In this document: piece by piece, positions 1 through 64,000 of the stretch
Layout of the letters: the number at the start of each line of letters is the position of its first letter
Numbering within the stretch: position 1 is the first letter of the stretch
Assembly (NCBI GenBank): GCA_965223325.1
Contig: CBDCWI010000002.1
Location: 1,600,001 to 1,664,000 of the forward strand
Source: Candidatus Multivoradales bacterium
GTDB lineage: Bacteria; Acidobacteriota; Thermoanaerobaculia; Multivoradales; Multivoraceae
Direction of reading: 5' to 3'
Length of the DNA stretch: 64,000 bases
Notes under the pieces: generated by a model
The model's database searches: none
Told to the model about the DNA's origin: nothing
The model's input: only the letters and a program-made list of their open reading frames with translations
Made by a program: the position numbers and the translations under genes

Positions 1-300
1 TACCCGTCCAGAGCGCTTGCGCGCCCGCAACAAGTCGAGGCCGGCGTTGATCGCCGCTCGGTGCAGGTAGCTGCCGGCTGTCGACCCGAGGTCGAAGGGT
101 TCAGCGCGCCGCGCCAGCCGCAGGAAGATCGTCTGCAGGACGTCTTCGGCATCAGAGGCGCTACCGGTGACCCGGTAGGCGACCCGATAGACCCGCTGAT
201 GATGCTCGTCAAACAACATTTTCAGATACTCCTCCGGGGCCAGGCCCGCTCCACTGCGGGATTGTTCCGGGGTTGGCTCGCTCATGGCTGCTGCACTCAC
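1..300 (-). CDS. ECF (sigma-70 family) RNA polymerase sigma factor, 5' part; runs off the window
   Basis: Not in the ORF track. Manual translation from GTG at 300: ...MLFDEHHQRVYRVAYRVTGSASDAEDVLQTIFLRL...YLHRAAINAGLDLLR (ECF region 2, DAEDxxQ motif). GAGGAG SD upstream. Confidence 0.85.
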   Translation of the reverse strand, partial: MSAAAMSEPTPEQSRSGAGLAPEEYLKMLFDEHHQRVYRVAYRVTGSASDAEDVLQTIFLRLARRAEPFDLGSTAGSYLHRAAINAGLDLLRARKRSGRV

Positions 301-387
301 TGCGGTTTCGCTCCTCGTCCTTTGCACTTAGGAGAACGGACCAGAAGCGGTTCGATTAACGTTTTCGAAGGGGCTTCGTCCCAGATG

Positions 388-1341
388 CTACCCAGGATCC
401 CCACCCGAGGCTCCTCGGGCATCGAAGGCAGCCTTGGCCAGGCTGCCGGAGAGAATCACCAGCCCGCCCAGCCAGGCGGTCACGCCAGGCGCCTCGCCCT
501 GGAACCACCACGCCCAGAGCGGCGCCATGACGGGCTCGAGAAGCAGCAGAACCGAGGCCTGAAGAGCCGTCACGGCTCGCATTCCGGTAACGACGAGAAC
601 GTAGCCCAGCCCCAGTTGCAGGGTCCCGAGGGCGGCAACCAGCAGCCAGTCGCCAGCCACGCCAGAGCTGAGAATCGCTAGCCCAGGCGTCGCCTCGCCG
701 GCGGCGGACGGGCCGAGCGGTGCTCCACGAAAGAAAGGCACACACATCGCGAAGGCAAACCCGTTGCCCCAGGCCAGAGCGGCAGCACCCTCCCCGGACC
801 GTGGGTCGTTGGTCGCCCAGGAGCGTTCGAGCGCGCGCAGGCCAAGCACGACCAGCGCGTAGCAAAGCCCACTTCCGGCGGCGATCCAGTTGCCGAGCAG
901 TGGGTGAGGCGCCGTCTCCTGGATCTGCGAAGCGGTAAACAACTGCGGCCCGACCAGAAGGATCAGAAGGCCGAACATCAGCCAGGCCACCACCCCCCAG
1001 TCTCGACGACGCACCGGTTCCGCCAACCACCAGGGCGAAAGAAGCGCCACCCACAGCGGCGTCGCGGTCTGCAGAAAAATGGCGCTCGCGGCCGTCGTCA
1101 GTTTGTTGGCGTGAACGAACCCGATGACCGTCAGGGCGTAGGCGAGAGCGACCGCCGCGGTCGCGAGGGTCAAGCGCCGCCGGGCTCGAGGCAGCAACAG
1201 AACGACCACCAGTCCAGAGAACACCGAGCGCAGACCGGCGGTCTCCCAGCCGGTGAAATCGGTACCTTTGATGAGGGCACCGCCGGTCGAGAACAGGAGT
1301 GCGCCAGCCGCCAGCGCGACGAACCCCAGCGACCGCTTCAG
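388..1341 (-). CDS. EamA/DMT family transporter
   Basis: Multi-TM protein with the motifs LFSTGGALIK, TAASAIFLQTATPLW and LLLLEPV. The frame extends upstream of the tracked GTG (1224) to a CTG at 1341 preceded by GGAGGA. Confidence 0.85.
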   Translation of the reverse strand: MKRSLGFVALAAGALLFSTGGALIKGTDFTGWETAGLRSVFSGLVVVLLLPRARRRLTLATAAVALAYALTVIGFVHANKLTTAASAIFLQTATPLWVALLSPWWLAEPVRRRDWGVVAWLMFGLLILLVGPQLFTASQIQETAPHPLLGNWIAAGSGLCYALVVLGLRALERSWATNDPRSGEGAAALAWGNGFAFAMCVPFFRGAPLGPSAAGEATPGLAILSSGVAGDWLLVAALGTLQLGLGYVLVVTGMRAVTALQASVLLLLEPVMAPLWAWWFQGEAPGVTAWLGGLVILSGSLAKAAFDARGASGGDPG

Positions 1342-1404
1342 GCCGAGTCCTCCGGGACCACCCGTCTGTCGTCACTCGAGCGGCTCGCCAAGCGGCTCAA
1401 AGCG

Positions 1405-1701
1405 TCAGGCACTCTCGATCCAGCGTTCGAACTCGCGATCGAGCGTTTGGGCGATCTTCTTCTTGAACGGTCTGAACACCCAGGGCAGGTCGAAGTCGAC
1501 CTCGAACGCACCGTCACGAACCCTGACCTCACCGTCTACCCTCCGACCAGTGACCTCAAAGCCCACCCGGGCGGTCTCCTCGTCGACCCAGTCGGTCTCG
1601 ATCGAGTACTCGGCATAGTGCTCGGCGTAGGTCTCGAAGGCCTGTCGGATCATCTTCTTGGCGCGCTTCTCTTCGAGCTGATGCGGCACGCGGTGTTTCA
1701 T
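1405..1701 (-). CDS. Putative polyhydroxyalkanoic acid system family protein (PHA_gran_rgn-like)
   Basis: 98 aa, with the pattern VPHQL...W...FEVTG..VDGEVRV....EVDFDLPWVFRPFKKKI. Confidence 0.65.
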   Translation of the reverse strand: MKHRVPHQLEEKRAKKMIRQAFETYAEHYAEYSIETDWVDEETARVGFEVTGRRVDGEVRVRDGAFEVDFDLPWVFRPFKKKIAQTLDREFERWIESA

Positions 1702-1740
1702 CGGTTGGCTCCCGGGGTGGTCAGCGAAGCTACGTGCAAC

Positions 1741-3414
1741 TTACCTCGAAAGTGAGCCTTCCGCGCCTGCCTCTCGAACCTCACCCGACCTGGAGTTCTC
1801 ACCCCCAAGGGAAGAGCCAACCGCCAAGAGATCCAGCACCGGATGCCGATCGAGAACGACTGGGTGGTTGTCGCCGTCGAGCACAACCAATGGGTAGGGC
1901 GCGAAGCCCGGTGAGGAGAGGTCGACCTGGGGGTCGTAGACACTGGAGTCGTAGAGCTCGGCCAGACCCAAGAGCGTGTGCGATAGCGAGTCCTGGGTGA
2001 GGAGGGTACGGCGGTTCCTTCGGAGGTTGTCGAGATGCTGCGGCCGTGACTCGGCGAACGCCTGGTTGTAGAAAAACAATAGGGGGACGTGGAGTTCGAA
2101 GACCGACAGCCCATTGACCCCGTGGAAGAGGACTCCCTTGCGGAGATTGAAGAACTCCTCGCCGTGGTCGGGCATGAAGGTGACGGTCGCCACGCCAGGG
2201 CTTTCTAGAACCGTTTCGACAATCTGGCCCAGGACACGATCGCCGTAGCGCACCGAGTTGTCGTAGCGATCCTGGTAGGTGGCGGTGCCAAAGACAGCCT
2301 CGGTAGCGGGGTAACGCTCGTCGTAGCGCCAGTGGCTACCGTTGAGGTGTACGACGATGAACTTTTGCTCGGCCGGCTCTGCGAGAAACTCCGTCACCAC
2401 CGGCAGCAAGTCGAGATCGAAGCGCGCTATCCCTTCGTCCGGAAGTCGAATGGTCTTCTGTGCGTCTGCCAGTACCGCAGCCGGAAGGTAGTCCCAGAAT
2501 GTTTCGGACTCCTGGTTCGACGCCACGTAGGTCGAGAACCCCGCCTCCCTGAACACCTTCAGCACCGAGGGAAACTCGTAGTAGCGCTCGAAATCTGCCG
2601 CACCACCAAGCGACAGCATCGAAGGCACTGCCACCCGGGTCAGGCTGGCCACAGACAAGGCACTCTCGAAGACAATCTTCCGGTGCCACTGGTCGATCAA
2701 GGGCGTTGTGTCCCGCTCGTAACCATAGGCCGACAGAGCCGCAGCCCGCAACGACTCCCCGATCACCAGCACATGGGTCTCGGGCTGCTCCGAGGTCCGC
2801 TCGGGTCCCTCGTACTCGTACAGCTGAGCGCGGAACCGGCCGACCTTCCTGCTCTCCTCGAGGTAGTCGGCGTGGCGTACCACAAACGAGAAAGGATAGA
2901 AGTCCGACAGGCTCCGACCGCCATGCAGCACCAGGAGACTGGCCATGCAACCGACGACCGCCACCGCCAGCAGGCTCCGTTCTCTGAGCGTCAGAGCCCG
3001 CTCAGGTCGCACGCGGGCCATGAACCACACCAAGCCGCCTCCTAGAGCTGCAATGCACAATGCGGGCAAAAGCACGAAAGGCGAGCCCGCCAGCTCGAGC
3101 ACCTCACGCGGATTCGTTTCGTACAACGACGCAAAGACCTGAAAGTTAAGGTTGCGGCGGGTGACCACCATGAAGGCGACCAGGGCCAGGGAGAGCAGCT
3201 GAAAGGGCAGAAAGATCCACACCGGAGGGCGCAGGATGCGTCCCAGCGCCGCGATCGCGGTCACCAGCAAGAGGAAGATCAAGAATGCCCGCGGGCTCTG
3301 CCAGACGACAACCTCGGCGAGGCACGGCAAAAGGGCGATCGCCGCCATCAGGGCGTAGAGGCGAAAGCCGCCATCGATCGCCCGGCGCGCCTCGCGCGCC
3401 CATCGATCGATCAA
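1741..3414 (-). CDS. Phosphoethanolamine transferase (EptA/CptA-like, sulfatase fold)
   Basis: N-terminal TM helices, then VIGESLR, catalytic Thr (SLTRVAVP), HLNGSH, YDNSVRYGD and DHGE. The start is uncertain; TTG at 3414 was chosen over the tracked 3720. Confidence 0.85.
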   Translation of the reverse strand: MIDRWAREARRAIDGGFRLYALMAAIALLPCLAEVVVWQSPRAFLIFLLLVTAIAALGRILRPPVWIFLPFQLLSLALVAFMVVTRRNLNFQVFASLYETNPREVLELAGSPFVLLPALCIAALGGGLVWFMARVRPERALTLRERSLLAVAVVGCMASLLVLHGGRSLSDFYPFSFVVRHADYLEESRKVGRFRAQLYEYEGPERTSEQPETHVLVIGESLRAAALSAYGYERDTTPLIDQWHRKIVFESALSVASLTRVAVPSMLSLGGAADFERYYEFPSVLKVFREAGFSTYVASNQESETFWDYLPAAVLADAQKTIRLPDEGIARFDLDLLPVVTEFLAEPAEQKFIVVHLNGSHWRYDERYPATEAVFGTATYQDRYDNSVRYGDRVLGQIVETVLESPGVATVTFMPDHGEEFFNLRKGVLFHGVNGLSVFELHVPLLFFYNQAFAESRPQHLDNLRRNRRTLLTQDSLSHTLLGLAELYDSSVYDPQVDLSSPGFAPYPLVVLDGDNHPVVLDRHPVLDLLAVGSSLGGENSRSGEVREAGAEGSLSR

Positions 3415-3665
3415 CGGCCCAGGGTGATCAGAACGGAGTGCATGGGGCTCCCATGAGAGCAGAATCTGTGCCAAAAAGGCAGTCAACTGGCGACTATCCC
3501 GCCTAGAACCCTGAGAAAAGCGCGGTTTTTTAGACTGAGCTGCTAGAATCCAGGCGGGTTTGACCGGCGCCGGCCGGTTGAGGAGGACGTGCATTTCGGC
3601 ACCTTCTGACCCCTCCTCTCGACCAGGGACAAGCCCAACCCTCCCCTCCACAGGCCCTTCCTTCG

Positions 3666-5333
3666 ATGACCACTGAAACGACCGAGAGCTCGACCTCTTC
3701 GAGTACGGAAAAGCCCGCAAGCGGAGACACCGTCTCGTTCCGCATGGGCGCTGCGGTCGGTGCCCCTTACTCGGAGCAGTCGACGTTCCGGCGCGGCGCC
3801 GTCCTCCAGAATCGTTTCAAGATCCTGCGCTTCATCGCCAAAGGCGGAGCCGGCGAGGTCTACGAGGCCCACGATCTCGAGTTGCGCTGTCCCGTGGCGC
3901 TCAAGGTCTCGCGCCCCGAGATCTGCGACAACGAGAATGCCATTGAGCGCTTTCGGCGCGAGATTGCGCTCGCCCGCCAGGTGACGCATCCCAATGTCTG
4001 CCGCATCTTCGACGTCTTCCGCCAGGAGATTCCGTCGTCGCGGCCGGGAGGGTCGCCACGCGAGACGCTGTTTCTCACCATGGAGCTGCTCAACGGCGAG
4101 AGCCTGGCCTCACGCATCCACCGGTTGGGACCGATGGAGCGCGAAGAGGCCCTGCCGCTGATCGAGGGGATGATCGCAGGACTCAATGCGGCCCATCGGG
4201 TCGGCGTCATTCACCGCGACTTCAAATCGGCCAACGTCGTGCTGGTCGAAGAACTCGAAGGAACACGCGCCGTCATTACGGACTTCGGCCTCGCGCGCGG
4301 CCACATTCCAGACCCGGGCGCCGAAGACATCACCATGTCGGGAACCGTCGTCGGAACGCCCAACTACATGTCACCCGAACAGCTCACCGGCGGCGACATC
4401 ACTCCCCAGACCGATATGTACGCCCTGGGAATCGTGATCTACGAGATGATGACCGGCAAACGCCCGTTTACCGGCGAGACCGACCTGTCGACCGCCGTCA
4501 AGCGCCTGACCGAGGCACCGGCCTCACCCAGACTGCACGCGCCGAACCTCGAGTCGATCTGGGAAAACACCATCTTGCGATGCCTCGAGCGCGACCCCGA
4601 GGATCGCTTCCCCACTCTCTCGGACATTCCAAAGGCCCTCTCGGGACACTCTCAAGCCACTCAGGTGCCTTCCCTGCAACGCGAGAGCCGACGGCGCTTT
4701 GCCTGGATCGCCGCCATCGTCCTCCCGGTGGCCGCAGCCCTGCTTCTGCTCTTTTCGATTGCCCGCGGCGGCGAGGACGGAACGTCGTTCGGCCTCGGCG
4801 AAGTGGCGTCGGCGCGCGTGGCGCTGCTCGACCTGCGCAACCTGTCGGGTGCTCCGGAGGGCGCCTGGCTGACCACCGGGATTCCCGAGATGATCGCCGG
4901 CGAGCTGGCCACCTCCGGCGACCTCGAGTTGATTCCACCGGAGAACGTGCGCGCAACGGTTGAGACGATGGCGGTGCAAGCCGGAACAGGACTGGCGAGC
5001 GAGACCGTCGGCGCCCTGCGCGACGCTCTCGGCGCCGAGCTGCTCGTCGAAGGCGGCTTCGTCCGCCTACCCGACGGCAACCTGCGGGTGCAACTGCGCG
5101 TTCACGACCCCCAGGGAGCCATCCTGACCGTCACCGAGCAGGGCACCGAGGATCAGATTTTCGATGTCATCGCGAGGCTGGGAGAGCGCATTCGACGAGA
5201 GGCGTCTCCCCATGCTGGCCGTGCGCGGGGCGAACCGGCACGACCTCTGACTGCACCCGACGCGGCCACAGGCCTTCCCGCCGCTACGACTCCCCTGGAC
5301 AGTGCGGAAGAAACCGTAGCGAGCGACTCCTAG
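3666..5333 (+). CDS. Hanks-type Ser/Thr protein kinase with TM helix and TolB-N/FlgO-like extracytoplasmic domain
   Basis: IAKGGAGEVY, VALK, HRDFKSAN, DFGLA and GTPNYMSPEQ. TM segment FAWIAAIVLPVAAALLLLF, followed by VALLDLRNLSG...WLTTGIPEMI. Confidence 0.92.
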   Translation: MTTETTESSTSSSTEKPASGDTVSFRMGAAVGAPYSEQSTFRRGAVLQNRFKILRFIAKGGAGEVYEAHDLELRCPVALKVSRPEICDNENAIERFRREIALARQVTHPNVCRIFDVFRQEIPSSRPGGSPRETLFLTMELLNGESLASRIHRLGPMEREEALPLIEGMIAGLNAAHRVGVIHRDFKSANVVLVEELEGTRAVITDFGLARGHIPDPGAEDITMSGTVVGTPNYMSPEQLTGGDITPQTDMYALGIVIYEMMTGKRPFTGETDLSTAVKRLTEAPASPRLHAPNLESIWENTILRCLERDPEDRFPTLSDIPKALSGHSQATQVPSLQRESRRRFAWIAAIVLPVAAALLLLFSIARGGEDGTSFGLGEVASARVALLDLRNLSGAPEGAWLTTGIPEMIAGELATSGDLELIPPENVRATVETMAVQAGTGLASETVGALRDALGAELLVEGGFVRLPDGNLRVQLRVHDPQGAILTVTEQGTEDQIFDVIARLGERIRREASPHAGRARGEPARPLTAPDAATGLPAATTPLDSAEETVASDS

Positions 5334-6175
5334 AGGCGACCGGGGCGGCCACTGGAGGCGCGCCGGTTGGCCAGACGCTGCGACGCCAGCAGGATGAGCA
5401 GCAGGCCGAGGAGGGCCAGACCGGCCCCCGACAGGGTCGGAACCTGGATCGCCAGTTGCGAGGTCGTCACCCGAATCAACGCCGCCCGGTGACCGGTGAA
5501 GGTCGGCGCGGCGCTGTCGAGGGCGTTGCCCCAGGTGAAGAAGAGATCTTCGCGCAAGAACAGCGGGATCTCGGGAGTCGTAGGTGTCCAGTCCGCACAC
5601 ACGAAGAAGAAGTCCTCGGCCGAAGGATCCCAGCGCACTCCGATATAGACCGGATCGGTCGCCAACGGGACACTGTCGACGGGCACTTCGTAGAAGGCGC
5701 CCGTGATCCCGGAGGGAACGCCGGTAGCAGAGGCGGCTCGAGAGTAGTAGGGCTGTTCTGCCGGCTTACCTCCGACGTCGGCATAGAACACCAGCTCGAA
5801 GTCGATCTCCTGGTCCGCACGGGTTCGCAGCCAACAAACACAAACCGAGTCGACTCCAGTACGGGGCGCGCCGGAGAACTCCTGCACGTACTCACCCTGG
5901 ACGACGCTCGGAACCCAGCCGTAGCCGTTCTCGACCGTGCCGTCGTCGTTGACGATGCCATCGTCACAAGCGGCGACCGGGGTGAACGATCCGCGCCCCG
6001 GTTCACTGGCGCGAGCAGCGCGCTCCCCGCCCTCTGCCGCCGCGGGCATGACCGAGACCACCATCAGACACATGAGCGAGGCGACGAGGTGGCGTGCTTG
6101 GCACGGGCTGGCAGCCGAAGGAAGGGTCAAAGGTCCGGACTCCGATACTTGAATGAGCTTGATAGAGAGGACCAT
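5330..6175 (-). CDS. Secreted protein with IPTL-CTERM-like sorting signal
   Basis: Signal-like segment (LMCLMVVSVMPAAA). C-terminus QVPTLSGAGLALLGLLLILLASQRLANRR (motif, TM, basic tail). Start uncertain. Confidence 0.75.
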   Translation of the reverse strand: MVLSIKLIQVSESGPLTLPSAASPCQARHLVASLMCLMVVSVMPAAAEGGERAARASEPGRGSFTPVAACDDGIVNDDGTVENGYGWVPSVVQGEYVQEFSGAPRTGVDSVCVCWLRTRADQEIDFELVFYADVGGKPAEQPYYSRAASATGVPSGITGAFYEVPVDSVPLATDPVYIGVRWDPSAEDFFFVCADWTPTTPEIPLFLREDLFFTWGNALDSAAPTFTGHRAALIRVTTSQLAIQVPTLSGAGLALLGLLLILLASQRLANRRASSGRPGRL

Positions 6176-6265
6176 GAGACACGGCCACCGAAGCGAACCA
6201 CGAACCGGTACCCAGAAGAGGCCGAAAAGGCCTAAGCGGAGGTCTACGAAGAATCAGTGCCCACT

Positions 6266-7114
6266 CTACCCCCGCAACGGGGCCACGAGGGAGGCAACCT
6301 CCTTCTCGAGTTTCTTGGCCACCGCAGCGCGACGCTCACCGCTGGCGACGGCGTCCTCGACCAGTCGCACCAGGGCACTGCCAACCACCACCCCATCGGC
6401 CACCTGGCCGACTTGCGCGACTTGTTCGGGGGTCGAGATTCCGAAACCGACCGCGATCGGCCGCTTGATGTCGCGTCGCAGATCCTTGACCTCTCTGTGC
6501 AGCTCGCCGCGCACCTCTTTCTGCTCCCCGGTGACGCCGGCGCGCGAAACGTAGTAGACGAAGCCCCGCGAGACCTCACCGGCCCGTCGAACACGTGTCC
6601 GGGTGCTCGTCGGCGCGACCAGGAAGATCGGGTCGAGCTCCTCGCTGGCGAAGGTCGGCACCACTTCCCGTACTCCCTCCTCGGGCGGCAGATCGACACA
6701 GAGCACACCGTCGACGCCGCTCGCCGCCGCCTGGCTGGCGAAGCGCCCGAGTCCCTTCGCCATCAGGGGGTTCAGGTAGCTGAACAGAACAATCGGGACC
6801 CCCAGCGCATGGCGGCGTCGGGAGATGAGCTCGAGGACCGCATTCAAACGCGTTCCCGCCTCGAGAGCACGGTGGGCAGCGCGCTGATTGACCGGGCCAT
6901 CAGCAATCGGGTCACTGAACGGGATGCCCAGTTCGATGACGTCGGCACCACCGGCAACGAGCGCGTCGAGCAGCACCTCGGTGGCCTGAAGGTCCGGGTC
7001 ACCCGCAACCAGAAAGGGAATGAAGGCCGCCCGACCCTCTGCTCGCGCGCTGGCCATGGCGTCGCCGATCGGCCCTGGGTCGTGGACGAGTTTCTTGCCT
7101 GGCTTGTTGACCAT
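6266..7114 (-). CDS. trpA: Tryptophan synthase alpha chain
   Basis: FIPFLVAGDP, IELGIPFSDPIADGPVNQ, VDLPPEE, VSRAGVTG, VGFGIS and GVVVGSAL. Confidence 0.97.
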   Translation of the reverse strand: MVNKPGKKLVHDPGPIGDAMASARAEGRAAFIPFLVAGDPDLQATEVLLDALVAGGADVIELGIPFSDPIADGPVNQRAAHRALEAGTRLNAVLELISRRRHALGVPIVLFSYLNPLMAKGLGRFASQAAASGVDGVLCVDLPPEEGVREVVPTFASEELDPIFLVAPTSTRTRVRRAGEVSRGFVYYVSRAGVTGEQKEVRGELHREVKDLRRDIKRPIAVGFGISTPEQVAQVGQVADGVVVGSALVRLVEDAVASGERRAAVAKKLEKEVASLVAPLRG

Positions 7115-7134
7115 CTTCCTCTTTTTCGAGCGCT

Positions 7135-8358
7135 TCAAGACACCGCCTCCGAACTCTGCTCCAGCGCCGGGTCCCACGCCAGAACCGACTCGACGTCCTT
7201 GTCTCCGCGGCCCGAGAGGTTGACCAGCACGACCTGCTTGGGCGAGAGCTTTCGGGCCTCGCTGATCGCCTGCGCGACAGCGTGGGCGCTTTCGAGGGCC
7301 GGCAGAATGCCCTCGGTAGCCGCAAGCCGGTGGAAAGCGTCGATTGCCTGTTCATCGGTAACACTCGTGTACTGGACACGGCCGCGCTCGGCGAGTTCGA
7401 CATGCTCCGGACCAACCGCTGGGTAGTCGAGGCCAGCCGAAACCGAGTGCGTCGTCATGACCTGGCCGTCGCCGTCCTGGAGCACCAGGGTGCGTGTTCC
7501 GTGCAGCACTCCGGGCGAACCACCGGCAAAGCGCGCCGCGTGTTCGCCGAGCGCCGAACCGCGGCCGCCAGCTTCGACGCCGAGCAGTCGGACCTTCGAG
7601 TCGCCGAGAAAAGCCGAGAACAGACCGATCGCGTTGCTGCCGCCACCGACGCACGCGACGGCGAGGTCTGGCAGGCGGCGAGCCTGCTGTTTGACCTGCG
7701 CTCGCGCCTCGGCGCCGATCACTCGGTGAAAGTCGCGCACCATACGCGGGAAGGGATCGGGACCGAGCACCGAACCGAGCACATAGTGGGTGCCGCCAAC
7801 CGTCGCGACCCAGTCCCGCATGGCTTCGTTGATGGCATCCTTGAGGGTGCGACTTCCAGCGTCGACTCCGAGAACTTCGGCCCCGAGCAGGCGCATGCGG
7901 TAGACGTTGAGGCGCTGCCGCTGCATGTCCTCGGTACCCATATAGACGACGCACTCCAGCCCCAGGAGAGCCGCAGCAGTGGCGGTCGCCACGCCATGTT
8001 GACCGGCACCGGTTTCGGCGATGACTCTCGTCTTGCCCATCTCTTGAGCGAGCAGACACTGGCCGAGGGCGTTGTTGATCTTGTGCGCACCGGTGTGCAA
8101 CAGGTCTTCACGCTTGAGCCAGATCGCGGCGCCACCGACCTCTTCGCTCAGTCGAGTCGCGCGGTAGAGCGGTGTCGGTCGGCCGACGAAGTCACGCATC
8201 AGCTCATCGAAGCGCTTCTTGAAGCGGCGCGTCTCTGGCACCTTGGCGTAGGCCTGGCGCAGTTCGGCGAGCGGCGCCATCAGGGTTTCGGGCGCAAAGC
8301 ACCCGCCGTAGTCGCCGAAGTAACCCTCTTCGTCCGGCGTGGTCAAACGTCTGGGCAT
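7135..8358 (-). CDS. trpB: Tryptophan synthase beta chain
   Basis: [16 protein letters not shown] (PLP Lys), [17 protein letters not shown] and NLSGRGDKD. Confidence 0.98.
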
Positions 8359-9062
8359 GTCGCTCCCTGGCCTCCATCGATCTCGATCGTTCCTAGTGCT
8401 TCAAACAAGGCGGCTACCTTCTCCGGGTCTTTGACACCCGGCTCTCTCTCGAGCCCTGAGCACGAGTCCAGGGCATAGACCTCACCGGATCGCAAGAGTG
8501 CCGAGCACACCGTGTCGGGATTGATCCCCCCGGCGAGAAAGACTCGGGGGAGCTGCACCGGCGCAAGCGGCGACGCGCGCGCCAGGGCGAGAACTTCCTG
8601 GACACGATGGTAGTCCCAGGACTCGCCGGTGCCGCCCTGGAGCGTCGCGTGCGGCGTGTCGAAGAGCCACCCGTAGGCATTCGACCACAAGAGCAGCTCG
8701 CCCAGGTCGAGGTTCTCATCAGGCTGGAAGGCCTTGACCACCGCCGCGATCGGAACCGCGATGCCGTCTCTTGCTTCCCCGCCGTGCAGTTGCACCAGAT
8801 CTAGTGGTACCGCCGCTTTGATGGCTGCGATTCCGTTGGGCGGGTGATCGACGAAGACGCCGACCAGGGAAACCGAACCCTCCGCCTCATCGCAGGCGGC
8901 ACGGATCCTGCGGGCGGCAGCCAGGTCGAGCGCCCGCGGGCTCTGGGGGTAGAAGTTCAGCCCCAGGTAGGCGGCCCCGCAGGCCATCGCATGGAGCGCC
9001 TCCTCCGGGGTGCGTACGCCGCACACTTTCACCCTCGGGATGCCCGATGGCGTGCTACTCAC
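8343..9062 (-). CDS. trpF: Phosphoribosylanthranilate isomerase
   Basis: [33 protein letters not shown] and DSCSGLE..PGVKD. The GTG start overlaps the trpC stop. Confidence 0.95.
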
Positions 9063-9852
9063 CGAGCAGCTCCCGCAGGCGCGCCCCGGGGTCCGAGGCC
9101 GTGACCAGCGATTCACCGATGAGAAAGGCATCGAAACCACCGGCTGCGAGGCGCTCGACGTCGGCGCGCGAAAGGATGCCGCTCTCGGCCACCTTGAGTG
9201 CCGACCCTGGAACCCGTGGCGCGAGCTCCAGGGAGTGCTCGAGGTTGACGTCGAAGGTACGGAGGTCACGGTTGTTGATGCCCACCAGCTCGAGCTCGAG
9301 GCCGGCGATCATCTCGAGGTCGCTCGGCTCGTGAGTCTCGACGAGCGGAACGATGTTGCGCGCGCGTGTCTCGGCGACCAGCCGCTCCAACTCGGCGCGC
9401 TCATAGAGCGCCGCGATCAACAGGAGCGCCGATGCGCCAGCCTCCGCGGCCTCGTCGAGTTGCCGGTCGCCGACGACAAAGTCCTTGGCGATCGTCGGCA
9501 GCCCCGAAGCCTCCTGGCAACGGCGAAGCAAGTCGTATGAGCCAAAGAAGAAGTCGGGCTCGACCACCACCGAGAGCGCCGCGGCACCGTTTTGGGCGTA
9601 AGTCTCGGCCTGCTCCTCCGGAACGTAGCGCCCGGTGAGATCGCCAAGTCGTGGCGAGCCCAGTTTGACCTCGGCAATCACTGCGTTGCCGGCTCGTGCC
9701 CTGAGCGCACGCGTGAAAGCGGTCTCGATGAGGCCCGCTGCGGCGGCGGCCTCGGTTCGACCATCACCGGCTCCAACACCCTCGTAACGACGCCGACGCG
9801 CCGCGACGATCTCGAGCAGGATCTCTGCCACCTTGGGCTCGCTCCTGGTCAC
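9055..9852 (-). CDS. trpC: Indole-3-glycerol phosphate synthase
   Basis: VIAEVKLGSP, KDFVV, GINNRDLRTF, VAESGI and LIGESL. Confidence 0.96.
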   Translation of the reverse strand: MTRSEPKVAEILLEIVAARRRRYEGVGAGDGRTEAAAAAGLIETAFTRALRARAGNAVIAEVKLGSPRLGDLTGRYVPEEQAETYAQNGAAALSVVVEPDFFFGSYDLLRRCQEASGLPTIAKDFVVGDRQLDEAAEAGASALLLIAALYERAELERLVAETRARNIVPLVETHEPSDLEMIAGLELELVGINNRDLRTFDVNLEHSLELAPRVPGSALKVAESGILSRADVERLAAGGFDAFLIGESLVTASDPGARLRELLGE

Positions 9853-10855
9853 GACGAAAAACTCCGCAGGGCCTCGAGCTTTTCTGCCGCCGCTCCGCTC
9901 GCGAGGGCCTCCCGTGCCGCTTCGAAGCCCTCCTCGAGACTCGACGCGACACCGCCCGCCCACAGGGCCGCTGCCGCATTGACGGCGACGACACTCTGGA
10001 GGCGCTCCTCACCACCGGCAAGCAGGCTCTCCATACTGCGAGCATTCTCTTCGGCCGACCCACCAGTCAGTGCGGCGAGCGGCTGTTCTTCGATGCCGAA
10101 GCGCGATGGATCCCAGCGCGTTGTCTGCACCGTGCCGTCTTCGACCACTGCTGCGACCGTCGTGCCGGTCGTCGTGATCTCGTCGAGCCCCTCTCCGTGC
10201 ACCACCAAGGCGCGCTCGGCACCCAGCTGCGCGAGAACCTCGGCAATCGGTTCGACCAGCTCTTCGGCCCACACGCCAATCACCTGCCGCCGGGCACCGG
10301 CCGGGTTGGTGAGCGGACCGAGCAGGTTGAAGATCGTGCGGACCCCGAGGGCGCGACGTACTGGCATGACCTCACGCATTGCCGGATGGAGTCGGGGCGC
10401 GAACAGGAACGCGATGCCGACTTCTTCGAGACAACGAGCGGCTACCTGCGGCTCGAGTTCGAGGCTTACGCCAAGCTCTTCGAGAACGTCGGCGCTCCCC
10501 GAGCGACTCGAAACCGACCGGTTGCCGTGTTTGGCGACCGTCGCACCTGCAGCCGCAGCAACCAGCGCAGCGGCCGTCGAGATGTTGAATGTGCCCGTGC
10601 CGTCGCCACCGGTGCCACAGGTGTCGACGACCTGCGGGAGGGCGTGTGGAATCGGCACCAGACGCGCGCGCATCGCCTGCACCGCACCGACGATCTCGCC
10701 CGGCGACTCTCGCTTGGCGGCCAGCGCAACGAGCAGCGCCGCCTTCTCGATTTCTTCGAGCTCACCGTCCATCAAACGCCCGAACAACGCACGCACTTCG
10801 GCGGTCAGAAGATCTTCGCCGGCGATCAAGCGCTCGAGGGCGGCTCTGGTCTCCA

Positions 10856-10856
<1 letters not shown>
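9849..10856 (-). CDS. trpD: Anthranilate phosphoribosyltransferase
   Basis: DTCGTGGDG, NISTAAA, KHGNRSVSSRSGSAD and RTIFNLLGPLTNP. The real start is METRAAL at 10856. Confidence 0.97.
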
Positions 10857-11500
<644 letters not shown>

Positions 11501-11509
11501 CGGTGGTCC

Positions 11510-12988
11510 TCAGGCGTCTCGATCTTCGATTGCCGCGGCAAGTGCCAGCGCGGCCAGAAGCGCCGCCGCCTTGTCGCGGGTTTCCTGGGCCTCGGTCAGA
11601 GGATCGCTCTCGGCAACGATCCCCGCGCCGGCGGTAACCGAAGTCGAGTGACCGGCCTGCACCAGGGTGCGAATGGCGATGCAGGTGTCCATATCCCCGC
11701 CCCATGAAAGGTAACCGATGGCGCCACCGTAGGGGCCACGGGCCTCGGGCTCGAGCTCGTCGATAATCTCCATCGCGCGGATCTTGGGAGCGCCCGAGAG
11801 GGTGCCTGCCGGAAAGCACGCCAGCAGAACGTCGAGCGCACTTTGATCGGGCGCCAGGTCGGCGACGACGCTCGAGACGATGTGCATGACGTGCGAGTAG
11901 TGCTCGACCTCCATGAAACTCGCCACCCGCACGCCACCGGGAACCGCGACACGCCCGAGATCGTTGCGCGCCAGGTCGACCAGCATGACGTGCTCGGCGC
12001 ATTCCTTGGGATCTTGAAGGAGCTCCTCAGCCAGAGCCCGATCCTCATCGGCGTTCTGGCCGCGCCGGCGGGTTCCGGCAATCGGTCGCATCTCGGCCTT
12101 GCCAGCAATCGAGCGCACCAGCATCTCAGGAGAGGCCCCAACCAGGGTGAGAGCAGGGTTCTCGAGCAGCACCATGTAGGGACTCGGATTCACCACCCGC
12201 AGGGCGCGATAGAGCAACAGCGGGTCGACTCGCCTCTCCACTTCAAACCGTCGCGCCGGAACCACCTGGAAGATGTCGCCCGCGCGAATGTATTCACGCG
12301 CGGTTTGGACGGCTTCTCCGTAGGCCTCATCTGAGAGCCCGGGAGGAAGCGTCACCGCCGGCGTTGGTTGCTCGGCCGGCAGCGGCACGGCACCACCTTG
12401 GCTCTGCGTAGTCAGGACCTCGGCGAGCCGATCGAGCCCACGGCGGGCGTGCTCGGCGCTCTGCTCGCCGTCGATTTCGTTGGCGATACAGACGACACGC
12501 TGCAGGGCGTGGTCGAAGACCACCACATCGTCGTACCGCGCCAGGGTAGCGATCGGGAGGCCCCACGGATCGGGCGGCCGATCTGGCAGGTGCTCAATGA
12601 GGCGCGAGAGGTCCCACCCGAAGTTGCCCACCAGCCCACCGGCAAAGGGCAAGCCCTCAATGTCGTCGCGCTCCTGTTGAACTCCCTCGCAAACCGCACG
12701 CAGGGCCGCCAGCGGTGCTCCCGGAAGGGTTTCGGATTCCCCGCTCGGGGTGCTCCGTTCGAGGCGATCGGGCCACAGACGGTAGGTCTCGGCCGGCCCG
12801 CTGCCCATGAACGAGAAACGGGAGACCTGTTCTCCCCCGGTCACGCTCTCGAACAGAAAGCCATGCGCGCCCAAGGCGCGCAGGCGGCGGTAGACCTCGA
12901 GAGGAGTCAAGGTATCGGCGAGAAACTCCCGGCGATGGGGCCGGGCCCGTTTGACCTCTGAGGTGCTCGGCGTGCCAGGCTTGTTCAT
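11510..12988 (-). CDS. trpE: Anthranilate synthase component I
   Basis: [39 protein letters not shown] and [11 protein letters not shown]. Confidence 0.96.
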
Positions 12989-14538
12989 GACAGATCTTCC
13001 GACGGCGAACCGGCGGTCGGCAGCCGATGACGGCGTGCAAGCTCACCGGCAACCTCGTCTGGTGAAACGTCGAGCGCTTCGAGGAGCACCATCAGGTGGT
13101 AGCAGAGATCAGCTGCCTCACCGACGAACTCTTCGCGTCCCGAAGCCGCATCGGGCGCTGTGTTTCGCGAGGCGTCGAAGCGTAGGCCAGCAATGATCAC
13201 CTCGGTGGCTTCTTCACCGACCTTCTGGGCAATGCGGTCGACACCCGCCGCCAACAACCGGGAGCTGTACGAAGACTCAGGGGCCGCCTCGCGGCGCGCC
13301 TTGACAACCGCCGCCAACCAACCCAGCTCGAGGCGAGTGGACTCCTCGTCACCGAAGCAGGTGCGGGTACCGAGATGGCATGCCGGGCCGGCGGGTTCGG
13401 CCGTGAGAAGCAAGGTGTCGGCATCGCAGTCAAACCGCAAGTCGACGACTCGCAGAACGTTTCCCGAGGTCTCGCCCTTCTGCCAGAGGCGCTCGCGGCT
13501 GCGGCTGTAAAAGCACGCCAGCCCGGAGTCGAGGGTCTGGGCGACTGCTTCCTGGTTTGCCCACGCAACCATCAGAACCGCCCCGGTCGAGCGGTCTTGA
13601 CAGACCACCGGCACCAGACCGTTGGCGTCGTAGCGGAGGGCTGCGGGGTCGAGGCTCATCTTCGTCATCGTGACCTGTCGCTCATGCGGAGCGCCCTTCC
13701 TGTGTTGCTTCTTCGTGGGAGCAAGCGCCGACGCCGCGCCGTCACCGGCAGCGAGACGCATGGGGAACTCGCCAGCCAGCTGCTCTTTGACCTCGCCCAC
13801 GGTGTACGTTCCGTGATGGAAGATCGAGGCCGCCAGGACCGCGCTGGCGCCCGCACGGAGACCCTCGGCGAGGTGTTCGACCGTGCCAACCCCGCCGGAG
13901 GCGATCACCGGCACCCGCACCGTGGAGGTGACCGCCTCGAGTAGCTCGAGGTCGTAGCCGTGCTGCATGCCGTCAGAGTCGATCGAGGTCAACAGAATCT
14001 CGCCGGCACCGAGAGACACCCCACGCTCGATCCACTCGATCGCATCGAGACCGGTGGCGGTGCGCCCACCGTGGGTTACGACCTCCCAACCCGAGGCGTC
14101 TGGCCGCCGGGCCGCATCGACCGACAGCACCATGCACTGACTGCCGAAGTGCTCCGCGATCTCAGAAAGCAACTCGGGCCGGTTGACGGCTGCGGTGTTG
14201 GTGGCCACCTTGTCGGCACCGGCGAGCAGGAGCTGGCGGGCGTCATCGAGAACCCGCACCCCGCCGCCAACAGTCAGAGGAATGAAGACCTGTCGCGCGG
14301 TTCGGCGAACCCACTCGAGATCCGTGTCGCGCTTCTCCGGGGCGGCCGTGATGTCGAGAAAGACGATCTCGTCGGCTCCCTGGTCGGCGTAGCGCATAGC
14401 CGATTCCGCCGGGTCGCCGAGATCGGTGAGGTTCTTGAAACGCACTCCTTTCACTACCCGACCGGCGCGCACGTCCAGGCAGGGAATGATGCGAAAGGCC
14501 AGCTCGGAGCCCTTCGGAGGATCGTCGAGAAAACTCAT
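12985..14538 (-). CDS. hisF-hisIE: Fused HisF (IGP synthase cyclase) + HisI/HisE (PR-AMP cyclohydrolase / PR-ATP pyrophosphatase)
   Basis: [14 protein letters not shown] and [11 protein letters not shown] (HisF), a ~35-aa linker, then [10 protein letters not shown] and DCDADTL...GPACH (HisI) and QKVGEEATE and EAADLCYHL (HisE), all in one frame. Confidence 0.9.
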
Positions 14539-15320
14539 CGCAGAATCTCCGATGCGGTTTCACACCGGCCGCCGGCGAGGGCGACCAGTGCCTCTTCGAG
14601 GGTCATCCGACCGTCCCACAAGGCCCGCCCGACGATCACGCCGAAGATGTGGTCGAGCTCGCCAGTGCGTGCGCGTACCGCGATGCGCTCGAGATCGGCG
14701 ACCGAACCCACTCCGCCCGAGACAATGCCTGGCGCTCCCGCAAGGCGCGCGAGGTGTGCGACCAGATCGACGTTCGGTCCCTCGAGCGTGCCGTCGCGCG
14801 AAACATCGGTCACCAGAACTGCGGCGAGTGGAAGACCTGACAAACCGGCGGCAAACTCATCGAGGGGCGTCTCGGCGGTCTCGGTCCAGCCGGAGACCGC
14901 CAACTGTCCCGCCCGCACATCGAGCGCCGCGACGATGCGCTTCGGGTGAGCCAGGACGAGGTCACGAAAGCCCTCGGGATCACGCACCATCATCGAACCC
15001 ACGACGACCCGTTCGCAGCCCGCGGCGAGCGCCCAGTCGACCCCAGAACGATCGCTGAAGCCACCGCCGACCTGGAGACTGGGGGCCGTGACTTCACCGA
15101 AATTCGTGCGCGCGAGGCTTTCGAGCAGCGGCCTCTGCGGCGCTTCGCCAAAGGCACCGTCAAGGTCGACGATATGAACCCAGCGCACTCCGGCACGTGC
15201 GAACTCGAAGAGAGCCTTTTCGGGAGGTGTCGGGTACTCGGTGCGCGAGTCGTCTTCGCCGCGCAGCAGTCGCACGACTCCCCCCTGGCGGAGATCGATC
15301 GCCGGCAACAGTTCGATCAT
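14535..15320 (-). CDS. hisA: ProFAR isomerase
   Basis: [32 protein letters not shown] and [13 protein letters not shown]. Confidence 0.96.
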
Positions 15321-16012
15321 GCCGCGGCCTCCCGCCTTTCGGACACCGCACGGAGGAAGTTGCACAAAAGCCTGAGACCGACGCGCCCACTCTTCTCGGG
15401 ATGAAACTGAGTCCCCACCACCGAGCCATGAGCGACGACGGCAGGAAACCGGCGACCGTGGAGTGCGGTGGCCAACGCTACCGACGCGGGTACGTCGACT
15501 GGTGCATACGAGTGTACGAAGTAGGCGTGCGCGCCTTCGGGCGTATCGGCTAGCAGGTCCGGGAAGTCTGACGTGGTGTTCTCGGTGCCCTCGCGCGGCA
15601 GCAAGCGCAGACGGTTCCAACCGATGTGAGGCAGCGCCACAGAACTCGGCAGGCGCTCGATATGCCCTGGAACCAGACCCAGCCCGTCGGTCTCGCCGAA
15701 CTCTGAGCTCGATTCGAACAGGAGCTGAAACCCGACACAGATCCCAAACAGCGGCACGCCGCGACGGACTGCTCCCTTGATGGCCTCTTCGAGCGCTCCG
15801 CGCAAGGCCTCGCGCGGCGGCCGAAAGGCCCCCACCCCGGGAAGAAAGAGACAGTCCGCGCGCGCTACCCGTGCGGCTTCGGTGGTGCGCTTCGGCACCG
15901 CACCGAGGGCTGCAAGGGCGCGCTCGAGATTGCCCAGGTTACCGACGCCGGCGTCGATCACCACCACTTCGAGCGCACCGGCCTCGAGCTCCTTGTCGCG
16001 AGTTGCCGTCAC
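15317..16012 (-). CDS. hisH: IGP synthase glutaminase subunit
   Basis: GVGNL, LPGVGAF, GICVGFQLL, PHIGWN, YFVHSY and QFHPEKS. Confidence 0.97.
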   Translation of the reverse strand: MTATRDKELEAGALEVVVIDAGVGNLGNLERALAALGAVPKRTTEAARVARADCLFLPGVGAFRPPREALRGALEEAIKGAVRRGVPLFGICVGFQLLFESSSEFGETDGLGLVPGHIERLPSSVALPHIGWNRLRLLPREGTENTTSDFPDLLADTPEGAHAYFVHSYAPVDVPASVALATALHGRRFPAVVAHGSVVGTQFHPEKSGRVGLRLLCNFLRAVSERREAAA

Positions 16013-16698
16013 GACGTCAGTGTCCCTTTGGTACTCGGAATGCCCGCACCGGTCGCCGCGATCGCAGTCGCTTCCTTGAGAGCGAGAGCCGCAGCCTTGA
16101 AACAGGCCTCGGCGGCGTGGTGTGGATTGCGCGCCCGCAGCACATCGAGATGCAGGGTGAATCTCCCGCGGTCGGCGAAGGCCTGGAAAAAGTCCTCGAC
16201 CAGGGTCATCGGGAAATCGCGCGTCACCCAGGACAGGGCGATCTCGCGGGGGAGCTCATGAACCAGATACCCCCGGCCCGAGAGGTCGACGACCGCCCGC
16301 GCCAGAGCCTCGTCGAGCGGCGCGTAGGCGGAGGCAAACCGCCTGATCCCGCGGCGGGTCCCGAGCGCTTCATGAAGCGCATCGCCGAGGACGATTCCGG
16401 TGTCTTCGACGGTGTGATGCAGGTCAATGTGGGTATCGCCGCGTGTGGAGACCTCGAGCTCCATGCCGCTGTGGCGGCCGAGGGCATCGAGCATGTGGGC
16501 GAAGAACCCGTCGGGCACGTCGATCTCGGGCAGAGCAGGCATCGGCGTATCGAAGGCCAGCTTGACCTCGATCTCGGTCTCGGCAGTCGACCGCGCCTGG
16601 GTGGAAACGCGACGCGCGACCGGCGATCGCTTCTTCTTCTTCTTCTTGGCGGCCTTCTTCGAACGCGACCTGGGAGTCGACTTCTTGCGTGCACTCAT
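16009..16698 (-). CDS. hisB: Imidazoleglycerol-phosphate dehydratase (monofunctional) with Lys-rich N-terminal extension
   Basis: GFFAHML, GDTHIDLHHTVED, PLDEAL, NPHHAAEACFKA and PSTKG. Confidence 0.96.
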   Translation of the reverse strand: MSARKKSTPRSRSKKAAKKKKKKRSPVARRVSTQARSTAETEIEVKLAFDTPMPALPEIDVPDGFFAHMLDALGRHSGMELEVSTRGDTHIDLHHTVEDTGIVLGDALHEALGTRRGIRRFASAYAPLDEALARAVVDLSGRGYLVHELPREIALSWVTRDFPMTLVEDFFQAFADRGRFTLHLDVLRARNPHHAAEACFKAAALALKEATAIAATGAGIPSTKGTLTS

Positions 16699-17834
16699 GC
16701 CTGTTCTCCTTCGGCGACTGCCGTTCTTCCTCCACCCAGGATCTCGGCGAGGGCAGTGCGGGTGGCGCGAAGCGCCGGGCCATCGCCGACCCCGATGCGC
16801 AGGCAGCCGGCCAGCCCTGGATAGTGCCCCATTTCCCGCACCAGAATGCCGCGCGCGGCGAGGCCCTCGCGCACCACCGCGCTCTCTGCTGGCGAAGCCG
16901 CCCGCACCAGGAGGAAGTTGCCCTCACTGGGAAACACGAACAGCCCCTGGTCGCGCAGCATTTGCGCCCATTGCCCCCGACGCGCACGAGTCACCCGGAC
17001 CGCGCGCTCGGAAAAGTGTGGGTTCTCGACCGCCACCTCGCCGGCGATCGCCGTCGCGTGCGAGATCGTGTACGGCAGGGCGACCTTGCGCAATTCGACC
17101 ACGAAGCGGGCGTCGCCGAGCACGTACCCGAGGCGACTGCCGGCCAGCGACCAGGCCTTCGAGAAGGTACGGAAGATGACCAGGTTGGGATAGCGCAAGA
17201 GAAGCGGCCGATAGTCGTAGCGACAGTACTCGCCGTAGGCGTTGTCGAGGAGAAGCGGCGCATCGAGCCGTTCACAAAGGTCAGCGACCGCTTCGACCGG
17301 CGCCGCTGCGCCGGTCGGATTGTTGGGCGAGCACAGAAGAATCGGGCGCGTCGGATCGTCGCTCGCCAGAGCACGCAGCTCGGCGAGCGGCAGCTGGAGG
17401 TCAGAGCGCGGCTCGACGAACCGAGGCACCCCGCCGGCGCGCTCGATGAAGGCGGGATAGAGACCGAAACTGGGCAGAACGGACACCACCTCGCGAACCG
17501 GCCTGGCTTCGGCGTTGTCCGTTCTGGCCGGCGGCGTCCCAACGATCGCCGAGAGCACCACGCCCAGGAGCTCGTTCGAGCCGTTGCCCACCATCACCGA
17601 GTCGGCCGGGACGCCGTGCCTCTCGGCGAGCAACGCTCGCAGGCGATCGGCAAAGAAGTCCGGGTAACGACCCCAGTGGCGCTCCATCAAACGACGCGCG
17701 ACCTCACGTTTTAGAACCAGGGGCATATCCTGTGGGACCTCGTTCTGGTCCAGCTTGAAGAGGGCGGGCACCTGGTCGAGCGTGTAGGCCGAGAGCGCCC
17801 GCACCTCGGGGCGAATAAAGCGCGTGGGATCCAT
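16695..17834 (-). CDS. hisC: Histidinol-phosphate aminotransferase
   Basis: KLDQNE, GNGSNE, CSPNNPTG and RTFSKAWSLAGSRLGY. Confidence 0.96.
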   Translation of the reverse strand: MDPTRFIRPEVRALSAYTLDQVPALFKLDQNEVPQDMPLVLKREVARRLMERHWGRYPDFFADRLRALLAERHGVPADSVMVGNGSNELLGVVLSAIVGTPPARTDNAEARPVREVVSVLPSFGLYPAFIERAGGVPRFVEPRSDLQLPLAELRALASDDPTRPILLCSPNNPTGAAAPVEAVADLCERLDAPLLLDNAYGEYCRYDYRPLLLRYPNLVIFRTFSKAWSLAGSRLGYVLGDARFVVELRKVALPYTISHATAIAGEVAVENPHFSERAVRVTRARRGQWAQMLRDQGLFVFPSEGNFLLVRAASPAESAVVREGLAARGILVREMGHYPGLAGCLRIGVGDGPALRATRTALAEILGGGRTAVAEGEQA

Positions 17835-17843
17835 CGCCAGCCC

Positions 17844-19211
17844 TTACTCTCTGTCCAGGAGATCGGTATGCGCCGACAGCTCGTCTTCGAGCTCATCCGC
17901 ATCGAGGCCACCGGAGCGCAGGAGCGCCGAACGAGCATGTGCCTCGAGACCCTCGACACGTGCAAGGGTCGCAGCGGCTGCCGCCCACGGCACGACCTCG
18001 TTCTCGTCGAACCGTACGACGTGCCAACGACGTTTGAAATCGCCGACTCCGAGACCTGAAGCGTAGCGCGCCGTTCCACCGGTCGGCAGCACGTGACTGG
18101 GGCCGGCGACATAGTCGCCGAGAACGACCGGCGCCGACGGCCCGACGAAGACCGCGCCTGCAGAGCGCATCTGCGGCGCGAGCTCGACAGCGTCGAGACC
18201 GAGCAACTGCAGATGCTCGGGAGCCAACCGTTCGGCGATCGCGGCTGCCTGCTCGAGATCTTTGGTGAGCAGAATCGCACCCCGAGTCTGGAGTGCCAGG
18301 GCGGCAGTCTCGGCGGTGGGCAGCCCTTCGAGCTGTCGATCGACCTCGCGGGCGACGCGACCGGCGAGATCGCGATCGGGCGTCACCAGAACCGCCATCG
18401 CCTCCGGATCGTGCTCGGCCTGGGCCAAGAGGTCGGCGGCGACGAACCCGCACGGCGCATCGGCTGAGGCGACAATCACTACTTCCGACGGGCCGGCGAA
18501 GCGGTCAATGCCCACGACCCCTTTGACCTGCTCTTTGGCGGCCGTCACCCAGACGCCACCCGGGCCAGCGATGAAATCGACCGGGTCGATGGTCTCGGTG
18601 CCGTAGGCGACCGCGGCAATGCCGTGGGCACCGCCCATGCCCCAGATCTCATCGACTTCGAGTCGAGACAGCGCCCAGCGCAGCGCCGGGCTCTCGAGGA
18701 AGGCGCGCGGCGGCGTGACCACCACGATCTCGCGCACGCCGGCGATACGTGCCGGAATGACCGACATGGCGACCGTCGACGGGTAGAGAAAGCGCCCGCC
18801 GGGAACATAAAGCGCCACGCGCTCGAACGCTTCGACTCGCTCCTCGACGTGCTTCCCGTCGGCTTCGAGAACGTATCCCTGGTGGTGGCCTTCTCGGTGA
18901 TAGTGCTCGATCGAAGACACGGCGCGTTCGAAGGCGTTTTGGAAACCCGGCGGCAGATCGCGTGGCCGTAGACTCTCCACGTCGCGCCGGCGGTCCAAGC
19001 GAAGCGCGCGGACTTCGTCCTCTTCGACCCCGTCGTACTGCGCCACCGCCCGCAAGAGCGCGAAGTCGCCCCCTCGCCGAACCGAACGCAGGATCTTCTC
19101 GACCCGGCGCACGGTGCGCCGGTCGATGGCGAGATCGCCGCGGCCTTCCAACGACTCGAGCAGGCGGCGACCACGGCGGGTATTCACCTTGATGGGTTTG
19201 AGGACCGGCAT
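17844..19211 (-). CDS. hisD: Histidinol dehydrogenase
   Basis: LYVPGG, AGPSEV, LAQAEHD, APEHL, GDYVAGPSHVLPT and EGLEAHARS. Confidence 0.97.
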   Translation of the reverse strand: MPVLKPIKVNTRRGRRLLESLEGRGDLAIDRRTVRRVEKILRSVRRGGDFALLRAVAQYDGVEEDEVRALRLDRRRDVESLRPRDLPPGFQNAFERAVSSIEHYHREGHHQGYVLEADGKHVEERVEAFERVALYVPGGRFLYPSTVAMSVIPARIAGVREIVVVTPPRAFLESPALRWALSRLEVDEIWGMGGAHGIAAVAYGTETIDPVDFIAGPGGVWVTAAKEQVKGVVGIDRFAGPSEVVIVASADAPCGFVAADLLAQAEHDPEAMAVLVTPDRDLAGRVAREVDRQLEGLPTAETAALALQTRGAILLTKDLEQAAAIAERLAPEHLQLLGLDAVELAPQMRSAGAVFVGPSAPVVLGDYVAGPSHVLPTGGTARYASGLGVGDFKRRWHVVRFDENEVVPWAAAAATLARVEGLEAHARSALLRSGGLDADELEDELSAHTDLLDRE

Positions 19212-19244
19212 CTAACACCCCCTACGCTGCGAGCGCGACTGATC

Positions 19245-19288
19245 TTCTCGGGTTCTCGGTGTTCTCTGTGTCCTCTGTGTTCTCTGCC
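19245..19288. repeat. Short degenerate ~9-bp tandem repeat (TTCTCTGTG-like, about 5 units) between hisG and hisD
   Basis: ttctcggg ttctcggtg ttctctgtg tcctctgtg ttctctgcc. Confidence 0.7.
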
Positions 19289-19903
19289 TCATTCGACGAC
19301 TCCTGCGGCCTCGAGGCCACACGTCAATTCTCGCAGGGGCGCCCGCAGGGCCTGCCAGGCCGCTCGGTTGACCACCAGCGTCGGCGCCACCTCAGCCAGG
19401 ACCGTGACCTCGAAGAGTCCGTGCTCGCGGATGGTACGCCCGGTCTGGACGATGTCGCAGGCGATGTCGGCCAGGTCGAGCAGCGGTCCGAGCTCGACCG
19501 ATCCATAGAGCTTGAAGATCTCGGGGCCAAAACCGCGCGCCACCAGCAGCCGGCGACTCCACTCTGGATACTTGGTCGCAACGCGCAACTCGGCGCCCCG
19601 CTCAGGTTCGATGTCGTCCTTCCTGATGATCGAGAAGCGACTGCGGCCCGCCAGGAGGCGCAGGGGTTCGAGCACGTCGGCTCCGACCTCGGCGAGAACA
19701 TCGCTACCGACCACTCCGCAATCGGCAATGCCGTACTCGACGTAAAGCGGCACGTCCCAGTCCTTGAGCAGCAACACTTCGACGCCGCTCCCGAGTCGCT
19801 GCGAAAGACGCTCGGAATCGAGGCCCGCGAGCTCGAGGCCGGCCTCTTCGAAAGCCTGGACCGTCGGGGTGAGGTTGCGACCCTTGGGAAGTGCGATGCG
19901 CAT
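19289..19903 (-). CDS. hisG: ATP phosphoribosyltransferase, short form
   Basis: IALPKGR, DVPLYVEYGIADCGVVGSD, VATKYP, KLYGSVEL and DIVQTGRT. 204 aa, paired with hisZ. Confidence 0.96.
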   Translation of the reverse strand: MRIALPKGRNLTPTVQAFEEAGLELAGLDSERLSQRLGSGVEVLLLKDWDVPLYVEYGIADCGVVGSDVLAEVGADVLEPLRLLAGRSRFSIIRKDDIEPERGAELRVATKYPEWSRRLLVARGFGPEIFKLYGSVELGPLLDLADIACDIVQTGRTIREHGLFEVTVLAEVAPTLVVNRAAWQALRAPLRELTCGLEAAGVVE

Positions 19904-20904
19904 CAGCGCCGCCGTCCGGAGGCCAGCAGTCGATCGACACCGAGTGAAAACCCGATCGCCGGCGTGACACCGCTCTCCATCGGGGCAAGACTCGAGAACA
20001 AAGAGTCGTAGCGACCCCCCTGGCCAAACGGTACGGCAGAGTCGCCGGGGTAGGCGCGAAAGACGATGCCGTCATAGTAGGTGTAGCGCCGGTCGACGAT
20101 TCCGAGTGCGGAGTCGAGAGTGTTGGAGGCGTACTCTGCCAGGTCAACACTGAGACGCAGGCCGCCGCCAGAGAAATCTTCTCCCAACCGGTGCGCCAAG
20201 CCGATGAGCCGCTCGACCCTCGGCGCGCTGTCACCCAGGGCTTCGAGATCGTTGGGCGCCCCCTGTTCGAGGACTTCGAGAAGTACCGGGTGAGCGCGCT
20301 TCACCGCCGCCCGATCACGACGCGCCAGGGCGCCTGCGAGATCAGCCGAAGAGCTCCCAGAAGGCGGCACCGCAAGCAACCCGTCGAGCGCCCCCGCCAC
20401 CCCGAGGACCACCTGGGCCCCATCGCCGCTGGCGACGAGCAGTTCCAGAAAGAGCCGCAGCATGCGCTCGTCATCACTCGCCTCCCCCTCCGGGCCCTGA
20501 GGACTCTCGCGACCCACGAGCTCGGCACCGACTTCGTAGTACTCCCTGAGTCGCCCGGGACGCGGAAGCTCGTGCCGGATGACGTCGCCTCGGTAGAACA
20601 CCTCGATCGGCAGCTCGAAGTTGCACAGCCGCGGCGCGAGCAGTCGGGCGATCATGGCGGTGAAGTCGGAACGCAGGCCGAGCAACTGACCGTCTCGATC
20701 GACGAACCGATACGACGCCTGGCGAACGCGGTCGGCCAGCAGATCCTTGTAGGGCTCCCAGTAGTCGAGCACCGGGAGCAGGATCTCGCCAAAACCAGCC
20801 GCCTCGAGGCGCCCCACCAGACGTTGCTCGAGCGCGCGGCGACGTGCGGCCTCCTCGAACAGGAGCGCCGTCACGCCAGCGGGAAGATCGGTGCGGATTC
20901 TCAT
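19903..20904 (-). CDS. hisZ: ATP phosphoribosyltransferase regulatory subunit
   Basis: LPAGV, LRSDFT, REYYEVGAEL, YYDGIVF, GGRYDSL and PAIGFSL (HisRS-like, without the anticodon domain). Confidence 0.93.
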   Translation of the reverse strand: MRIRTDLPAGVTALLFEEAARRRALEQRLVGRLEAAGFGEILLPVLDYWEPYKDLLADRVRQASYRFVDRDGQLLGLRSDFTAMIARLLAPRLCNFELPIEVFYRGDVIRHELPRPGRLREYYEVGAELVGRESPQGPEGEASDDERMLRLFLELLVASGDGAQVVLGVAGALDGLLAVPPSGSSSADLAGALARRDRAAVKRAHPVLLEVLEQGAPNDLEALGDSAPRVERLIGLAHRLGEDFSGGGLRLSVDLAEYASNTLDSALGIVDRRYTYYDGIVFRAYPGDSAVPFGQGGRYDSLFSSLAPMESGVTPAIGFSLGVDRLLASGRRR

Positions 20905-22481
20905 TGCAGAGCGGCTCCCGGGCGCTTGGCTACGCCGGCGACCGTCTTGCCAGCCAGGAGCTCGGCGGCTATTTCCATCGGCAGGGCTTCACCGGTCATC
21001 AGGCGGAACTGGGTGGCTGCCTGATGGAGTAGCACGTCGCGCCCCGTGATCACCGGACCGAAGGCGCGCGCCTGTTCTTCGAGCGCCGTCGGTTCCTTGC
21101 CGTAGACCATCTCGACCACCGCCGTACCCTCTTTCTGTTGGTTCACCCGCCAGGGTGTCTCGGCGGAGCCGCCGCTTCCAACCGACGTCGCGTTGACCAG
21201 GATCTCGAAACGCGACGGGTCGAAGTCCGCAAGCGCGATGAATGGCACGCCAAGAAGCGTCGCCAACTGCTCGCCTCGCTCCTGGCTGCGGTTCACCACC
21301 ACCAGCTCGGCACCCTGAGCGGCGAGACCAGCCGCGGCGGCACGTCCGGCGCCGCCGCACCCGACGACCGCTGCTCGCCGACCGGCAGGCACAACGCCAG
21401 CGGCGGCCAATCCCCCAAGCACCCCCTCGGGATCGGTTGATTCGGCCTCCCACACCCGCCCGCGGCGATCACAGCCGCTGCGCACGAGGGTATTGGCTGA
21501 ATCGATTCTCTGCGCCAGTGGGCTGGACGCTCCAGCGATCGCGAGAGCCGCTCTCTTGTGCGGCGCGGTGACCGATAGCCCACGCAAGATGGAGGCCTCT
21601 TCGGCACCGCTCCAGAAGTCGCTCTCGACCACCTCGAGCCAGAAGTGGCCGAACTCGGCGGCTTCGAACGGCAGGTAGAGACCAGGCAGCCCGAGCGCCC
21701 GATAGGCACCGTTGTGGAGCCGCGGCGACAGCGAGTGACTGACCGGCGAGCCTACGATGCCGCAAGCCCAGTCGAACTTGGGCAGGTACGGGAAGCCGAA
21801 GTCTGAAACCAGCGCCGAAAGCGCCAGTTGGCCAGGAGCTGCCGGCTGATCTCCGAACGCTGCGAACATCACCGGTGCACCCAGGGTGGGTGCCACGACG
21901 CGAGTCCAGCTCGCGACTGCGCCGGTGGCAAAGGCCAGCACGTCTTGGCGACCGAGTTTTCTGAGCAGCTCGAGGGCCGGCAACTCATGGCCGCTGCGCG
22001 TGGCGCTGGGAATCAGCTTGTAGAGCGCCGCCGGCACCGAGTCCATGGCGCGGAGGCGCTCGTTGAGACCCTCGGCCGTGTCATGTGTACCAGGCGCCGC
22101 ATGCCACGACAGCACCCGGCGCTCGGCCGGAACGGCCGCCAGGACATCGGCGCTCAGATCGCGCTCGGCCTCGAGGTCGACGGCATCGAACTGATCGGCG
22201 GCCTGTTTGAGAAAGAGCGCACGCTCCTCCGCTGAGCGTTCGCAGGCACCACCCTCGGCGCGCGATCGCAGGGTGAAGAGAAGCGGCGACCCGGTGCGCG
22301 CACGCAGCCACTCGACATCGACAGACCCGAGGAGGTCAGCGCGCACCTCGATCCATGGCACGACGCCCGCCGCACCAAACTCGGGCATCTCGAGAGCGGC
22401 AGGCAACGCCTCTTCCAGTGCCGTCAGGCTGGCGATCACCGAGATTCGCCCTTCCGGGTGCGTTTTGTCGTTCAGAATCAA
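20901..22481 (-). CDS. aroDE: Bifunctional type I 3-dehydroquinate dehydratase / shikimate dehydrogenase
   Basis: AroD: EVRADL, FTLRSRAEGG, LSWH, LYKL and APGQL. AroE: GSPVSHSLSPRLHN, SVTAPHK, GCGGAGRA and NATSVG. Confidence 0.92.
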   Translation of the reverse strand: MILNDKTHPEGRISVIASLTALEEALPAALEMPEFGAAGVVPWIEVRADLLGSVDVEWLRARTGSPLLFTLRSRAEGGACERSAEERALFLKQAADQFDAVDLEAERDLSADVLAAVPAERRVLSWHAAPGTHDTAEGLNERLRAMDSVPAALYKLIPSATRSGHELPALELLRKLGRQDVLAFATGAVASWTRVVAPTLGAPVMFAAFGDQPAAPGQLALSALVSDFGFPYLPKFDWACGIVGSPVSHSLSPRLHNGAYRALGLPGLYLPFEAAEFGHFWLEVVESDFWSGAEEASILRGLSVTAPHKRAALAIAGASSPLAQRIDSANTLVRSGCDRRGRVWEAESTDPEGVLGGLAAAGVVPAGRRAAVVGCGGAGRAAAAGLAAQGAELVVVNRSQERGEQLATLLGVPFIALADFDPSRFEILVNATSVGSGGSAETPWRVNQQKEGTAVVEMVYGKEPTALEEQARAFGPVITGRDVLLHQAATQFRLMTGEALPMEIAAELLAGKTVAGVAKRPGAALQ

Positions 22482-22511
22482 GAAAGCCTCCGTCCGGTCA
22501 GGGAGGAGGCT
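22475..22511 (-). terminator. Attenuator terminator hairpin that also contains the aroDE SD
   Basis: Minus strand AGCCTCC-TCC-ctgacc-GGA-C-GGAGGCT followed by TTCTTGATTCT. GGAGG in the 3' arm lies 5 nt before the aroDE TTG. Confidence 0.8.
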
Positions 22512-22571
22512 CTACCGCCGTTGGCTGAACGCTCGACCCGGACCGCGAGTGGACCGGGACGAAGCCCAGTC

Positions 22572-22676
22572 TCACCCTTCAGTATGCACGTGCCACCAAC
22601 CCGAATAGAGCGCCGAGCGCTCGCCGGAGGGCGCGATCCCAAAGGTACGAACTTCGCTAAAGGTGGTTGTAGTCAT
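22572..22676 (-). CDS. Putative attenuation leader peptide (34 aa) MTTTTFSEVRTFGIAPSGERSALYSGWWHVHTEG
   Basis: ATG at 22676 to TGA at 22572. TAT-TCG-GGT-TGG-TGG-CAC-GTG-CAT lies near the 3' end. It sits between the promoter and the terminator at the head of the aro-his-trp operon. Confidence 0.8.
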   Translation of the reverse strand: MTTTTFSEVRTFGIAPSGERSALYSGWWHVHTEG

Positions 22677-22714
22677 CGTCAGGGTCCCGCGCTCTTTCTG
22701 GCTTCGGGGCAGTG

Positions 22715-22743
22715 ATTACAGCAATCCGGCCAAAACCTGTCAA
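22715..22743 (-). promoter_or_regulatory. Sigma-70 promoter of the leader/aro-his-trp operon
   Basis: TTGACA-17 nt-TGTAAT with an extended TGn. Confidence 0.7.
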
Positions 22744-22865
22744 GCGAGCCTCCTCCAACCGTCGCCGCCCAGAGTCCGACGCGGGCTCGCCCAGTCAACT
22801 GGAACGGGGTACTAGACTGCGGTCCGCCCCAGCTTTCGACCTTCCTCCAACACCCCCGCCGATCC

Positions 22866-23963
22866 ATGCTCAAGAAGCTCGTCCTCCTCGTCGCCTCCAC
22901 CCTGTTCTCGGTCGTTTTGATCGAAGTCGGGGTGCGCGGGTGGTTCTGGTCGAAAGGCATCGGCCGCACCGACGTCCGTGACATTCTCCAGCGCTCGCAG
23001 GGCGACGGCCCGGTACAGCTGGAGGGCGGCAGCGGTCTCTTCGGGATCATTCAGGCGAGCGAGCACGACGACATCGTCTACCAACTCAAACCGCACCTCG
23101 AGGGCGTCTTCAAGGGCGCGCCGGTCGAGATCAACCCCGATGGATTCCGCGGCCCCCAGGTGTCGCTCGAGAAACCCGAGGGGGTGCGGCGCATCGTCGG
23201 CATCGGTGACTCACACATGTTCGGCTGGGGTGTCGGCAACGACGAGACCTATCTCTCCGTTCTCGAGTCGCGACTCAATCGAGAAGACCCCGGAAAGCGC
23301 AAGTGGCAGGTGCTCAACTTCGCCGTCCCCGGCTACAACACCAAGATGGAGGTCGCAACCTTCGAGAAACGAGCGCTGGCCTACGACCCTGACCTGGTGA
23401 TCATTCACTTCATCGGCAATGACTTCGCTCCGCCTCACTTTCTCGACACCAAACGTTCGATCGCTCCCAGCCAGTGGTACTCGGTCGAACTGCTGCGCGG
23501 ACTGCTCTTGGAACCCGAAGAAGACACCGCGATCGCCTTTGACCCCGACACCAACGGCGGCGACACCGACCCGGGCGAGGCAGACGCTCCGCTGCCGGGA
23601 AGTCGTCAGTGGTACGAAAAAGACTTTGGCGGCCGCGAGGTTTTCGTTGCGGCCATGGACCGACTCGCTGGCTTGTCTCGCGAACACGATGTTCCGGTCA
23701 TCACTTTGATCCTCGGCAGCCACGGCCAGGTGCGTCAGTTCGTGCTCGAGACTGCGCGCGAGCGTGGCTTCTATACCCTCGACGCTGCCGAGCACTGGTG
23801 GCGTGCGATTGACGCGATGGGACTCGAACGCACCCAACAGAACTGGAAAGAGCAGCTTGGGCGAGGGGTCGAACGCCACCCCAAAGCCGCCGGACACGCC
23901 GCCTACAGTGACGCTCTTTTCGACGCCGTCGTGGAGGTCTTGCCGCCGCCGGCTGCTCCCTAG
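22866..23963 (+). CDS. Membrane-anchored SGNH/GDSL hydrolase family protein
   Basis: N-terminal TM, INPDGFRG, GIGDSHMFGWGV, NFAVPGYNT, IGND and HPKAAGH. Confidence 0.88.
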   Translation: MLKKLVLLVASTLFSVVLIEVGVRGWFWSKGIGRTDVRDILQRSQGDGPVQLEGGSGLFGIIQASEHDDIVYQLKPHLEGVFKGAPVEINPDGFRGPQVSLEKPEGVRRIVGIGDSHMFGWGVGNDETYLSVLESRLNREDPGKRKWQVLNFAVPGYNTKMEVATFEKRALAYDPDLVIIHFIGNDFAPPHFLDTKRSIAPSQWYSVELLRGLLLEPEEDTAIAFDPDTNGGDTDPGEADAPLPGSRQWYEKDFGGREVFVAAMDRLAGLSREHDVPVITLILGSHGQVRQFVLETARERGFYTLDAAEHWWRAIDAMGLERTQQNWKEQLGRGVERHPKAAGHAAYSDALFDAVVEVLPPPAAP

Positions 23964-24050
23964 GAGGCGGGGACGGAACAGGGAATCGGCGGGACCGGTG
24001 GTAGCCTTGCCGCCCGTCCTTCCCAGAAAAACTACCCGAACGGTTCCTCG

Positions 24051-25802
24051 GTGAAACAACCGCTGGTGGTCGCCATCCTTGCCGCTTGTGCTCTGGCGGT
24101 GGCCTTCGGGTGCACCGACGGGGAAGATCAAGCCAGCGACTCGACCTCCGCCCCGGACGCCGAAGAGCCGGCGATCTTCGAGCCCTGGAACGCGGGGCTG
24201 GACTTTCTCCATCACACCGGCACAGAGGGCAGTCTTGCGATGCCCGGCATCATGGGCGGCGGAGCTGCGGTCTTCGACTATGACGGTGACGGACACCTCG
24301 ACCTCTACTTCGTCCAGTCCGGTGAGACCTTTCCTGGAGCTTCCGACACGACAGGTCAGCGCTCGCCCAACCGCTTGTACCGCCAGACCGCCGACGGGCA
24401 ATGGCAAGACGTCACCGAGGCCTCAGGCGCGGGAGACACCGGCTACGGCATGGGCGCCGCGGTCGCCGACATCGACAACGACGGCGACCTCGATCTCCTG
24501 GTCACCAACTTCGGTCGCGACACCCTACTGCGCAACGAGGGTGACGGTACCTTCCGTGACGTGACCGCCGAGTACGGAGTCGGTACCACGGGCTGGTCGA
24601 TGTCGGCGGTGTTCTTCGACTACGACCGCGATGGCTGGCTCGACCTCTACGTAACACGCTACGTCCGTTTCGAGACCTCCAAGATCTGTCGCCTCGAGAA
24701 TGGCCGCCCCGAGTACTGTGGCCCGACGGCTTTCCCAGGGGTCCACGACGTGCTCTACCAGAACCTCGCCGGCAGGTCTTTCCGAGACGTGACTGCCGAG
24801 GCAGGAATCGAGGCGGTTGCCGAGGCGGGGCTGGGGGTGGTGGCAGCGGACTGGAACGACGACGGTTGGGTTGATCTCTATGTCGCCAACGACGCCGACC
24901 CCAACAACCTCTGGGTCAACAACCGAAACGGAACCTTCAGCGACCAGGCCATCCTGCTGGGCGTGGCCAACAATCGCTTGGGTGCCGCCGAGGCCGGCAT
25001 GGGTGTTGCGACCGCTGACCTCGACAACAATGGCCACCTCGATCTCTTCGTCACCCACCTGATCGAGGAGTCGAACACCTTTTACGAGAACCTCGGTGGC
25101 GATGGCTTCGTCGACATGAGCGCCGCGGCCGGCCTCGCAGGACCGAGCTTCGACCTCACCGGGTTCGGTACGGCGACGCTCGACTACGACAACGACGGCG
25201 ACCTCGACCTCGCGCTGGTCAACGGCGCGGTCAAGCGGCGCGCGCGCCCGCTCGGCCCCGACTCGAGCTGGTTCCTGCGCGACTACGCCGAGCCGAACCT
25301 GCTGTTCGAGAATCGTGGTGATGGCCGCTTTGATACCCAATGTGACCCCGAGTCGACGCGACCGTTCTGTCGCCGGCACGCGGTCAGTCGCGGTCTGATT
25401 GCCGCCGACCTCGATGCGGACGGCGACCAGGATCTCATCGTCACCAACCTCGAAGGCGAGCCTGAGCTCTATCGAAACGTGGGAGCTCAGGGCAACTGGA
25501 TCGAGCTCCGCCTGGTCCTTCCCGCCCAGCGTCGAGAGGCGTTCGGGGCTCTCGTCGTGATCGAGAGCGAACACTCCTGCCAGACGATGCCGGTCGGACC
25601 TGGCAGTGGCTACCTCACCGTTGGTCCGGCGACGGTTCACGTCGGCCTGGGAGTCGAAACCGCCACCAAGCGTTTCCTGGTCCGCTGGCCGGATGGCTCC
25701 TGGGAGAGTTTCGACGGCACCCGAGCCAATCAGGCGATTGAACTCGCCCGCGCAAGCGGCCAGGCCATCACCCTGGAGAAGGGTGAACGACCATGCGCCT
25801 AG
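24051..25802 (+). CDS. CRTAC1/ASPIC-UnbV family FG-GAP repeat lipoprotein
   Basis: Lipobox (AFGC), repeated DxDxDGxxDL motifs and a C-terminal UnbV-like HVGLG...VRWPDG. Confidence 0.88.
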   Translation: MKQPLVVAILAACALAVAFGCTDGEDQASDSTSAPDAEEPAIFEPWNAGLDFLHHTGTEGSLAMPGIMGGGAAVFDYDGDGHLDLYFVQSGETFPGASDTTGQRSPNRLYRQTADGQWQDVTEASGAGDTGYGMGAAVADIDNDGDLDLLVTNFGRDTLLRNEGDGTFRDVTAEYGVGTTGWSMSAVFFDYDRDGWLDLYVTRYVRFETSKICRLENGRPEYCGPTAFPGVHDVLYQNLAGRSFRDVTAEAGIEAVAEAGLGVVAADWNDDGWVDLYVANDADPNNLWVNNRNGTFSDQAILLGVANNRLGAAEAGMGVATADLDNNGHLDLFVTHLIEESNTFYENLGGDGFVDMSAAAGLAGPSFDLTGFGTATLDYDNDGDLDLALVNGAVKRRARPLGPDSSWFLRDYAEPNLLFENRGDGRFDTQCDPESTRPFCRRHAVSRGLIAADLDADGDQDLIVTNLEGEPELYRNVGAQGNWIELRLVLPAQRREAFGALVVIESEHSCQTMPVGPGSGYLTVGPATVHVGLGVETATKRFLVRWPDGSWESFDGTRANQAIELARASGQAITLEKGERPCA

Positions 25803-27181
25803 CGTTCCCTAGCGTCTGGATCGTCCTGGCAATGGCGGCGCTCCTCGCCTGCCAGCCGCAAACGCTGCCCCAACCGGTCCCCGAGCCCACCTTGGACGGC
25901 GCCGAAGAGGCGGTCCGCCGTGAGATCCATCGCAAGGTCGAAGCGGTTCGAAACCAGCCCGAAGTGGCCCGGTTGTGGGGTGAGCTCGGCATGGTGCTCG
26001 AAGTCCACGGCTACGACGACGAAGCTCAGGCGGCCTACCGAACGGCCGCCAGCCTCGATCCGACCGAGGTCCGTTGGCCCTACTACCTGGCTGCCCTTCT
26101 CGAGACCAACGTGCCGGCAGAAGCCGTGACCTGGTTCGAGTTGGCCCTCGCCCAGAGACCCGCCTATGCACCGGGCCACATCAGGCTCGCCCAGACGCGA
26201 GAACGCCTTGCCCAGCCCGAAGAAGCTGCCGCCTCCTATCGCCGCGCGATCGAACTCGAACCCCGGAGTGCCTTCGCCCATCTCGGCCTCGGCACGCTCG
26301 CTCTCGATCAGAACCAACTCGGAGAAGCCCTCGGCCACTTGCGCACCGCCTTCGATCTGGCGCCCGACTCGCGGGCGGTGATCTCGGCACTGGCGCGCTG
26401 CCACTTCCGGCGCGGTGAGACCGCCGAAGCCGCTCGGCTCGCCGAGCTCTCGAGCGAGCTTTCCCGCACGACCTATCAGCCCGATCCGCTGCGCGCCGAG
26501 CTCCAGGACACGGCCAAGGACCCGCGGACACGTCTGCGTCGTGCGGTGGCCTACAAGGACCTCGGTCAACTCGAGCGGGCACTCGAGTTCGCGCGCGGTG
26601 CGGCCAGCGAGCTCGAAGGCGATGCGCAACCGCCGTTTGTCCTCGCCGAGATCCTCGAAGCAATGGGGCGCTTCGAGGAGGCGCGCGAGGCGGCCCGGCA
26701 GGCATTTGCTCTGGCTCCGGAACGGGCCGGTCTCGCCGCCCTTCTGGCTCGTTTGAGCGTTGAGCTTCAAGACTTCGACGAGGCCGAGCAGTTCGCAAGT
26801 CGAGCCCTTGCCGATGACCCCAACGATGCCGACATGCACCTGGCGCTCGGCCGCATCGCCTGGGCCCGCGGCGCCATCGGCGAAGCCACCGAGTCGATGC
26901 GAAGGGCCGTCGCGGCAAGGCCACAGGAAGCTAGCTGGTGCCTTTCGTTGGCCGGGCTGCTGATGGAAGGCGGCGGATCGACGCGGGAGGCCCGGGAGCT
27001 GATCGAAGGCGTACTCGAAGTCGAGCCCGACCACCCCGACGCCTGGCTGCAGCTGGGTTACCTCGAACTCCGTAGCGGCGACCTGGGCGGGGCGCGCCTG
27101 GCTTTCGAACGCGTCCTCCGAAGCAGCCCGAACGAGAACCTGCGTGCCGCCGCCAGCGAGGGTCTCAGCCTGACGAAGTGA
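25793..27181 (+). CDS. Tetratricopeptide repeat lipoprotein
   Basis: Lipobox LLAC and many TPR units (A..AY..A..LDP, AHLGLG). Confidence 0.88.
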   Translation: MRLAFPSVWIVLAMAALLACQPQTLPQPVPEPTLDGAEEAVRREIHRKVEAVRNQPEVARLWGELGMVLEVHGYDDEAQAAYRTAASLDPTEVRWPYYLAALLETNVPAEAVTWFELALAQRPAYAPGHIRLAQTRERLAQPEEAAASYRRAIELEPRSAFAHLGLGTLALDQNQLGEALGHLRTAFDLAPDSRAVISALARCHFRRGETAEAARLAELSSELSRTTYQPDPLRAELQDTAKDPRTRLRRAVAYKDLGQLERALEFARGAASELEGDAQPPFVLAEILEAMGRFEEAREAARQAFALAPERAGLAALLARLSVELQDFDEAEQFASRALADDPNDADMHLALGRIAWARGAIGEATESMRRAVAARPQEASWCLSLAGLLMEGGGSTREARELIEGVLEVEPDHPDAWLQLGYLELRSGDLGGARLAFERVLRSSPNENLRAAASEGLSLTK

Positions 27182-29402
27182 GGTCGACCGGAGTCAGGGT
27201 GTCGTCGCCCTCGCGAACGGCGTACGCACGGTCCATCGTCACGTCGCCCCACACCTGTGTGGTGTCGCTGGTCGGCCAGTAGACCTCGAGCTTCAGAATC
27301 CCATCGGCCTTGCCGAGTCCGATGGTCTGGCGCAGCGGGTTGGAGCCGAAGCTCCCACCACTGTTGGTGTGCTTGAAGAACGACTGACCGCCCTTTGTGA
27401 CGACACGAATGCGGGTGCCGATCGCGGCACGATTGCTTCGCGTGCCTTCGAGGTCGAGCGTGATCCAGTGGTTGCCGAACCCCGGGTTTTCATACAGGGC
27501 GTCATTGGCCCGGTCGCCTGGGTACGCTCCGCCCATCTGCGCGAACACGTCCTGGTCGCCGTCGTGATCGAGATCGGCAAAGGCGATCGCGTGCCCCTTC
27601 TGCAGGTGCCCGAAACCACCCCCCAGGGTCACATCGTCGAACCTCGAGCCACGCTGATTGCGATACATGACATTGGGGGCGAGCGCCTCGTAGTCGGGGT
27701 AACCGGTGCCCAGGTAGATGTCCAGGAAGCCGTCGTTGTCGACATCGCCGAAGTTGGCCCCCATCGGCAACAAGAAGAGGTCCAGGCCGACCGCGGAAGC
27801 GACCTCCTCGAAGCCCCCCCTGCCATCACCACGGTAGAGGTGCTGACGCTCGAGCGGTGACTCGAGACCCATGTAGGTGGCTGCTGTGACACCGACGGCG
27901 TCGGTCTCACCCTTGTAGCTCGGCGCGTAGAGGTCGAGCGCACCATCGTTGTCGAAGTCCCAGAACCACACCGCAAAGCTGTCGATCGGACCCACCACAC
28001 CCGCACGCTCGGTCACGTCGCTGAACGTCCCGTCGCCATCGTTGTGGAACAAACGGTTGGCGCCTTGCATGGTCGAAACGTACAGATCGGGGAATCGATC
28101 GTTGTCGTAGTCGCCCCAGATCACACCTTTGACGAACCCTCGGTGATCGACCTCGGCAGCCTTCGCGACCTCGGTGAACGTTCCGTCGCCGTTGTTGTGG
28201 AACAGCTCTGAGGGACCGTCGAAGTGTTGCTCGCCGTGCTCGTTGCCGACGTAGAGGTCGACGAAACCGTCATTGTCATAGTCAGCCCAGGCAGCCGTCT
28301 GGGTTGGAAAGTGCTCTTTGCCGAGTCCAGCCTCGAAGGTCACGTCGGTGAACGTACCGTTGCCGTTGTTGCGCAGGAGGGAGTTCGGATGGCGGCCGCC
28401 ACCTGAGAGCCAGGCGCCGCGCAAGACGAAGAGGTCGAGGTGGCCGTCGTTGTCGTAGTCGGCCTGAATGATGTTGAGACCGCCGTAGAGACCCGCGAGC
28501 CCGGCGGCGTCGGTTTGATTGCTGAACCGGAGCCCGCCTTCGTTCTTCCAGAACTGCATCTGGCCCGCCGTATCGAAGGTGGTCGTGATCAAGTCGAGCC
28601 AGCCATCGCCAGTGAAGTCATCGACCACTGCGCCACCGAACAGGCTGAAGGTCGCGATCCCGAGGTCGGGTGCGCGGTTTTGAAAACGCGGCATCGAACT
28701 CTCACTGCCGAAGACTTCGGGCGGCATACGAAACGGCTCCGGCACGCCCCCGGGGTACTCGCCGAGGGTCATGTACGCGATGTTGTAGAGCCAGAGGGTC
28801 TTGAACGCCATCGGGCTGCCAGCAGGTGCCAGCGCGAGGACCTGCTCGAAGTACTCGATCGCACGCCGCGAACCCTCCTGGTCCAGATGCACGGCCTTTC
28901 CGCGCAGCGGCAAGATGCACGCCTCGGCCGAGTGACGGAGCGCACAGTTCTGGGTCTCCCCGTAGCGCATCCAGGCCAGGCCGGTGCGAAAGATCGAGCG
29001 CCCAACCTCTTCCGGGGAAAGCACCGTCGTCAACTCGGGCAGCAACGCGTAGGCAGCCTCGTAGTGCTCGATCGCTGCACGTTCCTCGCCGTGCTTGATT
29101 TCTTCGCGCGCCAGGGCGGTCAAGACCCGCCAGCGCTCGCGGGCACTGGCAGTCGATGAGAGAGCCGCCAGCGCCTGGCGAGCCTGCAGCAGGGCGCGGT
29201 CGCCCTGGAAGATGTTCTCTTCGGGCGTGCGGCGCCGGATGTCCTCGAGTTCCGCCAGCATGCGCTGGTGTCCCTCGCCGGCGACACTCGGGGCAGCGGG
29301 CGCCGGCTGCCCTGAGGGCTGCTCCGACTCGTTTCCACAACCCGCTGTCAGGAGAGCCAGCAGGAGAGGACCGACGAGCCGCCTGGCCGCAGGGGGATTG
29401 AT
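27165..29402 (-). CDS. CRTAC1/ASPIC-UnbV family FG-GAP repeat lipoprotein with N-terminal TPR-like region
   Basis: GETQNC..HSAEACILP, DYDNDG repeats, GHLQKGH and SGGSFG. The frame extends to an ATC at 29402 after GGAGG, adding a signal peptide and lipobox (LLTAGC). Confidence 0.88.
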   Translation of the reverse strand: MNPPAARRLVGPLLLALLTAGCGNESEQPSGQPAPAAPSVAGEGHQRMLAELEDIRRRTPEENIFQGDRALLQARQALAALSSTASARERWRVLTALAREEIKHGEERAAIEHYEAAYALLPELTTVLSPEEVGRSIFRTGLAWMRYGETQNCALRHSAEACILPLRGKAVHLDQEGSRRAIEYFEQVLALAPAGSPMAFKTLWLYNIAYMTLGEYPGGVPEPFRMPPEVFGSESSMPRFQNRAPDLGIATFSLFGGAVVDDFTGDGWLDLITTTFDTAGQMQFWKNEGGLRFSNQTDAAGLAGLYGGLNIIQADYDNDGHLDLFVLRGAWLSGGGRHPNSLLRNNGNGTFTDVTFEAGLGKEHFPTQTAAWADYDNDGFVDLYVGNEHGEQHFDGPSELFHNNGDGTFTEVAKAAEVDHRGFVKGVIWGDYDNDRFPDLYVSTMQGANRLFHNDGDGTFSDVTERAGVVGPIDSFAVWFWDFDNDGALDLYAPSYKGETDAVGVTAATYMGLESPLERQHLYRGDGRGGFEEVASAVGLDLFLLPMGANFGDVDNDGFLDIYLGTGYPDYEALAPNVMYRNQRGSRFDDVTLGGGFGHLQKGHAIAFADLDHDGDQDVFAQMGGAYPGDRANDALYENPGFGNHWITLDLEGTRSNRAAIGTRIRVVTKGGQSFFKHTNSGGSFGSNPLRQTIGLGKADGILKLEVYWPTSDTTQVWGDVTMDRAYAVREGDDTLTPVDLTSSG

Positions 29403-29423
29403 GGACGACCTCCCCGCTTCGGC

Positions 29424-30689
29424 TCAGGCGACCCGACGCATCACCAGGGTGCCGTTGGTTCCACCGAAACCGAACGAGTTGGTGAGGCCGACCTCGAGAT
29501 CTGTCTTGCGAGGCGTGTTTGGCACGAAGTCCAAATCACAGCCGTCACCCGGTTCGTCGAGGTTGATGGTCGCCGGCAGGAGCTGGTGATAGATCGCCAG
29601 GGCCAGAATGCCACCTTCGAGACCGCCGGCGGCGCCGAGCAGGTGACCGGTGGAAGACTTCGTCGACGACACCGCCAACGAATGGGCGTGCTCGCCGAAG
29701 ACATCGTGCAGGGCCTTGACCTCGGCAACATCGCCGAGTGGCGTTGAGGTGCCGTGAGCGTTGATGTAGCCGATCTCATGCGGCTCGACCGCTGCGTCGA
29801 GGAGCGCAGCCTGCATCGCACGGCGGGCTCCGTCACCCTCGGGGTGTGGTGCCGAGATGTGGAAGGCATCTCCACTCATTCCGTAGCCGATGATCTCGGC
29901 GTAGATTCGCGCCCCGCGGGCCAGGGCCTGCTCGTACTCTTCGAGCACCAGGATGCCGGCCCCTTCGCCGAGGACGAAACCGTCGCGATCTTTGTCGAAC
30001 GGACGCGAGGCCTTTTCGGGACTGTCGTTCCACCCCGTCGACATCGCGCGCATAGCGGAAAAGCCCGACATCGCCAGGGGCGCGATGGCGCCTTCGGTGC
30101 CTCCGGCAAAGGCGAGATCCGCGTAGCCGTGCTGAATCAATCGGAAGGCATCGCCGATGCCATGGAGGCCGGTCGTGCAAGCCGTCGTGGGACAGCTGTT
30201 GGGGCCGCGCGCACCGTGACGAATTGACACCTGACCGGCCGCCATGTTGGCGATCAGCCCGGGTATGAAGAACGGCGACACGCGGCTTGGACCCTTGTCG
30301 CGTAGCACGGTGTGCATGCGCTCGATGAGCGGTAGGCCACCAATGCCGCACCCTATGACGACGGCGAAACGATCGCGGTTGTCGTCGTTGACCGTCGTGC
30401 CCGAATCGGCCAGGGCGAGGTCGCTCGCCGCGATGGCGAACTGCACGAACTTGTCGGTCTTGCGCTCTTCTTTTCGATCAAGCCAGTTGCTGGGCTCGAA
30501 GTCAGACACCTCGCCGGCGATCTGACTGGCGTAGGGCTCGGGATCGATCTTGGTGAGGCGCCCGACCCCGCTCTTCGCCTCGACGAGGCCCTGCCAGGTC
30601 GCCTCGGTTCCGGTGCCGAGCGGCGACACCAGACCGATCCCGGTGACCGCAACTCGACGACGGAACGTGCGTGGATCAACAGTCGTCAT
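29424..30689 (-). CDS. fabF: Beta-ketoacyl-ACP synthase II
   Basis: RRVAVTGIG, TACTTG, INAHGTSTP, STKSSTGHLLGAAG and NSFGFGGTN. Confidence 0.97.
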   Translation of the reverse strand: MTTVDPRTFRRRVAVTGIGLVSPLGTGTEATWQGLVEAKSGVGRLTKIDPEPYASQIAGEVSDFEPSNWLDRKEERKTDKFVQFAIAASDLALADSGTTVNDDNRDRFAVVIGCGIGGLPLIERMHTVLRDKGPSRVSPFFIPGLIANMAAGQVSIRHGARGPNSCPTTACTTGLHGIGDAFRLIQHGYADLAFAGGTEGAIAPLAMSGFSAMRAMSTGWNDSPEKASRPFDKDRDGFVLGEGAGILVLEEYEQALARGARIYAEIIGYGMSGDAFHISAPHPEGDGARRAMQAALLDAAVEPHEIGYINAHGTSTPLGDVAEVKALHDVFGEHAHSLAVSSTKSSTGHLLGAAGGLEGGILALAIYHQLLPATINLDEPGDGCDLDFVPNTPRKTDLEVGLTNSFGFGGTNGTLVMRRVA

Positions 30690-30801
30690 ACCACTGTCCT
30701 CGCTAGCCTCACACCCGGCATGCTGCAGCCCGGCGCGAGAGCGGTCCCGTCACCGTTGGCTGCGTCCCTGGAACGCTTCGGCGGCCACCCGGCCGCGGTC
30801 T

Positions 30802-31035
30802 TCAGGAGGCGTGCGCCTCGATGTAGTTGGTGGCGTCCTGGACGCGACCGATCTTCTCGGCGTCTTCGTCCGGGATTTCGATACCGAACTCTTCTTCGAA
30901 CGCCATCACGAGCTCGACGATGTCGAGGGAATCGGCTCCGAGGTCATCGGTGAAGCTCGCCTCAGCGGTCACCTCGTCGGCATCCACACCGAGCTGATCC
31001 ACGATGATGGTCTTTACCTTGTCTGCAGTGGACAT
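30802..31035 (-). CDS. acpP: Acyl carrier protein
   Basis: [32 protein letters not shown]. Confidence 0.98.
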
Positions 31036-31324
31036 CGTCTCTCCTTGCTTTCCGTCCGCCCCCTCGGGGACCGAATGTTGGACCGGGCCGATGTGGACCG
31101 TGGACCGCGGGGCGGAACTCTCTATTCGCCAAAAGTTGCCTTCGAGCGCACCGATTCTGTAACCGGACCCGAATCAACCACAAAAAGCGTTCTTTTGTTC
31201 CAGGTTTCTTTCGTCGGGGTCACGGGCGTGACCGCTCGAGGGTTTCGTGGACTTCATTCTGTCAGGGTTTCCGGCGGCTGTCATCGGCCGCCTAGAGACC
31301 GTTCCCGGGGGCTTTTTGCTCCCC

Positions 31325-32071
31325 TCAGCCGATGAACAGGCCACCGCTCACGTTGAGCACCTCGCCGGTGACATACGACGCCTCGTCGCTGGCCAGGTAC
31401 ACGATCGCCGGCGCGATGTCGTCCGGCGCCCCCAGTCGGCCGAGGGCGATCCCATCCTCGAGGCGCTCCTGCTGCGCCTGGTCGAGGCCCGCCGTCATGT
31501 CGGTCTCGACGTAGCCCGGCGCTACGACGTTGACGGTGATGCCCCGACTACCCAGCTCCTTGGCCAATGAACGCGCAAACCCCATCAAACCCGCTTTGGA
31601 TGCTGCGTAGTTTGCCTGGCCCGGGTTTCCCATCAGGCCGACCACCGAGGACACGATCACAATGCGACCGAAGCGCCGCTTCATCATGCCGCGCACGAGC
31701 TGGCGGGTGAGCAGAAACGTACCCGTGAGGTTGACCCGCAGAACGTCCTCCCACTGCTCGGGCTTCATCCGGGCGAGCACATTGTCGGCCGTCATGCCGG
31801 CGTTGTGGACGACGATGTCGGGCGCCTCGAAGGGCGCCGCGAGCGAACCGACTGCCTCCTCGATCGACTCGGCGGACCCGAGGTCCATGACCAGGGGTAG
31901 GGCCTCGCCACCGTCGGCACGCAGTTCTTCGGCCAGCCGCTCGAGGGGCTCGAGCGACCTGGCTGCCAACACCACCCGTGCACCCTGCGCCGCCAGACGA
32001 CGCGCCGTGGCTTCCCCGATTCCGCGAGACGCCCCCGTGATCAGGGCAGTTCTTCCTTCGAGTCGAAACAC
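31325..32071 (-). CDS. fabG: 3-oxoacyl-ACP reductase
   Basis: TGASRGIG, HNAG, NYAASK and VAPGYVETDMT. Confidence 0.96.
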   Translation of the reverse strand: MFRLEGRTALITGASRGIGEATARRLAAQGARVVLAARSLEPLERLAEELRADGGEALPLVMDLGSAESIEEAVGSLAAPFEAPDIVVHNAGMTADNVLARMKPEQWEDVLRVNLTGTFLLTRQLVRGMMKRRFGRIVIVSSVVGLMGNPGQANYAASKAGLMGFARSLAKELGSRGITVNVVAPGYVETDMTAGLDQAQQERLEDGIALGRLGAPDDIAPAIVYLASDEASYVTGEVLNVSGGLFIG

Positions 32072-32107
32072 CGCGAGTTCTCCTTCGTTGGCGATTCGGC
32101 GAACCGT

Positions 32108-33025
32108 CTAAGACTGGGCCGGCAGGGACTGGGGATCGGTGATCGAAGTAGGACGCACTCCTTTGAGGATCCTCTTGACCATGCCGCTCAGTACCTTACC
32201 GGGCCCAACCTCGACCCAGGCCTCGGCCCCGAGCTCTTCGGCACAACGAATCGAGTCGACCCAACGCACGGCACCGTCGATCTGACGCACCAGGGCGTCG
32301 CGGGCCGCGTCACCGGTGGTGACCGCCCGCGCGTCGACATTGGTGATCACCGGTACCTCGGGGTCGCGAAAGGTCGTCTCCGCCAGGAGCGGCGCCATGA
32401 CCTCGCGCGCCGGTGCCATCAACGAGCAATGAAACGGTGCCGAAACCGGCAGTTCGATGGCCCGTTTGGCGCCTGCCGCCAAGGCTCTCTCTGAGGCCCG
32501 CGCGACCGCCGCTGTCTCGCCGGCGATCACGATCTGGCCGGGGGCATTGTCGTTGGCGATCTCACAGACCTCGTCACCGGCTGACTCGGCAACCACCAGC
32601 TCGAGTTCGCCGCGCTCGAGCCCAATGATCGCAGCCATCGCACCGACGCCAACCGGCACCGCGGCCTGCATCGCCTCGCCGCGTCGACGCACCATCCGCA
32701 ACGCGTCACCGAGTTCGAGAACCGAGGCTGCCACCAGCGCCGAATACTCACCCAGGCTGTGTCCCGCCACCAGGTCGGGGACGACGCCACGTTCGGCCAC
32801 CACCCGCTGGATGGCCACCGAAGTCGCGAGGATCGCCGGCTGGGCGTTCGCGGTCAGCTGAAGTTCTTCTTCGGGACCCTCGAAGCACAGCTGCGAAAGC
32901 GCAAAGCCGAGGGCATCGTCAGCCTCCTCGAAGACCGCGCGGGCGGTCGGGTACTCGAGCGCAAACGCATGTCCCATGCCCACCGCCTGCGAGCCCTGGC
33001 CGGGAAACAAGAAAGCCGTCTTCAT
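32108..33025 (-). CDS. fabD: Malonyl-CoA:ACP transacylase
   Basis: FLFPGQGSQ, AGHSLGEY and VSAPFHCSLM. Confidence 0.97.
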   Translation of the reverse strand: MKTAFLFPGQGSQAVGMGHAFALEYPTARAVFEEADDALGFALSQLCFEGPEEELQLTANAQPAILATSVAIQRVVAERGVVPDLVAGHSLGEYSALVAASVLELGDALRMVRRRGEAMQAAVPVGVGAMAAIIGLERGELELVVAESAGDEVCEIANDNAPGQIVIAGETAAVARASERALAAGAKRAIELPVSAPFHCSLMAPAREVMAPLLAETTFRDPEVPVITNVDARAVTTGDAARDALVRQIDGAVRWVDSIRCAEELGAEAWVEVGPGKVLSGMVKRILKGVRPTSITDPQSLPAQS

Positions 33026-33063
33026 GATGCCCTCCGCACTGAGAGATCCTCTCGCAGATCGCG

Positions 33064-34122
33064 TCAACCGACCTCGGAAGCCGGAGGCTGATCCAGGCGC
33101 TCTCCATCAGCCGACTCCAGCCGATGGAGCCGTTCGAGTTGGTCGCTGATCTTGCGCGCCGTGTCGTGCTCACAGAACTCGACCGCCCGTCGGATCGCAT
33201 TCTTGATCGCATTCGCGTTCGAGCGCCCGTGAGCGATGAAGCAGCCGCCCTCGAGCCCGAGCAGTGGCGCACCGCCGTACTCGCTGTAGTCGAGCCGTTT
33301 CCGAAACGCCTTGACCGCCGGCATCGCGAGCAGCATGCCGACCTTGGCGACCGGGTAACGATCGAGCTCCTCTTTCAACATACCGGTCATCAACTCGGCC
33401 ATCGTCTCGGCACTCTTGAGCAGAACGTTGCCAACGAAACCGTCGCACACCATGACGTCGCAGGTTCCGCGGAAGATGTCACCGCCCTCGGCGTTACCGA
33501 TGAAGTTGAGCCCCGATGCCTCGATCAGCTCGAAGGTCTCGCGCGTTGAGTCGTTGCCCTTGCCTTCTTCCTCGCCGATCGAGAGCAGACCGAGGCGTGG
33601 CTCTTCGATACCGAACACCTCATGAGCGTAGAAGTGACCCATGACGGCAAACTGCCGCAATTGCTCCGGTTTGGCGTCGACGTTGGCACCGACGTCGACA
33701 ACCAGGGTTCGCCCGGTGACGTTGGGGAGCACCGCGCCAAGTGCCGGCCGATCGACACCCGGGCTGGTGCCGATCACCATCTTGGCCGCGATCATCACGG
33801 CGCCGGTGTTGCCGGCGCTCACGAACGCGCCGGCGCGACCTTCCCGAACCATCTGCGTGCCAATGCGGATCGACGAGCGGCGCTTCTTGCGAATTGGCGT
33901 GATCGCCGGCTCGTGCATTCCGACCACCTCGTCGGCGTGCTCGATCGCAAGACGCGCGCGCACATCGGCCGGCACCTGATCGCGATCGAGAACCGCCTCG
34001 ATGCGTTCACGCTGACCGACCAGGAGAACCTCGGTGCCATCGTCGCGCACGGCCTCCACAGCACCACGAACCGGGTCTTCCGGTGCGGAGTCGCCGCCCA
34101 TCGCGTCGAGCGCGATCAACAA
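33064..34122 (-). CDS. plsX: Phosphate acyltransferase
   Basis: IALDAMGGD, SAGNTGA, DVGANVD, DGFVGNVLLK and IAHGRS. Confidence 0.96.
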   Translation of the reverse strand: MLIALDAMGGDSAPEDPVRGAVEAVRDDGTEVLLVGQRERIEAVLDRDQVPADVRARLAIEHADEVVGMHEPAITPIRKKRRSSIRIGTQMVREGRAGAFVSAGNTGAVMIAAKMVIGTSPGVDRPALGAVLPNVTGRTLVVDVGANVDAKPEQLRQFAVMGHFYAHEVFGIEEPRLGLLSIGEEEGKGNDSTRETFELIEASGLNFIGNAEGGDIFRGTCDVMVCDGFVGNVLLKSAETMAELMTGMLKEELDRYPVAKVGMLLAMPAVKAFRKRLDYSEYGGAPLLGLEGGCFIAHGRSNANAIKNAIRRAVEFCEHDTARKISDQLERLHRLESADGERLDQPPASEVG

Positions 34123-34198
34123 GGCTAGGCAGCCTCGTCAGAAAACAGTGGGATCGGCCTTCGACGAACGAAGATCGTGCCGCTCACGAGCAAACGGC

Positions 34199-34384
34199 TC
34201 AGAAACCGTCTTCGACCTGAACGACTTCACGACCCTTGAAGTGGCCGCACTGGCGGCAGGCGCGATGGGGCAGCTTGACCTCACCACAGTTGGTGCACAC
34301 CGAACTGGCTGGCTGGTCGATGGCGTCGTGGGCGCGCCGACGGTTGCGGCGGGCCTTGGAGTGGCGTCTCTTGGGATTTGGCAT
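34199..34384 (-). CDS. rpmF: 50S ribosomal protein L32 (Zn-ribbon, C+ type)
   Basis: MPNPKRRHSKARRNRRRAH...CTNCG..KLPHRACRQCGHFKGR. Confidence 0.97.
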   Translation of the reverse strand: MPNPKRRHSKARRNRRRAHDAIDQPASSVCTNCGEVKLPHRACRQCGHFKGREVVQVEDGF

Positions 34385-34534
34385 CTCTTCTTTATCTCCT
34401 GAAGTTCTCGTTCGGCGCACCGAAACCGAGAGCCGTTCTGGATGGGGTCAAGTCCTATTCTGACTGGTATCGGCCCGGACTGCGAGCTTTCTCTCTTTTA
34501 GTGTCTTCGCGGGATGCTCTCGATCAGGCCTCGG

Positions 34535-35062
34535 TCAGGCCTCGGGCAGCTGATCGCGCAGACCCGCAAGTGCCGACCAACGAGGGTCAGACTCTTCCTC
34601 GCAGTCACAGCCTTCTCGCCGCGGTGTTCCACACGACGGGCAAAGCCCCTGACAGTCGTCACGACAGAGGGGTTTCATGGGGACATTGAGCATCATCTGC
34701 TGGTGCACCAGGGGATCCGTATCGATCGAGTCGCCCTCGAGTGCCACCACGTCGAGATCGTCGGCCTGAAGCTCGAGATCCTCGGGCAGGTCTGTTTCAG
34801 CTGTCTGCTCGACCGCGACCATGGTCACGCGATCCTCGACCGCAACGACGAAAGCCGCCAAGCAGCGGTCGCAGTGGAGCGTCTGTTCGTACTGGATGCC
34901 GCCATCGACCAGGAACCCAGGGCGCACGAAAGAAACCTGGCCGTCGCAGGCAACCGGACCGATGGCGGAGACGGCCGGATTGCCGAGAACCGCGGGCTCG
35001 ACGGCCAGCGTTTCTCGCCACGCCATCACGTCGTTGCGTATGTCTTCGAGGTGAAATCGCAT
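34535..35062 (-). CDS. yceD: DUF177/YceD family protein
   Basis: CDRCL, PMKPLCRDDCQGLCPSCG and DPRWSAL. Located upstream of rpmF. Confidence 0.92.
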   Translation of the reverse strand: MRFHLEDIRNDVMAWRETLAVEPAVLGNPAVSAIGPVACDGQVSFVRPGFLVDGGIQYEQTLHCDRCLAAFVVAVEDRVTMVAVEQTAETDLPEDLELQADDLDVVALEGDSIDTDPLVHQQMMLNVPMKPLCRDDCQGLCPSCGTPRREGCDCEEESDPRWSALAGLRDQLPEA

Positions 35063-35318
35063 GAATGATCTCTCGCGCCGGGCCTCAGAAAACCTGAGCC
35101 CTTCAAAGGGCGCACGGTGAGCTTCTGGGCACGGAGGCGTTTGGCGGCCCCTGTCGGTCTCGGAGGCGCTCGGCTGGGACAGGAGCCGTCGACTGTGCCT
35201 CGCTGCCGGGTGGGCATCGCCATGACAAGCGTCCGCTGGCATCTCCTCAGGAAGCATGCCGCGACCTTCGAGCGCCAGCGCCAGTCGGCCACGCCTTCAG
35301 ACTCGCCAGGAAGCGCGA

Positions 35319-35347
35319 ATCCTAGGCGATCGCGCCCCTCCGGTCAA
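35319..35347 (-). promoter_or_regulatory. Sigma-70 promoter for yceD-rpmF-plsX-fab
   Basis: TTGACC-17 nt-TAGGAT on the minus strand. Confidence 0.65.
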
Positions 35348-35391
35348 CGCATCGATCACCCTCCACGAAGTGGCCTGCACCGCCTCGAGGC

Positions 35392-36768
35392 TCAATCGCC
35401 GGCAGTCGCCAGGAGGGCCTCGGCGGCCCCCATCTCGAGGCGCAGTTGACCGTCCGCCGAGACTTCGAGGTAGGCGATTTCCTGGTCGCTCCAGGGGCGC
35501 AGCACGGTTTCCCAGTCGCGCCAACGACGGCGCTCCCGCCGCGAGACCAGCGGCACCGCCGACAGGCCGTCGGCAATCGTCGCCGCCATTTCGGCCATCA
35601 GGTCGGGCCGCAGCCAGACCATGAGACCCACTTCGGGATTCCCTGCCAGCGCCTTCTCGAGCGCCAGCTCGATCTCCGGTAACAGCTGACGGGCCCGCGC
35701 GCGCGAGGCACGATCGAGTGCTACCAGCCGCCAGGAACCGACGCTCTCTTCGTCCAGATCGACACCGAGGGTGCGCGCCAGGCTCTCGGCGGGAAGCTCG
35801 AACCGGCGCTGGCTTCCCGCGGTGAGTGTCGCGGCGCTCGGAAGGCTCATGCGACCGGCCAGCACCTCGGTTTCGACGACCAGGAGCGCTCGCGCATCCG
35901 TAGTCGATGTCCCGCTGGCCTCGAGTGCCAGCAGGTAGTTGCCCTGCTCGAGGATGGTGCGCGCCTCTTTGGTTGCCGCACTGGCGGCTGATTCGCCGAG
36001 CGCTCCCCGGGGGAGAAGCTCAAAGGCCGCGAAACCGTGGACGCCGGCGGTGCGTAGGAGTTGATGCTCCCCGGCCGGCACCGGCCCCAGAGCACGCGCC
36101 AGGGCGAAGCGCAGGAGCGCCGGCGGTTCACCAGCTGCTCCCGACGGCGTCGGCCTCGCACGACGGCCGCCCTCCCCACCGCTGGGGCTCTCGAGAGTCC
36201 AGGTCAACCCGATCCAACGCACCTGCCCCGCTCGGCCATCGACTTCGACGTCGCCACCACGCAGCCAGGGATTGCCCGCCAGCCAACCCGCCACGCGACC
36301 GACGACTGCCATCGACGGATAGATGCGTGCAACGACCTCCAGGCGACTCTCAGCCTCCGCCGCGTCCGACCAGGCGATGGCGAGCTCGCGCGCCGGCGGA
36401 ACGCGGAAGGGGCCGAACCCGGGGAGCGACGGCGCCTCGGCATCGCCTTCACCGCCGAGACGCCACAGTGCGGCGACGAAGTCGTCGCCACCGGTGACCC
36501 GGGAGAGCCGCCCCAGGTTCTGATGCGGGTACGGAATCCACACCCGGTAGTCGAACGAATCGTCGTCCAGGACGGCTCGAACCAGCGGGGCCCGAGGAGT
36601 GGCCGAGCGCTCGCGTGGGCCGTACCAGTACGCCAGGTGAGCCAGACCGGCGAGGAGCAGCACGAGCACCACCAGGGCGGCCCGCCAACTCAGCCGGGAG
36701 CGTGACCCGTCGGTGACCGCCCGCGGCGATGAGTCCGCTCGCGACAGCTTTGCCTTGACCCGCTTCAT
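35392..36768 (-). CDS. Hypothetical membrane-anchored protein
   Basis: 458-aa ORF with one N-terminal TM segment, filling the gap. No family recognised. Confidence 0.7.
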   Translation of the reverse strand: MKRVKAKLSRADSSPRAVTDGSRSRLSWRAALVVLVLLLAGLAHLAYWYGPRERSATPRAPLVRAVLDDDSFDYRVWIPYPHQNLGRLSRVTGGDDFVAALWRLGGEGDAEAPSLPGFGPFRVPPARELAIAWSDAAEAESRLEVVARIYPSMAVVGRVAGWLAGNPWLRGGDVEVDGRAGQVRWIGLTWTLESPSGGEGGRRARPTPSGAAGEPPALLRFALARALGPVPAGEHQLLRTAGVHGFAAFELLPRGALGESAASAATKEARTILEQGNYLLALEASGTSTTDARALLVVETEVLAGRMSLPSAATLTAGSQRRFELPAESLARTLGVDLDEESVGSWRLVALDRASRARARQLLPEIELALEKALAGNPEVGLMVWLRPDLMAEMAATIADGLSAVPLVSRRERRRWRDWETVLRPWSDQEIAYLEVSADGQLRLEMGAAEALLATAGD

Positions 36769-36836
36769 CGAGGTCGCAGTCTACGCGCGACGGCCGGTAC
36801 CGAGAGATCGCCAGTCCCGGTATCGTTAGCGTCCTC

Positions 36837-38039
36837 ATGAGTCACGCCATCGCCATCGACGCCCGCAAGCTACGGGACTTCGGAATCGGCACCTACATCC
36901 GTCACCTGCTGGTCGCCCTCGGCGAGATCGACGGTGAGAATCGCTACATCGTGATCACGGCGCGCGAGGAAGATCGCATTCGTTCGCTGCCTGAGAACTT
37001 CGACTTCCTGGTCGACCGCTCGCCGGGGTATTCGATTCGCGAGCTCGTGACCCTCTCCTGGCGACTCTTGCGAACCCGTGTCGATCTCTTCCACGCCACC
37101 CACTACGTGCTGCCAGCCCTGGTGCCGTGCAAATCGGTGGTGACGATTCACGACATCATTCACCTGCTCTACCCCGACTTCCTGCCCAACCGTCTCGCCT
37201 TCTACTACGCCCATCGCATGCTGCGTCGAGCCCTCGAGCGAAGCGATCGGGCGATCGTGGTCTCCCAGAACACCAAGATCGATCTGCTCGAGTACTTCGA
37301 CATCGACGGCAACAAGGTCGAGGTGGTCTACAACGGCGTTTCCGAGCGCTTTCGGGTTCCGACCGAGGATCGGGAGCTCGACGAACGACTCAAGCTGCTC
37401 GACCTGAAGCGTCCGTATCTGTTGTTCGTCGGCAACCCGTCGAAACCACACAAGAACCTCGACAGCGTCGTGCGCGCCTACGCCGAAGCCCGCGAAATTG
37501 CCGACTTCGATGCGCCGCTGGTGTGCGTGGGCGCCCGCGAGGGCTCCGACTTCAAGATCCAGCAACGGGCGCAGCAACTCGGCATCGGCGACCAGGTCCG
37601 CCTCGTCGGCCACGTCGCAGCCGAGGTGTTGCCGGCGATCTACCAGGGCGCGAGTCTCTTCCTCTACCCCACCCTGTACGAGGGCTTCGGGTTGCCGGTG
37701 GTCGAGGCCATGGCGTCAGGCGTGCCGGTGATCACCTCGAACACTTCGGCCCTCAAGGAGATCTCGGAGGGCTACGCCCATCTCGTCTCCCCCCTCGACG
37801 TCTCCGAGATCGCGCGTGCCATCGCCCACTGCATGACCGACTCGGAGCATCGTTCGTCGTTGGCCCGACTCGGCTTGCGGCGTGCGCGGGACTTCTCCTG
37901 GGAGCGCACCGCCCGCCGCACTCTCGACGTCTACATGGCAGCGCTCGGAGAACCACCGGCGACGGACCCGAGCGTCTACGAGAACACCGGTGAGATGCAA
38001 CTCTTCGACGGCGTTGACAGCGGCGACCGAACGTCTTGA
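36837..38039 (+). CDS. Glycosyltransferase family 4 (GT-B)
   Basis: IAIDAR...GIGTY, VTIHD, KPHKNL and YEGFGLPVVEAMASGVPV. Confidence 0.93.
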   Translation: MSHAIAIDARKLRDFGIGTYIRHLLVALGEIDGENRYIVITAREEDRIRSLPENFDFLVDRSPGYSIRELVTLSWRLLRTRVDLFHATHYVLPALVPCKSVVTIHDIIHLLYPDFLPNRLAFYYAHRMLRRALERSDRAIVVSQNTKIDLLEYFDIDGNKVEVVYNGVSERFRVPTEDRELDERLKLLDLKRPYLLFVGNPSKPHKNLDSVVRAYAEAREIADFDAPLVCVGAREGSDFKIQQRAQQLGIGDQVRLVGHVAAEVLPAIYQGASLFLYPTLYEGFGLPVVEAMASGVPVITSNTSALKEISEGYAHLVSPLDVSEIARAIAHCMTDSEHRSSLARLGLRRARDFSWERTARRTLDVYMAALGEPPATDPSVYENTGEMQLFDGVDSGDRTS

Positions 38040-38075
38040 AGTCGAGCCAGAAGCGACACCGACCTGGAACCTGAG

Positions 38076-39221
38076 GTGAAAAGCGACAACCACGCGGCGC
38101 AGAAGCCGGCGCTGGTCCACGACTGGTTGACCGGTATGCGGGGTGGCGAAAAGGTGCTGCTCGAATTGGCGCGTATGTACCCGGAAGCGCCGATCTACAG
38201 CCTCTTCCATTTGCCCGGCTCGCTGTCGGAGGAGCTCGAGAGCCGGGAGATCGAAACCACCTGGCTCAACCATCTGCCGGCACTCGGTCGCTACTACCGC
38301 TACGCCCTGCCGCTTTTTCCGCGTGCCATCGAGAGCCTCGATCTCAGCGAACACGATCTCGTCATCAGCACCAGTCATTGTGTGGCCAAGGCTGTACCGA
38401 CCTCGCCCGGGGCGGTGCACGTCAGCTACTGCCACACCCCGGTGCGCTACGCCTGGGATCAGGAAGCTGCCTACTTCGGCACCAGCCACACACCCTGGGC
38501 GCGCGCCCGCGCCGCCTTCTTCGAGCGCCTGCGCCTGTGGGACACAGCGACCAGCGTGCGCGCCGATCGATTTGTCGCCAACTCGTCGTTCGTGGCCGAA
38601 CGCATCCGGCGCTACTGGGGTCGAGACGCCAGGGTCGTCGCCCCACCGGTCGACACCGAGTTCTTCACCCCGGGTCCGGACGATGAGCCGCCCCGCCGCG
38701 ACTACTGCCTGAGCGTCGCCGCTCTGGCTCCCTACAAGTTGGTCGGTGACGGGATTGAAGCCTGTGCCCGACTGGGAATGCGCATCCTGGTGGTTGGCGA
38801 TGGACCCGAACGGCAAAAGCTCGAGGGGCGCGCCGGCTCGCATGTCGAATGGCTGGGACGGGTCGACGACGAAACCCTGCGCACGCTCTACCGGGGCGCT
38901 CTCTGTCTGTTGCAGCCCGGTGTCGAAGACTTCGGCATCTCGTCGGTCGAGGCGCTGGCCTGCGGTACGCCGGTGGTCGCCCGCGGCGCCGGCGGCATCC
39001 TGGACATCGTCGAGGACCGCGAGCACGGCGTCCTGTTCGACGGCGACGCTAGCGATGGCCCGGCGGCCACCGCCGCCGCGATCGAGACCTGTCGCAGGCT
39101 GCAGTTCAACTCGTTGGATCTCTGCCGGCGGGCAGAGCGCTTCTCGCAGCAGAACTTCCGCCGCTCGATGGCCCAGTGCATCGAAGAGGCGACGACCGCG
39201 GTTCGCCGCCAGCAGGGCTAG
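38076..39221 (+). CDS. Glycosyltransferase family 4
   Basis: VHDWLTGMRGGEKVL, YCHTPVRYAW and EDFGISSVEALACGTPV. Confidence 0.93.
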   Translation: MKSDNHAAQKPALVHDWLTGMRGGEKVLLELARMYPEAPIYSLFHLPGSLSEELESREIETTWLNHLPALGRYYRYALPLFPRAIESLDLSEHDLVISTSHCVAKAVPTSPGAVHVSYCHTPVRYAWDQEAAYFGTSHTPWARARAAFFERLRLWDTATSVRADRFVANSSFVAERIRRYWGRDARVVAPPVDTEFFTPGPDDEPPRRDYCLSVAALAPYKLVGDGIEACARLGMRILVVGDGPERQKLEGRAGSHVEWLGRVDDETLRTLYRGALCLLQPGVEDFGISSVEALACGTPVVARGAGGILDIVEDREHGVLFDGDASDGPAATAAAIETCRRLQFNSLDLCRRAERFSQQNFRRSMAQCIEEATTAVRRQQG

Positions 39222-39474
39222 CGGGCCGCCATTTCCTCCAGAAATTTGATTCAACCGGTGGACAGACGGCCCCGATCGGCACAGAATATGGGGAACCGAC
39301 ATCCGCCAGGCGGGTGAGTCACCGGCAGGGAGGCACCCCTGGGCACCACTTGGGGGCCGTGCCGGTGTAGGTTGCAGAAGGTCTACTTCGAACTCGAATC
39401 CAAGGGACACCGCCTCTAGAGGGCGTACCTTTCTTTTCTTCGGGGACCGGCTCAGGGAGCGCGGCCGGCAGGGG

Positions 39475-40911
39475 ATGGAGGAGATTGGCTTGATCGATCA
39501 GCGACACCGGCGCACGGCCGTGCTCTACCTGGCGAACGACCTCGCCATGGTGGTCGCCGCCTTCCTCGCCGCCTGGTATCTGCGCTTCGAGTTGCAGTAC
39601 GTGCCCATCGAAGGAGACGTGCCAGCGTTTTCTCCCTACACCCGTCTGTTGCCCGTGATGCTCCTGGTCTGGCCGACGGTCTTCTACTTTCACGGTCTCT
39701 ACCAACCGCGCCGACTGCTCAGTCGAGTCGACGAGACGGTCGCTCTCACCATCGCGGTCCTCCTCGGCACAACCTTCCTGGTCGCAGGCACCGCGCTCTA
39801 TCGACCAGAAGTCGCAGGGACGCCGTTTACCTTCAGTCGCGTCTTCCTGGGGACCTTCTTCGCCACCAACCTGGTGATGACTGCGACCGGGCGCTTCATG
39901 TTGCGCTCCCTCTTGCGCTGGGTGCGCGTCCGCGGTCACAACATCCAGCGCATCCTGGTCGTCGGTGCCGGCAAGCTCGGCAAAGAGATCACCCAGAAAC
40001 TCCTCGGCCATCGAGAGCTGGGCCTCGAAGTGGTCGGGTTTCTCGACGATGATCTGGGCAAGGCCAAGGGTGAGTACTTCGGAGTGCCGGTGATCGGAAC
40101 GCTCGACGACGTCTCGGGCGTGATCGAACGGCAGAGAATCGACCAGGTGATGATCGCGCTCCCCCTCGATGCCTGGAAGAAGACCCAGCGGGTCCTCGAA
40201 CAGGCTGGCAACGAGTGTGTCGACGTCAAGGTCGTGCCGGACGTGTTTCAGTACGCCACCCTGCGCGCCTCGCTCGAAGAACTCGACGGCACCCCGGTCA
40301 TCAACCTCTCCCAGGTTCCGCTGCAGGGCTTTCGCGGCCTGGCCAAGCGCGGCATCGACGTCGCGCTGTCGGGCGTTCTGATGCTTCTCCTTCTGCCCCT
40401 CCTGCCCTTCGTAGCGGCGCTGATCTGGCTCGAAGATCACGGCCCCGTGTTCTACCGCCAGGAACGCATGGGCCTCGACGGTAGGCCTTTCATGATGCTC
40501 AAGCTGCGCTCGATGCGGGTCAACGCCGAGTCGACCACCGGGCCGGTATGGGCAGTTCGCGACGATCCGCGCCGCACACGATTCGGCGCCTTCCTACGTC
40601 GCACCTCGCTCGATGAGCTCCCGCAGCTCTGGAACGTCTTCCTGGGCGAGATGTCGCTCGTCGGGCCACGCCCCGAGCGCCCGACGTTCGTCTCCGAGTT
40701 CCGCCAGGAGATTCCGAATTACATGGTCCGCCATCGCGTCAAAGCCGGCATCACCGGCTGGGCGCAGGTGCATGGCTGGCGTGGCAACACGTCGATCAAG
40801 AAGCGCCTGCAGTACGACCTCTACTACATCCAGAACTGGACCCTGGGGCTCGACCTGAAGATCATGTGGATGACTCTGCGCCACGCGATGCAGCATCGCA
40901 ACGCGTACTAG
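39475..40911 (+). CDS. Undecaprenyl-phosphate glucose phosphotransferase (WcaJ/CpsE-type priming transferase)
   Basis: N-terminal TMs, VVGAG, KRGIDV, GPVFYRQERMG, SLDELPQLWNV..GEMSLVGPRPERP and KAGITGWAQV. Confidence 0.93.
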   Translation: MEEIGLIDQRHRRTAVLYLANDLAMVVAAFLAAWYLRFELQYVPIEGDVPAFSPYTRLLPVMLLVWPTVFYFHGLYQPRRLLSRVDETVALTIAVLLGTTFLVAGTALYRPEVAGTPFTFSRVFLGTFFATNLVMTATGRFMLRSLLRWVRVRGHNIQRILVVGAGKLGKEITQKLLGHRELGLEVVGFLDDDLGKAKGEYFGVPVIGTLDDVSGVIERQRIDQVMIALPLDAWKKTQRVLEQAGNECVDVKVVPDVFQYATLRASLEELDGTPVINLSQVPLQGFRGLAKRGIDVALSGVLMLLLLPLLPFVAALIWLEDHGPVFYRQERMGLDGRPFMMLKLRSMRVNAESTTGPVWAVRDDPRRTRFGAFLRRTSLDELPQLWNVFLGEMSLVGPRPERPTFVSEFRQEIPNYMVRHRVKAGITGWAQVHGWRGNTSIKKRLQYDLYYIQNWTLGLDLKIMWMTLRHAMQHRNAY

Positions 40912-41518
40912 TTTTGTGCGTGGTTTTGCGGCTTTTGGGTCGCGGGTGGAGGGTGCTCGCGCGATGCTGAGCGGGGATCGATCTCGACAAGCGTCGCGTC
41001 GTTACCACGCACAAAACTAGTGTCACCCCGCCAAGCGCAGCAAGCTGCGCGGCTCGGCTCGGAGCTTTGCTCCGAGCGCCGATGACGGAGCGACAGCTGA
41101 AAAATCGCAACGCGGACTAGTTCTGTGCGTGGTTTTGCGGCTTTTGGGTCGCGGGTGGAGGGTGCTCGCGCGATGCTGAGCGGGGATCGATCTCGACAAG
41201 CGTCGCGTCGTTACCACCCACAAAACTAGTGTCACCCCGCCAAGCGCAGCAAGCTGCGCGGCTCGGCTCGGAGCTTTGCTCCGAGCACCGATGCGGAGCG
41301 ACAGGTGGAAAGATCGCAACGCGGACTAGTTCTGTGCGTGGTTTTGCGGCTTTTGGGTCGCGGGTGGAGGGTGCTCGCGCGATGCTGAGCGGGGATCGAT
41401 CTCGACAAGCGTCGCGTCGTTACCACCCACAAAACTAGTGTCACCCCGCCAAGCGCAGCAAGCTGCGCGGCTCGGCTCGGAACTTCGTTCCGAGCACCCA
41501 TTGTGGGGCGACAGGCGA
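40907..41518 (+). repeat. Tandem array A: three 209-bp units of a CTAG-bounded hairpin element plus a second hairpin module
   Basis: Units start at 40907, 41116 and 41325. Unit 1 has a perfect 18-bp inverted repeat (40907-40924 / 41004-41021). A fragment of the second module recurs at 41601-41633. Confidence 0.95.
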
Positions 41519-41677
41519 ATATCGGAGCGCGGAGGACCTCTTGCCTGTTCTTTCTCAACCCACCTGCTAACCCAGTTCGCTCTTGGGTGACTGCTCCTTC
41601 TGTCACCCCGCCTGATGCAGCAAGCTGCGCGGCGCTTGATGTAGCCTCTTGGTACTCCCGATGAGAAGCCGAGATCT

Positions 41678-42805
41678 ATGCTTGTGACTGCGTTCTTGCT
41701 TGCTGCGGCGCTGACGACACCGCTCCGTGCCGACGGTGATGTTCGGCTTTCCAAGGGCACTGAGTACCTTGAAGCGGGAGGGCTTGGCTTGGCTGACGAT
41801 GTTTCGCTGGGGCGTGGTGCCGCGGTGGTGCTCTGGGATCAGACCGCGGCGCCGTCCGGCAATGGTGTTCCTGTGCAGAACGTCGAAGCTGCCCTGGATT
41901 CTTTCGACAGCATGGCGGCGGATGACTTCGAGGTGCCGGACGGTGACGGTTGGGCGATCTCGGGAGTCAACTTCACCCTTTCCTTCAGTGGCGCTGGGCC
42001 GGTCGATACGGTCGACCTCGCGATTCTGGCCGACGACGCCGGCGCGCCGGGCGCGGCCCTGTGGAGTTACAGCGGTCTTGGCGGCACGCTGAATGGGGCT
42101 GACCTCAACGTCGCGCTGCCCACGCCGGCGATTCTCGGGCCGGGAATCTACTGGCTGCAGGGTGTGATCAACATGGAGTTCGATTGCTGCGGCCAGGTGT
42201 TCTGGAGCAACAGCATCGACCAGACTCTCAGCCCCAGCCACTGGTCGAACCCCGGCGACGGTTTCGCGACCACCTGCACCACGTACATGCCGGTGCCAGT
42301 GTGCGGGGTCGGCGGGGGGTTCCCTGACTTCTTGTTTCAGATTCTCGGTGTCGCAGCGAACGCTGACCTCACGCTGACGAAGACCAGTGATGCCGAGGCG
42401 GTCACCGCGCATGACCGTCTCATCTACACCTTGACTGCCGGCAACCTGGGGCCGAACCAGGCCGACAATGTCGTGGTCACAGAGTCTCTTCCGGCGGGTC
42501 TCGACTTCGTCTCCACCAGCGGTTGCCTGGAAGATCCAGTGGGTGTCCCCACCTGCACCCTCGGAACCCTGGCCGCTGGAACAAGCGCCCAGTACACGGT
42601 GACTGTGAGGGTCGACGAGTCCGCTTCGGGCCTCTTGACCAACAGCGCCGAGGTCACTGCCGACGCCTTCGATAGCGACCCAACCACGGGCGGAGCCTCG
42701 ATTGCCGTGCGGGTCGGCGCCCCGGTACCGCTACTGCACCCGGTGGGGCTTGCCACCTTCGCTGCCTTGATCCTGCTTGCAGCTCGGGGGCGACTGCGGG
42801 GCTAG
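41678..42805 (+). CDS. Secreted DUF11-domain protein with C-terminal (IPTL-CTERM-like) anchor
   Basis: Signal peptide, ADLTLTKT...LIYTLTAGNLGP..ADNVVVTESLPAGL (DUF11) and the C-terminus VPLLHPVGLATFAALILLAARGRLRG. Confidence 0.85.
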   Translation: MLVTAFLLAAALTTPLRADGDVRLSKGTEYLEAGGLGLADDVSLGRGAAVVLWDQTAAPSGNGVPVQNVEAALDSFDSMAADDFEVPDGDGWAISGVNFTLSFSGAGPVDTVDLAILADDAGAPGAALWSYSGLGGTLNGADLNVALPTPAILGPGIYWLQGVINMEFDCCGQVFWSNSIDQTLSPSHWSNPGDGFATTCTTYMPVPVCGVGGGFPDFLFQILGVAANADLTLTKTSDAEAVTAHDRLIYTLTAGNLGPNQADNVVVTESLPAGLDFVSTSGCLEDPVGVPTCTLGTLAAGTSAQYTVTVRVDESASGLLTNSAEVTADAFDSDPTTGGASIAVRVGAPVPLLHPVGLATFAALILLAARGRLRG

Positions 42806-42965
42806 ACGAACACGCCCCTCGAACCGGACCTGGAGCACTCCGCTCGCCGTAGCAGCCGCGGCAGCAGGCGAAGAGGAGTGCGGAACTCGCCAGCCCGCAA
42901 AGCCGCTTACTCGCGCCCTATACTCTCGCCCAGTTTCCCCGCCACGCTCTCGGAATTCGGTTCTC

Positions 42966-44596
42966 GTGCGTAGATCACAGAAAAGACTTCTCCTCGCGCT
43001 CGCCATCCTGCCGCTCCTGTTGCTGCTCGCGGCGCTCGTCTACCAGATCGGCATGACCAGCCTCGAAGGTGACCCGCGCGGCTTTTGGGACAGCCTTGCG
43101 TGGGCGGCCGAAACCCTTTCGACGACCGGTTACGGTGAGGATGGGCGGTGGGCGCATCCGGTCATGGTGGTCTTCGTGATCGTGTTGCAGTTCGTCGGCG
43201 TCTTCCTGGTGTTTCTAGTCTTCCCGATCTACCTCATCCCGGTTCTCGAGGAACGCTTCGAAGCGCGCCTCCCCACCGAAGTCAAGCCGATGCATAACCA
43301 CGTGGTCATCTTCCGGTCTGGCCCGGCGGTCGAGCTACTGGTCGAACAACTCACCCACGCCGGGATCGAGACCTTGTTCCTCGAAGAAGACGAGGCCGTC
43401 GCACGGCGGCTCGTCGACCAGGGGCACAAGGTCCTCGTCGGCAGCATCGACGACGGCGTTCTGGAACGTGCCCACCTCGAGAAGGCGCGTTGTTTGATCG
43501 CCAACAGCTCAGACGACGAAGATGCGGCCGCGACACTCACCGCCCGCCAGCTCGGCTTCGAAGGTGACCTCTTGGCTTTGGTCGAGGAGCCCTTCCATCG
43601 TCAGCCCATGATGCTCGCGGGCGCGACCGCGACGTTCACCCCTCGCCATGTGCTCGGTGCAGTCCTGGCCGCACGCGCCAGTCGCCGCGTCAGCCCAGCC
43701 GTCGCTGGCGTCCAGTCGCTCGGCAAACGACTGCGGGTCGGTGAGGTTCACATTCGGCGATCGAGCGAGCTGGTCGGCCAGACACTAGAAGCGTCACACC
43801 TCGGTCAAACGACCGGAGCTACCGTGATCGGGCAATGGGTCGGCGGACGCCTCGAAGCTCCCGTCGGTCCCGATGCCGTCATCCAGCGGGTGCCAACCTG
43901 ATCGTCGTAGGCAGCGACGCAGCCATCGCTCGCCTGGGGGAACTCGGTCGTGGGACCTTCATGCTCAGTCGCCAGGGTCGATTTGTCATCGCCGGTTGCG
44001 GTGAGGTCGGGGCGAAGGTCCTGCAGCTGCTCCGAGACGTCGACGAAGACACCACCGTAATCGATCGGGATCCCACGAACGCGCCCGATGTCGTCGGAGA
44101 CGTACTCGACCCGCGAGTGCTCGAGAGCGCCGACGTCGACAGCGCCCAGGCGGTCATTCTGGCGCTCGACACCGACGCCGCAACGTTGTTCGCCACCGTC
44201 ATCCTGAAGGGTGTGGCCCCAGACGTTCCGATCTTTGCTCGCGTCAACCGAGCCGAGAACGTCGAGCGCATCCACGCCGCTGGCGCAGAGTTCGCCCGCT
44301 CTCTCAGCCAAGTCTCGGGTCAGATGCTCGTCCGCCGCTTGCTGGGCGAGGCCTCGATCGCGCTCGATCCACAGCTCAAGGTGCTGCAAATGGAAGCGAC
44401 CCTGATGGCCGGCAGCCATCCAGCCAGGATCGGCATCCGCGAACGCAGCGGGTGCTCGATCGTCGCCATCGAACGCGGCAGCGACCTGCTCACCGAGTTC
44501 GACGACGACCTCGAGATCCAGGCCAGCGACAAGGTCTACATATGCGGCTCGAGCGAAGCCACTGAACTCTGCCGGGAACTCTTCGCCCCGGAGTAG
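42966..44596 (+). pseudogene. Potassium channel / TrkA (RCK) family protein split by a 1-nt frameshift near 43887
   Basis: Pore motif TLSTTGYGE and RCK domains in ORF 42966-43901 continue in another frame (GANLIVVGS...IAGCGEVG). Adding one base in ATCCAGCGGG restores a single frame, e.g. VIQPGANL. Could be a sequencing error. Confidence 0.8.
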
Positions 44597-44622
44597 CGAG
44601 AGCAGGCCCTGACTCACTCAGA

Positions 44623-45917
44623 GCAGGGGGAGCGCAACGCAGAAGGCCTACGCCGTGGAGCGCCCGCGCCGCAAATAGGTCTTCAGCGGCGCCACACCAA
44701 ACCACGGCACGCCGGCCGCAAGCTCGCAAACAACCGGTGTCACTCGACACATCGAAGCCAAGAATCCGCGGCGCGCGCACGCCCATCGAAGTCAGAGGAC
44801 GCAAGTGCAGGGGAAGCGCCAACGCAGAAGGCTCACGCAGCGGACCGCTTGCGCCGCTAATGTGACTCTAGCGGCGCCGGTGGTAACGACCGCCCGCCAT
44901 CACGAGCTCGCGCGACCAACGCACCACCTCTCCAGCCCGCAGCTCGCGGGCCGCAAGCTCGCAAACACCGGTGTCACTCGTCACATCGAAGCCAAGAATC
45001 CGCGGCGCGCGCACGCCCATTGAAGGAAAGGAGCGCAGGTGCAGGGCGGCCGCCAACGCAGAAGGCGCACGCAGCGGACCGCTTGCGCCGCTAGTGTGAC
45101 TCTAGCGGCGCCGGTGGTAACGACCGCCCGCCATCACGAGCTCGCTACTCCAACGGCACTGCCCACCAAACCACGGCACGCGAGCCGCAAGCTCGCAAAC
45201 ACCGGTGTCACTCGACACATCGAAGCCAAGAATCCGCGGCGCGCGCACGCCCATTGAAGGAAAGGAGCGCAGGTGCAGGGCGGCCGCCAACGCAGAAGGC
45301 GCACGCAGCGGACCGCTTGCGCCGCTAGTGTGACTCTAGCGGCGCCGGTGGTAACGACCGCCCGCCATCACGAGCTCGCTACTCCAAGGGCACTGCCCAC
45401 CAAACCACGGCACGCGAGCCGCAAGCTCGCAAACACCGGTGTCACTCGACACATCGAAGCCAAGAATCCGCGGCGCGCGCACGCCCATTGAAGGAAAGGA
45501 GCGCAGGTGCAGGGCGGCCGCCAACGCAGAAGGCTCACGCAGCGGACCGCTTGCGCCGCTAGTGTGACTCTAGCGGCGCCGGTGGTAACGACCGCCCGCC
45601 ATCACGAGCTCGCTACTCCAACGGCACTGCCCACCAAACCACGGCACGCGAGCCGCAAGCTCGCAAACACCGGTGTCACTCGACACATCGAAGCCAAGAA
45701 TCCGCGGCGCGCGCACGCCCATTGAAGGAAAGGAGCGCAGGTGCAGGGCGGCCGCCAACGCAGAAGGCTCACGCAGCGGACCGCTTGCGCCGCTAATGTG
45801 ACTCTAGCGGCGCCGGTGGTAACGACCGCCCGCCATCACGAGCTCGCTACTCCAACGGCACTGCCCACCAAACCACGGCACGCGAGCCGCAAGCTCGCAA
45901 ACCACCGGCGACGCTAG
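44623..45917 (-). repeat. Tandem array B: four full 234-bp units, one partial unit and one degenerate unit of the same element family
   Basis: Units start at 44805, 45039, 45273, 45507 and 45741 (partial), with a deleted copy at 44623-44804. Each carries GTGGTAACGAC and the hairpin GCGCCGCTA(G/A)-tgtgact-CTAGCGGCGC. Confidence 0.95.
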
Positions 45918-46477
45918 AACTTAACGCCTGCTACGTCGTCGGCGGTGGTCGGCACGGCGGCTGCTGAACGCTGCCAGGGCTGCAGCTGCACCATCGCGGC
46001 GATGGTCGAGCGCGATGTCACCTCGCCGTCGACTGCAGTGAGGCGACTCGACGTCGTGGTGAGGGCGTGGTTGATCGTGTGGAAGGTCGCGTCGCCAGAG
46101 TTGACCTGGCAAAGATCACAGGGCATGTCCTGGATCGGGACGGCCCGCGTCGCCTGAATCTCGTGGACGTACTTCTCTTGACTGTCGAAGGCCGGCCCGT
46201 TCTGTTCCGAGATCCGCACGGTGACCGAATCTGTCTTATGGTCGTGCAGGATCTGAGCGGTGGCGACAGCCAGCCCTGACTCGTTGGCGTAGAAGGTCTT
46301 CTCAACCACCCGCTGGCTTGCAGAGAGGTCTCCCTCGAGCGAGGTGATCAGAGTCAGACTCAGCCCAACGGCGGTGAGCACGAACATCACCATCAGCGTG
46401 ATGACATAGGCGCTACCGGCTTCGGGATGGTTCTGCGGAGTCGGTCCGGAGCATGACGGATGGTTCTGGTTGAGCAC
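45914..46477 (-). CDS. PilX-like type IV pilus assembly/minor pilin protein
   Basis: GSAYVITLMVMFVLTAVGLSL...TFYANESGL (PilX N-terminal pattern). GTG start after GAGG. Confidence 0.75.
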   Translation of the reverse strand: MLNQNHPSCSGPTPQNHPEAGSAYVITLMVMFVLTAVGLSLTLITSLEGDLSASQRVVEKTFYANESGLAVATAQILHDHKTDSVTVRISEQNGPAFDSQEKYVHEIQATRAVPIQDMPCDLCQVNSGDATFHTINHALTTTSSRLTAVDGEVTSRSTIAAMVQLQPWQRSAAAVPTTADDVAGVKF

Positions 46478-46633
46478 TGGAGATTTCCTCAATAAACCTG
46501 AAAAAATAGTATGAGACACGAGGCAACGCCGTCGATAAATAGTATTATACACATTACACCAGAACAACGCACGGCTGATGTCGAGAGATGGCCCCGATAG
46601 CGTGAGTACGGCGTAAATTCTCTCGCTCGTCGC

Positions 46634-47809
46634 CTAGCGAGAGGTCAACTCCGCCATCGCGGCAGCAGCCTTTTGGGCGCTCTTGCTCCAGGTGTAGCTT
46701 CGCGCCCTTTCCAGCCCACGCCGACTGAGGTCGGCGCAGGCGGCCGCGTCCCCCCACAGGCTGGCGATCGCGTTGCCGAGACCGCCCGGTTCTTCCAGCG
46801 ACACCATGCGCCCGGCGTCGCCCAGGACCTCGGGGAACGGCTCACGGTCACTGGTGATGACCGGCGTGCCATGCCACATCGCTTCGACGACCGGCAAGCC
46901 GAAGCCCTCATAGAGAGAAGGCAGCACGAACATCCGAGCCCCCCGATAGAGCGCAGCCAGATCGTCGTTCGAGACGTAGCCGAGCCGGTGCACCCGCCCC
47001 GACAGCGGCTCGCTCTCCTGCAACGCGCTGATCTCACCGCTTCCCCACCCCAGAGGACCCGCCAGGACGACCGAGCCATCGAACCGATCGGCCAGGATCA
47101 ACTCGCGAACCGCACGCAGAAGACCCGCCAGGTTCTTGCGCGGCTCCACAGTCCCTACAAAGAGCAGGTAGCCACGCCCGAGGGTGCGCTGGATGGCCTC
47201 GGAGCGCATGCCTCGAGCTCTGAGAAGGTCACCCACTCTCTTCTCCGCTTCGCCTGCCGCGGGGGTGGTCCGTCGCTCATCGACTCCACCGGGCACCAGA
47301 CGAACCCGCGCTGGATCGAGCCCGAGCTCGTTCACCGCAGCACGACCGGTGGCTTCCGTAAGCACGAAGACTCGATCCGCACCGCGCACCGAAGGCCCTA
47401 CAACCCGCGCCAACGCCAATCGATTGCGACGCGACATCGTCTCGGGATAGCGCTTGAAGACCAGGTCGTGCAGGCTGACGATAGTCGGCAGCTCACCGAG
47501 GAGCGGCAACGGTAGGACCTGCAAAGGGCCCCAGAAGAGGTCGAGGTCTCGCCGGCGGACCTCCCGCGCCAGCCCCGACTGCAACCACATCGTCCCCCAG
47601 CGGGCCGTCAAGCCAGAGAGGCCGCGCCGCTCTGCGACCACCTCGCGCACATTCGCGGGCAGGGCATCCGGCAGGAGAGGCCTGGTCGTGAAGGCGTCGA
47701 AGCGCCACGAGGGCTCGAGCATCGTGAGCTCTTCGAGCAAGCTGCGCAGGTACACTCCGGTCCCGGTGAGAGGTGGCACTAGAGCACGAGCATCAATTCC
47801 GATTCGCAC
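46634..47809 (-). CDS. Glycosyltransferase family 4
   Basis: IGIDARAL...TGTGVY, GTVEPRKNL and YEGFGLPVVEAM. Confidence 0.92.
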   Translation of the reverse strand: MRIGIDARALVPPLTGTGVYLRSLLEELTMLEPSWRFDAFTTRPLLPDALPANVREVVAERRGLSGLTARWGTMWLQSGLAREVRRRDLDLFWGPLQVLPLPLLGELPTIVSLHDLVFKRYPETMSRRNRLALARVVGPSVRGADRVFVLTEATGRAAVNELGLDPARVRLVPGGVDERRTTPAAGEAEKRVGDLLRARGMRSEAIQRTLGRGYLLFVGTVEPRKNLAGLLRAVRELILADRFDGSVVLAGPLGWGSGEISALQESEPLSGRVHRLGYVSNDDLAALYRGARMFVLPSLYEGFGLPVVEAMWHGTPVITSDREPFPEVLGDAGRMVSLEEPGGLGNAIASLWGDAAACADLSRRGLERARSYTWSKSAQKAAAAMAELTSR

Positions 47810-47846
47810 GGGCGCTGACCCTATCAATGGGGGTTCAGAGACCGCA

Positions 47847-48920
47847 GTGGAGCGTCGCAGTCGGCGTCTTTTGACGAGCGCGACGATCTGGCTTTTCGTC
47901 TGCTGCTCCCTCGCCACAGGCTGCGAGCCGCCAGGGGGTCCGGCTCCCGGACCCCTGCTCTACGACCTCGGCTACAGCCTGCCCGTTGCCAGGGGCACCA
48001 CCGAAGTGCGCGTGCTGCGCCCGGGCGACGAAGCTTCCCGCGCCTTTCTCGGCGAGGGCTTCTCGTGGCGTGAGCGCGACGGCTCCGGGCGCAGCTTCGC
48101 GTGGAGTGACGGCCAACAGTCGACGGTCTACTTCAGGCTCTACGAGCCGCGACCCTTGCTTCTCAAACTCGGCGGAACCGCACATCCTTCGTTGGTTCGA
48201 GAAGGCCAGCCCCTCGAGATTCGGGTCATTGCGACCCCTGTGGCGACCGCTGACCCCACGACCGCGGCCCGGCAAAACGAAGGATCCGCCGTTGCCCGTT
48301 CGGCCTCCACCGCGGTGGGAACAGTTCACTTCCCCGGTGAGGCTACCCGCGACCCAACGATCGAGATCCCACGACACGTCCAGGGAAACGGGGAAGGTCT
48401 CGCAATCACGCTCGTCTACGGTGGGGAGGGCGAGAGCCGGCTGGCCCCGGAACGTGCGGCGGATGGCACCGGTCGCCAACTGGCGGTCGCCTGGCATGAA
48501 ATCCGTCTCGGCGACGCGCAGCCTGAAGCGGGTGAACCAGGACCGGTGAGCTTCGAACCGCTGCCGGGTCGAGATGGATCCCTGCTGCTCCCGACCGCCA
48601 CTCGCATCAGCTGGCAGGTCGACCTCCCACCTGATGCCCGTCTCGCTTTCCACGGCGTCGAGTTCCATGGCGACGCCCACCGGCTACGGATCGAGGTCCG
48701 CGCCGGTGCGGAGAGCGTCGCGGTCCGCGAGCTCAGCGCGTCGGCGCCTGCCTCCGAGTTGTCGCTTCTCGTGATACCCATCGAGCGCGAAGAGTGGACG
48801 AGGGTCGAACTGGCCCTCACCGCACTGCCAGAGCGCGACTGGCCGGGCCTCGACGGCCGGATCACGATCGAGCGCGCCCTCGTCCGCGAACCGGCGAGCG
48901 CTCCGGGCTCCGAGGGCTAG
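47847..48920 (+). CDS. Hypothetical lipoprotein (beta-sandwich rich)
   Basis: Lipobox LATGC. LGEGFSWRE...FAWSDG resembles accessory domains of surface-modifying enzymes. Confidence 0.65.
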   Translation: MERRSRRLLTSATIWLFVCCSLATGCEPPGGPAPGPLLYDLGYSLPVARGTTEVRVLRPGDEASRAFLGEGFSWRERDGSGRSFAWSDGQQSTVYFRLYEPRPLLLKLGGTAHPSLVREGQPLEIRVIATPVATADPTTAARQNEGSAVARSASTAVGTVHFPGEATRDPTIEIPRHVQGNGEGLAITLVYGGEGESRLAPERAADGTGRQLAVAWHEIRLGDAQPEAGEPGPVSFEPLPGRDGSLLLPTATRISWQVDLPPDARLAFHGVEFHGDAHRLRIEVRAGAESVAVRELSASAPASELSLLVIPIEREEWTRVELALTALPERDWPGLDGRITIERALVREPASAPGSEG

Positions 48921-48950
48921 TGCTGGAAGTGAGACCAAAGGGCGCAACGC

Positions 48951-51041
48951 TCAGGCCGAGCGCCGCGCTCCATCCTGCTCGCTAGAAGGGGCGATCGCCT
49001 TGTCGCTGCCGGCTTTCATCACCCGGCTCGCTTCGCGCAGGGCGCGCGCCACTTCGCGGCGCTCCGCCGGTGAGAGCTCTTGCTGGCCGAAACTCTCGCG
49101 CAAGTACAACCCCAACAGGCGATCGGCTGACGCCTTGGATTCCGGGAATCGCAGCACCACCCGTTCGCGCACATCGACCGGTGCCACCGCCGCATCGATC
49201 TCGACGCCACGCTTCTCGGCGCGCAGCCGAAAGCGCCCGAACGCGCGCGTTGCCGAGAACCTCGGACGCGACAACCAGGCGCCGGTCAGGAGGCCTGAGG
49301 CGGCGAGAAGTGCCCACCAGATCATTGCCTCCGGGGGCGACTGACGTTCGAGCTCATCAGCGGTTGCGGGCAGCGAAACCGGTTCAATGAGGCCGAGCAT
49401 CAGCTCTCGCACCGAGGCGAAAAAGCTTCGCTGATCGCGCGCACTGAACGAAATGATGTAGCGGTCCCAGCGAAACTGCACCCAGTCCCATGCCTGCCGC
49501 AACACGAGGTGGAGCGACGGCGGTGCCGCGATCGGTCGGCCGGCGGGTGGCGTCGGGTCGAACGTCACCCAGCCTTCTTCGGGAATCCAGGCTTCGACCC
49601 AGGCGTGCGCGTTGTTTTGTCGCACCACGTAGTAGCCCTCGATGGGGTTGTACTCCGCACCCAGGTAGCCGGTGACGAACCGCGCCGGGATGCCCTCGGC
49701 CCGGAGCATAAGAACCATCGCCGAGGCAAAGAACTCACAGTGGCCACTCTTGAACGTAAACAGAAAGTCGTCGATGGGTGCATCGGCACTTCGCCGCAAG
49801 AAGTCGAGCGTGTACTCGTACTCACGAATCAGATGAGACTCGACCCGTCGGGCGCGCACCCGGCTGGTTCCTTCACCGGCGACCTCGGAGGCAAGAGCAC
49901 GGATCTCGGGGCTGATCCCATCGTCGGCCATCGTCGGCTCGTCGAAGTCGAGCGGGTCGGGCGGCAGAGCGAGCGCTACCGGCAAAGACGACAGACCAAC
50001 CTCGAATTCGAGGACTGTGCGCGGGGGCGTCGGGAAGAGAAAGCTACCGCCGATGGTGCGGCGCAGCGCCGGCTCCTCCATTCGCAGCTCCATCGCCTCG
50101 ATGGGAAGCGGGAGGCCGCGAGCCCGGAGTGGCTGCATCCAGACTTTCATCCGTGATGACGGCCGCCCCTCCGAGAGTACATAGCGACCGGCTCGATCGC
50201 GGCCGATCGTGTCCATCACCGTCGCCGGCTGCCACGATGCTCCGACGTAGCGGTCGTAGGCGCCGCCTTTCCAGCGGAAGTCGCTCGCGGGCAGGTCGGC
50301 CTGGTCCATCTCGATGCGAATGGCAACTTCGGTACTCGTGCGCGCCTGGCCAATGACGTCGAGCGTCACCTCGTCGCTGAAGCCGAGACCGAAGCTGGCG
50401 GTGGACGAGTTGGTTCTGCCGGTCAGGTACGGACTGCCGAAGCGCGGCAGCAGAGTAAAGATCGGGACTGCAACCAATGCGGCCGCCAACGTCATGGCGG
50501 CGACGAAGCGCTTCACCGAGCGCGGCCCGAGAACCAGGCGCCCGGGTTCTTCGTGAAGGTCTTTGAGGTGGAGATAGGTAAAGCGCGTCAGGAGCAACAG
50601 GCCAAAAGACATCACCGCGACCAGGTAGACGACGATCGCCGGATGGGTACTGGTTGCGATCGAGGTCACGAACACGAAGAAGAGGCCAATCGTGGCGTGC
50701 CACTTATCGCGCTCGTTGCGTAGCGAGAAGAGTTTGGCTACCAAGGCAAAGAGAGCCAGATGCATCATCGGCCGGACCAGCGAACCAGCAAACCACACCG
50801 TCATGTCCAGCACCAGGAAGGGCAGGTAGAGGCAACCCAGGGCGTTGAGCATCCAGGGACGCAACCACCTCTCGGTGCCACTCGCCGCCCGGTAGAGGTA
50901 GACCCCGATCGCCGCGAGAAACAGCACCAGGAAAGGCCAGCCGACGACCCCCCCGGGGCGCGGCTCGTTGAGTGGAAGGGGCAACGGGGCCAGCAAGGCA
51001 AAGACGCCGAGCAGCAGTCGCTTGTGGCGAGCGAACTTCAC
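48951..51041 (-). CDS. TgpA-like transglutaminase-domain membrane protein (DUF3488)
   Basis: TM region, GHCEFFASAM, AHAWVEAW and WVTFDPTP (Cys-His-Asp triad). Confidence 0.92.
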   Translation of the reverse strand: MKFARHKRLLLGVFALLAPLPLPLNEPRPGGVVGWPFLVLFLAAIGVYLYRAASGTERWLRPWMLNALGCLYLPFLVLDMTVWFAGSLVRPMMHLALFALVAKLFSLRNERDKWHATIGLFFVFVTSIATSTHPAIVVYLVAVMSFGLLLLTRFTYLHLKDLHEEPGRLVLGPRSVKRFVAAMTLAAALVAVPIFTLLPRFGSPYLTGRTNSSTASFGLGFSDEVTLDVIGQARTSTEVAIRIEMDQADLPASDFRWKGGAYDRYVGASWQPATVMDTIGRDRAGRYVLSEGRPSSRMKVWMQPLRARGLPLPIEAMELRMEEPALRRTIGGSFLFPTPPRTVLEFEVGLSSLPVALALPPDPLDFDEPTMADDGISPEIRALASEVAGEGTSRVRARRVESHLIREYEYTLDFLRRSADAPIDDFLFTFKSGHCEFFASAMVLMLRAEGIPARFVTGYLGAEYNPIEGYYVVRQNNAHAWVEAWIPEEGWVTFDPTPPAGRPIAAPPSLHLVLRQAWDWVQFRWDRYIISFSARDQRSFFASVRELMLGLIEPVSLPATADELERQSPPEAMIWWALLAASGLLTGAWLSRPRFSATRAFGRFRLRAEKRGVEIDAAVAPVDVRERVVLRFPESKASADRLLGLYLRESFGQQELSPAERREVARALREASRVMKAGSDKAIAPSSEQDGARRSA

Positions 51042-52141
51042 GCCTTGCCTCCCACCGCGCGCCGCGAATCGACTTCGAAAGCTCCGCTATCACGCCTCGC
51101 CGCCTGCTCCTGGGGACCACCGAGCCGGAGAACCTTGCCCGAGCCCCGTGGCAGCTCGAGCGGTTCGGCCTGTCGCGGGCGCACCTCGACCAGCGCCAGC
51201 GCCTCGAGGAGCGCTCTGCGTTGGCGCGCGCCGCCCGCCGACGGCAGATGGTCGTCACGAGTCAGGAGCTCAATCTCGAAGCCCTGCGCGAGCGCCACGG
51301 TGCCGGCCGTTGCCGCCTCGCGCACCCGGAACTCGAAGAGCTCGAGTTCCTGACCAGCGAGAGGTCCGACGGCGTTGTCGAGCACGATCGCCAGGCGTCG
51401 ACTCTGCTCGCGGGCCCGTTCCCTCAGGATGAAACGTCCGGTTCGCGCCGACTGCTTCCAGTGAATGTCGCGCGGGTCGTCGCCTCTACGCATCTCACGC
51501 AGGCCGTAGAGGTCGTGCCCGAAACCGCGCTGGCTCGAGGGCTCTTCGCCGATCTGGCCGGGCACGTCGAGGCGGCGCTCGCCCTCGGCGAGCAGGCGCG
51601 GATAGACCAGGACTTGGCCGTCGATCAAAGCGGTGCGCGAAATGCGAAACAGTCCGAACGGGAACAGAGTGCTCAACCACATTCTCTCGGGGCGCCACCG
51701 GCCGCGGGCCGGCAACGTGACCTCCTGCTCGACCCGCACGACGTCCATCGCACGGCGACGGCGACGGAGGTGTACGACCAGGGCCGGAGCAGCCGCATTC
51801 GAAAGAGCGATCTGAACCAGCCAACGAGGAAGAAACGCCGAGGAGTTGGAGACCCGCACATCGATCGACGCCGGCTCGCCCGCAAAGACCTCATCCTGGG
51901 CCGACACCTCGACCTCGAGCGCGCGGAGGTTGCGTTTCCCTGCAACGACCGACAACAGGCCGACCGCCATCATCGCCGCCATCAACATGTAGAGGGCGTT
52001 GTTGCCGGTGTTCGAACCGGCTACAACGATCACCGCACCGAACAAACCAAACCAGAGCCCGACGCGAGTCAGCTGGACGCCGGTCGGTCGCTCGGTGTTC
52101 TCGCCCTCTGGTAGAGGGTTGGTTTTCCGGTCCTCGGACAC
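51038..52141 (-). CDS. DUF58 domain protein
   Basis: NTGNNALY, FPFGLF and LREMRRGDDPRDIHWKQSAR. Confidence 0.92.
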   Translation of the reverse strand: MSEDRKTNPLPEGENTERPTGVQLTRVGLWFGLFGAVIVVAGSNTGNNALYMLMAAMMAVGLLSVVAGKRNLRALEVEVSAQDEVFAGEPASIDVRVSNSSAFLPRWLVQIALSNAAAPALVVHLRRRRRAMDVVRVEQEVTLPARGRWRPERMWLSTLFPFGLFRISRTALIDGQVLVYPRLLAEGERRLDVPGQIGEEPSSQRGFGHDLYGLREMRRGDDPRDIHWKQSARTGRFILRERAREQSRRLAIVLDNAVGPLAGQELELFEFRVREAATAGTVALAQGFEIELLTRDDHLPSAGGARQRRALLEALALVEVRPRQAEPLELPRGSGKVLRLGGPQEQAARRDSGAFEVDSRRAVGGKA

Positions 52142-52156
52142 CTGAACGTGAGCCCC

Positions 52157-53128
52157 TCAGGCCGGCACTGGAATCTCGGCCACCAGTTCACCCATCGCGC
52201 GACGGCGCGCCTGGGAGTCGGCCCCGGGGCGAGCGAGAATCAAGCGGTGCGCGAGAACGTCGGTGACGACGTTCTGCACGTCGCCCGGGGTGGCGAAGTC
52301 ACGCCCTTCGTACAGCGCCAGCGCCTGGACCGCCCGGTAGAGCCCCTGTACGGCGCGAGTTGAAACGCCCAGGGCAAAGCGTTCGCTGTCGCGGGTGCGA
52401 TGGGCGATCGCGAGAATGTAGTCGGCCAGCTTCTCTGCCACCTTGACCCGCGGCACGGCGCGCTGCAACCGGACCAACCGATCCGCGTCGAGGACAGGTT
52501 CGAGACCGTACAAGCGGTCGCCCACTCCGCCGTCGAGCAGCAGGTTGCGCTCCTCGGATGCCGAGGGGTAGCCGATCTGGAGCGTCATCAGAAAACGATC
52601 CAACTGCGACTCGGGCAGCGGGTAGGTCCCGTGGTGTTCGAGCGGATTCTGGGTAGCGAGAACGATGAACGGCTCGGGAAGCCGGTGGCGCTCACCCTCG
52701 GCAGAGACCTGATTCTCGCTCATCGCCTCGAGCAACGCGGACTGAGTCTTGGGCGTTGCCCGGTTGATCTCGTCGGCGAGCACGACGTTCGCAAAGATCG
52801 GTCCCCGGGTGAATCGAAACGACTCGCTGCGCTGGTCGTAGACCGAAACGCCGAGAATGTCGGACGGCAGGAGGTCGCTGGTGAACTGAATGCGCTGGAA
52901 CTGCACCCCGAGACTTGCGGCGAGTGCCCGCGCCAGGGTGGTCTTACCGACCCCCGGAACATCCTCGATCAAGACATGCCCGCGGGCCAGGAGGGAGACG
53001 ATGGCGAGGCGAATCACTTCGCGCTTGCCCCGAACGATCGACGCGACGTTGTCTTCGAGGCGCTTTAGGACTTCAGTTGGTTCGTCGAGCGCAAGGACGG
53101 TTTTCGATGATGAGGGTTCCGGCAACAT
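52157..53128 (-). CDS. moxR: MoxR family AAA+ ATPase
   Basis: EDVPGVGKT, RIQFTSDLLPSD, LADEINRA, ATQNP and LPESQLDRF. Confidence 0.95.
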   Translation of the reverse strand: MLPEPSSSKTVLALDEPTEVLKRLEDNVASIVRGKREVIRLAIVSLLARGHVLIEDVPGVGKTTLARALAASLGVQFQRIQFTSDLLPSDILGVSVYDQRSESFRFTRGPIFANVVLADEINRATPKTQSALLEAMSENQVSAEGERHRLPEPFIVLATQNPLEHHGTYPLPESQLDRFLMTLQIGYPSASEERNLLLDGGVGDRLYGLEPVLDADRLVRLQRAVPRVKVAEKLADYILAIAHRTRDSERFALGVSTRAVQGLYRAVQALALYEGRDFATPGDVQNVVTDVLAHRLILARPGADSQARRRAMGELVAEIPVPA

Positions 53129-53406
53129 GTGAGGATCCTGAGGGGCTTTGAGGAAAAGAGAACGAGGAGGGGCGCGGTCAAGAGGGCCGGGCACCCTGAG
53201 GTCCATCCTTCATGAACCCGCTTGACTTCCTTCGGCGCAGGAGACAGGAACTTCCAAGAAGAGCGGTCAGCGAGCCGTCGCCCTACGGTCCCCAAAAACT
53301 AGGATATCGCATTTTTCTAACAAAAGCTCCCCCGAGAACCGCCTCCAGATCGTAGTCGGACTGGGTCTCTTCGACCCCCCTTGGCCTGACCGGTTCCCTC
53401 TCGGCG

Positions 53407-53955
53407 TCAGGAGGCGAGGGCCGCGTACTCGGGGTAGGCGCCCCGATCGGCCATTGGAATCGACGGCCGGACCTCGACGTGGAACCCGTCATTCTCCTGG
53501 AAGTCGACATCTTCGAGAACGATCGTCAGCTGACTCGCCGACCCCTTCTGGATGTCCGACGTATCGACGGTTCGACGCCAGTGTTGGCGCTCCTGGCCGG
53601 CGGCATCGGCCTGCGAAATATCGAGCGTCAGCTGCGGAAGGGTGTCGGCAGAGTCTGTCGACACGAGAACGCTGAGCAGTACGTCGGGGTTCGGGGGCTC
53701 GATGACCACCGCCTCCTCTTCGCTGGCCGCGTCGCCTGTGTCGGCAGTCGCCTCGTCGGTGACTTCATCGACCAGGTCGGCGGCTGCTTCACGCAGGACG
53801 AAGTTCTGGAGCTCGGCTTTGTACGCCGACCGCGCCGCCTCGAACGCCTCCTCGGGGCTCTTCTGCCGACAGGCGGAGGCAAACGCTGCGACACAGATCA
53901 AGCTGGCGGCAAGCAGCGCGCCCGTTGAGAGAGAGAAGGGGTAAGACCGTTTCAT
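53407..53955 (-). CDS. Hypothetical lipoprotein
   Basis: MKRSYP...AAFASAC lipobox and an acidic linker. Confidence 0.75.
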   Translation of the reverse strand: MKRSYPFSLSTGALLAASLICVAAFASACRQKSPEEAFEAARSAYKAELQNFVLREAAADLVDEVTDEATADTGDAASEEEAVVIEPPNPDVLLSVLVSTDSADTLPQLTLDISQADAAGQERQHWRRTVDTSDIQKGSASQLTIVLEDVDFQENDGFHVEVRPSIPMADRGAYPEYAALAS

Positions 53956-54260
53956 CACAGATTCTCCTGGAGGGCCAACGAGCCTCTGAACGAGGGGCTC
54001 CCGGCTTCTAGTTGGCACGAACCTCGGTTCGGCGCGGTTCGCATGTTGTCGTCTTGCTCGAGTTGCGGGCAGTCTACCTGTGCTCGTCGATAGGGGATCT
54101 TCGACCGGCCTGGCCCTCCTCCGCAGCGCGGATCGGGCGCCAAAGGCTAGTCATTTGGGGGAGTTCTAGGCTAGAATTACGAGATTCAAGGCGTCACCTT
54201 CGCCATCGGCTCCACCCTCGGCGGGTTCCACATCGCCTGGGAAACACTGCCCACACCACC

Positions 54261-54707
54261 ATGAAATCCGACAAAGTCGCGCAACTCGACCAACTGCTCG
54301 GAACGGCCAGTGCCGCCCGAGACCACGAAAAGCAACGCCAGCGTGAGCGTCTGATCGAAGAACGTCGCCACCTGCATACTTTTCGCCAGCTCACCGACCG
54401 GGTCATTCGCCCGACGGTGCGTGAGTTCATGCAGCGCCTCGAGAGCGGCGGCCATCTGACCCGCCTGCGCAGCATGGCCGAGAACCGCATTCGCTTCGAC
54501 GTCCTGCTCGAGAGCGGCAGCCGGGTCGCCGGTCTGCTCGAGATCGAGCTCGTCGAGGGGAGCCGTGGCCAGATTCGCACCAAGGCGCTACGCAACCTCG
54601 GCAGCATGTTCGAGGACACGACTCCCATCGCCGAGTTCGACGCCGACGTTCTAGGAGACCTTCTGCTCCGCTTCGTGCGCGAGCTCACCTCGCTGCCGCC
54701 GCGCTAG
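54261..54707 (+). CDS. Hypothetical protein (148 aa)
   Basis: ATG at 54261 with GC3-rich codons. Helical N-terminus followed by beta-strands. Confidence 0.65.
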   Translation: MKSDKVAQLDQLLGTASAARDHEKQRQRERLIEERRHLHTFRQLTDRVIRPTVREFMQRLESGGHLTRLRSMAENRIRFDVLLESGSRVAGLLEIELVEGSRGQIRTKALRNLGSMFEDTTPIAEFDADVLGDLLLRFVRELTSLPPR

Positions 54708-54712
54708 CCGAT

Positions 54713-55705
54713 TCAGGCGCTCTGCGATTCCCAGAAGCGTTGGCCGAGCGATCCCGCCAGAATCACCTCGGGCATCAGTCCGATGCCGAAGCGCTCACGG
54801 ACCGCGGCGCGTGCCCGGCGCATGAGGGTGAGCACGTCCTCGGCGGTGGCGCCGCCCAGGTTGACGATCACGTTGGCGTGTTTCTCGCTGATCTGGGCAC
54901 CACCAACTCGTAGGCCCTTCAGTCCACAGGCGTCGATCAGGCGACCGGCGTGGTCGCCCTCCGGGTTCTTGAAGATCGAACCGACATTGGGCTTTCCCGA
55001 AGGCAGGCTGGCCCAGCGCTTCTTGTTGAGCTCGTTGATGCGCGCCAGGGCACGGGCACCATCGCCGCGCTCGAGCTGGAAGGTCGCAGCGAGAACCAGC
55101 TCTCCGGTCTCCTCGATCCGGGTGCGTCGGTAGCCAGGATCGAGCGCGCCAGTCGGTACCGACGCGATCACCCCCTGCCGGTCGACCAGTGTGGCGGTCA
55201 CCAGCACGTCCTTGACCTCGGTACCGTAGCAGCCGGCGTTCATGCGAACGGCACCACCCACCGAGGAAGGAAAGCCCGATAACGCCTCGAGACCGAGCAG
55301 GTTCTGCCGCGCCGTCTGCTGCGCGAGACGGGCCAGCGGAACAGCCGCTCCCGCGATCACCTGCTCGCCCTCGATGTGCCACTCCGCCAGTTCACCGGCC
55401 AGTCGCAGGACGATCCCTGCGAGGCCCTCGTCGGGAAAGAAGACATTCGAGCCGAGACCGAGAACAAAAAAGGCACACCCGGTGCGCGCCGCCAGGCGCA
55501 CGACACTCGCCGCCGCCTGTTCACTGTGGGCGGTCACCAGGAACTCTGCCGCACCGCCGATGCGCAAAGTCGACGAACGCGCCAGCGGTGCGTTGGCTTC
55601 GACCTCGAGATCGGCGATCGCTTCGAGGTCGGCACGGCGGACCGTTCCCGCCGGGTCTTCGGCGCCGCGGGGAGAGTCTCCGCGGTTGCGTTCAGTGGTC
55701 GACAT
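54713..55705 (-). CDS. murB: UDP-N-acetylmuramate dehydrogenase
   Basis: [28 protein letters not shown] and [10 protein letters not shown]. Confidence 0.95.
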
Positions 55706-55781
55706 GGGTACCTGCCAGCTCCAGCGGCCCTCTGGTCCTCTGACGCCCGCTAACTCGAGCGAACAGAGAATTTACGCCTGC

Positions 55782-55810
55782 TTGACGCCTCGCCTCGAAG
55801 GCGCTACTGT
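55782..55810 (+). promoter_or_regulatory. Putative sigma-70 promoter of recA
   Basis: TTGACG-17 nt-TACTGT. Confidence 0.55.
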
Positions 55811-55910
55811 CAGTCTACCCCCTACTGCACCGGAGACCCCTCGAGCGACTCTGAGATCTCCCGATGGCGGCCCACCACTTCTCCCCAAAGATCCAAGGAG
55901 CGAGTTCCAC

Positions 55911-57005
55911 ATGGCACAAAGCAAACAAGGCGACAAAGAAAAAGCGATTGATGGCGCCCTCAGTCAGATCGAACGCCAGTTCGGCAAGGGCGCGATCATG
56001 CGCCTGGGCCAGTATGAGCACGTCGGTATCGAGTCGATCCCCACCGGCTCGATCGCCGTCGACCACGCCATCGGTACCGGCGGCTTCCCGCGCGGGCGCG
56101 TGGTCGAAGTCTATGGGCCCGAGTCGAGCGGCAAAACCACCCTCGCCCTTTCCGTCGTTGCGGGCGCACAACAAATGGGTGGCTCGGCGGCCTTCATCGA
56201 CGCCGAGCACGCGCTCGACGCTGAATACGCCACCCGCATCGGCGTCGACATCGATCAGCTGCTGGTCTCACAGCCCGACAGCGGCGAACAGGCGCTCGAA
56301 ATCGCCGAGATGCTGGTGCGCTCCAACGCACTCGACATTATTGTCATCGACTCGGTGGCCGCCCTCGTGCCGCGCGCCGAGCTCGAAGGCGAAATGGGCG
56401 ACTCGCACGTTGGCCTCCAGGCCCGCCTGATGTCGCAGGCCCTGCGCAAGCTCACCGCCATTGTCGCCAAGAGCAACACCTGTCTGGTGTTCATCAACCA
56501 GATCCGCGAGAAGATCGGGGTCATGTTCGGTAGTCCCGAAACCACTACCGGTGGCCGGGCGCTCAAGTTCTACTCATCGGTGCGCATCGACATCCGTCGC
56601 ATCGCGGCGATCAAGGATGGCGATGTCGTCGTGGGCTCGCGAGCACGCGTCAAAGTGGTCAAGAACAAGGTCGCGGCGCCGTTCCGTCAAGCCGAGTTCG
56701 ACATCGACTACGGCGAAGGCATTTCAAGGCCGGGCGAGCTCGTTGACCTGGGAGTCGAGCACAAGGTGGTCCAAAAGAGCGGCGCCTGGTACTCGGCCGG
56801 CGACGTGCGTCTCGGCCAGGGACGCGAGAACGCCAAGCAGTTCATGCGCGACAATCCCGAACTCGCCTGGGAGATCGAAGTGCAGATTCGCGAAGCACTC
56901 GGTCTACCCGAGCGCGTCGGTGGCAAACCCGCCGCGGCGGGTCCTGAGGTCCCGCCGCCAGACGCCGAAGCCGCGGCAACCGGTGCCGACGCCGTAGAGA
57001 ACTAG
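55911..57005 (+). CDS. recA: Recombinase A
   Basis: [40 protein letters not shown] and [12 protein letters not shown]. Confidence 0.99.
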
Positions 57006-57225
57006 CGCTTCGCGTGGTTTCGGCCGTTGTTTCGCGGGCCTTGGTCGGGGCGGCGGCGATGGTGGATTGACCATCTCGTGCTGGCCCTGCGTCGTTACCA
57101 CGCGAAGCGCTAGTGTCACTCTTGCCGCGCAGGCGGGTCCGCTGGGCGGGCAGCATGCCTCCGGCGGCCGCCCTGCACTAGCGCTCGTGGACTGCCAGGA
57201 TCCGTCGCGCGCGGCGGATCCTGGC
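57001..57225 (+). repeat. Solo copy of the CTAG-bounded element family, starting at the recA stop codon
   Basis: Perfect 18-bp IR ACTAGCGCTTCGCGTGGT (57001) / ACCACGCGAAGCGCTAGT (57097-57114). Shares GGCGGCCGCCCTGCAC with array B. Confidence 0.9.
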
Positions 57226-57340
57226 CGCCCCGAAACGGCGCCTCCGATGCCCGACCGAATCGATGGCCTCAGCTCGCGCGGAATGCTGGTTCGGGCCGGC
57301 GGTGGCGACTGCAGCATCCGGCGCTGGTAGATTGGCGCCG

Positions 57341-59119
57341 ATGTTTCCCCTTCCAGGCCTCTCTTCTCGTTGGCGCCGGCTTTCGACCCGGCGTTCGCGG
57401 ATCGCCTCAGTCGGCGCGGTGGTCTCTTTCATCGTGCTCTTGTTTCCGCTGGTGCTTTCGGCGCAGGAGATTGGAGCTGGCACGGCGGCAGCGCCTTCGC
57501 CACCCCATTTCGGCCTGTGGTCGATCCTGCCGCCGATCGTTGCCATCGGTCTGGCGCTCCTCTTCCGCGACGTCGTAGTGGCCCTGTTCACCGCCGTGTG
57601 GACGGGCGCCTTTCTGGTCGAGTACTTCGCGCAGGGAAGCGGCTTCTTGTGGAGCCCGGTGCGCGCCCTGGGGCGCACCCTCGACCGATTCGTGCTCGAC
57701 GCCATCATCGATGCCGACCACGCAGCGATTCTGGTGTTCTCGGGACTCCTGGGCGCAATGGTTGCCGTGATCGGTCGCTCGGGCGGCGCGGTGGGCGTCG
57801 TCGAGCGCCTACGTCCCTTTGCTACCAACCGTCGACGCGGGCAACTCGCGACCTGGTTCATGGGCATTGCGGTGTTCTTCGACGACTACGCCAACACCCT
57901 GATCGTTGGCCCCACCATGCGCCCGATCACCGACAACCTGAGGATCAGTCGCGAGAAACTCGCCTACATCGTCGACTCGACGGCCGCACCGATCGTCAGC
58001 CTGGTGCCCATCTCGACCTGGATCGGCTTCGAAATCGGCATGGTCGAAGACGGCCTGCGGGTTGCGGGGCTCGACCGCGACGCCTTCTTGACGATTGTCG
58101 CCTCCATCCCGTTTCGCTTCTACCAGATCCTTGCCCTGGTACTCGGCTTGATGATCGCCATGCGCGGTCTCGACTTCGGCGCCATGCTGCGTGCCGAGCG
58201 GCGCGCCGTCGAGCGCGGTGAACTGATGGCCAGAGATGCCAAGCCACTGGCAGACTTCGAGTCCGACGGCTTCGAACCCGAAGACGACGTCACCGCCAGA
58301 GCGCGCAACGCCATCCTTCCGATCCTGACCGTCGTCGTGTTGACCGTCATCGGGCTCTGGACGACGGGTTCCAGCGGGCTCGAAACGGAAGCCATCGGCC
58401 TCGGCCGCATCCGCGACGTGATCGCCAACGGCGCCAGCACCACCGCTCTTCTCTGGGCCAGCCTTGGTGGGGTGATGGTGGCCGCCGGTCTGGCGATCGG
58501 CCAACGCCTTCTCAGCCTCGAGCAAACGACTCAGGCAGTCGTCTCGGGAATCAAAGCCATGATGACGGCCTTCGTAGTGTTGATTCTGGCCTGGGCACTC
58601 GGCGACGTGTGCGGCGCGATCGGCACCGGCCCCTACCTGCAGCAGGTCACGGAAGGCAATCTCGCCCCGGGCCTCCTGCCGACGGTTGTCTTTGTCCTCG
58701 CAGCCGCCACCGCCTTCGCCACCGGCACGTCCTGGGGCACGATGGGCATCCTCACTCCGCTGGTGATTCCACTGGCGCATGGGCTGGTGATCTCGAGCGG
58801 CGGAGCGGTCGGCCAGGGAAACTACGAAGCGGTGCTGCTCGGGACGGTCGCCGCAGTCCTCGCCGGCAGTGTCTGGGGAGACCACTGTTCACCGATCTCC
58901 GACACCACCATCCTCTCGAGCATGGCCTCGGGCTGCGACCACCTGGCCCACGTGCGCACACAGATTCCCTACGCCATGCTCGCTGGCACCATGGCGATCG
59001 CGCTCGGTTTCCTGCCTACCGGTTTCGGTCTGGCGTGGTGGATCGCCCTGCCGCTCGGCCTGATCGCGATCGTGGGCACCATCCTCCTGGCAGGCAAGAG
59101 CGCCGAAGAGACTACCTGA
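57341..59119 (+). CDS. Na+/H+ antiporter NhaC family protein
   Basis: WSILPP, FFDDYANTL, SREKLAYIVDSTAAP, TGTSWGT and GDHCSPISDTTILSS. Confidence 0.92.
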   Translation: MFPLPGLSSRWRRLSTRRSRIASVGAVVSFIVLLFPLVLSAQEIGAGTAAAPSPPHFGLWSILPPIVAIGLALLFRDVVVALFTAVWTGAFLVEYFAQGSGFLWSPVRALGRTLDRFVLDAIIDADHAAILVFSGLLGAMVAVIGRSGGAVGVVERLRPFATNRRRGQLATWFMGIAVFFDDYANTLIVGPTMRPITDNLRISREKLAYIVDSTAAPIVSLVPISTWIGFEIGMVEDGLRVAGLDRDAFLTIVASIPFRFYQILALVLGLMIAMRGLDFGAMLRAERRAVERGELMARDAKPLADFESDGFEPEDDVTARARNAILPILTVVVLTVIGLWTTGSSGLETEAIGLGRIRDVIANGASTTALLWASLGGVMVAAGLAIGQRLLSLEQTTQAVVSGIKAMMTAFVVLILAWALGDVCGAIGTGPYLQQVTEGNLAPGLLPTVVFVLAAATAFATGTSWGTMGILTPLVIPLAHGLVISSGGAVGQGNYEAVLLGTVAAVLAGSVWGDHCSPISDTTILSSMASGCDHLAHVRTQIPYAMLAGTMAIALGFLPTGFGLAWWIALPLGLIAIVGTILLAGKSAEETT

Positions 59120-59371
59120 TCGGTGAATCCGGGCTCAGGGACGGGAGCGAGGAAGGCGCGGAATAGAGAGGCCCGTCCTTTGGGTTCAGGCCGGCAGGCG
59201 AAGAGTCGTTGACCCTAGTATTCTCTGGGCCCCTCGAGGCGCTCTTCCAGCCCCGCCTGCGCCCCTTCGTCTCGAACACCTTTCTCAACTCGATTGCGCC
59301 GACTACGTAAGCGAGTCGAGGCTCGCCTTCATCCATCGCTTGAGCGAAACCGCTTTCTCGGAGACTCCCCA

Positions 59372-62300
59372 ATGCCCTCCCCAACCTCCTGCTCGACTTC
59401 AACCGGTTCTCGACTCGGCATGCTGGCCGCCGTGGCCGCAGGTCTCTGGCTCGCCCTCTGCATACCGACGGCCAGGGCGCAGGAACCGTCAGACGACGAG
59501 AACGTCTGCAAGCCCTGTGCGGGCGTCATGGTCGACGACCCCGCCGTTCTCAGTCGGCTGCTTCCGCCTCAGGACGACTCGGGGTCGATCTTCGTCGGTT
59601 GGTCTCTCGACCTGGCGCGCGACGCCACCACCTTCCCCGCCGCGCTGCCCGCTCACCTGACGCCGTACGTCACCGCCACCTTTCGCATCGCTCCGCCGTT
59701 GCTCGAACGCGAAGAGGAGTTCGCCACCCAGCTCGAGCGACTCGCGAGGGCGGTGCGCGCGACCGCGAGAACAGGCGGCGAAGCCGCATGGGTCGAGCTG
59801 CGCTGGCAAGGCGAAGCCGATCGCGCAGCGACGGCAGAGGAGTTCGCCTACTTCCTCAAGCGGGCCGCCGTCGCAGTGACGGGCGCCGCCAGCGGCGCGC
59901 GGGTGGTCGTCGGACCACTCGGCACCGGTGACCTCGACTTCCTGCGCAACCTCTACAGCGCCGAGACCGAGGCCTACATCGACGCGGTCTCCTCTTCTGA
60001 GTCGTCTGCCGAAGCAGTCGAGACCTTTGCAGCGGTGGTCAACGACCTCGACCCCGGGGTCGCGGTCGTCGTCGGCCCGCTCACTCTCGGCGACGACCGG
60101 CAGCAGGCGAGTAGCGACCTGGCGGCGCTCGACTTCGAAGACGGAGAGCTGCCAGGCACCGGCGCCAGCGCCGTCGCTTCACAGGCCTTCCGAGCACTCG
60201 CGCGAACTGCCGAGATGGCTTCGGCAGGTGCCTCTCTCACACTCTTCCGTTTCGACGACCGCCTCGAGTTGAACGCCGCGAATCTCGCGCCGTTTCGCTT
60301 GCTGGCCCGTGAGTTCCGCGGCGACATTTCTCCCGACCCCTACTCTCAACCCACCGGCGCTTCGGCTTGGAGTTTCGTGCGCGGCGAAGATCTCGGCCTA
60401 CGCGTCGTAGTGGAAGCTCCGGCTGATGCCGACCGGGTGACCATTGAGCTACCCGACCCGCAGTTGCGGTCGCCGAAACTGCTCGATCCACTGAGCGGCG
60501 AAACGCAGGAGCTCTACAGCGGGCAACGCACCGGCACGGGCTACCGCGTGACGCTCGATGAACCTCCACGATCGTTCGTGCTCAGCTTCGATCGCATGAG
60601 TGCCGCCGAGGCCGCCGCGCTCCAGGGCGTCGAAGGCGTCGACGACCGGGTCGAGGTCGAAAGCACCCGCCAGATTCCGGTCGAGGAGATCCTGCGTCGC
60701 CTGCAGGCTTTCGAGGACGCGCAAGTGCGCCTGCTTGGCACCTACATCGCCAACAACGCAATGTCGCTGCGCTTCCAGCTCGGCGGCACCCAGAGCCTCG
60801 ACGCCACCTTCTCCGGAGCGTTCTTCTTCCGCCAGGGCAAGGACTTTGACTGGGCGTGGCAGGAGCTGTTCATCAACGGCGTCAAATGGCGGCACAAGAC
60901 GTTGCCCGAGATTCCGCTCATTCAACCCGAGAAGGCAACCGCGATGCCGGTCGAGATCAACTTCGACAAGCAGTACCGCTACCGCCTGAAGGGCTCGGGT
61001 ACCGCCCAGGGGAGGGCGTGCTGGGTGGTCGAGTTCGAGCCGGCAGTCGAGATCACGCCGGGTAGTTCCCTGTGGCAGGGAACTCTGTGGGTCGACAAGG
61101 AGCTCTTCGGACGGGTCAAGACCAGGGCCATTCAGCTCGGCCTCGAGGGCGAAGTGGTCTCCAACGAAGAAACTCGCTTCTACACGCCGCTCGATCGTGA
61201 CGGTCAACCAACAGAGTGGTCGAACGACGCCACCTACCTGGCAACCCGCCTGGTCGGGCAGCAGATCTTCTCGGTGATCAACTCGGCGGTCGTCGTCGAA
61301 CGTGAGCTCCTGCTGACCAACATCGAATTCGACCCCACCGACTTCGACGCCCGTCGCGAAGCAGTTCTCGCCTCTCCTGCGACCATGGTGCGCGACACCG
61401 AGAAGGGGATGCGTTATCTGGTGACCGACGATGAAACCGGCGAACGCGTGGTTCAGGAGAACCTCGACCCGAGTCGACGGTTCCTGGTCGGCGGTGCGTT
61501 CTACGACGAGTCGTTCGACTATCCCTTGCCACTGGCGGGCTTCAACTGGCTCAACTTCGACTGGCGCGGGACCGGAACCCAGACCAACGTGTTCATCGCC
61601 GGGCCGCTCATCACCGCCGACATCGCCACCCCGAGCCTCTTTGGCTCGAAGTGGGAAGCCGGAATCGACGCCTTCGCGCTCGCCTTCGCGGGTACTGACT
61701 CGATCTACCGTGGCACGCGCGAGGCCACTGAAGAAGACGTCAAGACACTACGCCCCAACATCGACTTCACGCTCGGCCGACCGCTCGGCGCGTTCAACAA
61801 GGTGCAGTTCGAGTACAGCCTCGGGTGGAACCGCTTCGATGACGACGACGGCACGTCGCCCGATTTCGTCTTGCCCGAGGACCATCTCGACCACCGCCTC
61901 GGCCTGCGTTGGCAGTTCAACCGCTCAGGCTGGAAGGCACGCGCCGGCGGCTCGTTCAACATCCGCGGCGACTGGTCCTTCTGGGGACTGCCTGACAACA
62001 CCGAATTCAGCCCTGACCAGGAGGAGTACATCACCTACGGCGCGGCGATCGGCAAGACCTGGCATCTGCCGAAGTTCATGAAATTCGGGGCCGAGATCGA
62101 GTATGTCGGTGGTGAAGACCTCGACCGCTTCAGCCAGTATCAGTTCGGTCAGTTCAGCGACATCCGCGTGCATGGGTTCCGGAGCGATCTCATTCGCGCC
62201 GAAGAAGCCTGGGGAGCCCACCTCTCCTACGGCCTCAACCTTGGCGAGGTCTTTCGCATCGACCTGCTCGGCGACGCCGCTTTGGCAAGCAACGAACAAA

Positions 62301-62455
62301 CCGGGCTCGACGAAGAGTTCCTCGCCGGCGTCGGAGTCGCGGGGACCTTCATCGGACCTTGGCGAACGATCGTCAACCTCGATGTCGGCAAGGCGGTCTC
62401 TGGCCCGGATGACGGCTACAGTGCCTTCATCGCCTTCCTCAAACTATTCAGGTAG
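59372..62455 (+). CDS. Large exported multidomain protein with probable C-terminal outer-membrane beta-barrel
   Basis: Signal peptide (ARA-Q), an alpha/beta N-domain, a LolA/RseB-like middle (CWVVEFEP...GTLWVDKE) and alternating amphipathic strands at the C-terminus. Confidence 0.75.
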   Translation: MPSPTSCSTSTGSRLGMLAAVAAGLWLALCIPTARAQEPSDDENVCKPCAGVMVDDPAVLSRLLPPQDDSGSIFVGWSLDLARDATTFPAALPAHLTPYVTATFRIAPPLLEREEEFATQLERLARAVRATARTGGEAAWVELRWQGEADRAATAEEFAYFLKRAAVAVTGAASGARVVVGPLGTGDLDFLRNLYSAETEAYIDAVSSSESSAEAVETFAAVVNDLDPGVAVVVGPLTLGDDRQQASSDLAALDFEDGELPGTGASAVASQAFRALARTAEMASAGASLTLFRFDDRLELNAANLAPFRLLAREFRGDISPDPYSQPTGASAWSFVRGEDLGLRVVVEAPADADRVTIELPDPQLRSPKLLDPLSGETQELYSGQRTGTGYRVTLDEPPRSFVLSFDRMSAAEAAALQGVEGVDDRVEVESTRQIPVEEILRRLQAFEDAQVRLLGTYIANNAMSLRFQLGGTQSLDATFSGAFFFRQGKDFDWAWQELFINGVKWRHKTLPEIPLIQPEKATAMPVEINFDKQYRYRLKGSGTAQGRACWVVEFEPAVEITPGSSLWQGTLWVDKELFGRVKTRAIQLGLEGEVVSNEETRFYTPLDRDGQPTEWSNDATYLATRLVGQQIFSVINSAVVVERELLLTNIEFDPTDFDARREAVLASPATMVRDTEKGMRYLVTDDETGERVVQENLDPSRRFLVGGAFYDESFDYPLPLAGFNWLNFDWRGTGTQTNVFIAGPLITADIATPSLFGSKWEAGIDAFALAFAGTDSIYRGTREATEEDVKTLRPNIDFTLGRPLGAFNKVQFEYSLGWNRFDDDDGTSPDFVLPEDHLDHRLGLRWQFNRSGWKARAGGSFNIRGDWSFWGLPDNTEFSPDQEEYITYGAAIGKTWHLPKFMKFGAEIEYVGGEDLDRFSQYQFGQFSDIRVHGFRSDLIRAEEAWGAHLSYGLNLGEVFRIDLLGDAALASNEQTGLDEEFLAGVGVAGTFIGPWRTIVNLDVGKAVSGPDDGYSAFIAFLKLFR

Positions 62456-62466
62456 AACCAGAGCAG

Positions 62467-62922
62467 GTGACTTCGCTGGTCGACTTCCTCCGCGCCCTCG
62501 GTCTGCTCCGCACCTCATCGGGCCCATCCTCGGGCCGAGAGGCAGATCGACATCCCGAAGGTGACGCTCCGGACGACACTCCGGATGTCGCTCTGGGCGA
62601 TGGAGTGCCAGACGCGATCGAAATCGAAATCACCGACGTGCTCGACCTGCACTCCTTCCCGCCGCGAGACGTGCGCGACATCACGCTCGCCTGGCTCGAC
62701 GAAGTGGTGCTGCGAGGGTTCTCCGAGGTGCGCGTCGTCCATGGCCGTGGCAAGGGCGTCCAGCGCAGAATCGTTCAGAGTGTCCTCTCGAAAGACCCGC
62801 GTGTCGTATCCTTCTGTGATGCGCCGGCGGGGCGTGGCGGTTGGGGCGCAACCGAAGTGCGGCTGGCGGTGCAGAGTGAACCGACGGCCGAGCAGTCCGA
62901 TGCAGGTTGCGATACCCGCTGA
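62467..62922 (+). CDS. Stand-alone Smr/MutS2 domain protein
   Basis: LDLHSF, VVHGRGKG and GGWGAT. Confidence 0.9.
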   Translation: MTSLVDFLRALGLLRTSSGPSSGREADRHPEGDAPDDTPDVALGDGVPDAIEIEITDVLDLHSFPPRDVRDITLAWLDEVVLRGFSEVRVVHGRGKGVQRRIVQSVLSKDPRVVSFCDAPAGRGGWGATEVRLAVQSEPTAEQSDAGCDTR

Positions 62923-62994
62923 GCTTGCGGCCGTCACCGTCGCCTATGCGATTCGCCTGCCCAACCTGAAGACCCGACCTCGGAACCACCGACC

Positions 62995-63750
62995 TTGACC
63001 GTAGAAACTGACCAGGAGCTCGCACTCCTGCGTGCGATTGGTGCGATCGTCGCCGACTGCATGCACCATATGGCCGACGCCCTCGAACCTGGGCTGACAA
63101 CCGGAGAGCTCGACGCAGTGGGCGCGCAGTTTCTCGAGACCAGGGGCGCGCTCTCAGCCCCGCGGGTCACGTACAACTTCCCCGGTGCCACCTGCATCAG
63201 CATCAATGAGGAAGTGGCGCACGGGATCCCTGGAGAACGCCGCATCGAGAGCGGAGACCTGGTGCACATCGACGTTTCGGCATCCAAGGATGGCTACTTC
63301 GCCGACACCGGCGCGACGTTCATCATCGGCGAAGCGAGCGACATTCAGAAACGTGTCTGTGCCGCCGGTCGGTGCGCGCTCGATGCCGCGATGTCGGCAG
63401 CACGCACCGGTGCTCGGCTCCGCGACGTCGGCCGAGCGATGGAAGAGGAAGCGACCCAAGCCGGCTTCCGCGTGATCCGCAACCTCTGCTCCCACGGCAT
63501 CGGTCGTGCCTTGCACGAAGAACCGGAGTCGATCTGCGCCTACGAATCGCCGCGCGAGACCCGCACTCTCTCTAGAGGCCAGGTGCTGACGCTCGAGCCC
63601 TTCGTGACCGACGGCGAACCCATCGCCACCCAGGCCGCAGACGGTTGGACGCTGCTCAACCGAAGAGGCGCCTGGACGGCGCAGTACGAACACACCCTGG
63701 TGATCACCGACTGCGAGCCCATCGTGTTGACAGAGCCCTCCGGCGGCTAG
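62995..63750 (+). CDS. map: Type I methionine aminopeptidase
   Basis: CISINEEVAHGIP, IDVS, ADTG, HGIGRALHEEP, LEPF and AQYEHT. Confidence 0.96.
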   Translation: MTVETDQELALLRAIGAIVADCMHHMADALEPGLTTGELDAVGAQFLETRGALSAPRVTYNFPGATCISINEEVAHGIPGERRIESGDLVHIDVSASKDGYFADTGATFIIGEASDIQKRVCAAGRCALDAAMSAARTGARLRDVGRAMEEEATQAGFRVIRNLCSHGIGRALHEEPESICAYESPRETRTLSRGQVLTLEPFVTDGEPIATQAADGWTLLNRRGAWTAQYEHTLVITDCEPIVLTEPSGG

Positions 63751-64000
63751 CCCGCTCCAGCGTCACGGCGCCCGGCCGGGCGATCGATCGCGAACTGATT
63801 GAGCTCTTCATCGTCGCCGGGAAGAATCACCGTGCCTACGAACCGCATGCCCACTTTCTCGAGCACCCGCATCGAAGCGCCGTTGGTCTTGCTAGTGATC
63901 GCCAGAATCCGTTCGAGTCGATGCTCGCGGAAAGCCCGCTCGAGTACCCACGAAGCGGCTTTGCTCGCCAGGCCATGGCCGAAAAACGACTCGAGGAGGG
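63747..64000 (-). CDS. RimJ/RimL-type GNAT acetyltransferase, 3' part
   Basis: Manual translation: LLESFFGHGLASKAASWVLERAF...TNGASMRVLEKVGMRF...GAG*. Confidence 0.8.
   Translation of the reverse strand, partial: LLESFFGHGLASKAASWVLERAFREHRLERILAITSKTNGASMRVLEKVGMRFVGTVILPGDDEELNQFAIDRPAGRRDAGAG

Follow-up and report, generated by a model that had tools for sequence, protein, structure and literature searches.

The hisL leader of Salmonella and E. coli carries a leader ORF with His codons and more than four RNA segments, which pair either in the register A:B, C:D, E:F or in the register B:C, D:E, together with an intrinsic terminator. The trpL leader of E. coli has four segments, the first of them in the coding region; it responds to one amino acid and does not involve occlusion of a Shine-Dalgarno (SD) sequence. 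In the enterobacterial multivalent leaders thrL (Thr and Ile) and ilvL/ivbL (Leu/Val/Ile), shortage of any of the amino acids relieves attenuation. To our knowledge, most documented cases of leader-peptide attenuation come from Proteobacteria, Actinobacteria, and some Firmicutes, and their inputs almost always belong to one pathway. For Firmicutes, His-leader attenuators with three to five His codons and a terminator/antiterminator have been described by comparative genomics (Naville and Gautheret 2010, PMC2965389; Ashniev et al. 2022, PMC9413887). In the text consulted, these two papers report neither a leader that combines Trp and His nor an attenuator of assigned function in Acidobacteria.

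Here we describe a leader in a 64,000-nt stretch of DNA from an acidobacterium (hereafter, the window). It precedes 15 ORFs that are, per the ORF list and Pfam, all on the minus strand and contiguous or overlapping (6266-22481; aroDE, hisZ, hisG, hisD, hisC, hisB, hisH, hisA, a hisF-hisIE fusion, trpE, trpG/D, trpC, trpF, trpB, and trpA). The first of these, aroDE, is the sole detectable dehydroquinase/shikimate dehydrogenase gene of this genome. We propose, with a probability of roughly 0.8, that the leader is a two-input ribosome-mediated (leader-peptide) attenuator, in which a shortage of either Trp or His would switch on the whole aroDE-his-trp operon. The first-pass annotation of this DNA had already suggested that one leader reads Trp and His for the merged operon, by termination and/or SD occlusion, and comparative evidence now supports that suggestion, namely codon conservation, the tracking of gene content by codon content, and conserved, mutually exclusive folds.

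The likeness to hisL lies in the clustered His codons and in a chain of segments that could shift register, with the position of the ribosome proposed here to select the register. In contrast to hisL, there are only 2-4 His codons and they are mixed with Trp codons, the first switching segment follows the stop codon and is not within the coding region, the predicted terminator doubles as a cover for the first gene's SD, and the host is an acidobacterium; the two leaders share no sequence or covariance-model similarity. With trpL the leader shares a short ORF that has a pair of neighbouring Trp codons close to its end, as well as the logic, proposed here, that a ribosome at the stop codon would favour the terminator and a stalled one the antiterminator. 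Five segments, two inputs, and SD occlusion distinguish it from trpL, to which it has no homology. As in thrL and ilvL/ivbL, codons for more than one amino acid stand in one leader peptide, but those leaders serve one branched pathway family, whereas His and Trp are products of separate pathways merged in one operon, and here a split of the operon brings a change in the mix of codons. The Firmicutes His leaders, as presented in the main texts cited above (PMC2965389, PMC9413887), are His-only, belong to other phyla, and are built on other RNA scaffolds. Our literature search, which covered main texts, turned up neither this motif nor a leader combining Trp and His.

All features of the leader lie on the minus strand. 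A candidate sigma-70-type promoter (22743-22715) is formed by TTGACA (22743-22738), a 17-nt spacer that ends in TGC (22723-22721), and TGTAAT (22720-22715); a simple consensus scan did not call it because the -10 hexamer has a G at position 2. The leader ORF (22676-22572) runs for 34 codons from an ATG at 22676 to a TGA at 22574-22572 and encodes MTTTTFSEVRTFGIAPSGERSALYSGWWHVHTEG, with no strong SD seen upstream of it in the window. Its product ends in WWHVHTEG, such that two Trp and two His fall within the last 8 codons. The regulatory codons (22598-22584) are W27 and W28 (TGG TGG, 22598-22593), H29 (CAC, 22592-22590), and, following a GTG, H31 (CAT, 22586-22584).

Segment A (RNA GACUGGG, DNA GACTGGG; 22571-22565) abuts the stop codon, and its partner is segment B (CGUCCCGGUC, 22561-22552). 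In the resulting first hairpin A:B, GACTGGG faces CCCGGTC (22558-22552) with an energy of -10.8 kcal/mol. Segment B can pair alternatively with segment C (GGUCCGGGUCGAGCG, 22545-22530), giving a helix of -17.2 kcal/mol in the window. Segment C, with a core (CCGGGACGAG) conserved among relatives, is the predicted antiterminator strand, since its other possible partner is the terminator 5' arm and loop (C x D duplex, -17.3 kcal/mol in the window). The predicted terminator and SD-sequestering hairpin D:E (22511-22485; -17.1 kcal/mol) has the 5' arm AGCCTCCTCC (RNA AGCCUCCUCC, 22511-22502), the loop CUGACC, and the 3' arm GGACGGAGGCT (RNA GGACGGAGGCU, 22495-22485), inside which lies the GGAGG of aroDE (22491-22487). 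A U-rich tail, TTTCTTGATT (RNA UUCUUGAUU, 22484-22476), follows and overlaps the TTG start codon of aroDE (22481-22479); in the window this U-tract is interrupted (UUUCUUGAUU), and a simple terminator scan did not call the bulged D:E terminator. The first-pass annotation had reported the promoter, the 34-aa ORF, a hairpin after its stop codon, and a GC hairpin with the aroDE SD and a U-rich tail, all of which we confirmed where it had placed them. Both of its hairpins are present, but it had treated them as independent and had overlooked segment C, which connects the terminator with the first hairpin and turns the two into a five-segment relay.

In the mechanism that we propose, transcription would start about 30 nt ahead of the 34-codon leader ORF, and the relay would consist of the five RNA segments after the stop codon, with B able to pair with A or C, C with B or D, and D with E. 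When both tRNAs are charged, the ribosome would reach the stop codon and cover A, leaving B to pair with C and D:E to form; transcription would then terminate, and the SD would be hidden on any read-through mRNA. When Trp-tRNA or His-tRNA is scarce, the ribosome would stall 4 to 12 codons before the stop codon with A free, A:B would form first, and C would pair with D. There would then be no terminator and an exposed SD, and the entire aroDE-his-trp operon would be expressed. What the sequences show directly is that these elements exist and are conserved, that both folds can pair, and that codon content tracks gene content across genomes; the ribosome stalling, the kinetic order of folding, actual termination, and the logic by which either shortage suffices (OR) are what we infer. 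As drawn, the relay also predicts read-through when there is no ribosome at all, a prediction from which E. coli trp differs.

The locus presents three features of the attenuator class: a predicted leader ORF with clustered codons for the amino acids of its operon, a predicted intrinsic terminator between that ORF and the first structural gene, and a predicted, mutually exclusive antiterminator fold (C:D) that uses the 5' arm of the terminator. The minimum free energy (MFE) of the whole 243-nt leader, when compared to shuffles, gives z = -1.02, with 32 of 200 shuffles as good, and the case that the leader did not arise by chance therefore rests on conservation and not on the window alone.

A covariance model of the element (R1) matches 37 of 41 related genomes (12 families, with aroDE identity of only 43-58%), and the genome to which the window belongs has one copy of the element. 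The leader ORF is present in 36 of the 41 (that is, in 36 of the 37 R1 matches), and 33 of these 36 ORFs have at least one Trp and at least two His in their last 14 codons. Some relatives that share the gene order, G028 and G039 for example, have no leader before aroDE. We also searched public sequences with an exact RNA pattern built on segments B, C, and D only. This pattern found 118 loci, almost all labelled Thermoanaerobaculia or Acidobacteriota, in 111 of which a short ORF ends 7-19 nt before B. Since the leader peptide is not part of the pattern, the Trp/His tails at these loci constitute an independent test, and 101 of the 111 ORFs have at least one Trp and at least two His. Upstream of the related leaders, the promoter-like sequence TTGACN-16..18-TNTANT occurs in 38 of 121 unique regions (shuffle mean 0.015), with TGTAAT found 17 times, TCTAAT 15 times, and TG at -15/-14 in 29.

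Segments B, C, and D are conserved in sequence beyond what pairing alone would need, as might be expected if the ORF were a by-product and the RNA a switch that binds a ligand or a protein (riboswitch, T-box-like, or TRAP-like). We give this explanation very little credence. An Rfam scan of the whole window returned 0 matches at gathering score, and no Rfam family, the T-box model included, matched the leader even at E up to 10, the two weak matches within 22300-22950 being unrelated and on the plus strand. There was likewise no sequence or covariance-model similarity to known Rfam leader families, among which His_leader and Trp_leader are presumably the relevant ones for comparison. A switch of this kind would also leave unexplained the constant stop codon just before A and a W/H content that follows gene content.

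To describe codon usage, we took the last 14 leader codons as the tail and counted enrichment on 102 unique tails. His accounts for 21.0% and Trp for 13.2% of the codons in these tails, compared with 1.97% and 0.91% in the proteins that the operon encodes. Most Trp codons stand 12 to 8 codons, and most His codons 8 to 4 codons, before the stop. The N-terminal two thirds of the leader peptides vary freely in length and sequence and are not alignable, and the His positions mix synonymous codons (CAC 137, CAT 183). Selection evidently acts on the Trp and His codons and not on the peptide. The conservation of these codons among relatives had been put forward in the first-pass annotation as a check on its proposal, and the proposal passes it, with the W and H codons kept, the rest of the peptide not, and both CAC and CAT in use. 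Its further suggestion of a possible Tyr/Phe input fails, as Phe and Tyr make up 0.5% and 0.7% of the codons in the 102 unique tails, below their share in the operon's proteins, and we reject Tyr/Phe sensing by this leader on that ground. The conserved C-terminal motif could also be taken as the mark of a functional His/Trp-rich micropeptide encoded by the small ORF. This we find scarcely credible, given the free variation of the N-terminal two thirds and conserved residues that shift with the downstream genes; there is, moreover, no sign of a folded or secreted peptide.

The codon content of the leader tracks the gene content of the operon. Where his genes are downstream, 60 of 61 unique pattern-locus tails have at least two His codons, and where trpE comes directly after aroDE, 4 of 5 unique tails have at most one. 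Two sister tails read CWRSSAHHHAH with his genes and CWRSSGQGHALS without his genes. Neither hisD, hisB, nor hisG gave a match in genomes G029 and G192, whose leaders lack His codons. Conversely, the his-only operons of G025 and G036 have leaders that end in HHHHHHA and LVHHHKMT with zero Trp codons; no Trp leader was seen before the separate trp operon of G025, nor one before hisF-trpE of G036. Genome G188 has the scaffold twice, with ...AWRWWGRILTP before trpE and ...GRGHVHHHSMI before hisZ, and in G191 the leader of aroDE-trp contains WW but lacks His, while the his genes are preceded by a His leader of their own (LHHRHAH). His codons have been lost with the pathway genes in G029, G192, L042, and L054/L073/L147, and Trp codons in G025, G036, and L094. 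Each codon class is tied to the genes it would control, as is characteristic of multivalent attenuators, with three exceptions: the leader of an aroDE-trp operon in G032 still reads W R S H V H L H, even though the his genes of that genome are elsewhere with their own His leader, L098 keeps HHH in a genome (G189) that has no hisD, hisB, or hisG match, and G021 has one His codon only. These natural experiments, in which codon content follows gene content, point to the regulatory codons as the sensor.

Two of these exceptions, G032 and L098, retain His codons with no his genes following, and 19 of the 61 unique tails with his genes downstream carry a single Trp codon. One could argue from this that the leader senses one amino acid only (Trp or His) and that the other codons are incidental or a relic. 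Such a leader is very improbable, in our judgement, because both codon classes are strongly enriched at conserved positions, and because the departure of the matching pathway genes from the operon was accompanied, in several independent lineages, by loss of the codon class concerned.

We assessed the two alternative folds of the relay on 23 sequences. For the fold B:C+D:E, 83.7% of cells are paired (36-68% in slid controls), both-side changes occur in 10 of 17 pairs, and 0 of 500 shuffles reach this value. For the fold A:B+C:D, the figures are 77.3% of cells, 10 of 20 pairs, and 2 of 500 shuffles, and both shuffle comparisons are to be read with the caveat that sequences may outperform shuffles through kinship even if they have no structure. 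The C:D helix by itself has 76.8% of cells paired and both-side changes in 5 of 12 pairs. Covariation is modest because the segments are highly conserved in sequence. RNAalifold on a plain MAFFT alignment recovers B:C only, D:E being absent because its 3' arm is misaligned. Pairing and some compensatory changes support both predicted folds, and these mutually exclusive structures (A:B+C:D versus B:C+D:E) appear to be conserved; the earlier annotation had proposed a search for alternative terminator and antiterminator folds as a check.

Crude MFE models with ribosome masks were run on the same number of leaders (23). Under a mask for a stall at the first Trp codon, A:B+C:D formed in 14/23 and the switch was absent in 9/23; under a mask for a stall at the last His codon, the switch was reproduced in 12/23 and absent in 11/23. 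With the ribosome on the stop codon, B:C formed in 17/23 and failed in 6/23, and C:D still formed in 6/23. The outcome for the window itself hinges on the footprint, as a +13 mask yields the terminator and a +15 mask the antiterminated fold. The geometry of the leader fits the stall model, in which a ribosome on the stop codon would cover the abutting segment A. Of the well-populated His positions, the one nearest the stop codon precedes it by 4 codons, which, with the textbook ribosome footprint, is about the closest stall that still leaves A free.

GGAG lies in the 3' arm of the homologous D:E hairpin in 23/23 aligned relatives (GGAGG in the window), and the start codon lies in or just past the tail in all 23. 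A terminator test for relatives asked for a hairpin followed by 5 or more T in 8, and 17 of 23 leaders passed it; the 6 failures are four leaders of genus g11 (tail UCUUCCCGUUUG), L021, and L024. Together with the interrupted U-tract of the window, these failures and the constant placement of the SD and start codon would suit a leader and relay that act on translation only, with D:E hiding the aroDE SD and causing little or no termination. We consider this unlikely, though it is the rival reading to which we give the most weight. In most relatives a 9-12 bp GC stem leads straight into a canonical tail, for instance UUUUCGUUUUGG, and hiding the aroDE SD would not obviously govern the 14 genes further downstream. 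Furthermore, the trp copy of the scaffold in G188 is located about 200 nt before trpE, and therefore its hairpin cannot hide the SD of trpE. Termination and SD occlusion are not mutually exclusive, and the two-input attenuator as we propose it would use both.

On the sequence evidence, the element is real and appears to be classical ribosome-mediated attenuation in a new form. This would add Acidobacteriota, a major soil phylum that has been little studied, to the groups with this mechanism, and a single leader would integrate two unrelated amino acids because their genes have been fused into one operon. The leader also offers a clean evolutionary record, in which codon content follows the genes and a duplicated scaffold has specialised into Trp-only and His-only copies. 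For annotation, a covariance model of the motif would flag his/trp regulation in hundreds of metagenome-assembled genomes (MAGs), and loss of His codons in the leader would flag likely histidine auxotrophs.

A physiological question is raised as well, namely how the supply of Phe and Tyr is maintained if a Trp/His attenuator precedes the only aroDE; no Phe/Tyr leader was seen upstream of the two chorismate-mutase genes of this genome. The scaffold occurs in Trp+His, Trp-only, and His-only versions, and in one genome a Tyr/Phe-rich version stands before chorismate mutase and DAHP synthase. More tentatively, and at slightly less than even odds, the conserved five-segment relay may be a reprogrammable chassis across Thermoanaerobaculia, in which only the regulatory codons change with the downstream genes and which is duplicated when the operon is split, and which in this genome would place the sole aroDE under Trp and His control. 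If so, histidine would exert cross-pathway control over the supply of aromatic precursors.

The genes of the aroDE-his-trp operon run along the minus strand without a break from 22481 to 6266, as read from the ORF listing and Pfam matches, in the order aroDE, hisZ, hisG, hisD, hisC, hisB, hisH, hisA, hisF-hisIE, trpE, trpG/D, trpC, trpF, trpB, trpA; a divergent GDSL-lipase gene begins on the plus strand at 22866. The first gene, aroDE (20901-22481), encodes a fused type I dehydroquinase/shikimate dehydrogenase. The hisF-hisIE gene (12985-14538, minus strand) is likewise a fusion, of 517 aa, with His_biosynth, PRA-CH and PRA-PH matches, and the long minus-strand ORF at 9849-12002, which contains trpD and has an N-terminal extension overlapping trpE, is presumably a trpG-trpD fusion. 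Just 3' of trpA, an ORF on the same strand (5330-6175) carries an IPTL-CTERM sorting motif and is unrelated to the operon's function.

On the minus strand ahead of aroDE, a candidate promoter was read from the sequence as TTGACA (22743-22738), a 17-nt spacer ending in TGC, and TGTAAT (22720-22715). About 38 nt past the TGTAAT hexamer, at 22676, is the ATG of a 34-codon leader ORF, MTTTTFSEVRTFGIAPSGERSALYSGWWHVHTEG, whose TGA stop occupies 22574-22572. Segment A, GACUGGG (22571-22565), directly follows the stop, segment B, (CG)UCCCGGUC (22561-22552), comes after a six-base loop, and segment C, GGUCCGGGUCGAGCG (22545-22530), lies 3' of B. A spacer separates C from the hairpin D:E, formed by AGCCUCCUCC (D, 22511-22502) and GGACGGAGGCU (E, 22495-22485); arm E contains GGAGG at 22491-22487, and the tail 3' of it, UUUCUUGAUU, includes the TTG start codon of aroDE at 22481. 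The first-pass annotation had placed a Trp/His attenuator here, and its coordinates and sequences were all correct on re-reading the window; its hairpins A:B and D:E stand, and segment C had been overlooked.

The case for this element was built on comparison with relatives, since Rfam, fold energy and a consensus scan were all unremarkable in the window. Rfam gave no match across the whole window at the gathering score, and at E-values up to 10 only two weak, unrelated plus-strand matches within 22300-22950; the fold of the 243-nt leader is no more stable than those of shuffled sequences (z = -1.02), and the consensus scan misses both the promoter and the bulged terminator. Of 41 genomes in the same order, representing 12 families, 40 have an aroDE homologue, with identities of 43-58%. 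Just 5' of aroDE, 22 of 30 fetched loci have a short ORF with a Trp/His-rich tail, for instance GLWWPWAHHHVWI, HGWWWHGVHHFGS, RVWWRPVHHHVHD and TSWWAHGHGKG, and a 23rd locus, L020, has a Trp-only tail. The N-termini of these 23 leaders vary in length and are unalignable. In the DNA alignment the order of elements is identical in all 23: a leader end of TGGTGG ... CAY ... CAY ... stop, segment A (GCCGGG), segment B (GTCCCGGCC), segment C (CCGGGACGAG) with a spacer of about 25 nt, segment D (CCTCCTTCCGG) with a loop, segment E (CCGGAAGGAGG), and a tail, typically TTTTCGTTTTGG, with the start codon inside it.

An exact RNA pattern made from B, C and D only, with the peptide left out, provided a peptide-independent test of conservation and matched at least 118 public loci. 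The titles of the matches listed are nearly all Thermoanaerobaculia, Acidobacteriota, Holophagales or Candidatus Multivorans, and seven of those listed (two Streptomyces, one Planctomycetaceae and four others) are probable chance matches. A short ORF ends 7-19 nt 5' of B in 111 of the 118 matches listed, and in 101 of these 111 leader ORFs the last 14 codons include one or more Trp and two or more His. A covariance model of the element, R1, matches 37 of the 41 relatives and has a single copy in the window's own genome. Thirty-six of the 37 matches have a leader ORF (the match in G040 is partial and has none), and the regulatory codons are kept in these relatives, 33 of the 36 reaching the same minimum of one Trp and two His. 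With stricter filters, R1 gave four matches across a 151-genome sample of the phylum, all in the window's class, and zero in the approximately 139 genomes of other Acidobacteriota classes; as far as sampled, the element is restricted to the class Thermoanaerobaculia. From this comparative evidence we take the element to be a real, conserved cis-regulatory element. In genus g11, genome G011 has a second leader copy, L186 (G011:C1:387300-387950; tail AQAWWAHGHGKG), before a second aroDE (G011:C1:387843-389249) broken by TAG and TAA stops; the operon head has been duplicated there, and the copy is decaying.

The promoter was also compared. Of 121 unique regions 5' of leaders, 38 contain TTGACN-16..18-TNTANT, against a shuffle mean of 0.015; the -10 hexamers are dominated by TGTAAT (17) and TCTAAT (15), and 29 have TG two bases 5' of the hexamer. 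A promoter of this type also stands immediately 5' of aroDE in L009 and L012, two relatives that lack a leader. It is this conserved pattern 5' of leaders on which the call of a candidate promoter rests.

Codon usage was compared between 102 unique 14-codon tails and the proteins of the window's operon. His accounts for 21.0% of tail codons and 1.97% of operon proteins, and Trp for 13.2% and 0.91%. Counted back from the stop, Trp lies mainly at codons 12 to 8 and His at codons 8 to 4. Phe (0.5% against 3.06%) and Tyr (0.7% against 1.84%) are both rarer in the tails than in the operon proteins, and the earlier suggestion that this leader might also sense Tyr or Phe was rejected. Synonymous variation is present at the His codons (CAT 183, CAC 137), and what is conserved in the leaders is the codons. 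Relative to the genes of the window's operon (20 CAT, 56 CAC), CAT is over-represented in the tails, although this comparison mixes genomes; the excess is only suggestive and may reflect either preferred use of the wobble-read codon at sensing positions or a constraint on the RNA sequence.

Leader codons were then set against gene content, using the positions of hisD and trpA in 41 genomes, gene maps of the fetched regions and the leader peptides. Among the pattern matches listed, 60 of 61 unique tails (72 loci) with his genes 3' of the leader have at least two His, and four of five unique tails (6 loci) with trpE directly after aroDE have at most one. The low-His tails before aroDE-trpE are RRRWWAYAQPYV, GWRSPAPIDAY, CWRRHVQRRAS and CWRSSGQGHALS; a sister of the last, CWRSSAHHHAH, occurs at seven loci, with his genes 3' in five and two too short to tell. 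G029, a 96% complete genome, has an aroDE-trp operon behind the leader AWCWWSMAMNRGAR, and hisD, hisB and hisG have zero matches genome-wide in G029 and in G192 (leader L088). No Trp codon is present in the leader ends of G025 (ARHHHHHHA; hisZ-hisG-hisD operon, trp genes on a separate contig) and G036 (DLVHHHKMT; hisZGDC operon, hisF-trp elsewhere). G188 has two copies of the scaffold, one with the tail GRGHVHHHSMI before hisZ and one with the leader MRYNSIPRRRSGAVPAWRWWGRILTP before trpE, after which A, B, C, D, E and the U-tract are all recognisable. In G191, the leader before aroDE-trp has WW and no His, and the his genes lie behind a His leader of their own (LHHRHAH) and a terminator that belongs to it. 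The element's position shifts with the genes, lying between aroDE and hisZ in G031 and immediately 5' of hisZ in G034 and G036, where aroDE is elsewhere. G028 and G039, with aroDE-trp and no his genes, depart from the pattern in having no leader whatever. There are three exceptions among the leaders: in G032 the leader of aroDE-trp still reads W R S H V H L H, and the his genes, whose hisG is distant (27% identity), are at another site and have a His leader of their own, HLHHLHHGH; L098 retains HHH in a genome, G189, without a hisD, hisB or hisG match; and in G021 one leader His is replaced by Tyr. His codons were lost in at least four distinct leader lineages, judged by tail sequence and genome, related genomes not being independent. 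These exceptions aside, leader codon content follows downstream gene content. The idea of one leader reading both Trp and His is supported comparatively, with both codon classes enriched and following the downstream genes, and we put the probability of the dual-sensor reading at roughly 80%.

Five his-less relatives (G029, G028, G039, G192 and G189) have no match to hisD, hisB (IGPD) or hisG, and three of them are 96-100% complete; having kept aroDE-trp, they are therefore likely natural histidine auxotrophs. The separate His-only leaders L187 (G032:C3, about 2618-2780, minus strand) and L199 (G191:C9, 5' of hisG) are on a different RNA scaffold with their own terminators. The hisG genes behind them are only 27-34% identical to the window's, and these his operons may have been acquired, bringing their own attenuator along. 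In another genome, L197 (G122:C27, about 1124-1275, minus strand, 3' of trpA) is a weak R1 match of 32 bits on a related scaffold, with a leader ORF, MNRTFAPNWFYYGYYT, containing 4 Tyr, 2 Phe and 1 Trp, then a GC hairpin with a U-tract, and then genes for a 98-aa chorismate mutase (CM_2) and DAHP synthase; it would seem to be a variant of the attenuator chassis for aromatic amino acids.

Turning to the RNA, the consensus of segment C resembles arm E (CCGGGACGAGAG vs CCGGAAGGAGGG in the 23-leader alignment) and so is able to pair with D, and B can pair with either A or C. Pairs were counted on the 23-sequence alignment, with a shuffle control that ignores relatedness. For the terminator fold, B:C with D:E, 83.7% of cells are paired, 10 of 17 pairs changed on both sides, and 0 of 500 shuffles reach this level (slid controls, 36-68% paired); for the antiterminated fold, A:B with C:D, the values are 77.3%, 10 of 20 pairs and 2 of 500 shuffles (slid controls, 40-61%), with one C:D position mismatched in all 23 sequences. 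Strong sequence conservation of the segments keeps the covariation modest. Hairpin energies in the window are -10.8 (A:B), -17.2 (B:C) and -17.1 (D:E) kcal/mol, and the C x D duplex has -17.3 kcal/mol. MFE models of the 23 leaders, with the RNA under the ribosome masked and transcripts cut at the end of D, gave A:B with C:D in 14/23 when the ribosome stalls at the first Trp codon and in 12/23 when it stalls at the last His codon; a ribosome placed on the stop gave B:C in 17/23. For the window's leader, a W27 stall gives A:B with C:D before E is made, the full-transcript MFE is antiterminated for an H29 stall, and the ribosome on the stop yields the terminator under a 13-nt mask and not under a 15-nt mask. 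The two mutually exclusive folds are both possible in the window and supported on the 23 sequences, with the masked MFE models showing the switch in part; in these models the switch is permitted by thermodynamics, not proven by it.

The element is best read as a two-input Trp/His ribosome-mediated attenuator with a five-segment relay. We regard the detailed relay, and termination rather than purely translational control, as more likely than not, with less confidence than the dual-sensor reading. A stall at a Trp or a His codon would leave A free, and either shortage should therefore open the operon. We infer this 'OR' reading from the geometry: the stop abuts A, and the last well-used His position of the main cluster stands four codons ahead of it. 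On the textbook footprint of a ribosome, stalling much nearer to the stop than this would be expected to cover A. The relay also supposes a particular order of co-transcriptional folding. The proposed logic is closest to that of the enterobacterial his leader, a register-shifting chain of hairpins, to which two features are added: two kinds of regulatory codon, and a terminator that doubles as Shine-Dalgarno sequestor.

The openly accessible full text searched contains no combined Trp/His leader and no Acidobacteria attenuator with an assigned function; an earlier description elsewhere is possible. Naville and Gautheret 2010 (PMC2965389) state that leader peptides were at that time known from Proteobacteria and Actinobacteria only, and add hisS/hisZ leaders in Firmicutes; further His-only leaders are described in Firmicutes (Ashniev et al. 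2022, PMC9413887). Leader-peptide attenuation itself is well known, and it is the two-input Trp/His version that would be new. In the window's genome (98.2% complete), no type II dehydroquinase was found, and neither of the two chorismate-mutase genes has a visible Phe/Tyr leader in front of it. The operon's aroDE is the sole Shikimate_dh_N match in that genome, so Phe and Tyr synthesis must also need read-through of the Trp/His attenuator.

Follow-up and report, generated by a model that had tools for sequence, protein, structure and literature searches.

The closest described counterparts of the repeat family reported here are the REPINs or BIMEs with RAYT (TnpA-REP), whose REPs are 89–99% identical across copies (PMC3337134, Table 2). 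REP termini often provide TAG stops (PMC3733652), a rolling-circle amplification model has been published for BIMEs (PMC3333891), and pairing of the REPIN tail with its target was proposed by Bertels and Rainey (PMC3116915). GT[AG]G guides and ‘double-foot’ REPs of the form GT[AG]G…C[TC]AC have been described (PMC6006769), as have TIRtrons, in which Y1 transposases (TIRYTs) come with non-REP inverted ends and which are reported in Acidobacteria (PMC3733652). For the question of how REP/REPIN-type repeats spread, multiply and regain their symmetry, the present family offers 50 natural replicates within one genome. As its arms differ at every locus, arm-to-arm copying and the copying of host codons into the element would be directly visible, with a sharp edge at 12–13 nt.

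Architecture and gene-end position

Within the 64,000-nucleotide stretch analyzed here (the window), an initial annotation had described three CTAG-bounded hairpins of about 113 bp, each with the stop of the upstream gene in its first CTAG. All three are present, at 40908–41020 (113 bp, plus strand), 45917–45804 (114 bp, minus strand) and 57002–57113 (112 bp, plus strand), and at each the upstream open reading frame, encoding a sugar transferase, a PilX_N protein and RecA, respectively, terminates with a TAG contained in the first CTAG. The arms are complementary at the three loci, bar one T/C mismatch in the pilX copy. As a hairpin the unit stands as described, but the full element extends some 130 bp past the second CTAG and measures about 240 bp. 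Copies also proved more numerous, with nine and one remnant in the window, arranged as two arrays and a single copy at recA.

The wcaJ-like sugar transferase gene (39475..40911, plus strand) carries its native stop (…NAY*TAG) within the left arm of element 1, which at 40907..40924 (plus strand) consists of two coding bases, TAG and 8 nt, followed by GTGGT; the far arm (41004..41021, plus strand) is ACCAC followed by 13 nt complementary to 40907–40919. This element forms a tandem array at 40895..41514 (plus strand; 209 bp × 3, heads at 40908, 41117 and 41326) in which the second module is degenerate and the daughters show two arm mismatches. On the minus strand, the TAG stop of the pilX-like gene (45914..46567) lies within the left arm of element 2, whose head hairpin, or module A, occupies 45804..45918; its array (44695..45908, minus strand; 234 bp × 5.2) has daughters that lack the left arm and begin just inside GTGG, and a decayed remnant follows at 44677–44621 (minus strand). 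The recA gene (55242..57005, plus strand; the open frame matches the RecA domain from its residue 234 onward) ends with TAG at 57003–57005 in the left arm of element 3. Here module A (57001..57114, plus strand) comprises a 13-nt arm and GTGGT, a G/T-rich, unstructured loop of about 78 nt, and ACCAC with the complementary 13-nt arm, giving 18/18 pairs. Module B (57115..57221, plus strand) has a GTCAC tag, a long-range stem (57124–57135/57206–57215) with a 2-nt bulge and a GGATCC end, and is followed by a fading 3′ tail (57222..57252, plus strand; family consensus …GGCTTCGATGGAAC) without a terminal repeat. No sigma-70 promoter or terminator consensus was found in the recA copy. In a second genome, G001, the wcaJ-like gene has an identical C-terminus and TAG and recA also ends in TAG, both without the element.

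Further copies, for which the initial annotation had proposed a search, occur in the genome: we counted 192 element hits at 65 loci, with 50 head copies. The element is gene-less and contains two long-range stems. Module A combines an invariant GTGG(T)…(A)CCAC core with an arm pair that differs at each locus, and the paired arm is 12–13 nt plus GTGGT rather than the 8 bp originally proposed. Module B is a second stem with an AA bulge and a loop of about 70 nt, opening with (C)GTCAC and closing with GGATYC. Beyond the near-invariant GTGG…CCAC, we found no conserved local hairpin after GTGG and no conserved interior fold, and the interior motifs TCGCG...CTCG noted earlier are absent from the family consensus. 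A protein-coding origin was rejected by eye because of frequent 1-nt indels. The tree of copies is star-like, its long tips having a median length of 0.33 changes per site, and the copies spread in an old burst.

The annotation had also suggested CTAG or TA targeting as in the IS5 and IS630 families, that is, a classical DDE-type MITE inserted with target duplication. In 20 copies module A is indeed bounded by CTAG on either side, and TAG lies at position −11 in 31/50 stop-anchored heads; however, the boundaries are not fixed, with GTAG/CTAC, TTAG/CTAA, GTAA, TTGA and other tags found genome-wide. The second CTAG is internal and is the complement of the first, changing with it, rather than a direct copy; the element runs 130 bp beyond it and fades at its 3′ end without a conserved terminal repeat or direct duplication. 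The arms differ between loci, and no multicopy IS with such ends occurs among the repeated regions listed. This reading is largely refuted, and we consider it extremely unlikely.

The stop codon is overlapped in 46/50 head copies, compared with 4% for random intergenic positions and 16% for any TAG, and the element is always in the sense orientation at stops. Dozens of unrelated genes lie upstream; they are core genes, among them recA, guaB and argG. Stop anchoring by itself is ordinary, because a plain CTAG MITE of the same genome (166 bp) sits on stop codons in 18/24 copies; on the same count, translation-coupled targeting was dropped as unnecessary, though it may still apply to the TGA/TAA copies. 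Replichore strand bias was absent (27/50 elements, 8/14 group II introns).

Invertases require perfect inverted repeats of a locus-specific kind, and the two 17–18-bp inverted sites of module A could in principle let it flip as a switch, with the locus-specific core blocking cross-recombination. The loop is oriented the same way relative to module B in all 50 heads, with none reversed, which leaves this reading a negligible probability.

Arm pairing and its match to host codons

Pairing between the arms was found in 48–50 of 50 heads at each of positions −1 to −12 and in 30/50 at −13 (13.9 under permutation), falling to chance beyond; positions −12 and −13 lay outside the filter used to select heads. 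Mean arm identity between loci is 38% (0.38 at −8 to −2 among 40 heads). The pairing is not chance: outside the element, 0/626 GTGGT..ACCAC pairs spaced 60–130 bp apart have flanks paired at 11/12 positions or more. In a 33-copy alignment, 125 cells carried changes on both sides as against 32 in shuffles, with 0/500 shuffles as high, in line with the co-varying arms noted at three loci. Both stems covary, and one-sided G–U changes are almost nil. The initial annotation’s view of a non-autonomous, REP-like repeat that conserves pairing and spacing instead of arm sequence is supported.

The same data bear on whether the element acts at the RNA level, either as a 3′-UTR hairpin that stabilizes mRNA, a possibility raised at the outset, or as a sequence copied by a group II intron reverse transcriptase. 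Its invariable sense orientation at stops is consistent with this, as are the 14 intact reverse transcriptase copies of the intron and the lower folding energy of the sense strand in 45/50 copies, though the sense strand is also the G/T-rich one. Pairing, however, is almost purely Watson–Crick, with 12 mismatches in 600 arm pairs, one of them a G–T on the sense strand. Loops show no covariation, no loop column covarying with the flank except the far arm. Rfam gave 0 matches in the window at the gathering threshold, and three loci searched at E ≤ 0.5 matched the intron alone, with no match to the element. Moreover, the intron lies antisense to the element, is near-identical in all its copies and is far younger than the repeat. 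A 3′-UTR structured RNA is therefore disfavored, and we regard an RNA-level origin as highly unlikely. A mismatch preference for antisense-strand G–T was also considered and set aside, as 7/12 mismatches equals the expectation from transitions alone.

How the arms stay matched can be read from their inheritance. The inner eight arm bases are inherited (Mantel r = 0.26, P = 0.0004, body versus inner arm), supported sister clades have arm length or sequence in common, and one identical inner 8-mer recurs at four loci or more. Copies that are sisters and share all eight inner bases nevertheless differ at −12/−13, each matching its own host. At prkA, which ends NNLWKD*TGA both in the source genome (G000) and in G001, the far arm pairs 12/12 over five coding bases and TGA; at gyrB, whose N[LIV]D[IV]* ending is found in 5/5 relatives, it pairs 13/13, and at positions 12–13 agreement with the host is seen in the head arm and not in the distal copy. 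The inner bases are inherited and the outer ones identical to native host coding bases, so the arms appear to have been copied onto each other in place. Selection on pairing, as first proposed, is right in that pairing is kept; as the sole account it is probably incomplete, copying fitting the host-codon match better. Arm correction is not absolute, given two full heads whose arms have decayed to 13 and 14 pairs of 17, and the 13/65 loci without an intact head.

A different origin for the host match would be a guide that reprograms itself: the element would start at GTGG, its 13-nt far arm would pair as a DNA guide with a gene end, in an extended form of IS608-type pairing, and would then be rewritten to the new flank. 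The match of the far arm to native host coding bases fits such a guide, as do the sister copies that differ at −12/−13, the gyrB head arm that fits its host where the distal copy does not, the daughters that often begin right at GTGG and the target pairing proposed for the REPIN tail (PMC3116915). Against it, the inner 8 nt are inherited and the same 8-mer recurs at no fewer than four loci, more than host sites could supply; in-place copying yields the host match without a guide; and no enzyme was found. Differences between heads and daughters favor the head in 17/20 cases, an outcome also given by ancestry alone. We think this reading quite unlikely, and likewise its full form, in which the 12–13-nt far arm is a guide or splint rewritten from each landing gene end during protein-assisted, DNA-guided, self-reprogramming ssDNA transposition with a preference for gene ends and with strand-specific mutations left behind in neighboring genes. 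By hand count over four genes, the 8 nt after the stop agree with G001 at 13/32 positions, a figure that decides nothing.

Arrays, strand skew and candidate enzymes

Tandem arrays occur at 34/50 head loci and include flanking DNA. Most begin between −13 and +21 of GTGG, and part of the left arm belonging to the same locus reappears at the distal junction in 16/55 cases (7.8 expected). DNA downstream of the element carries a G/T skew on the element’s sense strand, and convergent downstream genes gain C+A at four-fold sites (17/22, P = 0.001); upstream genes, tested for the same codon skew, do not show it (23/48). Sense-strand substitutions, polarized by consensus only, are biased toward C>T (0.058 versus 0.036 for G>A) and G>T (0.048 versus 0.018 for C>A). 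The same outward skew is found at the ends of one Y1-transposon family in this genome (0.33 in the first 50 nt, n = 9), which also reiterate in tandem and sit at gene ends; it is absent from a second family of Y1 ends (n = 16). Given the skew into neighboring genes and the candidate Y1 enzymes of the genome, the family provides a concrete substrate for cleavage and arm-correction assays.

On this evidence, we somewhat favor a lineage-specific, non-autonomous ssDNA repeat of REPIN/BIME type, about 240 bp long with two long-range stems, that would be worked by a Y1/HUH nuclease. Such a nuclease (RAYT/TIRYT-like) would recognize the sense strand in its folded form and cut it close to the left arm. 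Synthesis extending from this nick would displace the sense strand for a few hundred bases, which could produce the downstream skew as well as the surplus of C>T and G>T changes, and re-joining at a downstream site would add a tandem unit, as in the published BIME model, while an excised circle could seed a new site, surviving mainly at gene ends. In each round, or through replication template switching on the 17–18-bp stem, one arm would be copied onto the other, so that mutations, like host codon bases, come to stand in both arms; for coding arms, selection would set the direction of copying from host to element. The element is most likely selfish rather than a regulator.

The search for a cognate enzyme covered Y1, IS110, IS91/Y2, GIY-YIG and DUF559 candidates, and none was found among them. 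The genome has 28 Y1_Tnp domain hits (38 by protein search), including several TIRtron-type families of Y1 transposases with inverted ends, but the flanks inspected carry other repeats and none of the inspected ends shares sequence with the element; the Y1 gene closest to an array, at a distance of 593 bp, is bounded by inverted ends of its own. In G001, which lacks the element, there are 13 such Y1 matches, so Y1 presence alone explains nothing. Other candidates were rejected: six PF02371 (IS110) hits, none at element loci; one weak IS91/Y2 fragment with no link to the element; one GIY-YIG (PF01541) hit in a 610-aa frame, with no Ssn-type single-domain gene; and 0 DUF559 hits. No autonomous IS with matching ends appears among 107 repeated regions of at least 400 bp. 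The initial annotation had noted the lack of a nearby transposase, and 94 open reading frames neighboring element copies include none; nor was a RAYT gene flanked by the repeat found among the Y1 flanks inspected.

These negative results would suit an enzyme-free relic, in which the mobilizer is gone, host template switching on a quasi-palindrome keeps the arms matched and the arrays grow by slippage. Short inverted repeats are known to be perfected through template switching (PMC5941160), and the star-like tree with its long tips and median of 0.33 changes per site is in keeping with a relic. Generic slippage, however, would not be expected to give a sharp 12–13-nt edge at 50 loci, or arrays at 34/50 of them with head-clustered starts and a one-sided skew, and this genome’s plain CTAG MITE has neither skew nor pairing beyond its tag (3, 7 and 8 of 24). 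We judge a relic unlikely, though credible.

A later arrival has exploited the repeat. A group II intron (RF02005, 180.6 bits; RT/maturase TIGR04416, 342 bits against a cut-off of 300) occupies the element in 13/14 insertions, at the module B bulge equivalent to 57129/57130, on the minus strand, the occupied copies lying outside the window. For the intron, the repeat serves as a safe and almost exclusive place to insert. A CAAGCG at nt 184 of the intron is a candidate EBS1.

Homologue searches were consensus-bound and speak for the genomes searched, in which the element was not found. A pattern search of 41 genomes gave two single non-self hits without HMM support; recA-copy DNA against 61 genomes gave a best non-self E of 7.5 × 10−4 over at most 47 bp; and a sequence model applied to 101 genomes reached 19 bits at best for a non-self sequence, with 20 candidates scored per genome, compared with 144–169 bits for own copies. 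Across 401 genomes of the class (G001 not in the sample), the pattern returned seven single non-self hits, 0 with arms or an HMM hit, and a subfamily pattern in 57 genomes of the family returned one non-self hit, in coding DNA. Viral contigs yielded 0 element hits, metagenome contigs one, inside dapF, and genome contigs nine, with a best arm match of 11/17 and one 13-bit HMM hit. No empty site at the recA copy was seen among the 15 of 54 joints shown (contigs of four runs, 50000–64000), a comparison bounded by the fact that contigs drop rare variants; one contig spans the recA copy unchanged, and three small-share runs gave short identical pieces. With no close strain that has an empty site, the left boundary of the element is best treated as not fixed. 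The element appears lineage-specific, so far confined to one uncultured-type genome, and this confinement, with no identified enzyme, limits the weight of the case.

Comparison with known systems

Several systems share single features with the element. Bacterial CTAG/TA MITEs, exemplified by the 166-bp family in this genome, are likewise short, non-coding and often on TAG stops, but their arms are constant, lie at the termini and come with a direct duplication; the element has variable arms, one of them internal, and lacks a duplication. Integron attC sites carry RYYYAAC/GTTRRRY boxes and extrahelical bases, with one site per cassette gene; the element, in contrast, has no conserved AAC/GTT at the stem base, a perfect stem and core genes upstream. 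Unlike in IS110/IS1111 bridge RNA systems, the loop has no flank covariation other than with the far arm, and the IS110 hits lie elsewhere. IS200/IS605 guides, as in IS608, resemble the element in the DNA–DNA pairing of an internal sequence with the flank (PMC3333891, PMC8266576), but their guide is a fixed 4 nt at the hairpin foot, as opposed to 12–13 nt in plain antiparallel pairing, unique to each locus. For a guide of the sequence GTGG, sites at CC or CA would be predicted (PMC8266576).

Other likenesses concern the modules. CGTC-tagged REPs and NTS repeats of Ssn nucleases (PMC3733652, PMC11893778) recall module B, with its (C)GTCAC start and GGATYC end around a stem, yet its loop is about 70 nt rather than a few, and the genome has solely the 610-aa GIY-YIG protein in place of an Ssn-type gene. 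TIRtrons and TIRYTs (PMC3733652) include one family here that resembles the element in being reiterated in tandem, in lying at gene ends and in its outward G/T skew, although none of the inspected TIRYT ends matches the element in sequence. The ‘double-foot’ REPs of TnpA-Y1 subclass 2.4 (PMC6006769) have GT[AG]G/C[TC]AC ends, here an invariant GTGG…CCAC; in the element this foot is enclosed by the further 12–13-bp variable arms, the interior fold is not conserved and there is no cognate gene.

REPINs and BIMEs differ in that the element’s arms are not palindromic REPs but are 38% identical between loci and pair with host codon bases, in the second long-range module and in the RAYT, none of which was found flanked by a copy. 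Even so, the likenesses extend to an extragenic, non-coding unit of about 110 bp with inverted arms and a divergent spacer (PMC3116915, PMC3337134, PMC3333891, PMC3733652), and to tandem clusters with flanking DNA, TAG-supplying termini, a bulged stem and lineage-specific spread.

Anatomy of a genome-wide repeat

The three hairpins reported by the initial annotation in the window (G000:C2:1600001-1664000, in a source genome, G000, of 6.69 Mb and 64% GC) were confirmed at 40908-41020, 45917-45804 (minus strand) and 57002-57113, each with the TAG stop of the upstream gene (sugar transferase, PilX_N protein and RecA, respectively) inside its first CTAG. Their arms pair at all three loci, with one mismatch in the pilX copy. 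The proposed single units of ~113 bp proved too short and too few: two of the three loci are tandem arrays (209 bp × 3 and 234 bp × 5.2), the element extends ~130 bp beyond the hairpin, and the tag taken for a fixed CTAG boundary reads CTAG, GTAG, TTAG, GTAA, TTGA or another sequence. Between two convergent arrays in the window lie a DUF11 protein and two TrkA-domain genes (41678-44596). This block may have been relocated, since TrkA matches in a same-genus genome, G001, are ~3.3 Mb distant and its wcaJ adjoins a glycosyltransferase.

Further copies occur throughout G000, by its 16S probably one of the Acidobacteriota. A strict pattern recovered 20 and a first HMM gave 189 matches in 70 clusters, while the final HMM, run on an analysis copy of the genome without introns, yielded 192 matches in 65 oriented loci. 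Of these loci, 52 begin with an intact head, the module A hairpin, and 3 more heads lie outside the HMM matches; of the remaining 13 loci, two have a complete head in which the arms have decayed to 13 and 14 of 17 pairs, and 11 are truncated or have a start that was not captured.

In module A, a 12-13-nt arm and GTGGT lead into a ~78-nt loop, whose sense strand is 70% G+T, and this is followed by ACCAC and the arm's complement; in every case the far tag complements the near one. Across 50 heads, a set requiring pairing at 9 or more of the first 11 arm positions, pairing held in 48-50 at each position from −1 to −12 upstream of the GTGG core and in 30 at −13 (13.9 by permutation), falling to chance farther out; −12 and −13 lie outside the selection filter. 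None of 626 GTGGT..ACCAC pairs outside the element had comparable arms. Module B starts with GTCAC and contains the other long-range stem, which is bulged at AA, and a subfamily carries an additional C-run/G-run hairpin where module B begins. Short variants at C2:952741 and in the C2:90925 region (locus L140) retain the AA-bulged stem around a B loop shrunk to 3 nt, which suggests that the stem is what is conserved. Nested within one unit of the prkA array (L079:2470-3250) is an additional, distinct module A that has a separate arm pair (11/13).

Both stems covary in 33 copies, with two-sided changes in 125 cells versus 32 when shuffled and 15-28 in slid controls, and with 2 one-sided changes among 885 cells; no covariation was found in the loops. 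We consider it improbable that these covarying stems mark an RNA element.

Host-gene bases and inheritance of the arms

The association with stop codons held across the genome: 46 of the 50 heads carry a stop in frame between −7 and −18, and the other 4 carry none. In 35 heads the stop falls exactly at −11 (31 TAG, 2 TAA, 2 TGA); a crude genome count gives 2703 TGA, 1727 TAG and 290 TAA. This anchoring is less special than it appears, because a conventional 166-bp CTAG MITE of the same genome has one end on a TAG stop in 18/24 copies and because REP termini are known to supply TAG stops (PMC3733652). The MITE (24 full copies; example at a gene end, C2:994080-997485) has fixed inverted ends bounded by CTAG and is unpaired past it. 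Set beside this control, a DDE MITE is a very unlikely reading of the element with its variable tags. An inversion switch built on the complementary arms of the element is less credible still.

The element is absent from G001 at the seven loci compared (recA, wcaJ, prkA, argG, deaminase, TonB receptor and gyrB). By this comparison the C-termini at wcaJ, prkA, deaminase, TonB receptor and gyrB are native, the recA tail is variable and the argG product of G000 is shorter by ~5 residues. The far arm pairs 12/12 at prkA (stop at −7) and 13/13 at gyrB (stop at −8), in both cases over five native coding bases and TGA. The gyrB-gyrA spacer (L139:1000-1250) holds a copy with a collapsed A loop of 3 nt, so that a perfect hairpin of 18 bp spans the gyrB stop, and arm positions 12-13 of the distal copy differ from those of the head copy.

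A self-reprogramming guide, in which the far arm serves as a DNA guide rewritten from the host gene end, would accommodate these matches, but we hold it to be doubtful. Inner arm bases are inherited between copies: body and inner-arm similarity are correlated among 40 heads (r = 0.26, P = 0.0004), and upstream-flank similarity shows no such correlation. The element tree is star-like (median tips 0.33), and supported sister clades have arm length or sequence in common, although bootstrap values are not settled and some sister pairs differ widely. Given this tip divergence with 12 mismatches in 600 arm pairs, we infer that arms are copied onto each other at a rate well in excess of mutation. Template switching is among the known routes of such copying (PMC5941160).

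Arrays, one-sided skew and a resident intron

Arrays are present at 34/50 loci, with periods mostly of 206-325, and most duplications start within −13 to +21 of GTGG. Stretches of at least 7 nt from the left arm of the same locus recur at 16 of 55 distal junctions versus 7.8 expected from other loci, occasionally twice. Convergent downstream genes show a C+A gain at four-fold sites (17/22, P = 0.001), while upstream genes show none in the same test (23/48). Relative to the consensus, the sense strand carries C>T at 0.058 versus G>A at 0.036, and G>T at 0.048 versus C>A at 0.018; an excess of C>T and G>T on one strand is the expected mark of an exposed single strand. The same outward skew, together with tandem reiteration, characterizes one Y1-transposon end family in G000 (0.33, n = 9) and is absent at a second (n = 16) and at the CTAG MITE (n = 66 ends).

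The element also hosts a group II intron, present in 14 near-identical antisense copies of 1910 bp situated after CGCTTG, with none in the window. Flanks place 13 of the 14 inside the element at the stem B bulge; the 12-mer around this position is found 71 times inside elements and a single time outside them, and a complementary CAAGCG at intron nucleotide 184 is a candidate EBS1. All 14 copies begin with GATACG, the usual group II start being GUGYG. The intron is of far more recent origin than the repeat, a parasite rather than its mobiliser. Related intron remnants in G001 (loci L115 and L123; C2:1352288-1353064 and C3:2315739-2315788) are fused to transposase fragments that, from their motifs, we take to be IS91-like.

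Candidate enzymes and known systems

A transposase, RAYT or nuclease gene beside a copy had been suggested as a check; no cognate gene was found. Among 104 neighbouring ORFs chosen by a crude score, the 94 examined were all unrelated housekeeping or surface genes, the excluded 10 being nine intron RTs and one Y1 gene. G000 has 28 Y1_Tnp matches, 38 matches by protein search and 31 to NF047646, the latter all below that model's cut-off. Flanks read for part of these genes bear other inverted ends, and two Y1 elements 0.6 and ~0.9 kb from arrays each have their own; G001 has 13 such Y1 matches and lacks the element. IS110, IS91, Ssn-type and DUF559 candidates in G000 showed no link to it.

Elsewhere, C1:2125282-2144090 and C2:4454631-4487830 hold dense clusters of ~1.4-kb TIRtron-like Y1/HUH transposons with long inverted ends, in several families, one with outward G/T skew and reiterated ends. 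A lone 273-aa RAYT-like gene (C1:1305880-1306900) has on either side a copy of the same block of short repeats containing CCCGGG, the two blocks lying in direct rather than inverted orientation. Tens of kb are common to the contig ends (C1:1-60543 and C2:1-50264; C1:2088678-2104179 and C2:4534597-4546094), either a duplicated prophage-like region or an assembly overlap.

An enzyme-free relic would fit this search, and we give it a minor share of our belief. We lean, by a modest degree, towards a REPIN/BIME-like single-strand-DNA repeat worked by a putative Y1/HUH nuclease. Such a nuclease would nick the folded sense strand close to the head, and extension from the nick would displace a strand, exposing the sense strand downstream. 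Re-joining could add to the tandem arrays in the manner of the BIME model (PMC3333891), circles might seed new sites with survivors at gene ends, and copying would equalise the arms, with the host as donor and the element as recipient wherever an arm lies in coding sequence.

REPIN/BIME systems work in like manner (PMC3116915; PMC3337134; bioRxiv 10.1101/2021.07.10.451892), one RAYT is guided by GTGG to cleave at CC or CA (PMC8266576), and double-foot REPs (PMC6006769) resemble the element's invariant core. The element does not itself belong among them: its arms vary between loci, and the Y1 flanks read revealed no RAYT bordered by the repeat. Module B is similar to the CGTC/NTS repeats (PMC11893778), but without an Ssn gene. 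No description of locus-specific arms pairing with host codon bases was found in the portions of the literature consulted, and the supplementary repeat lists of PMC3733652 and PMC6006769 could include acidobacterial relatives. The element is real and genome-wide, a variant of REP/REPIN-type elements that is, as a family, undescribed in the literature consulted.
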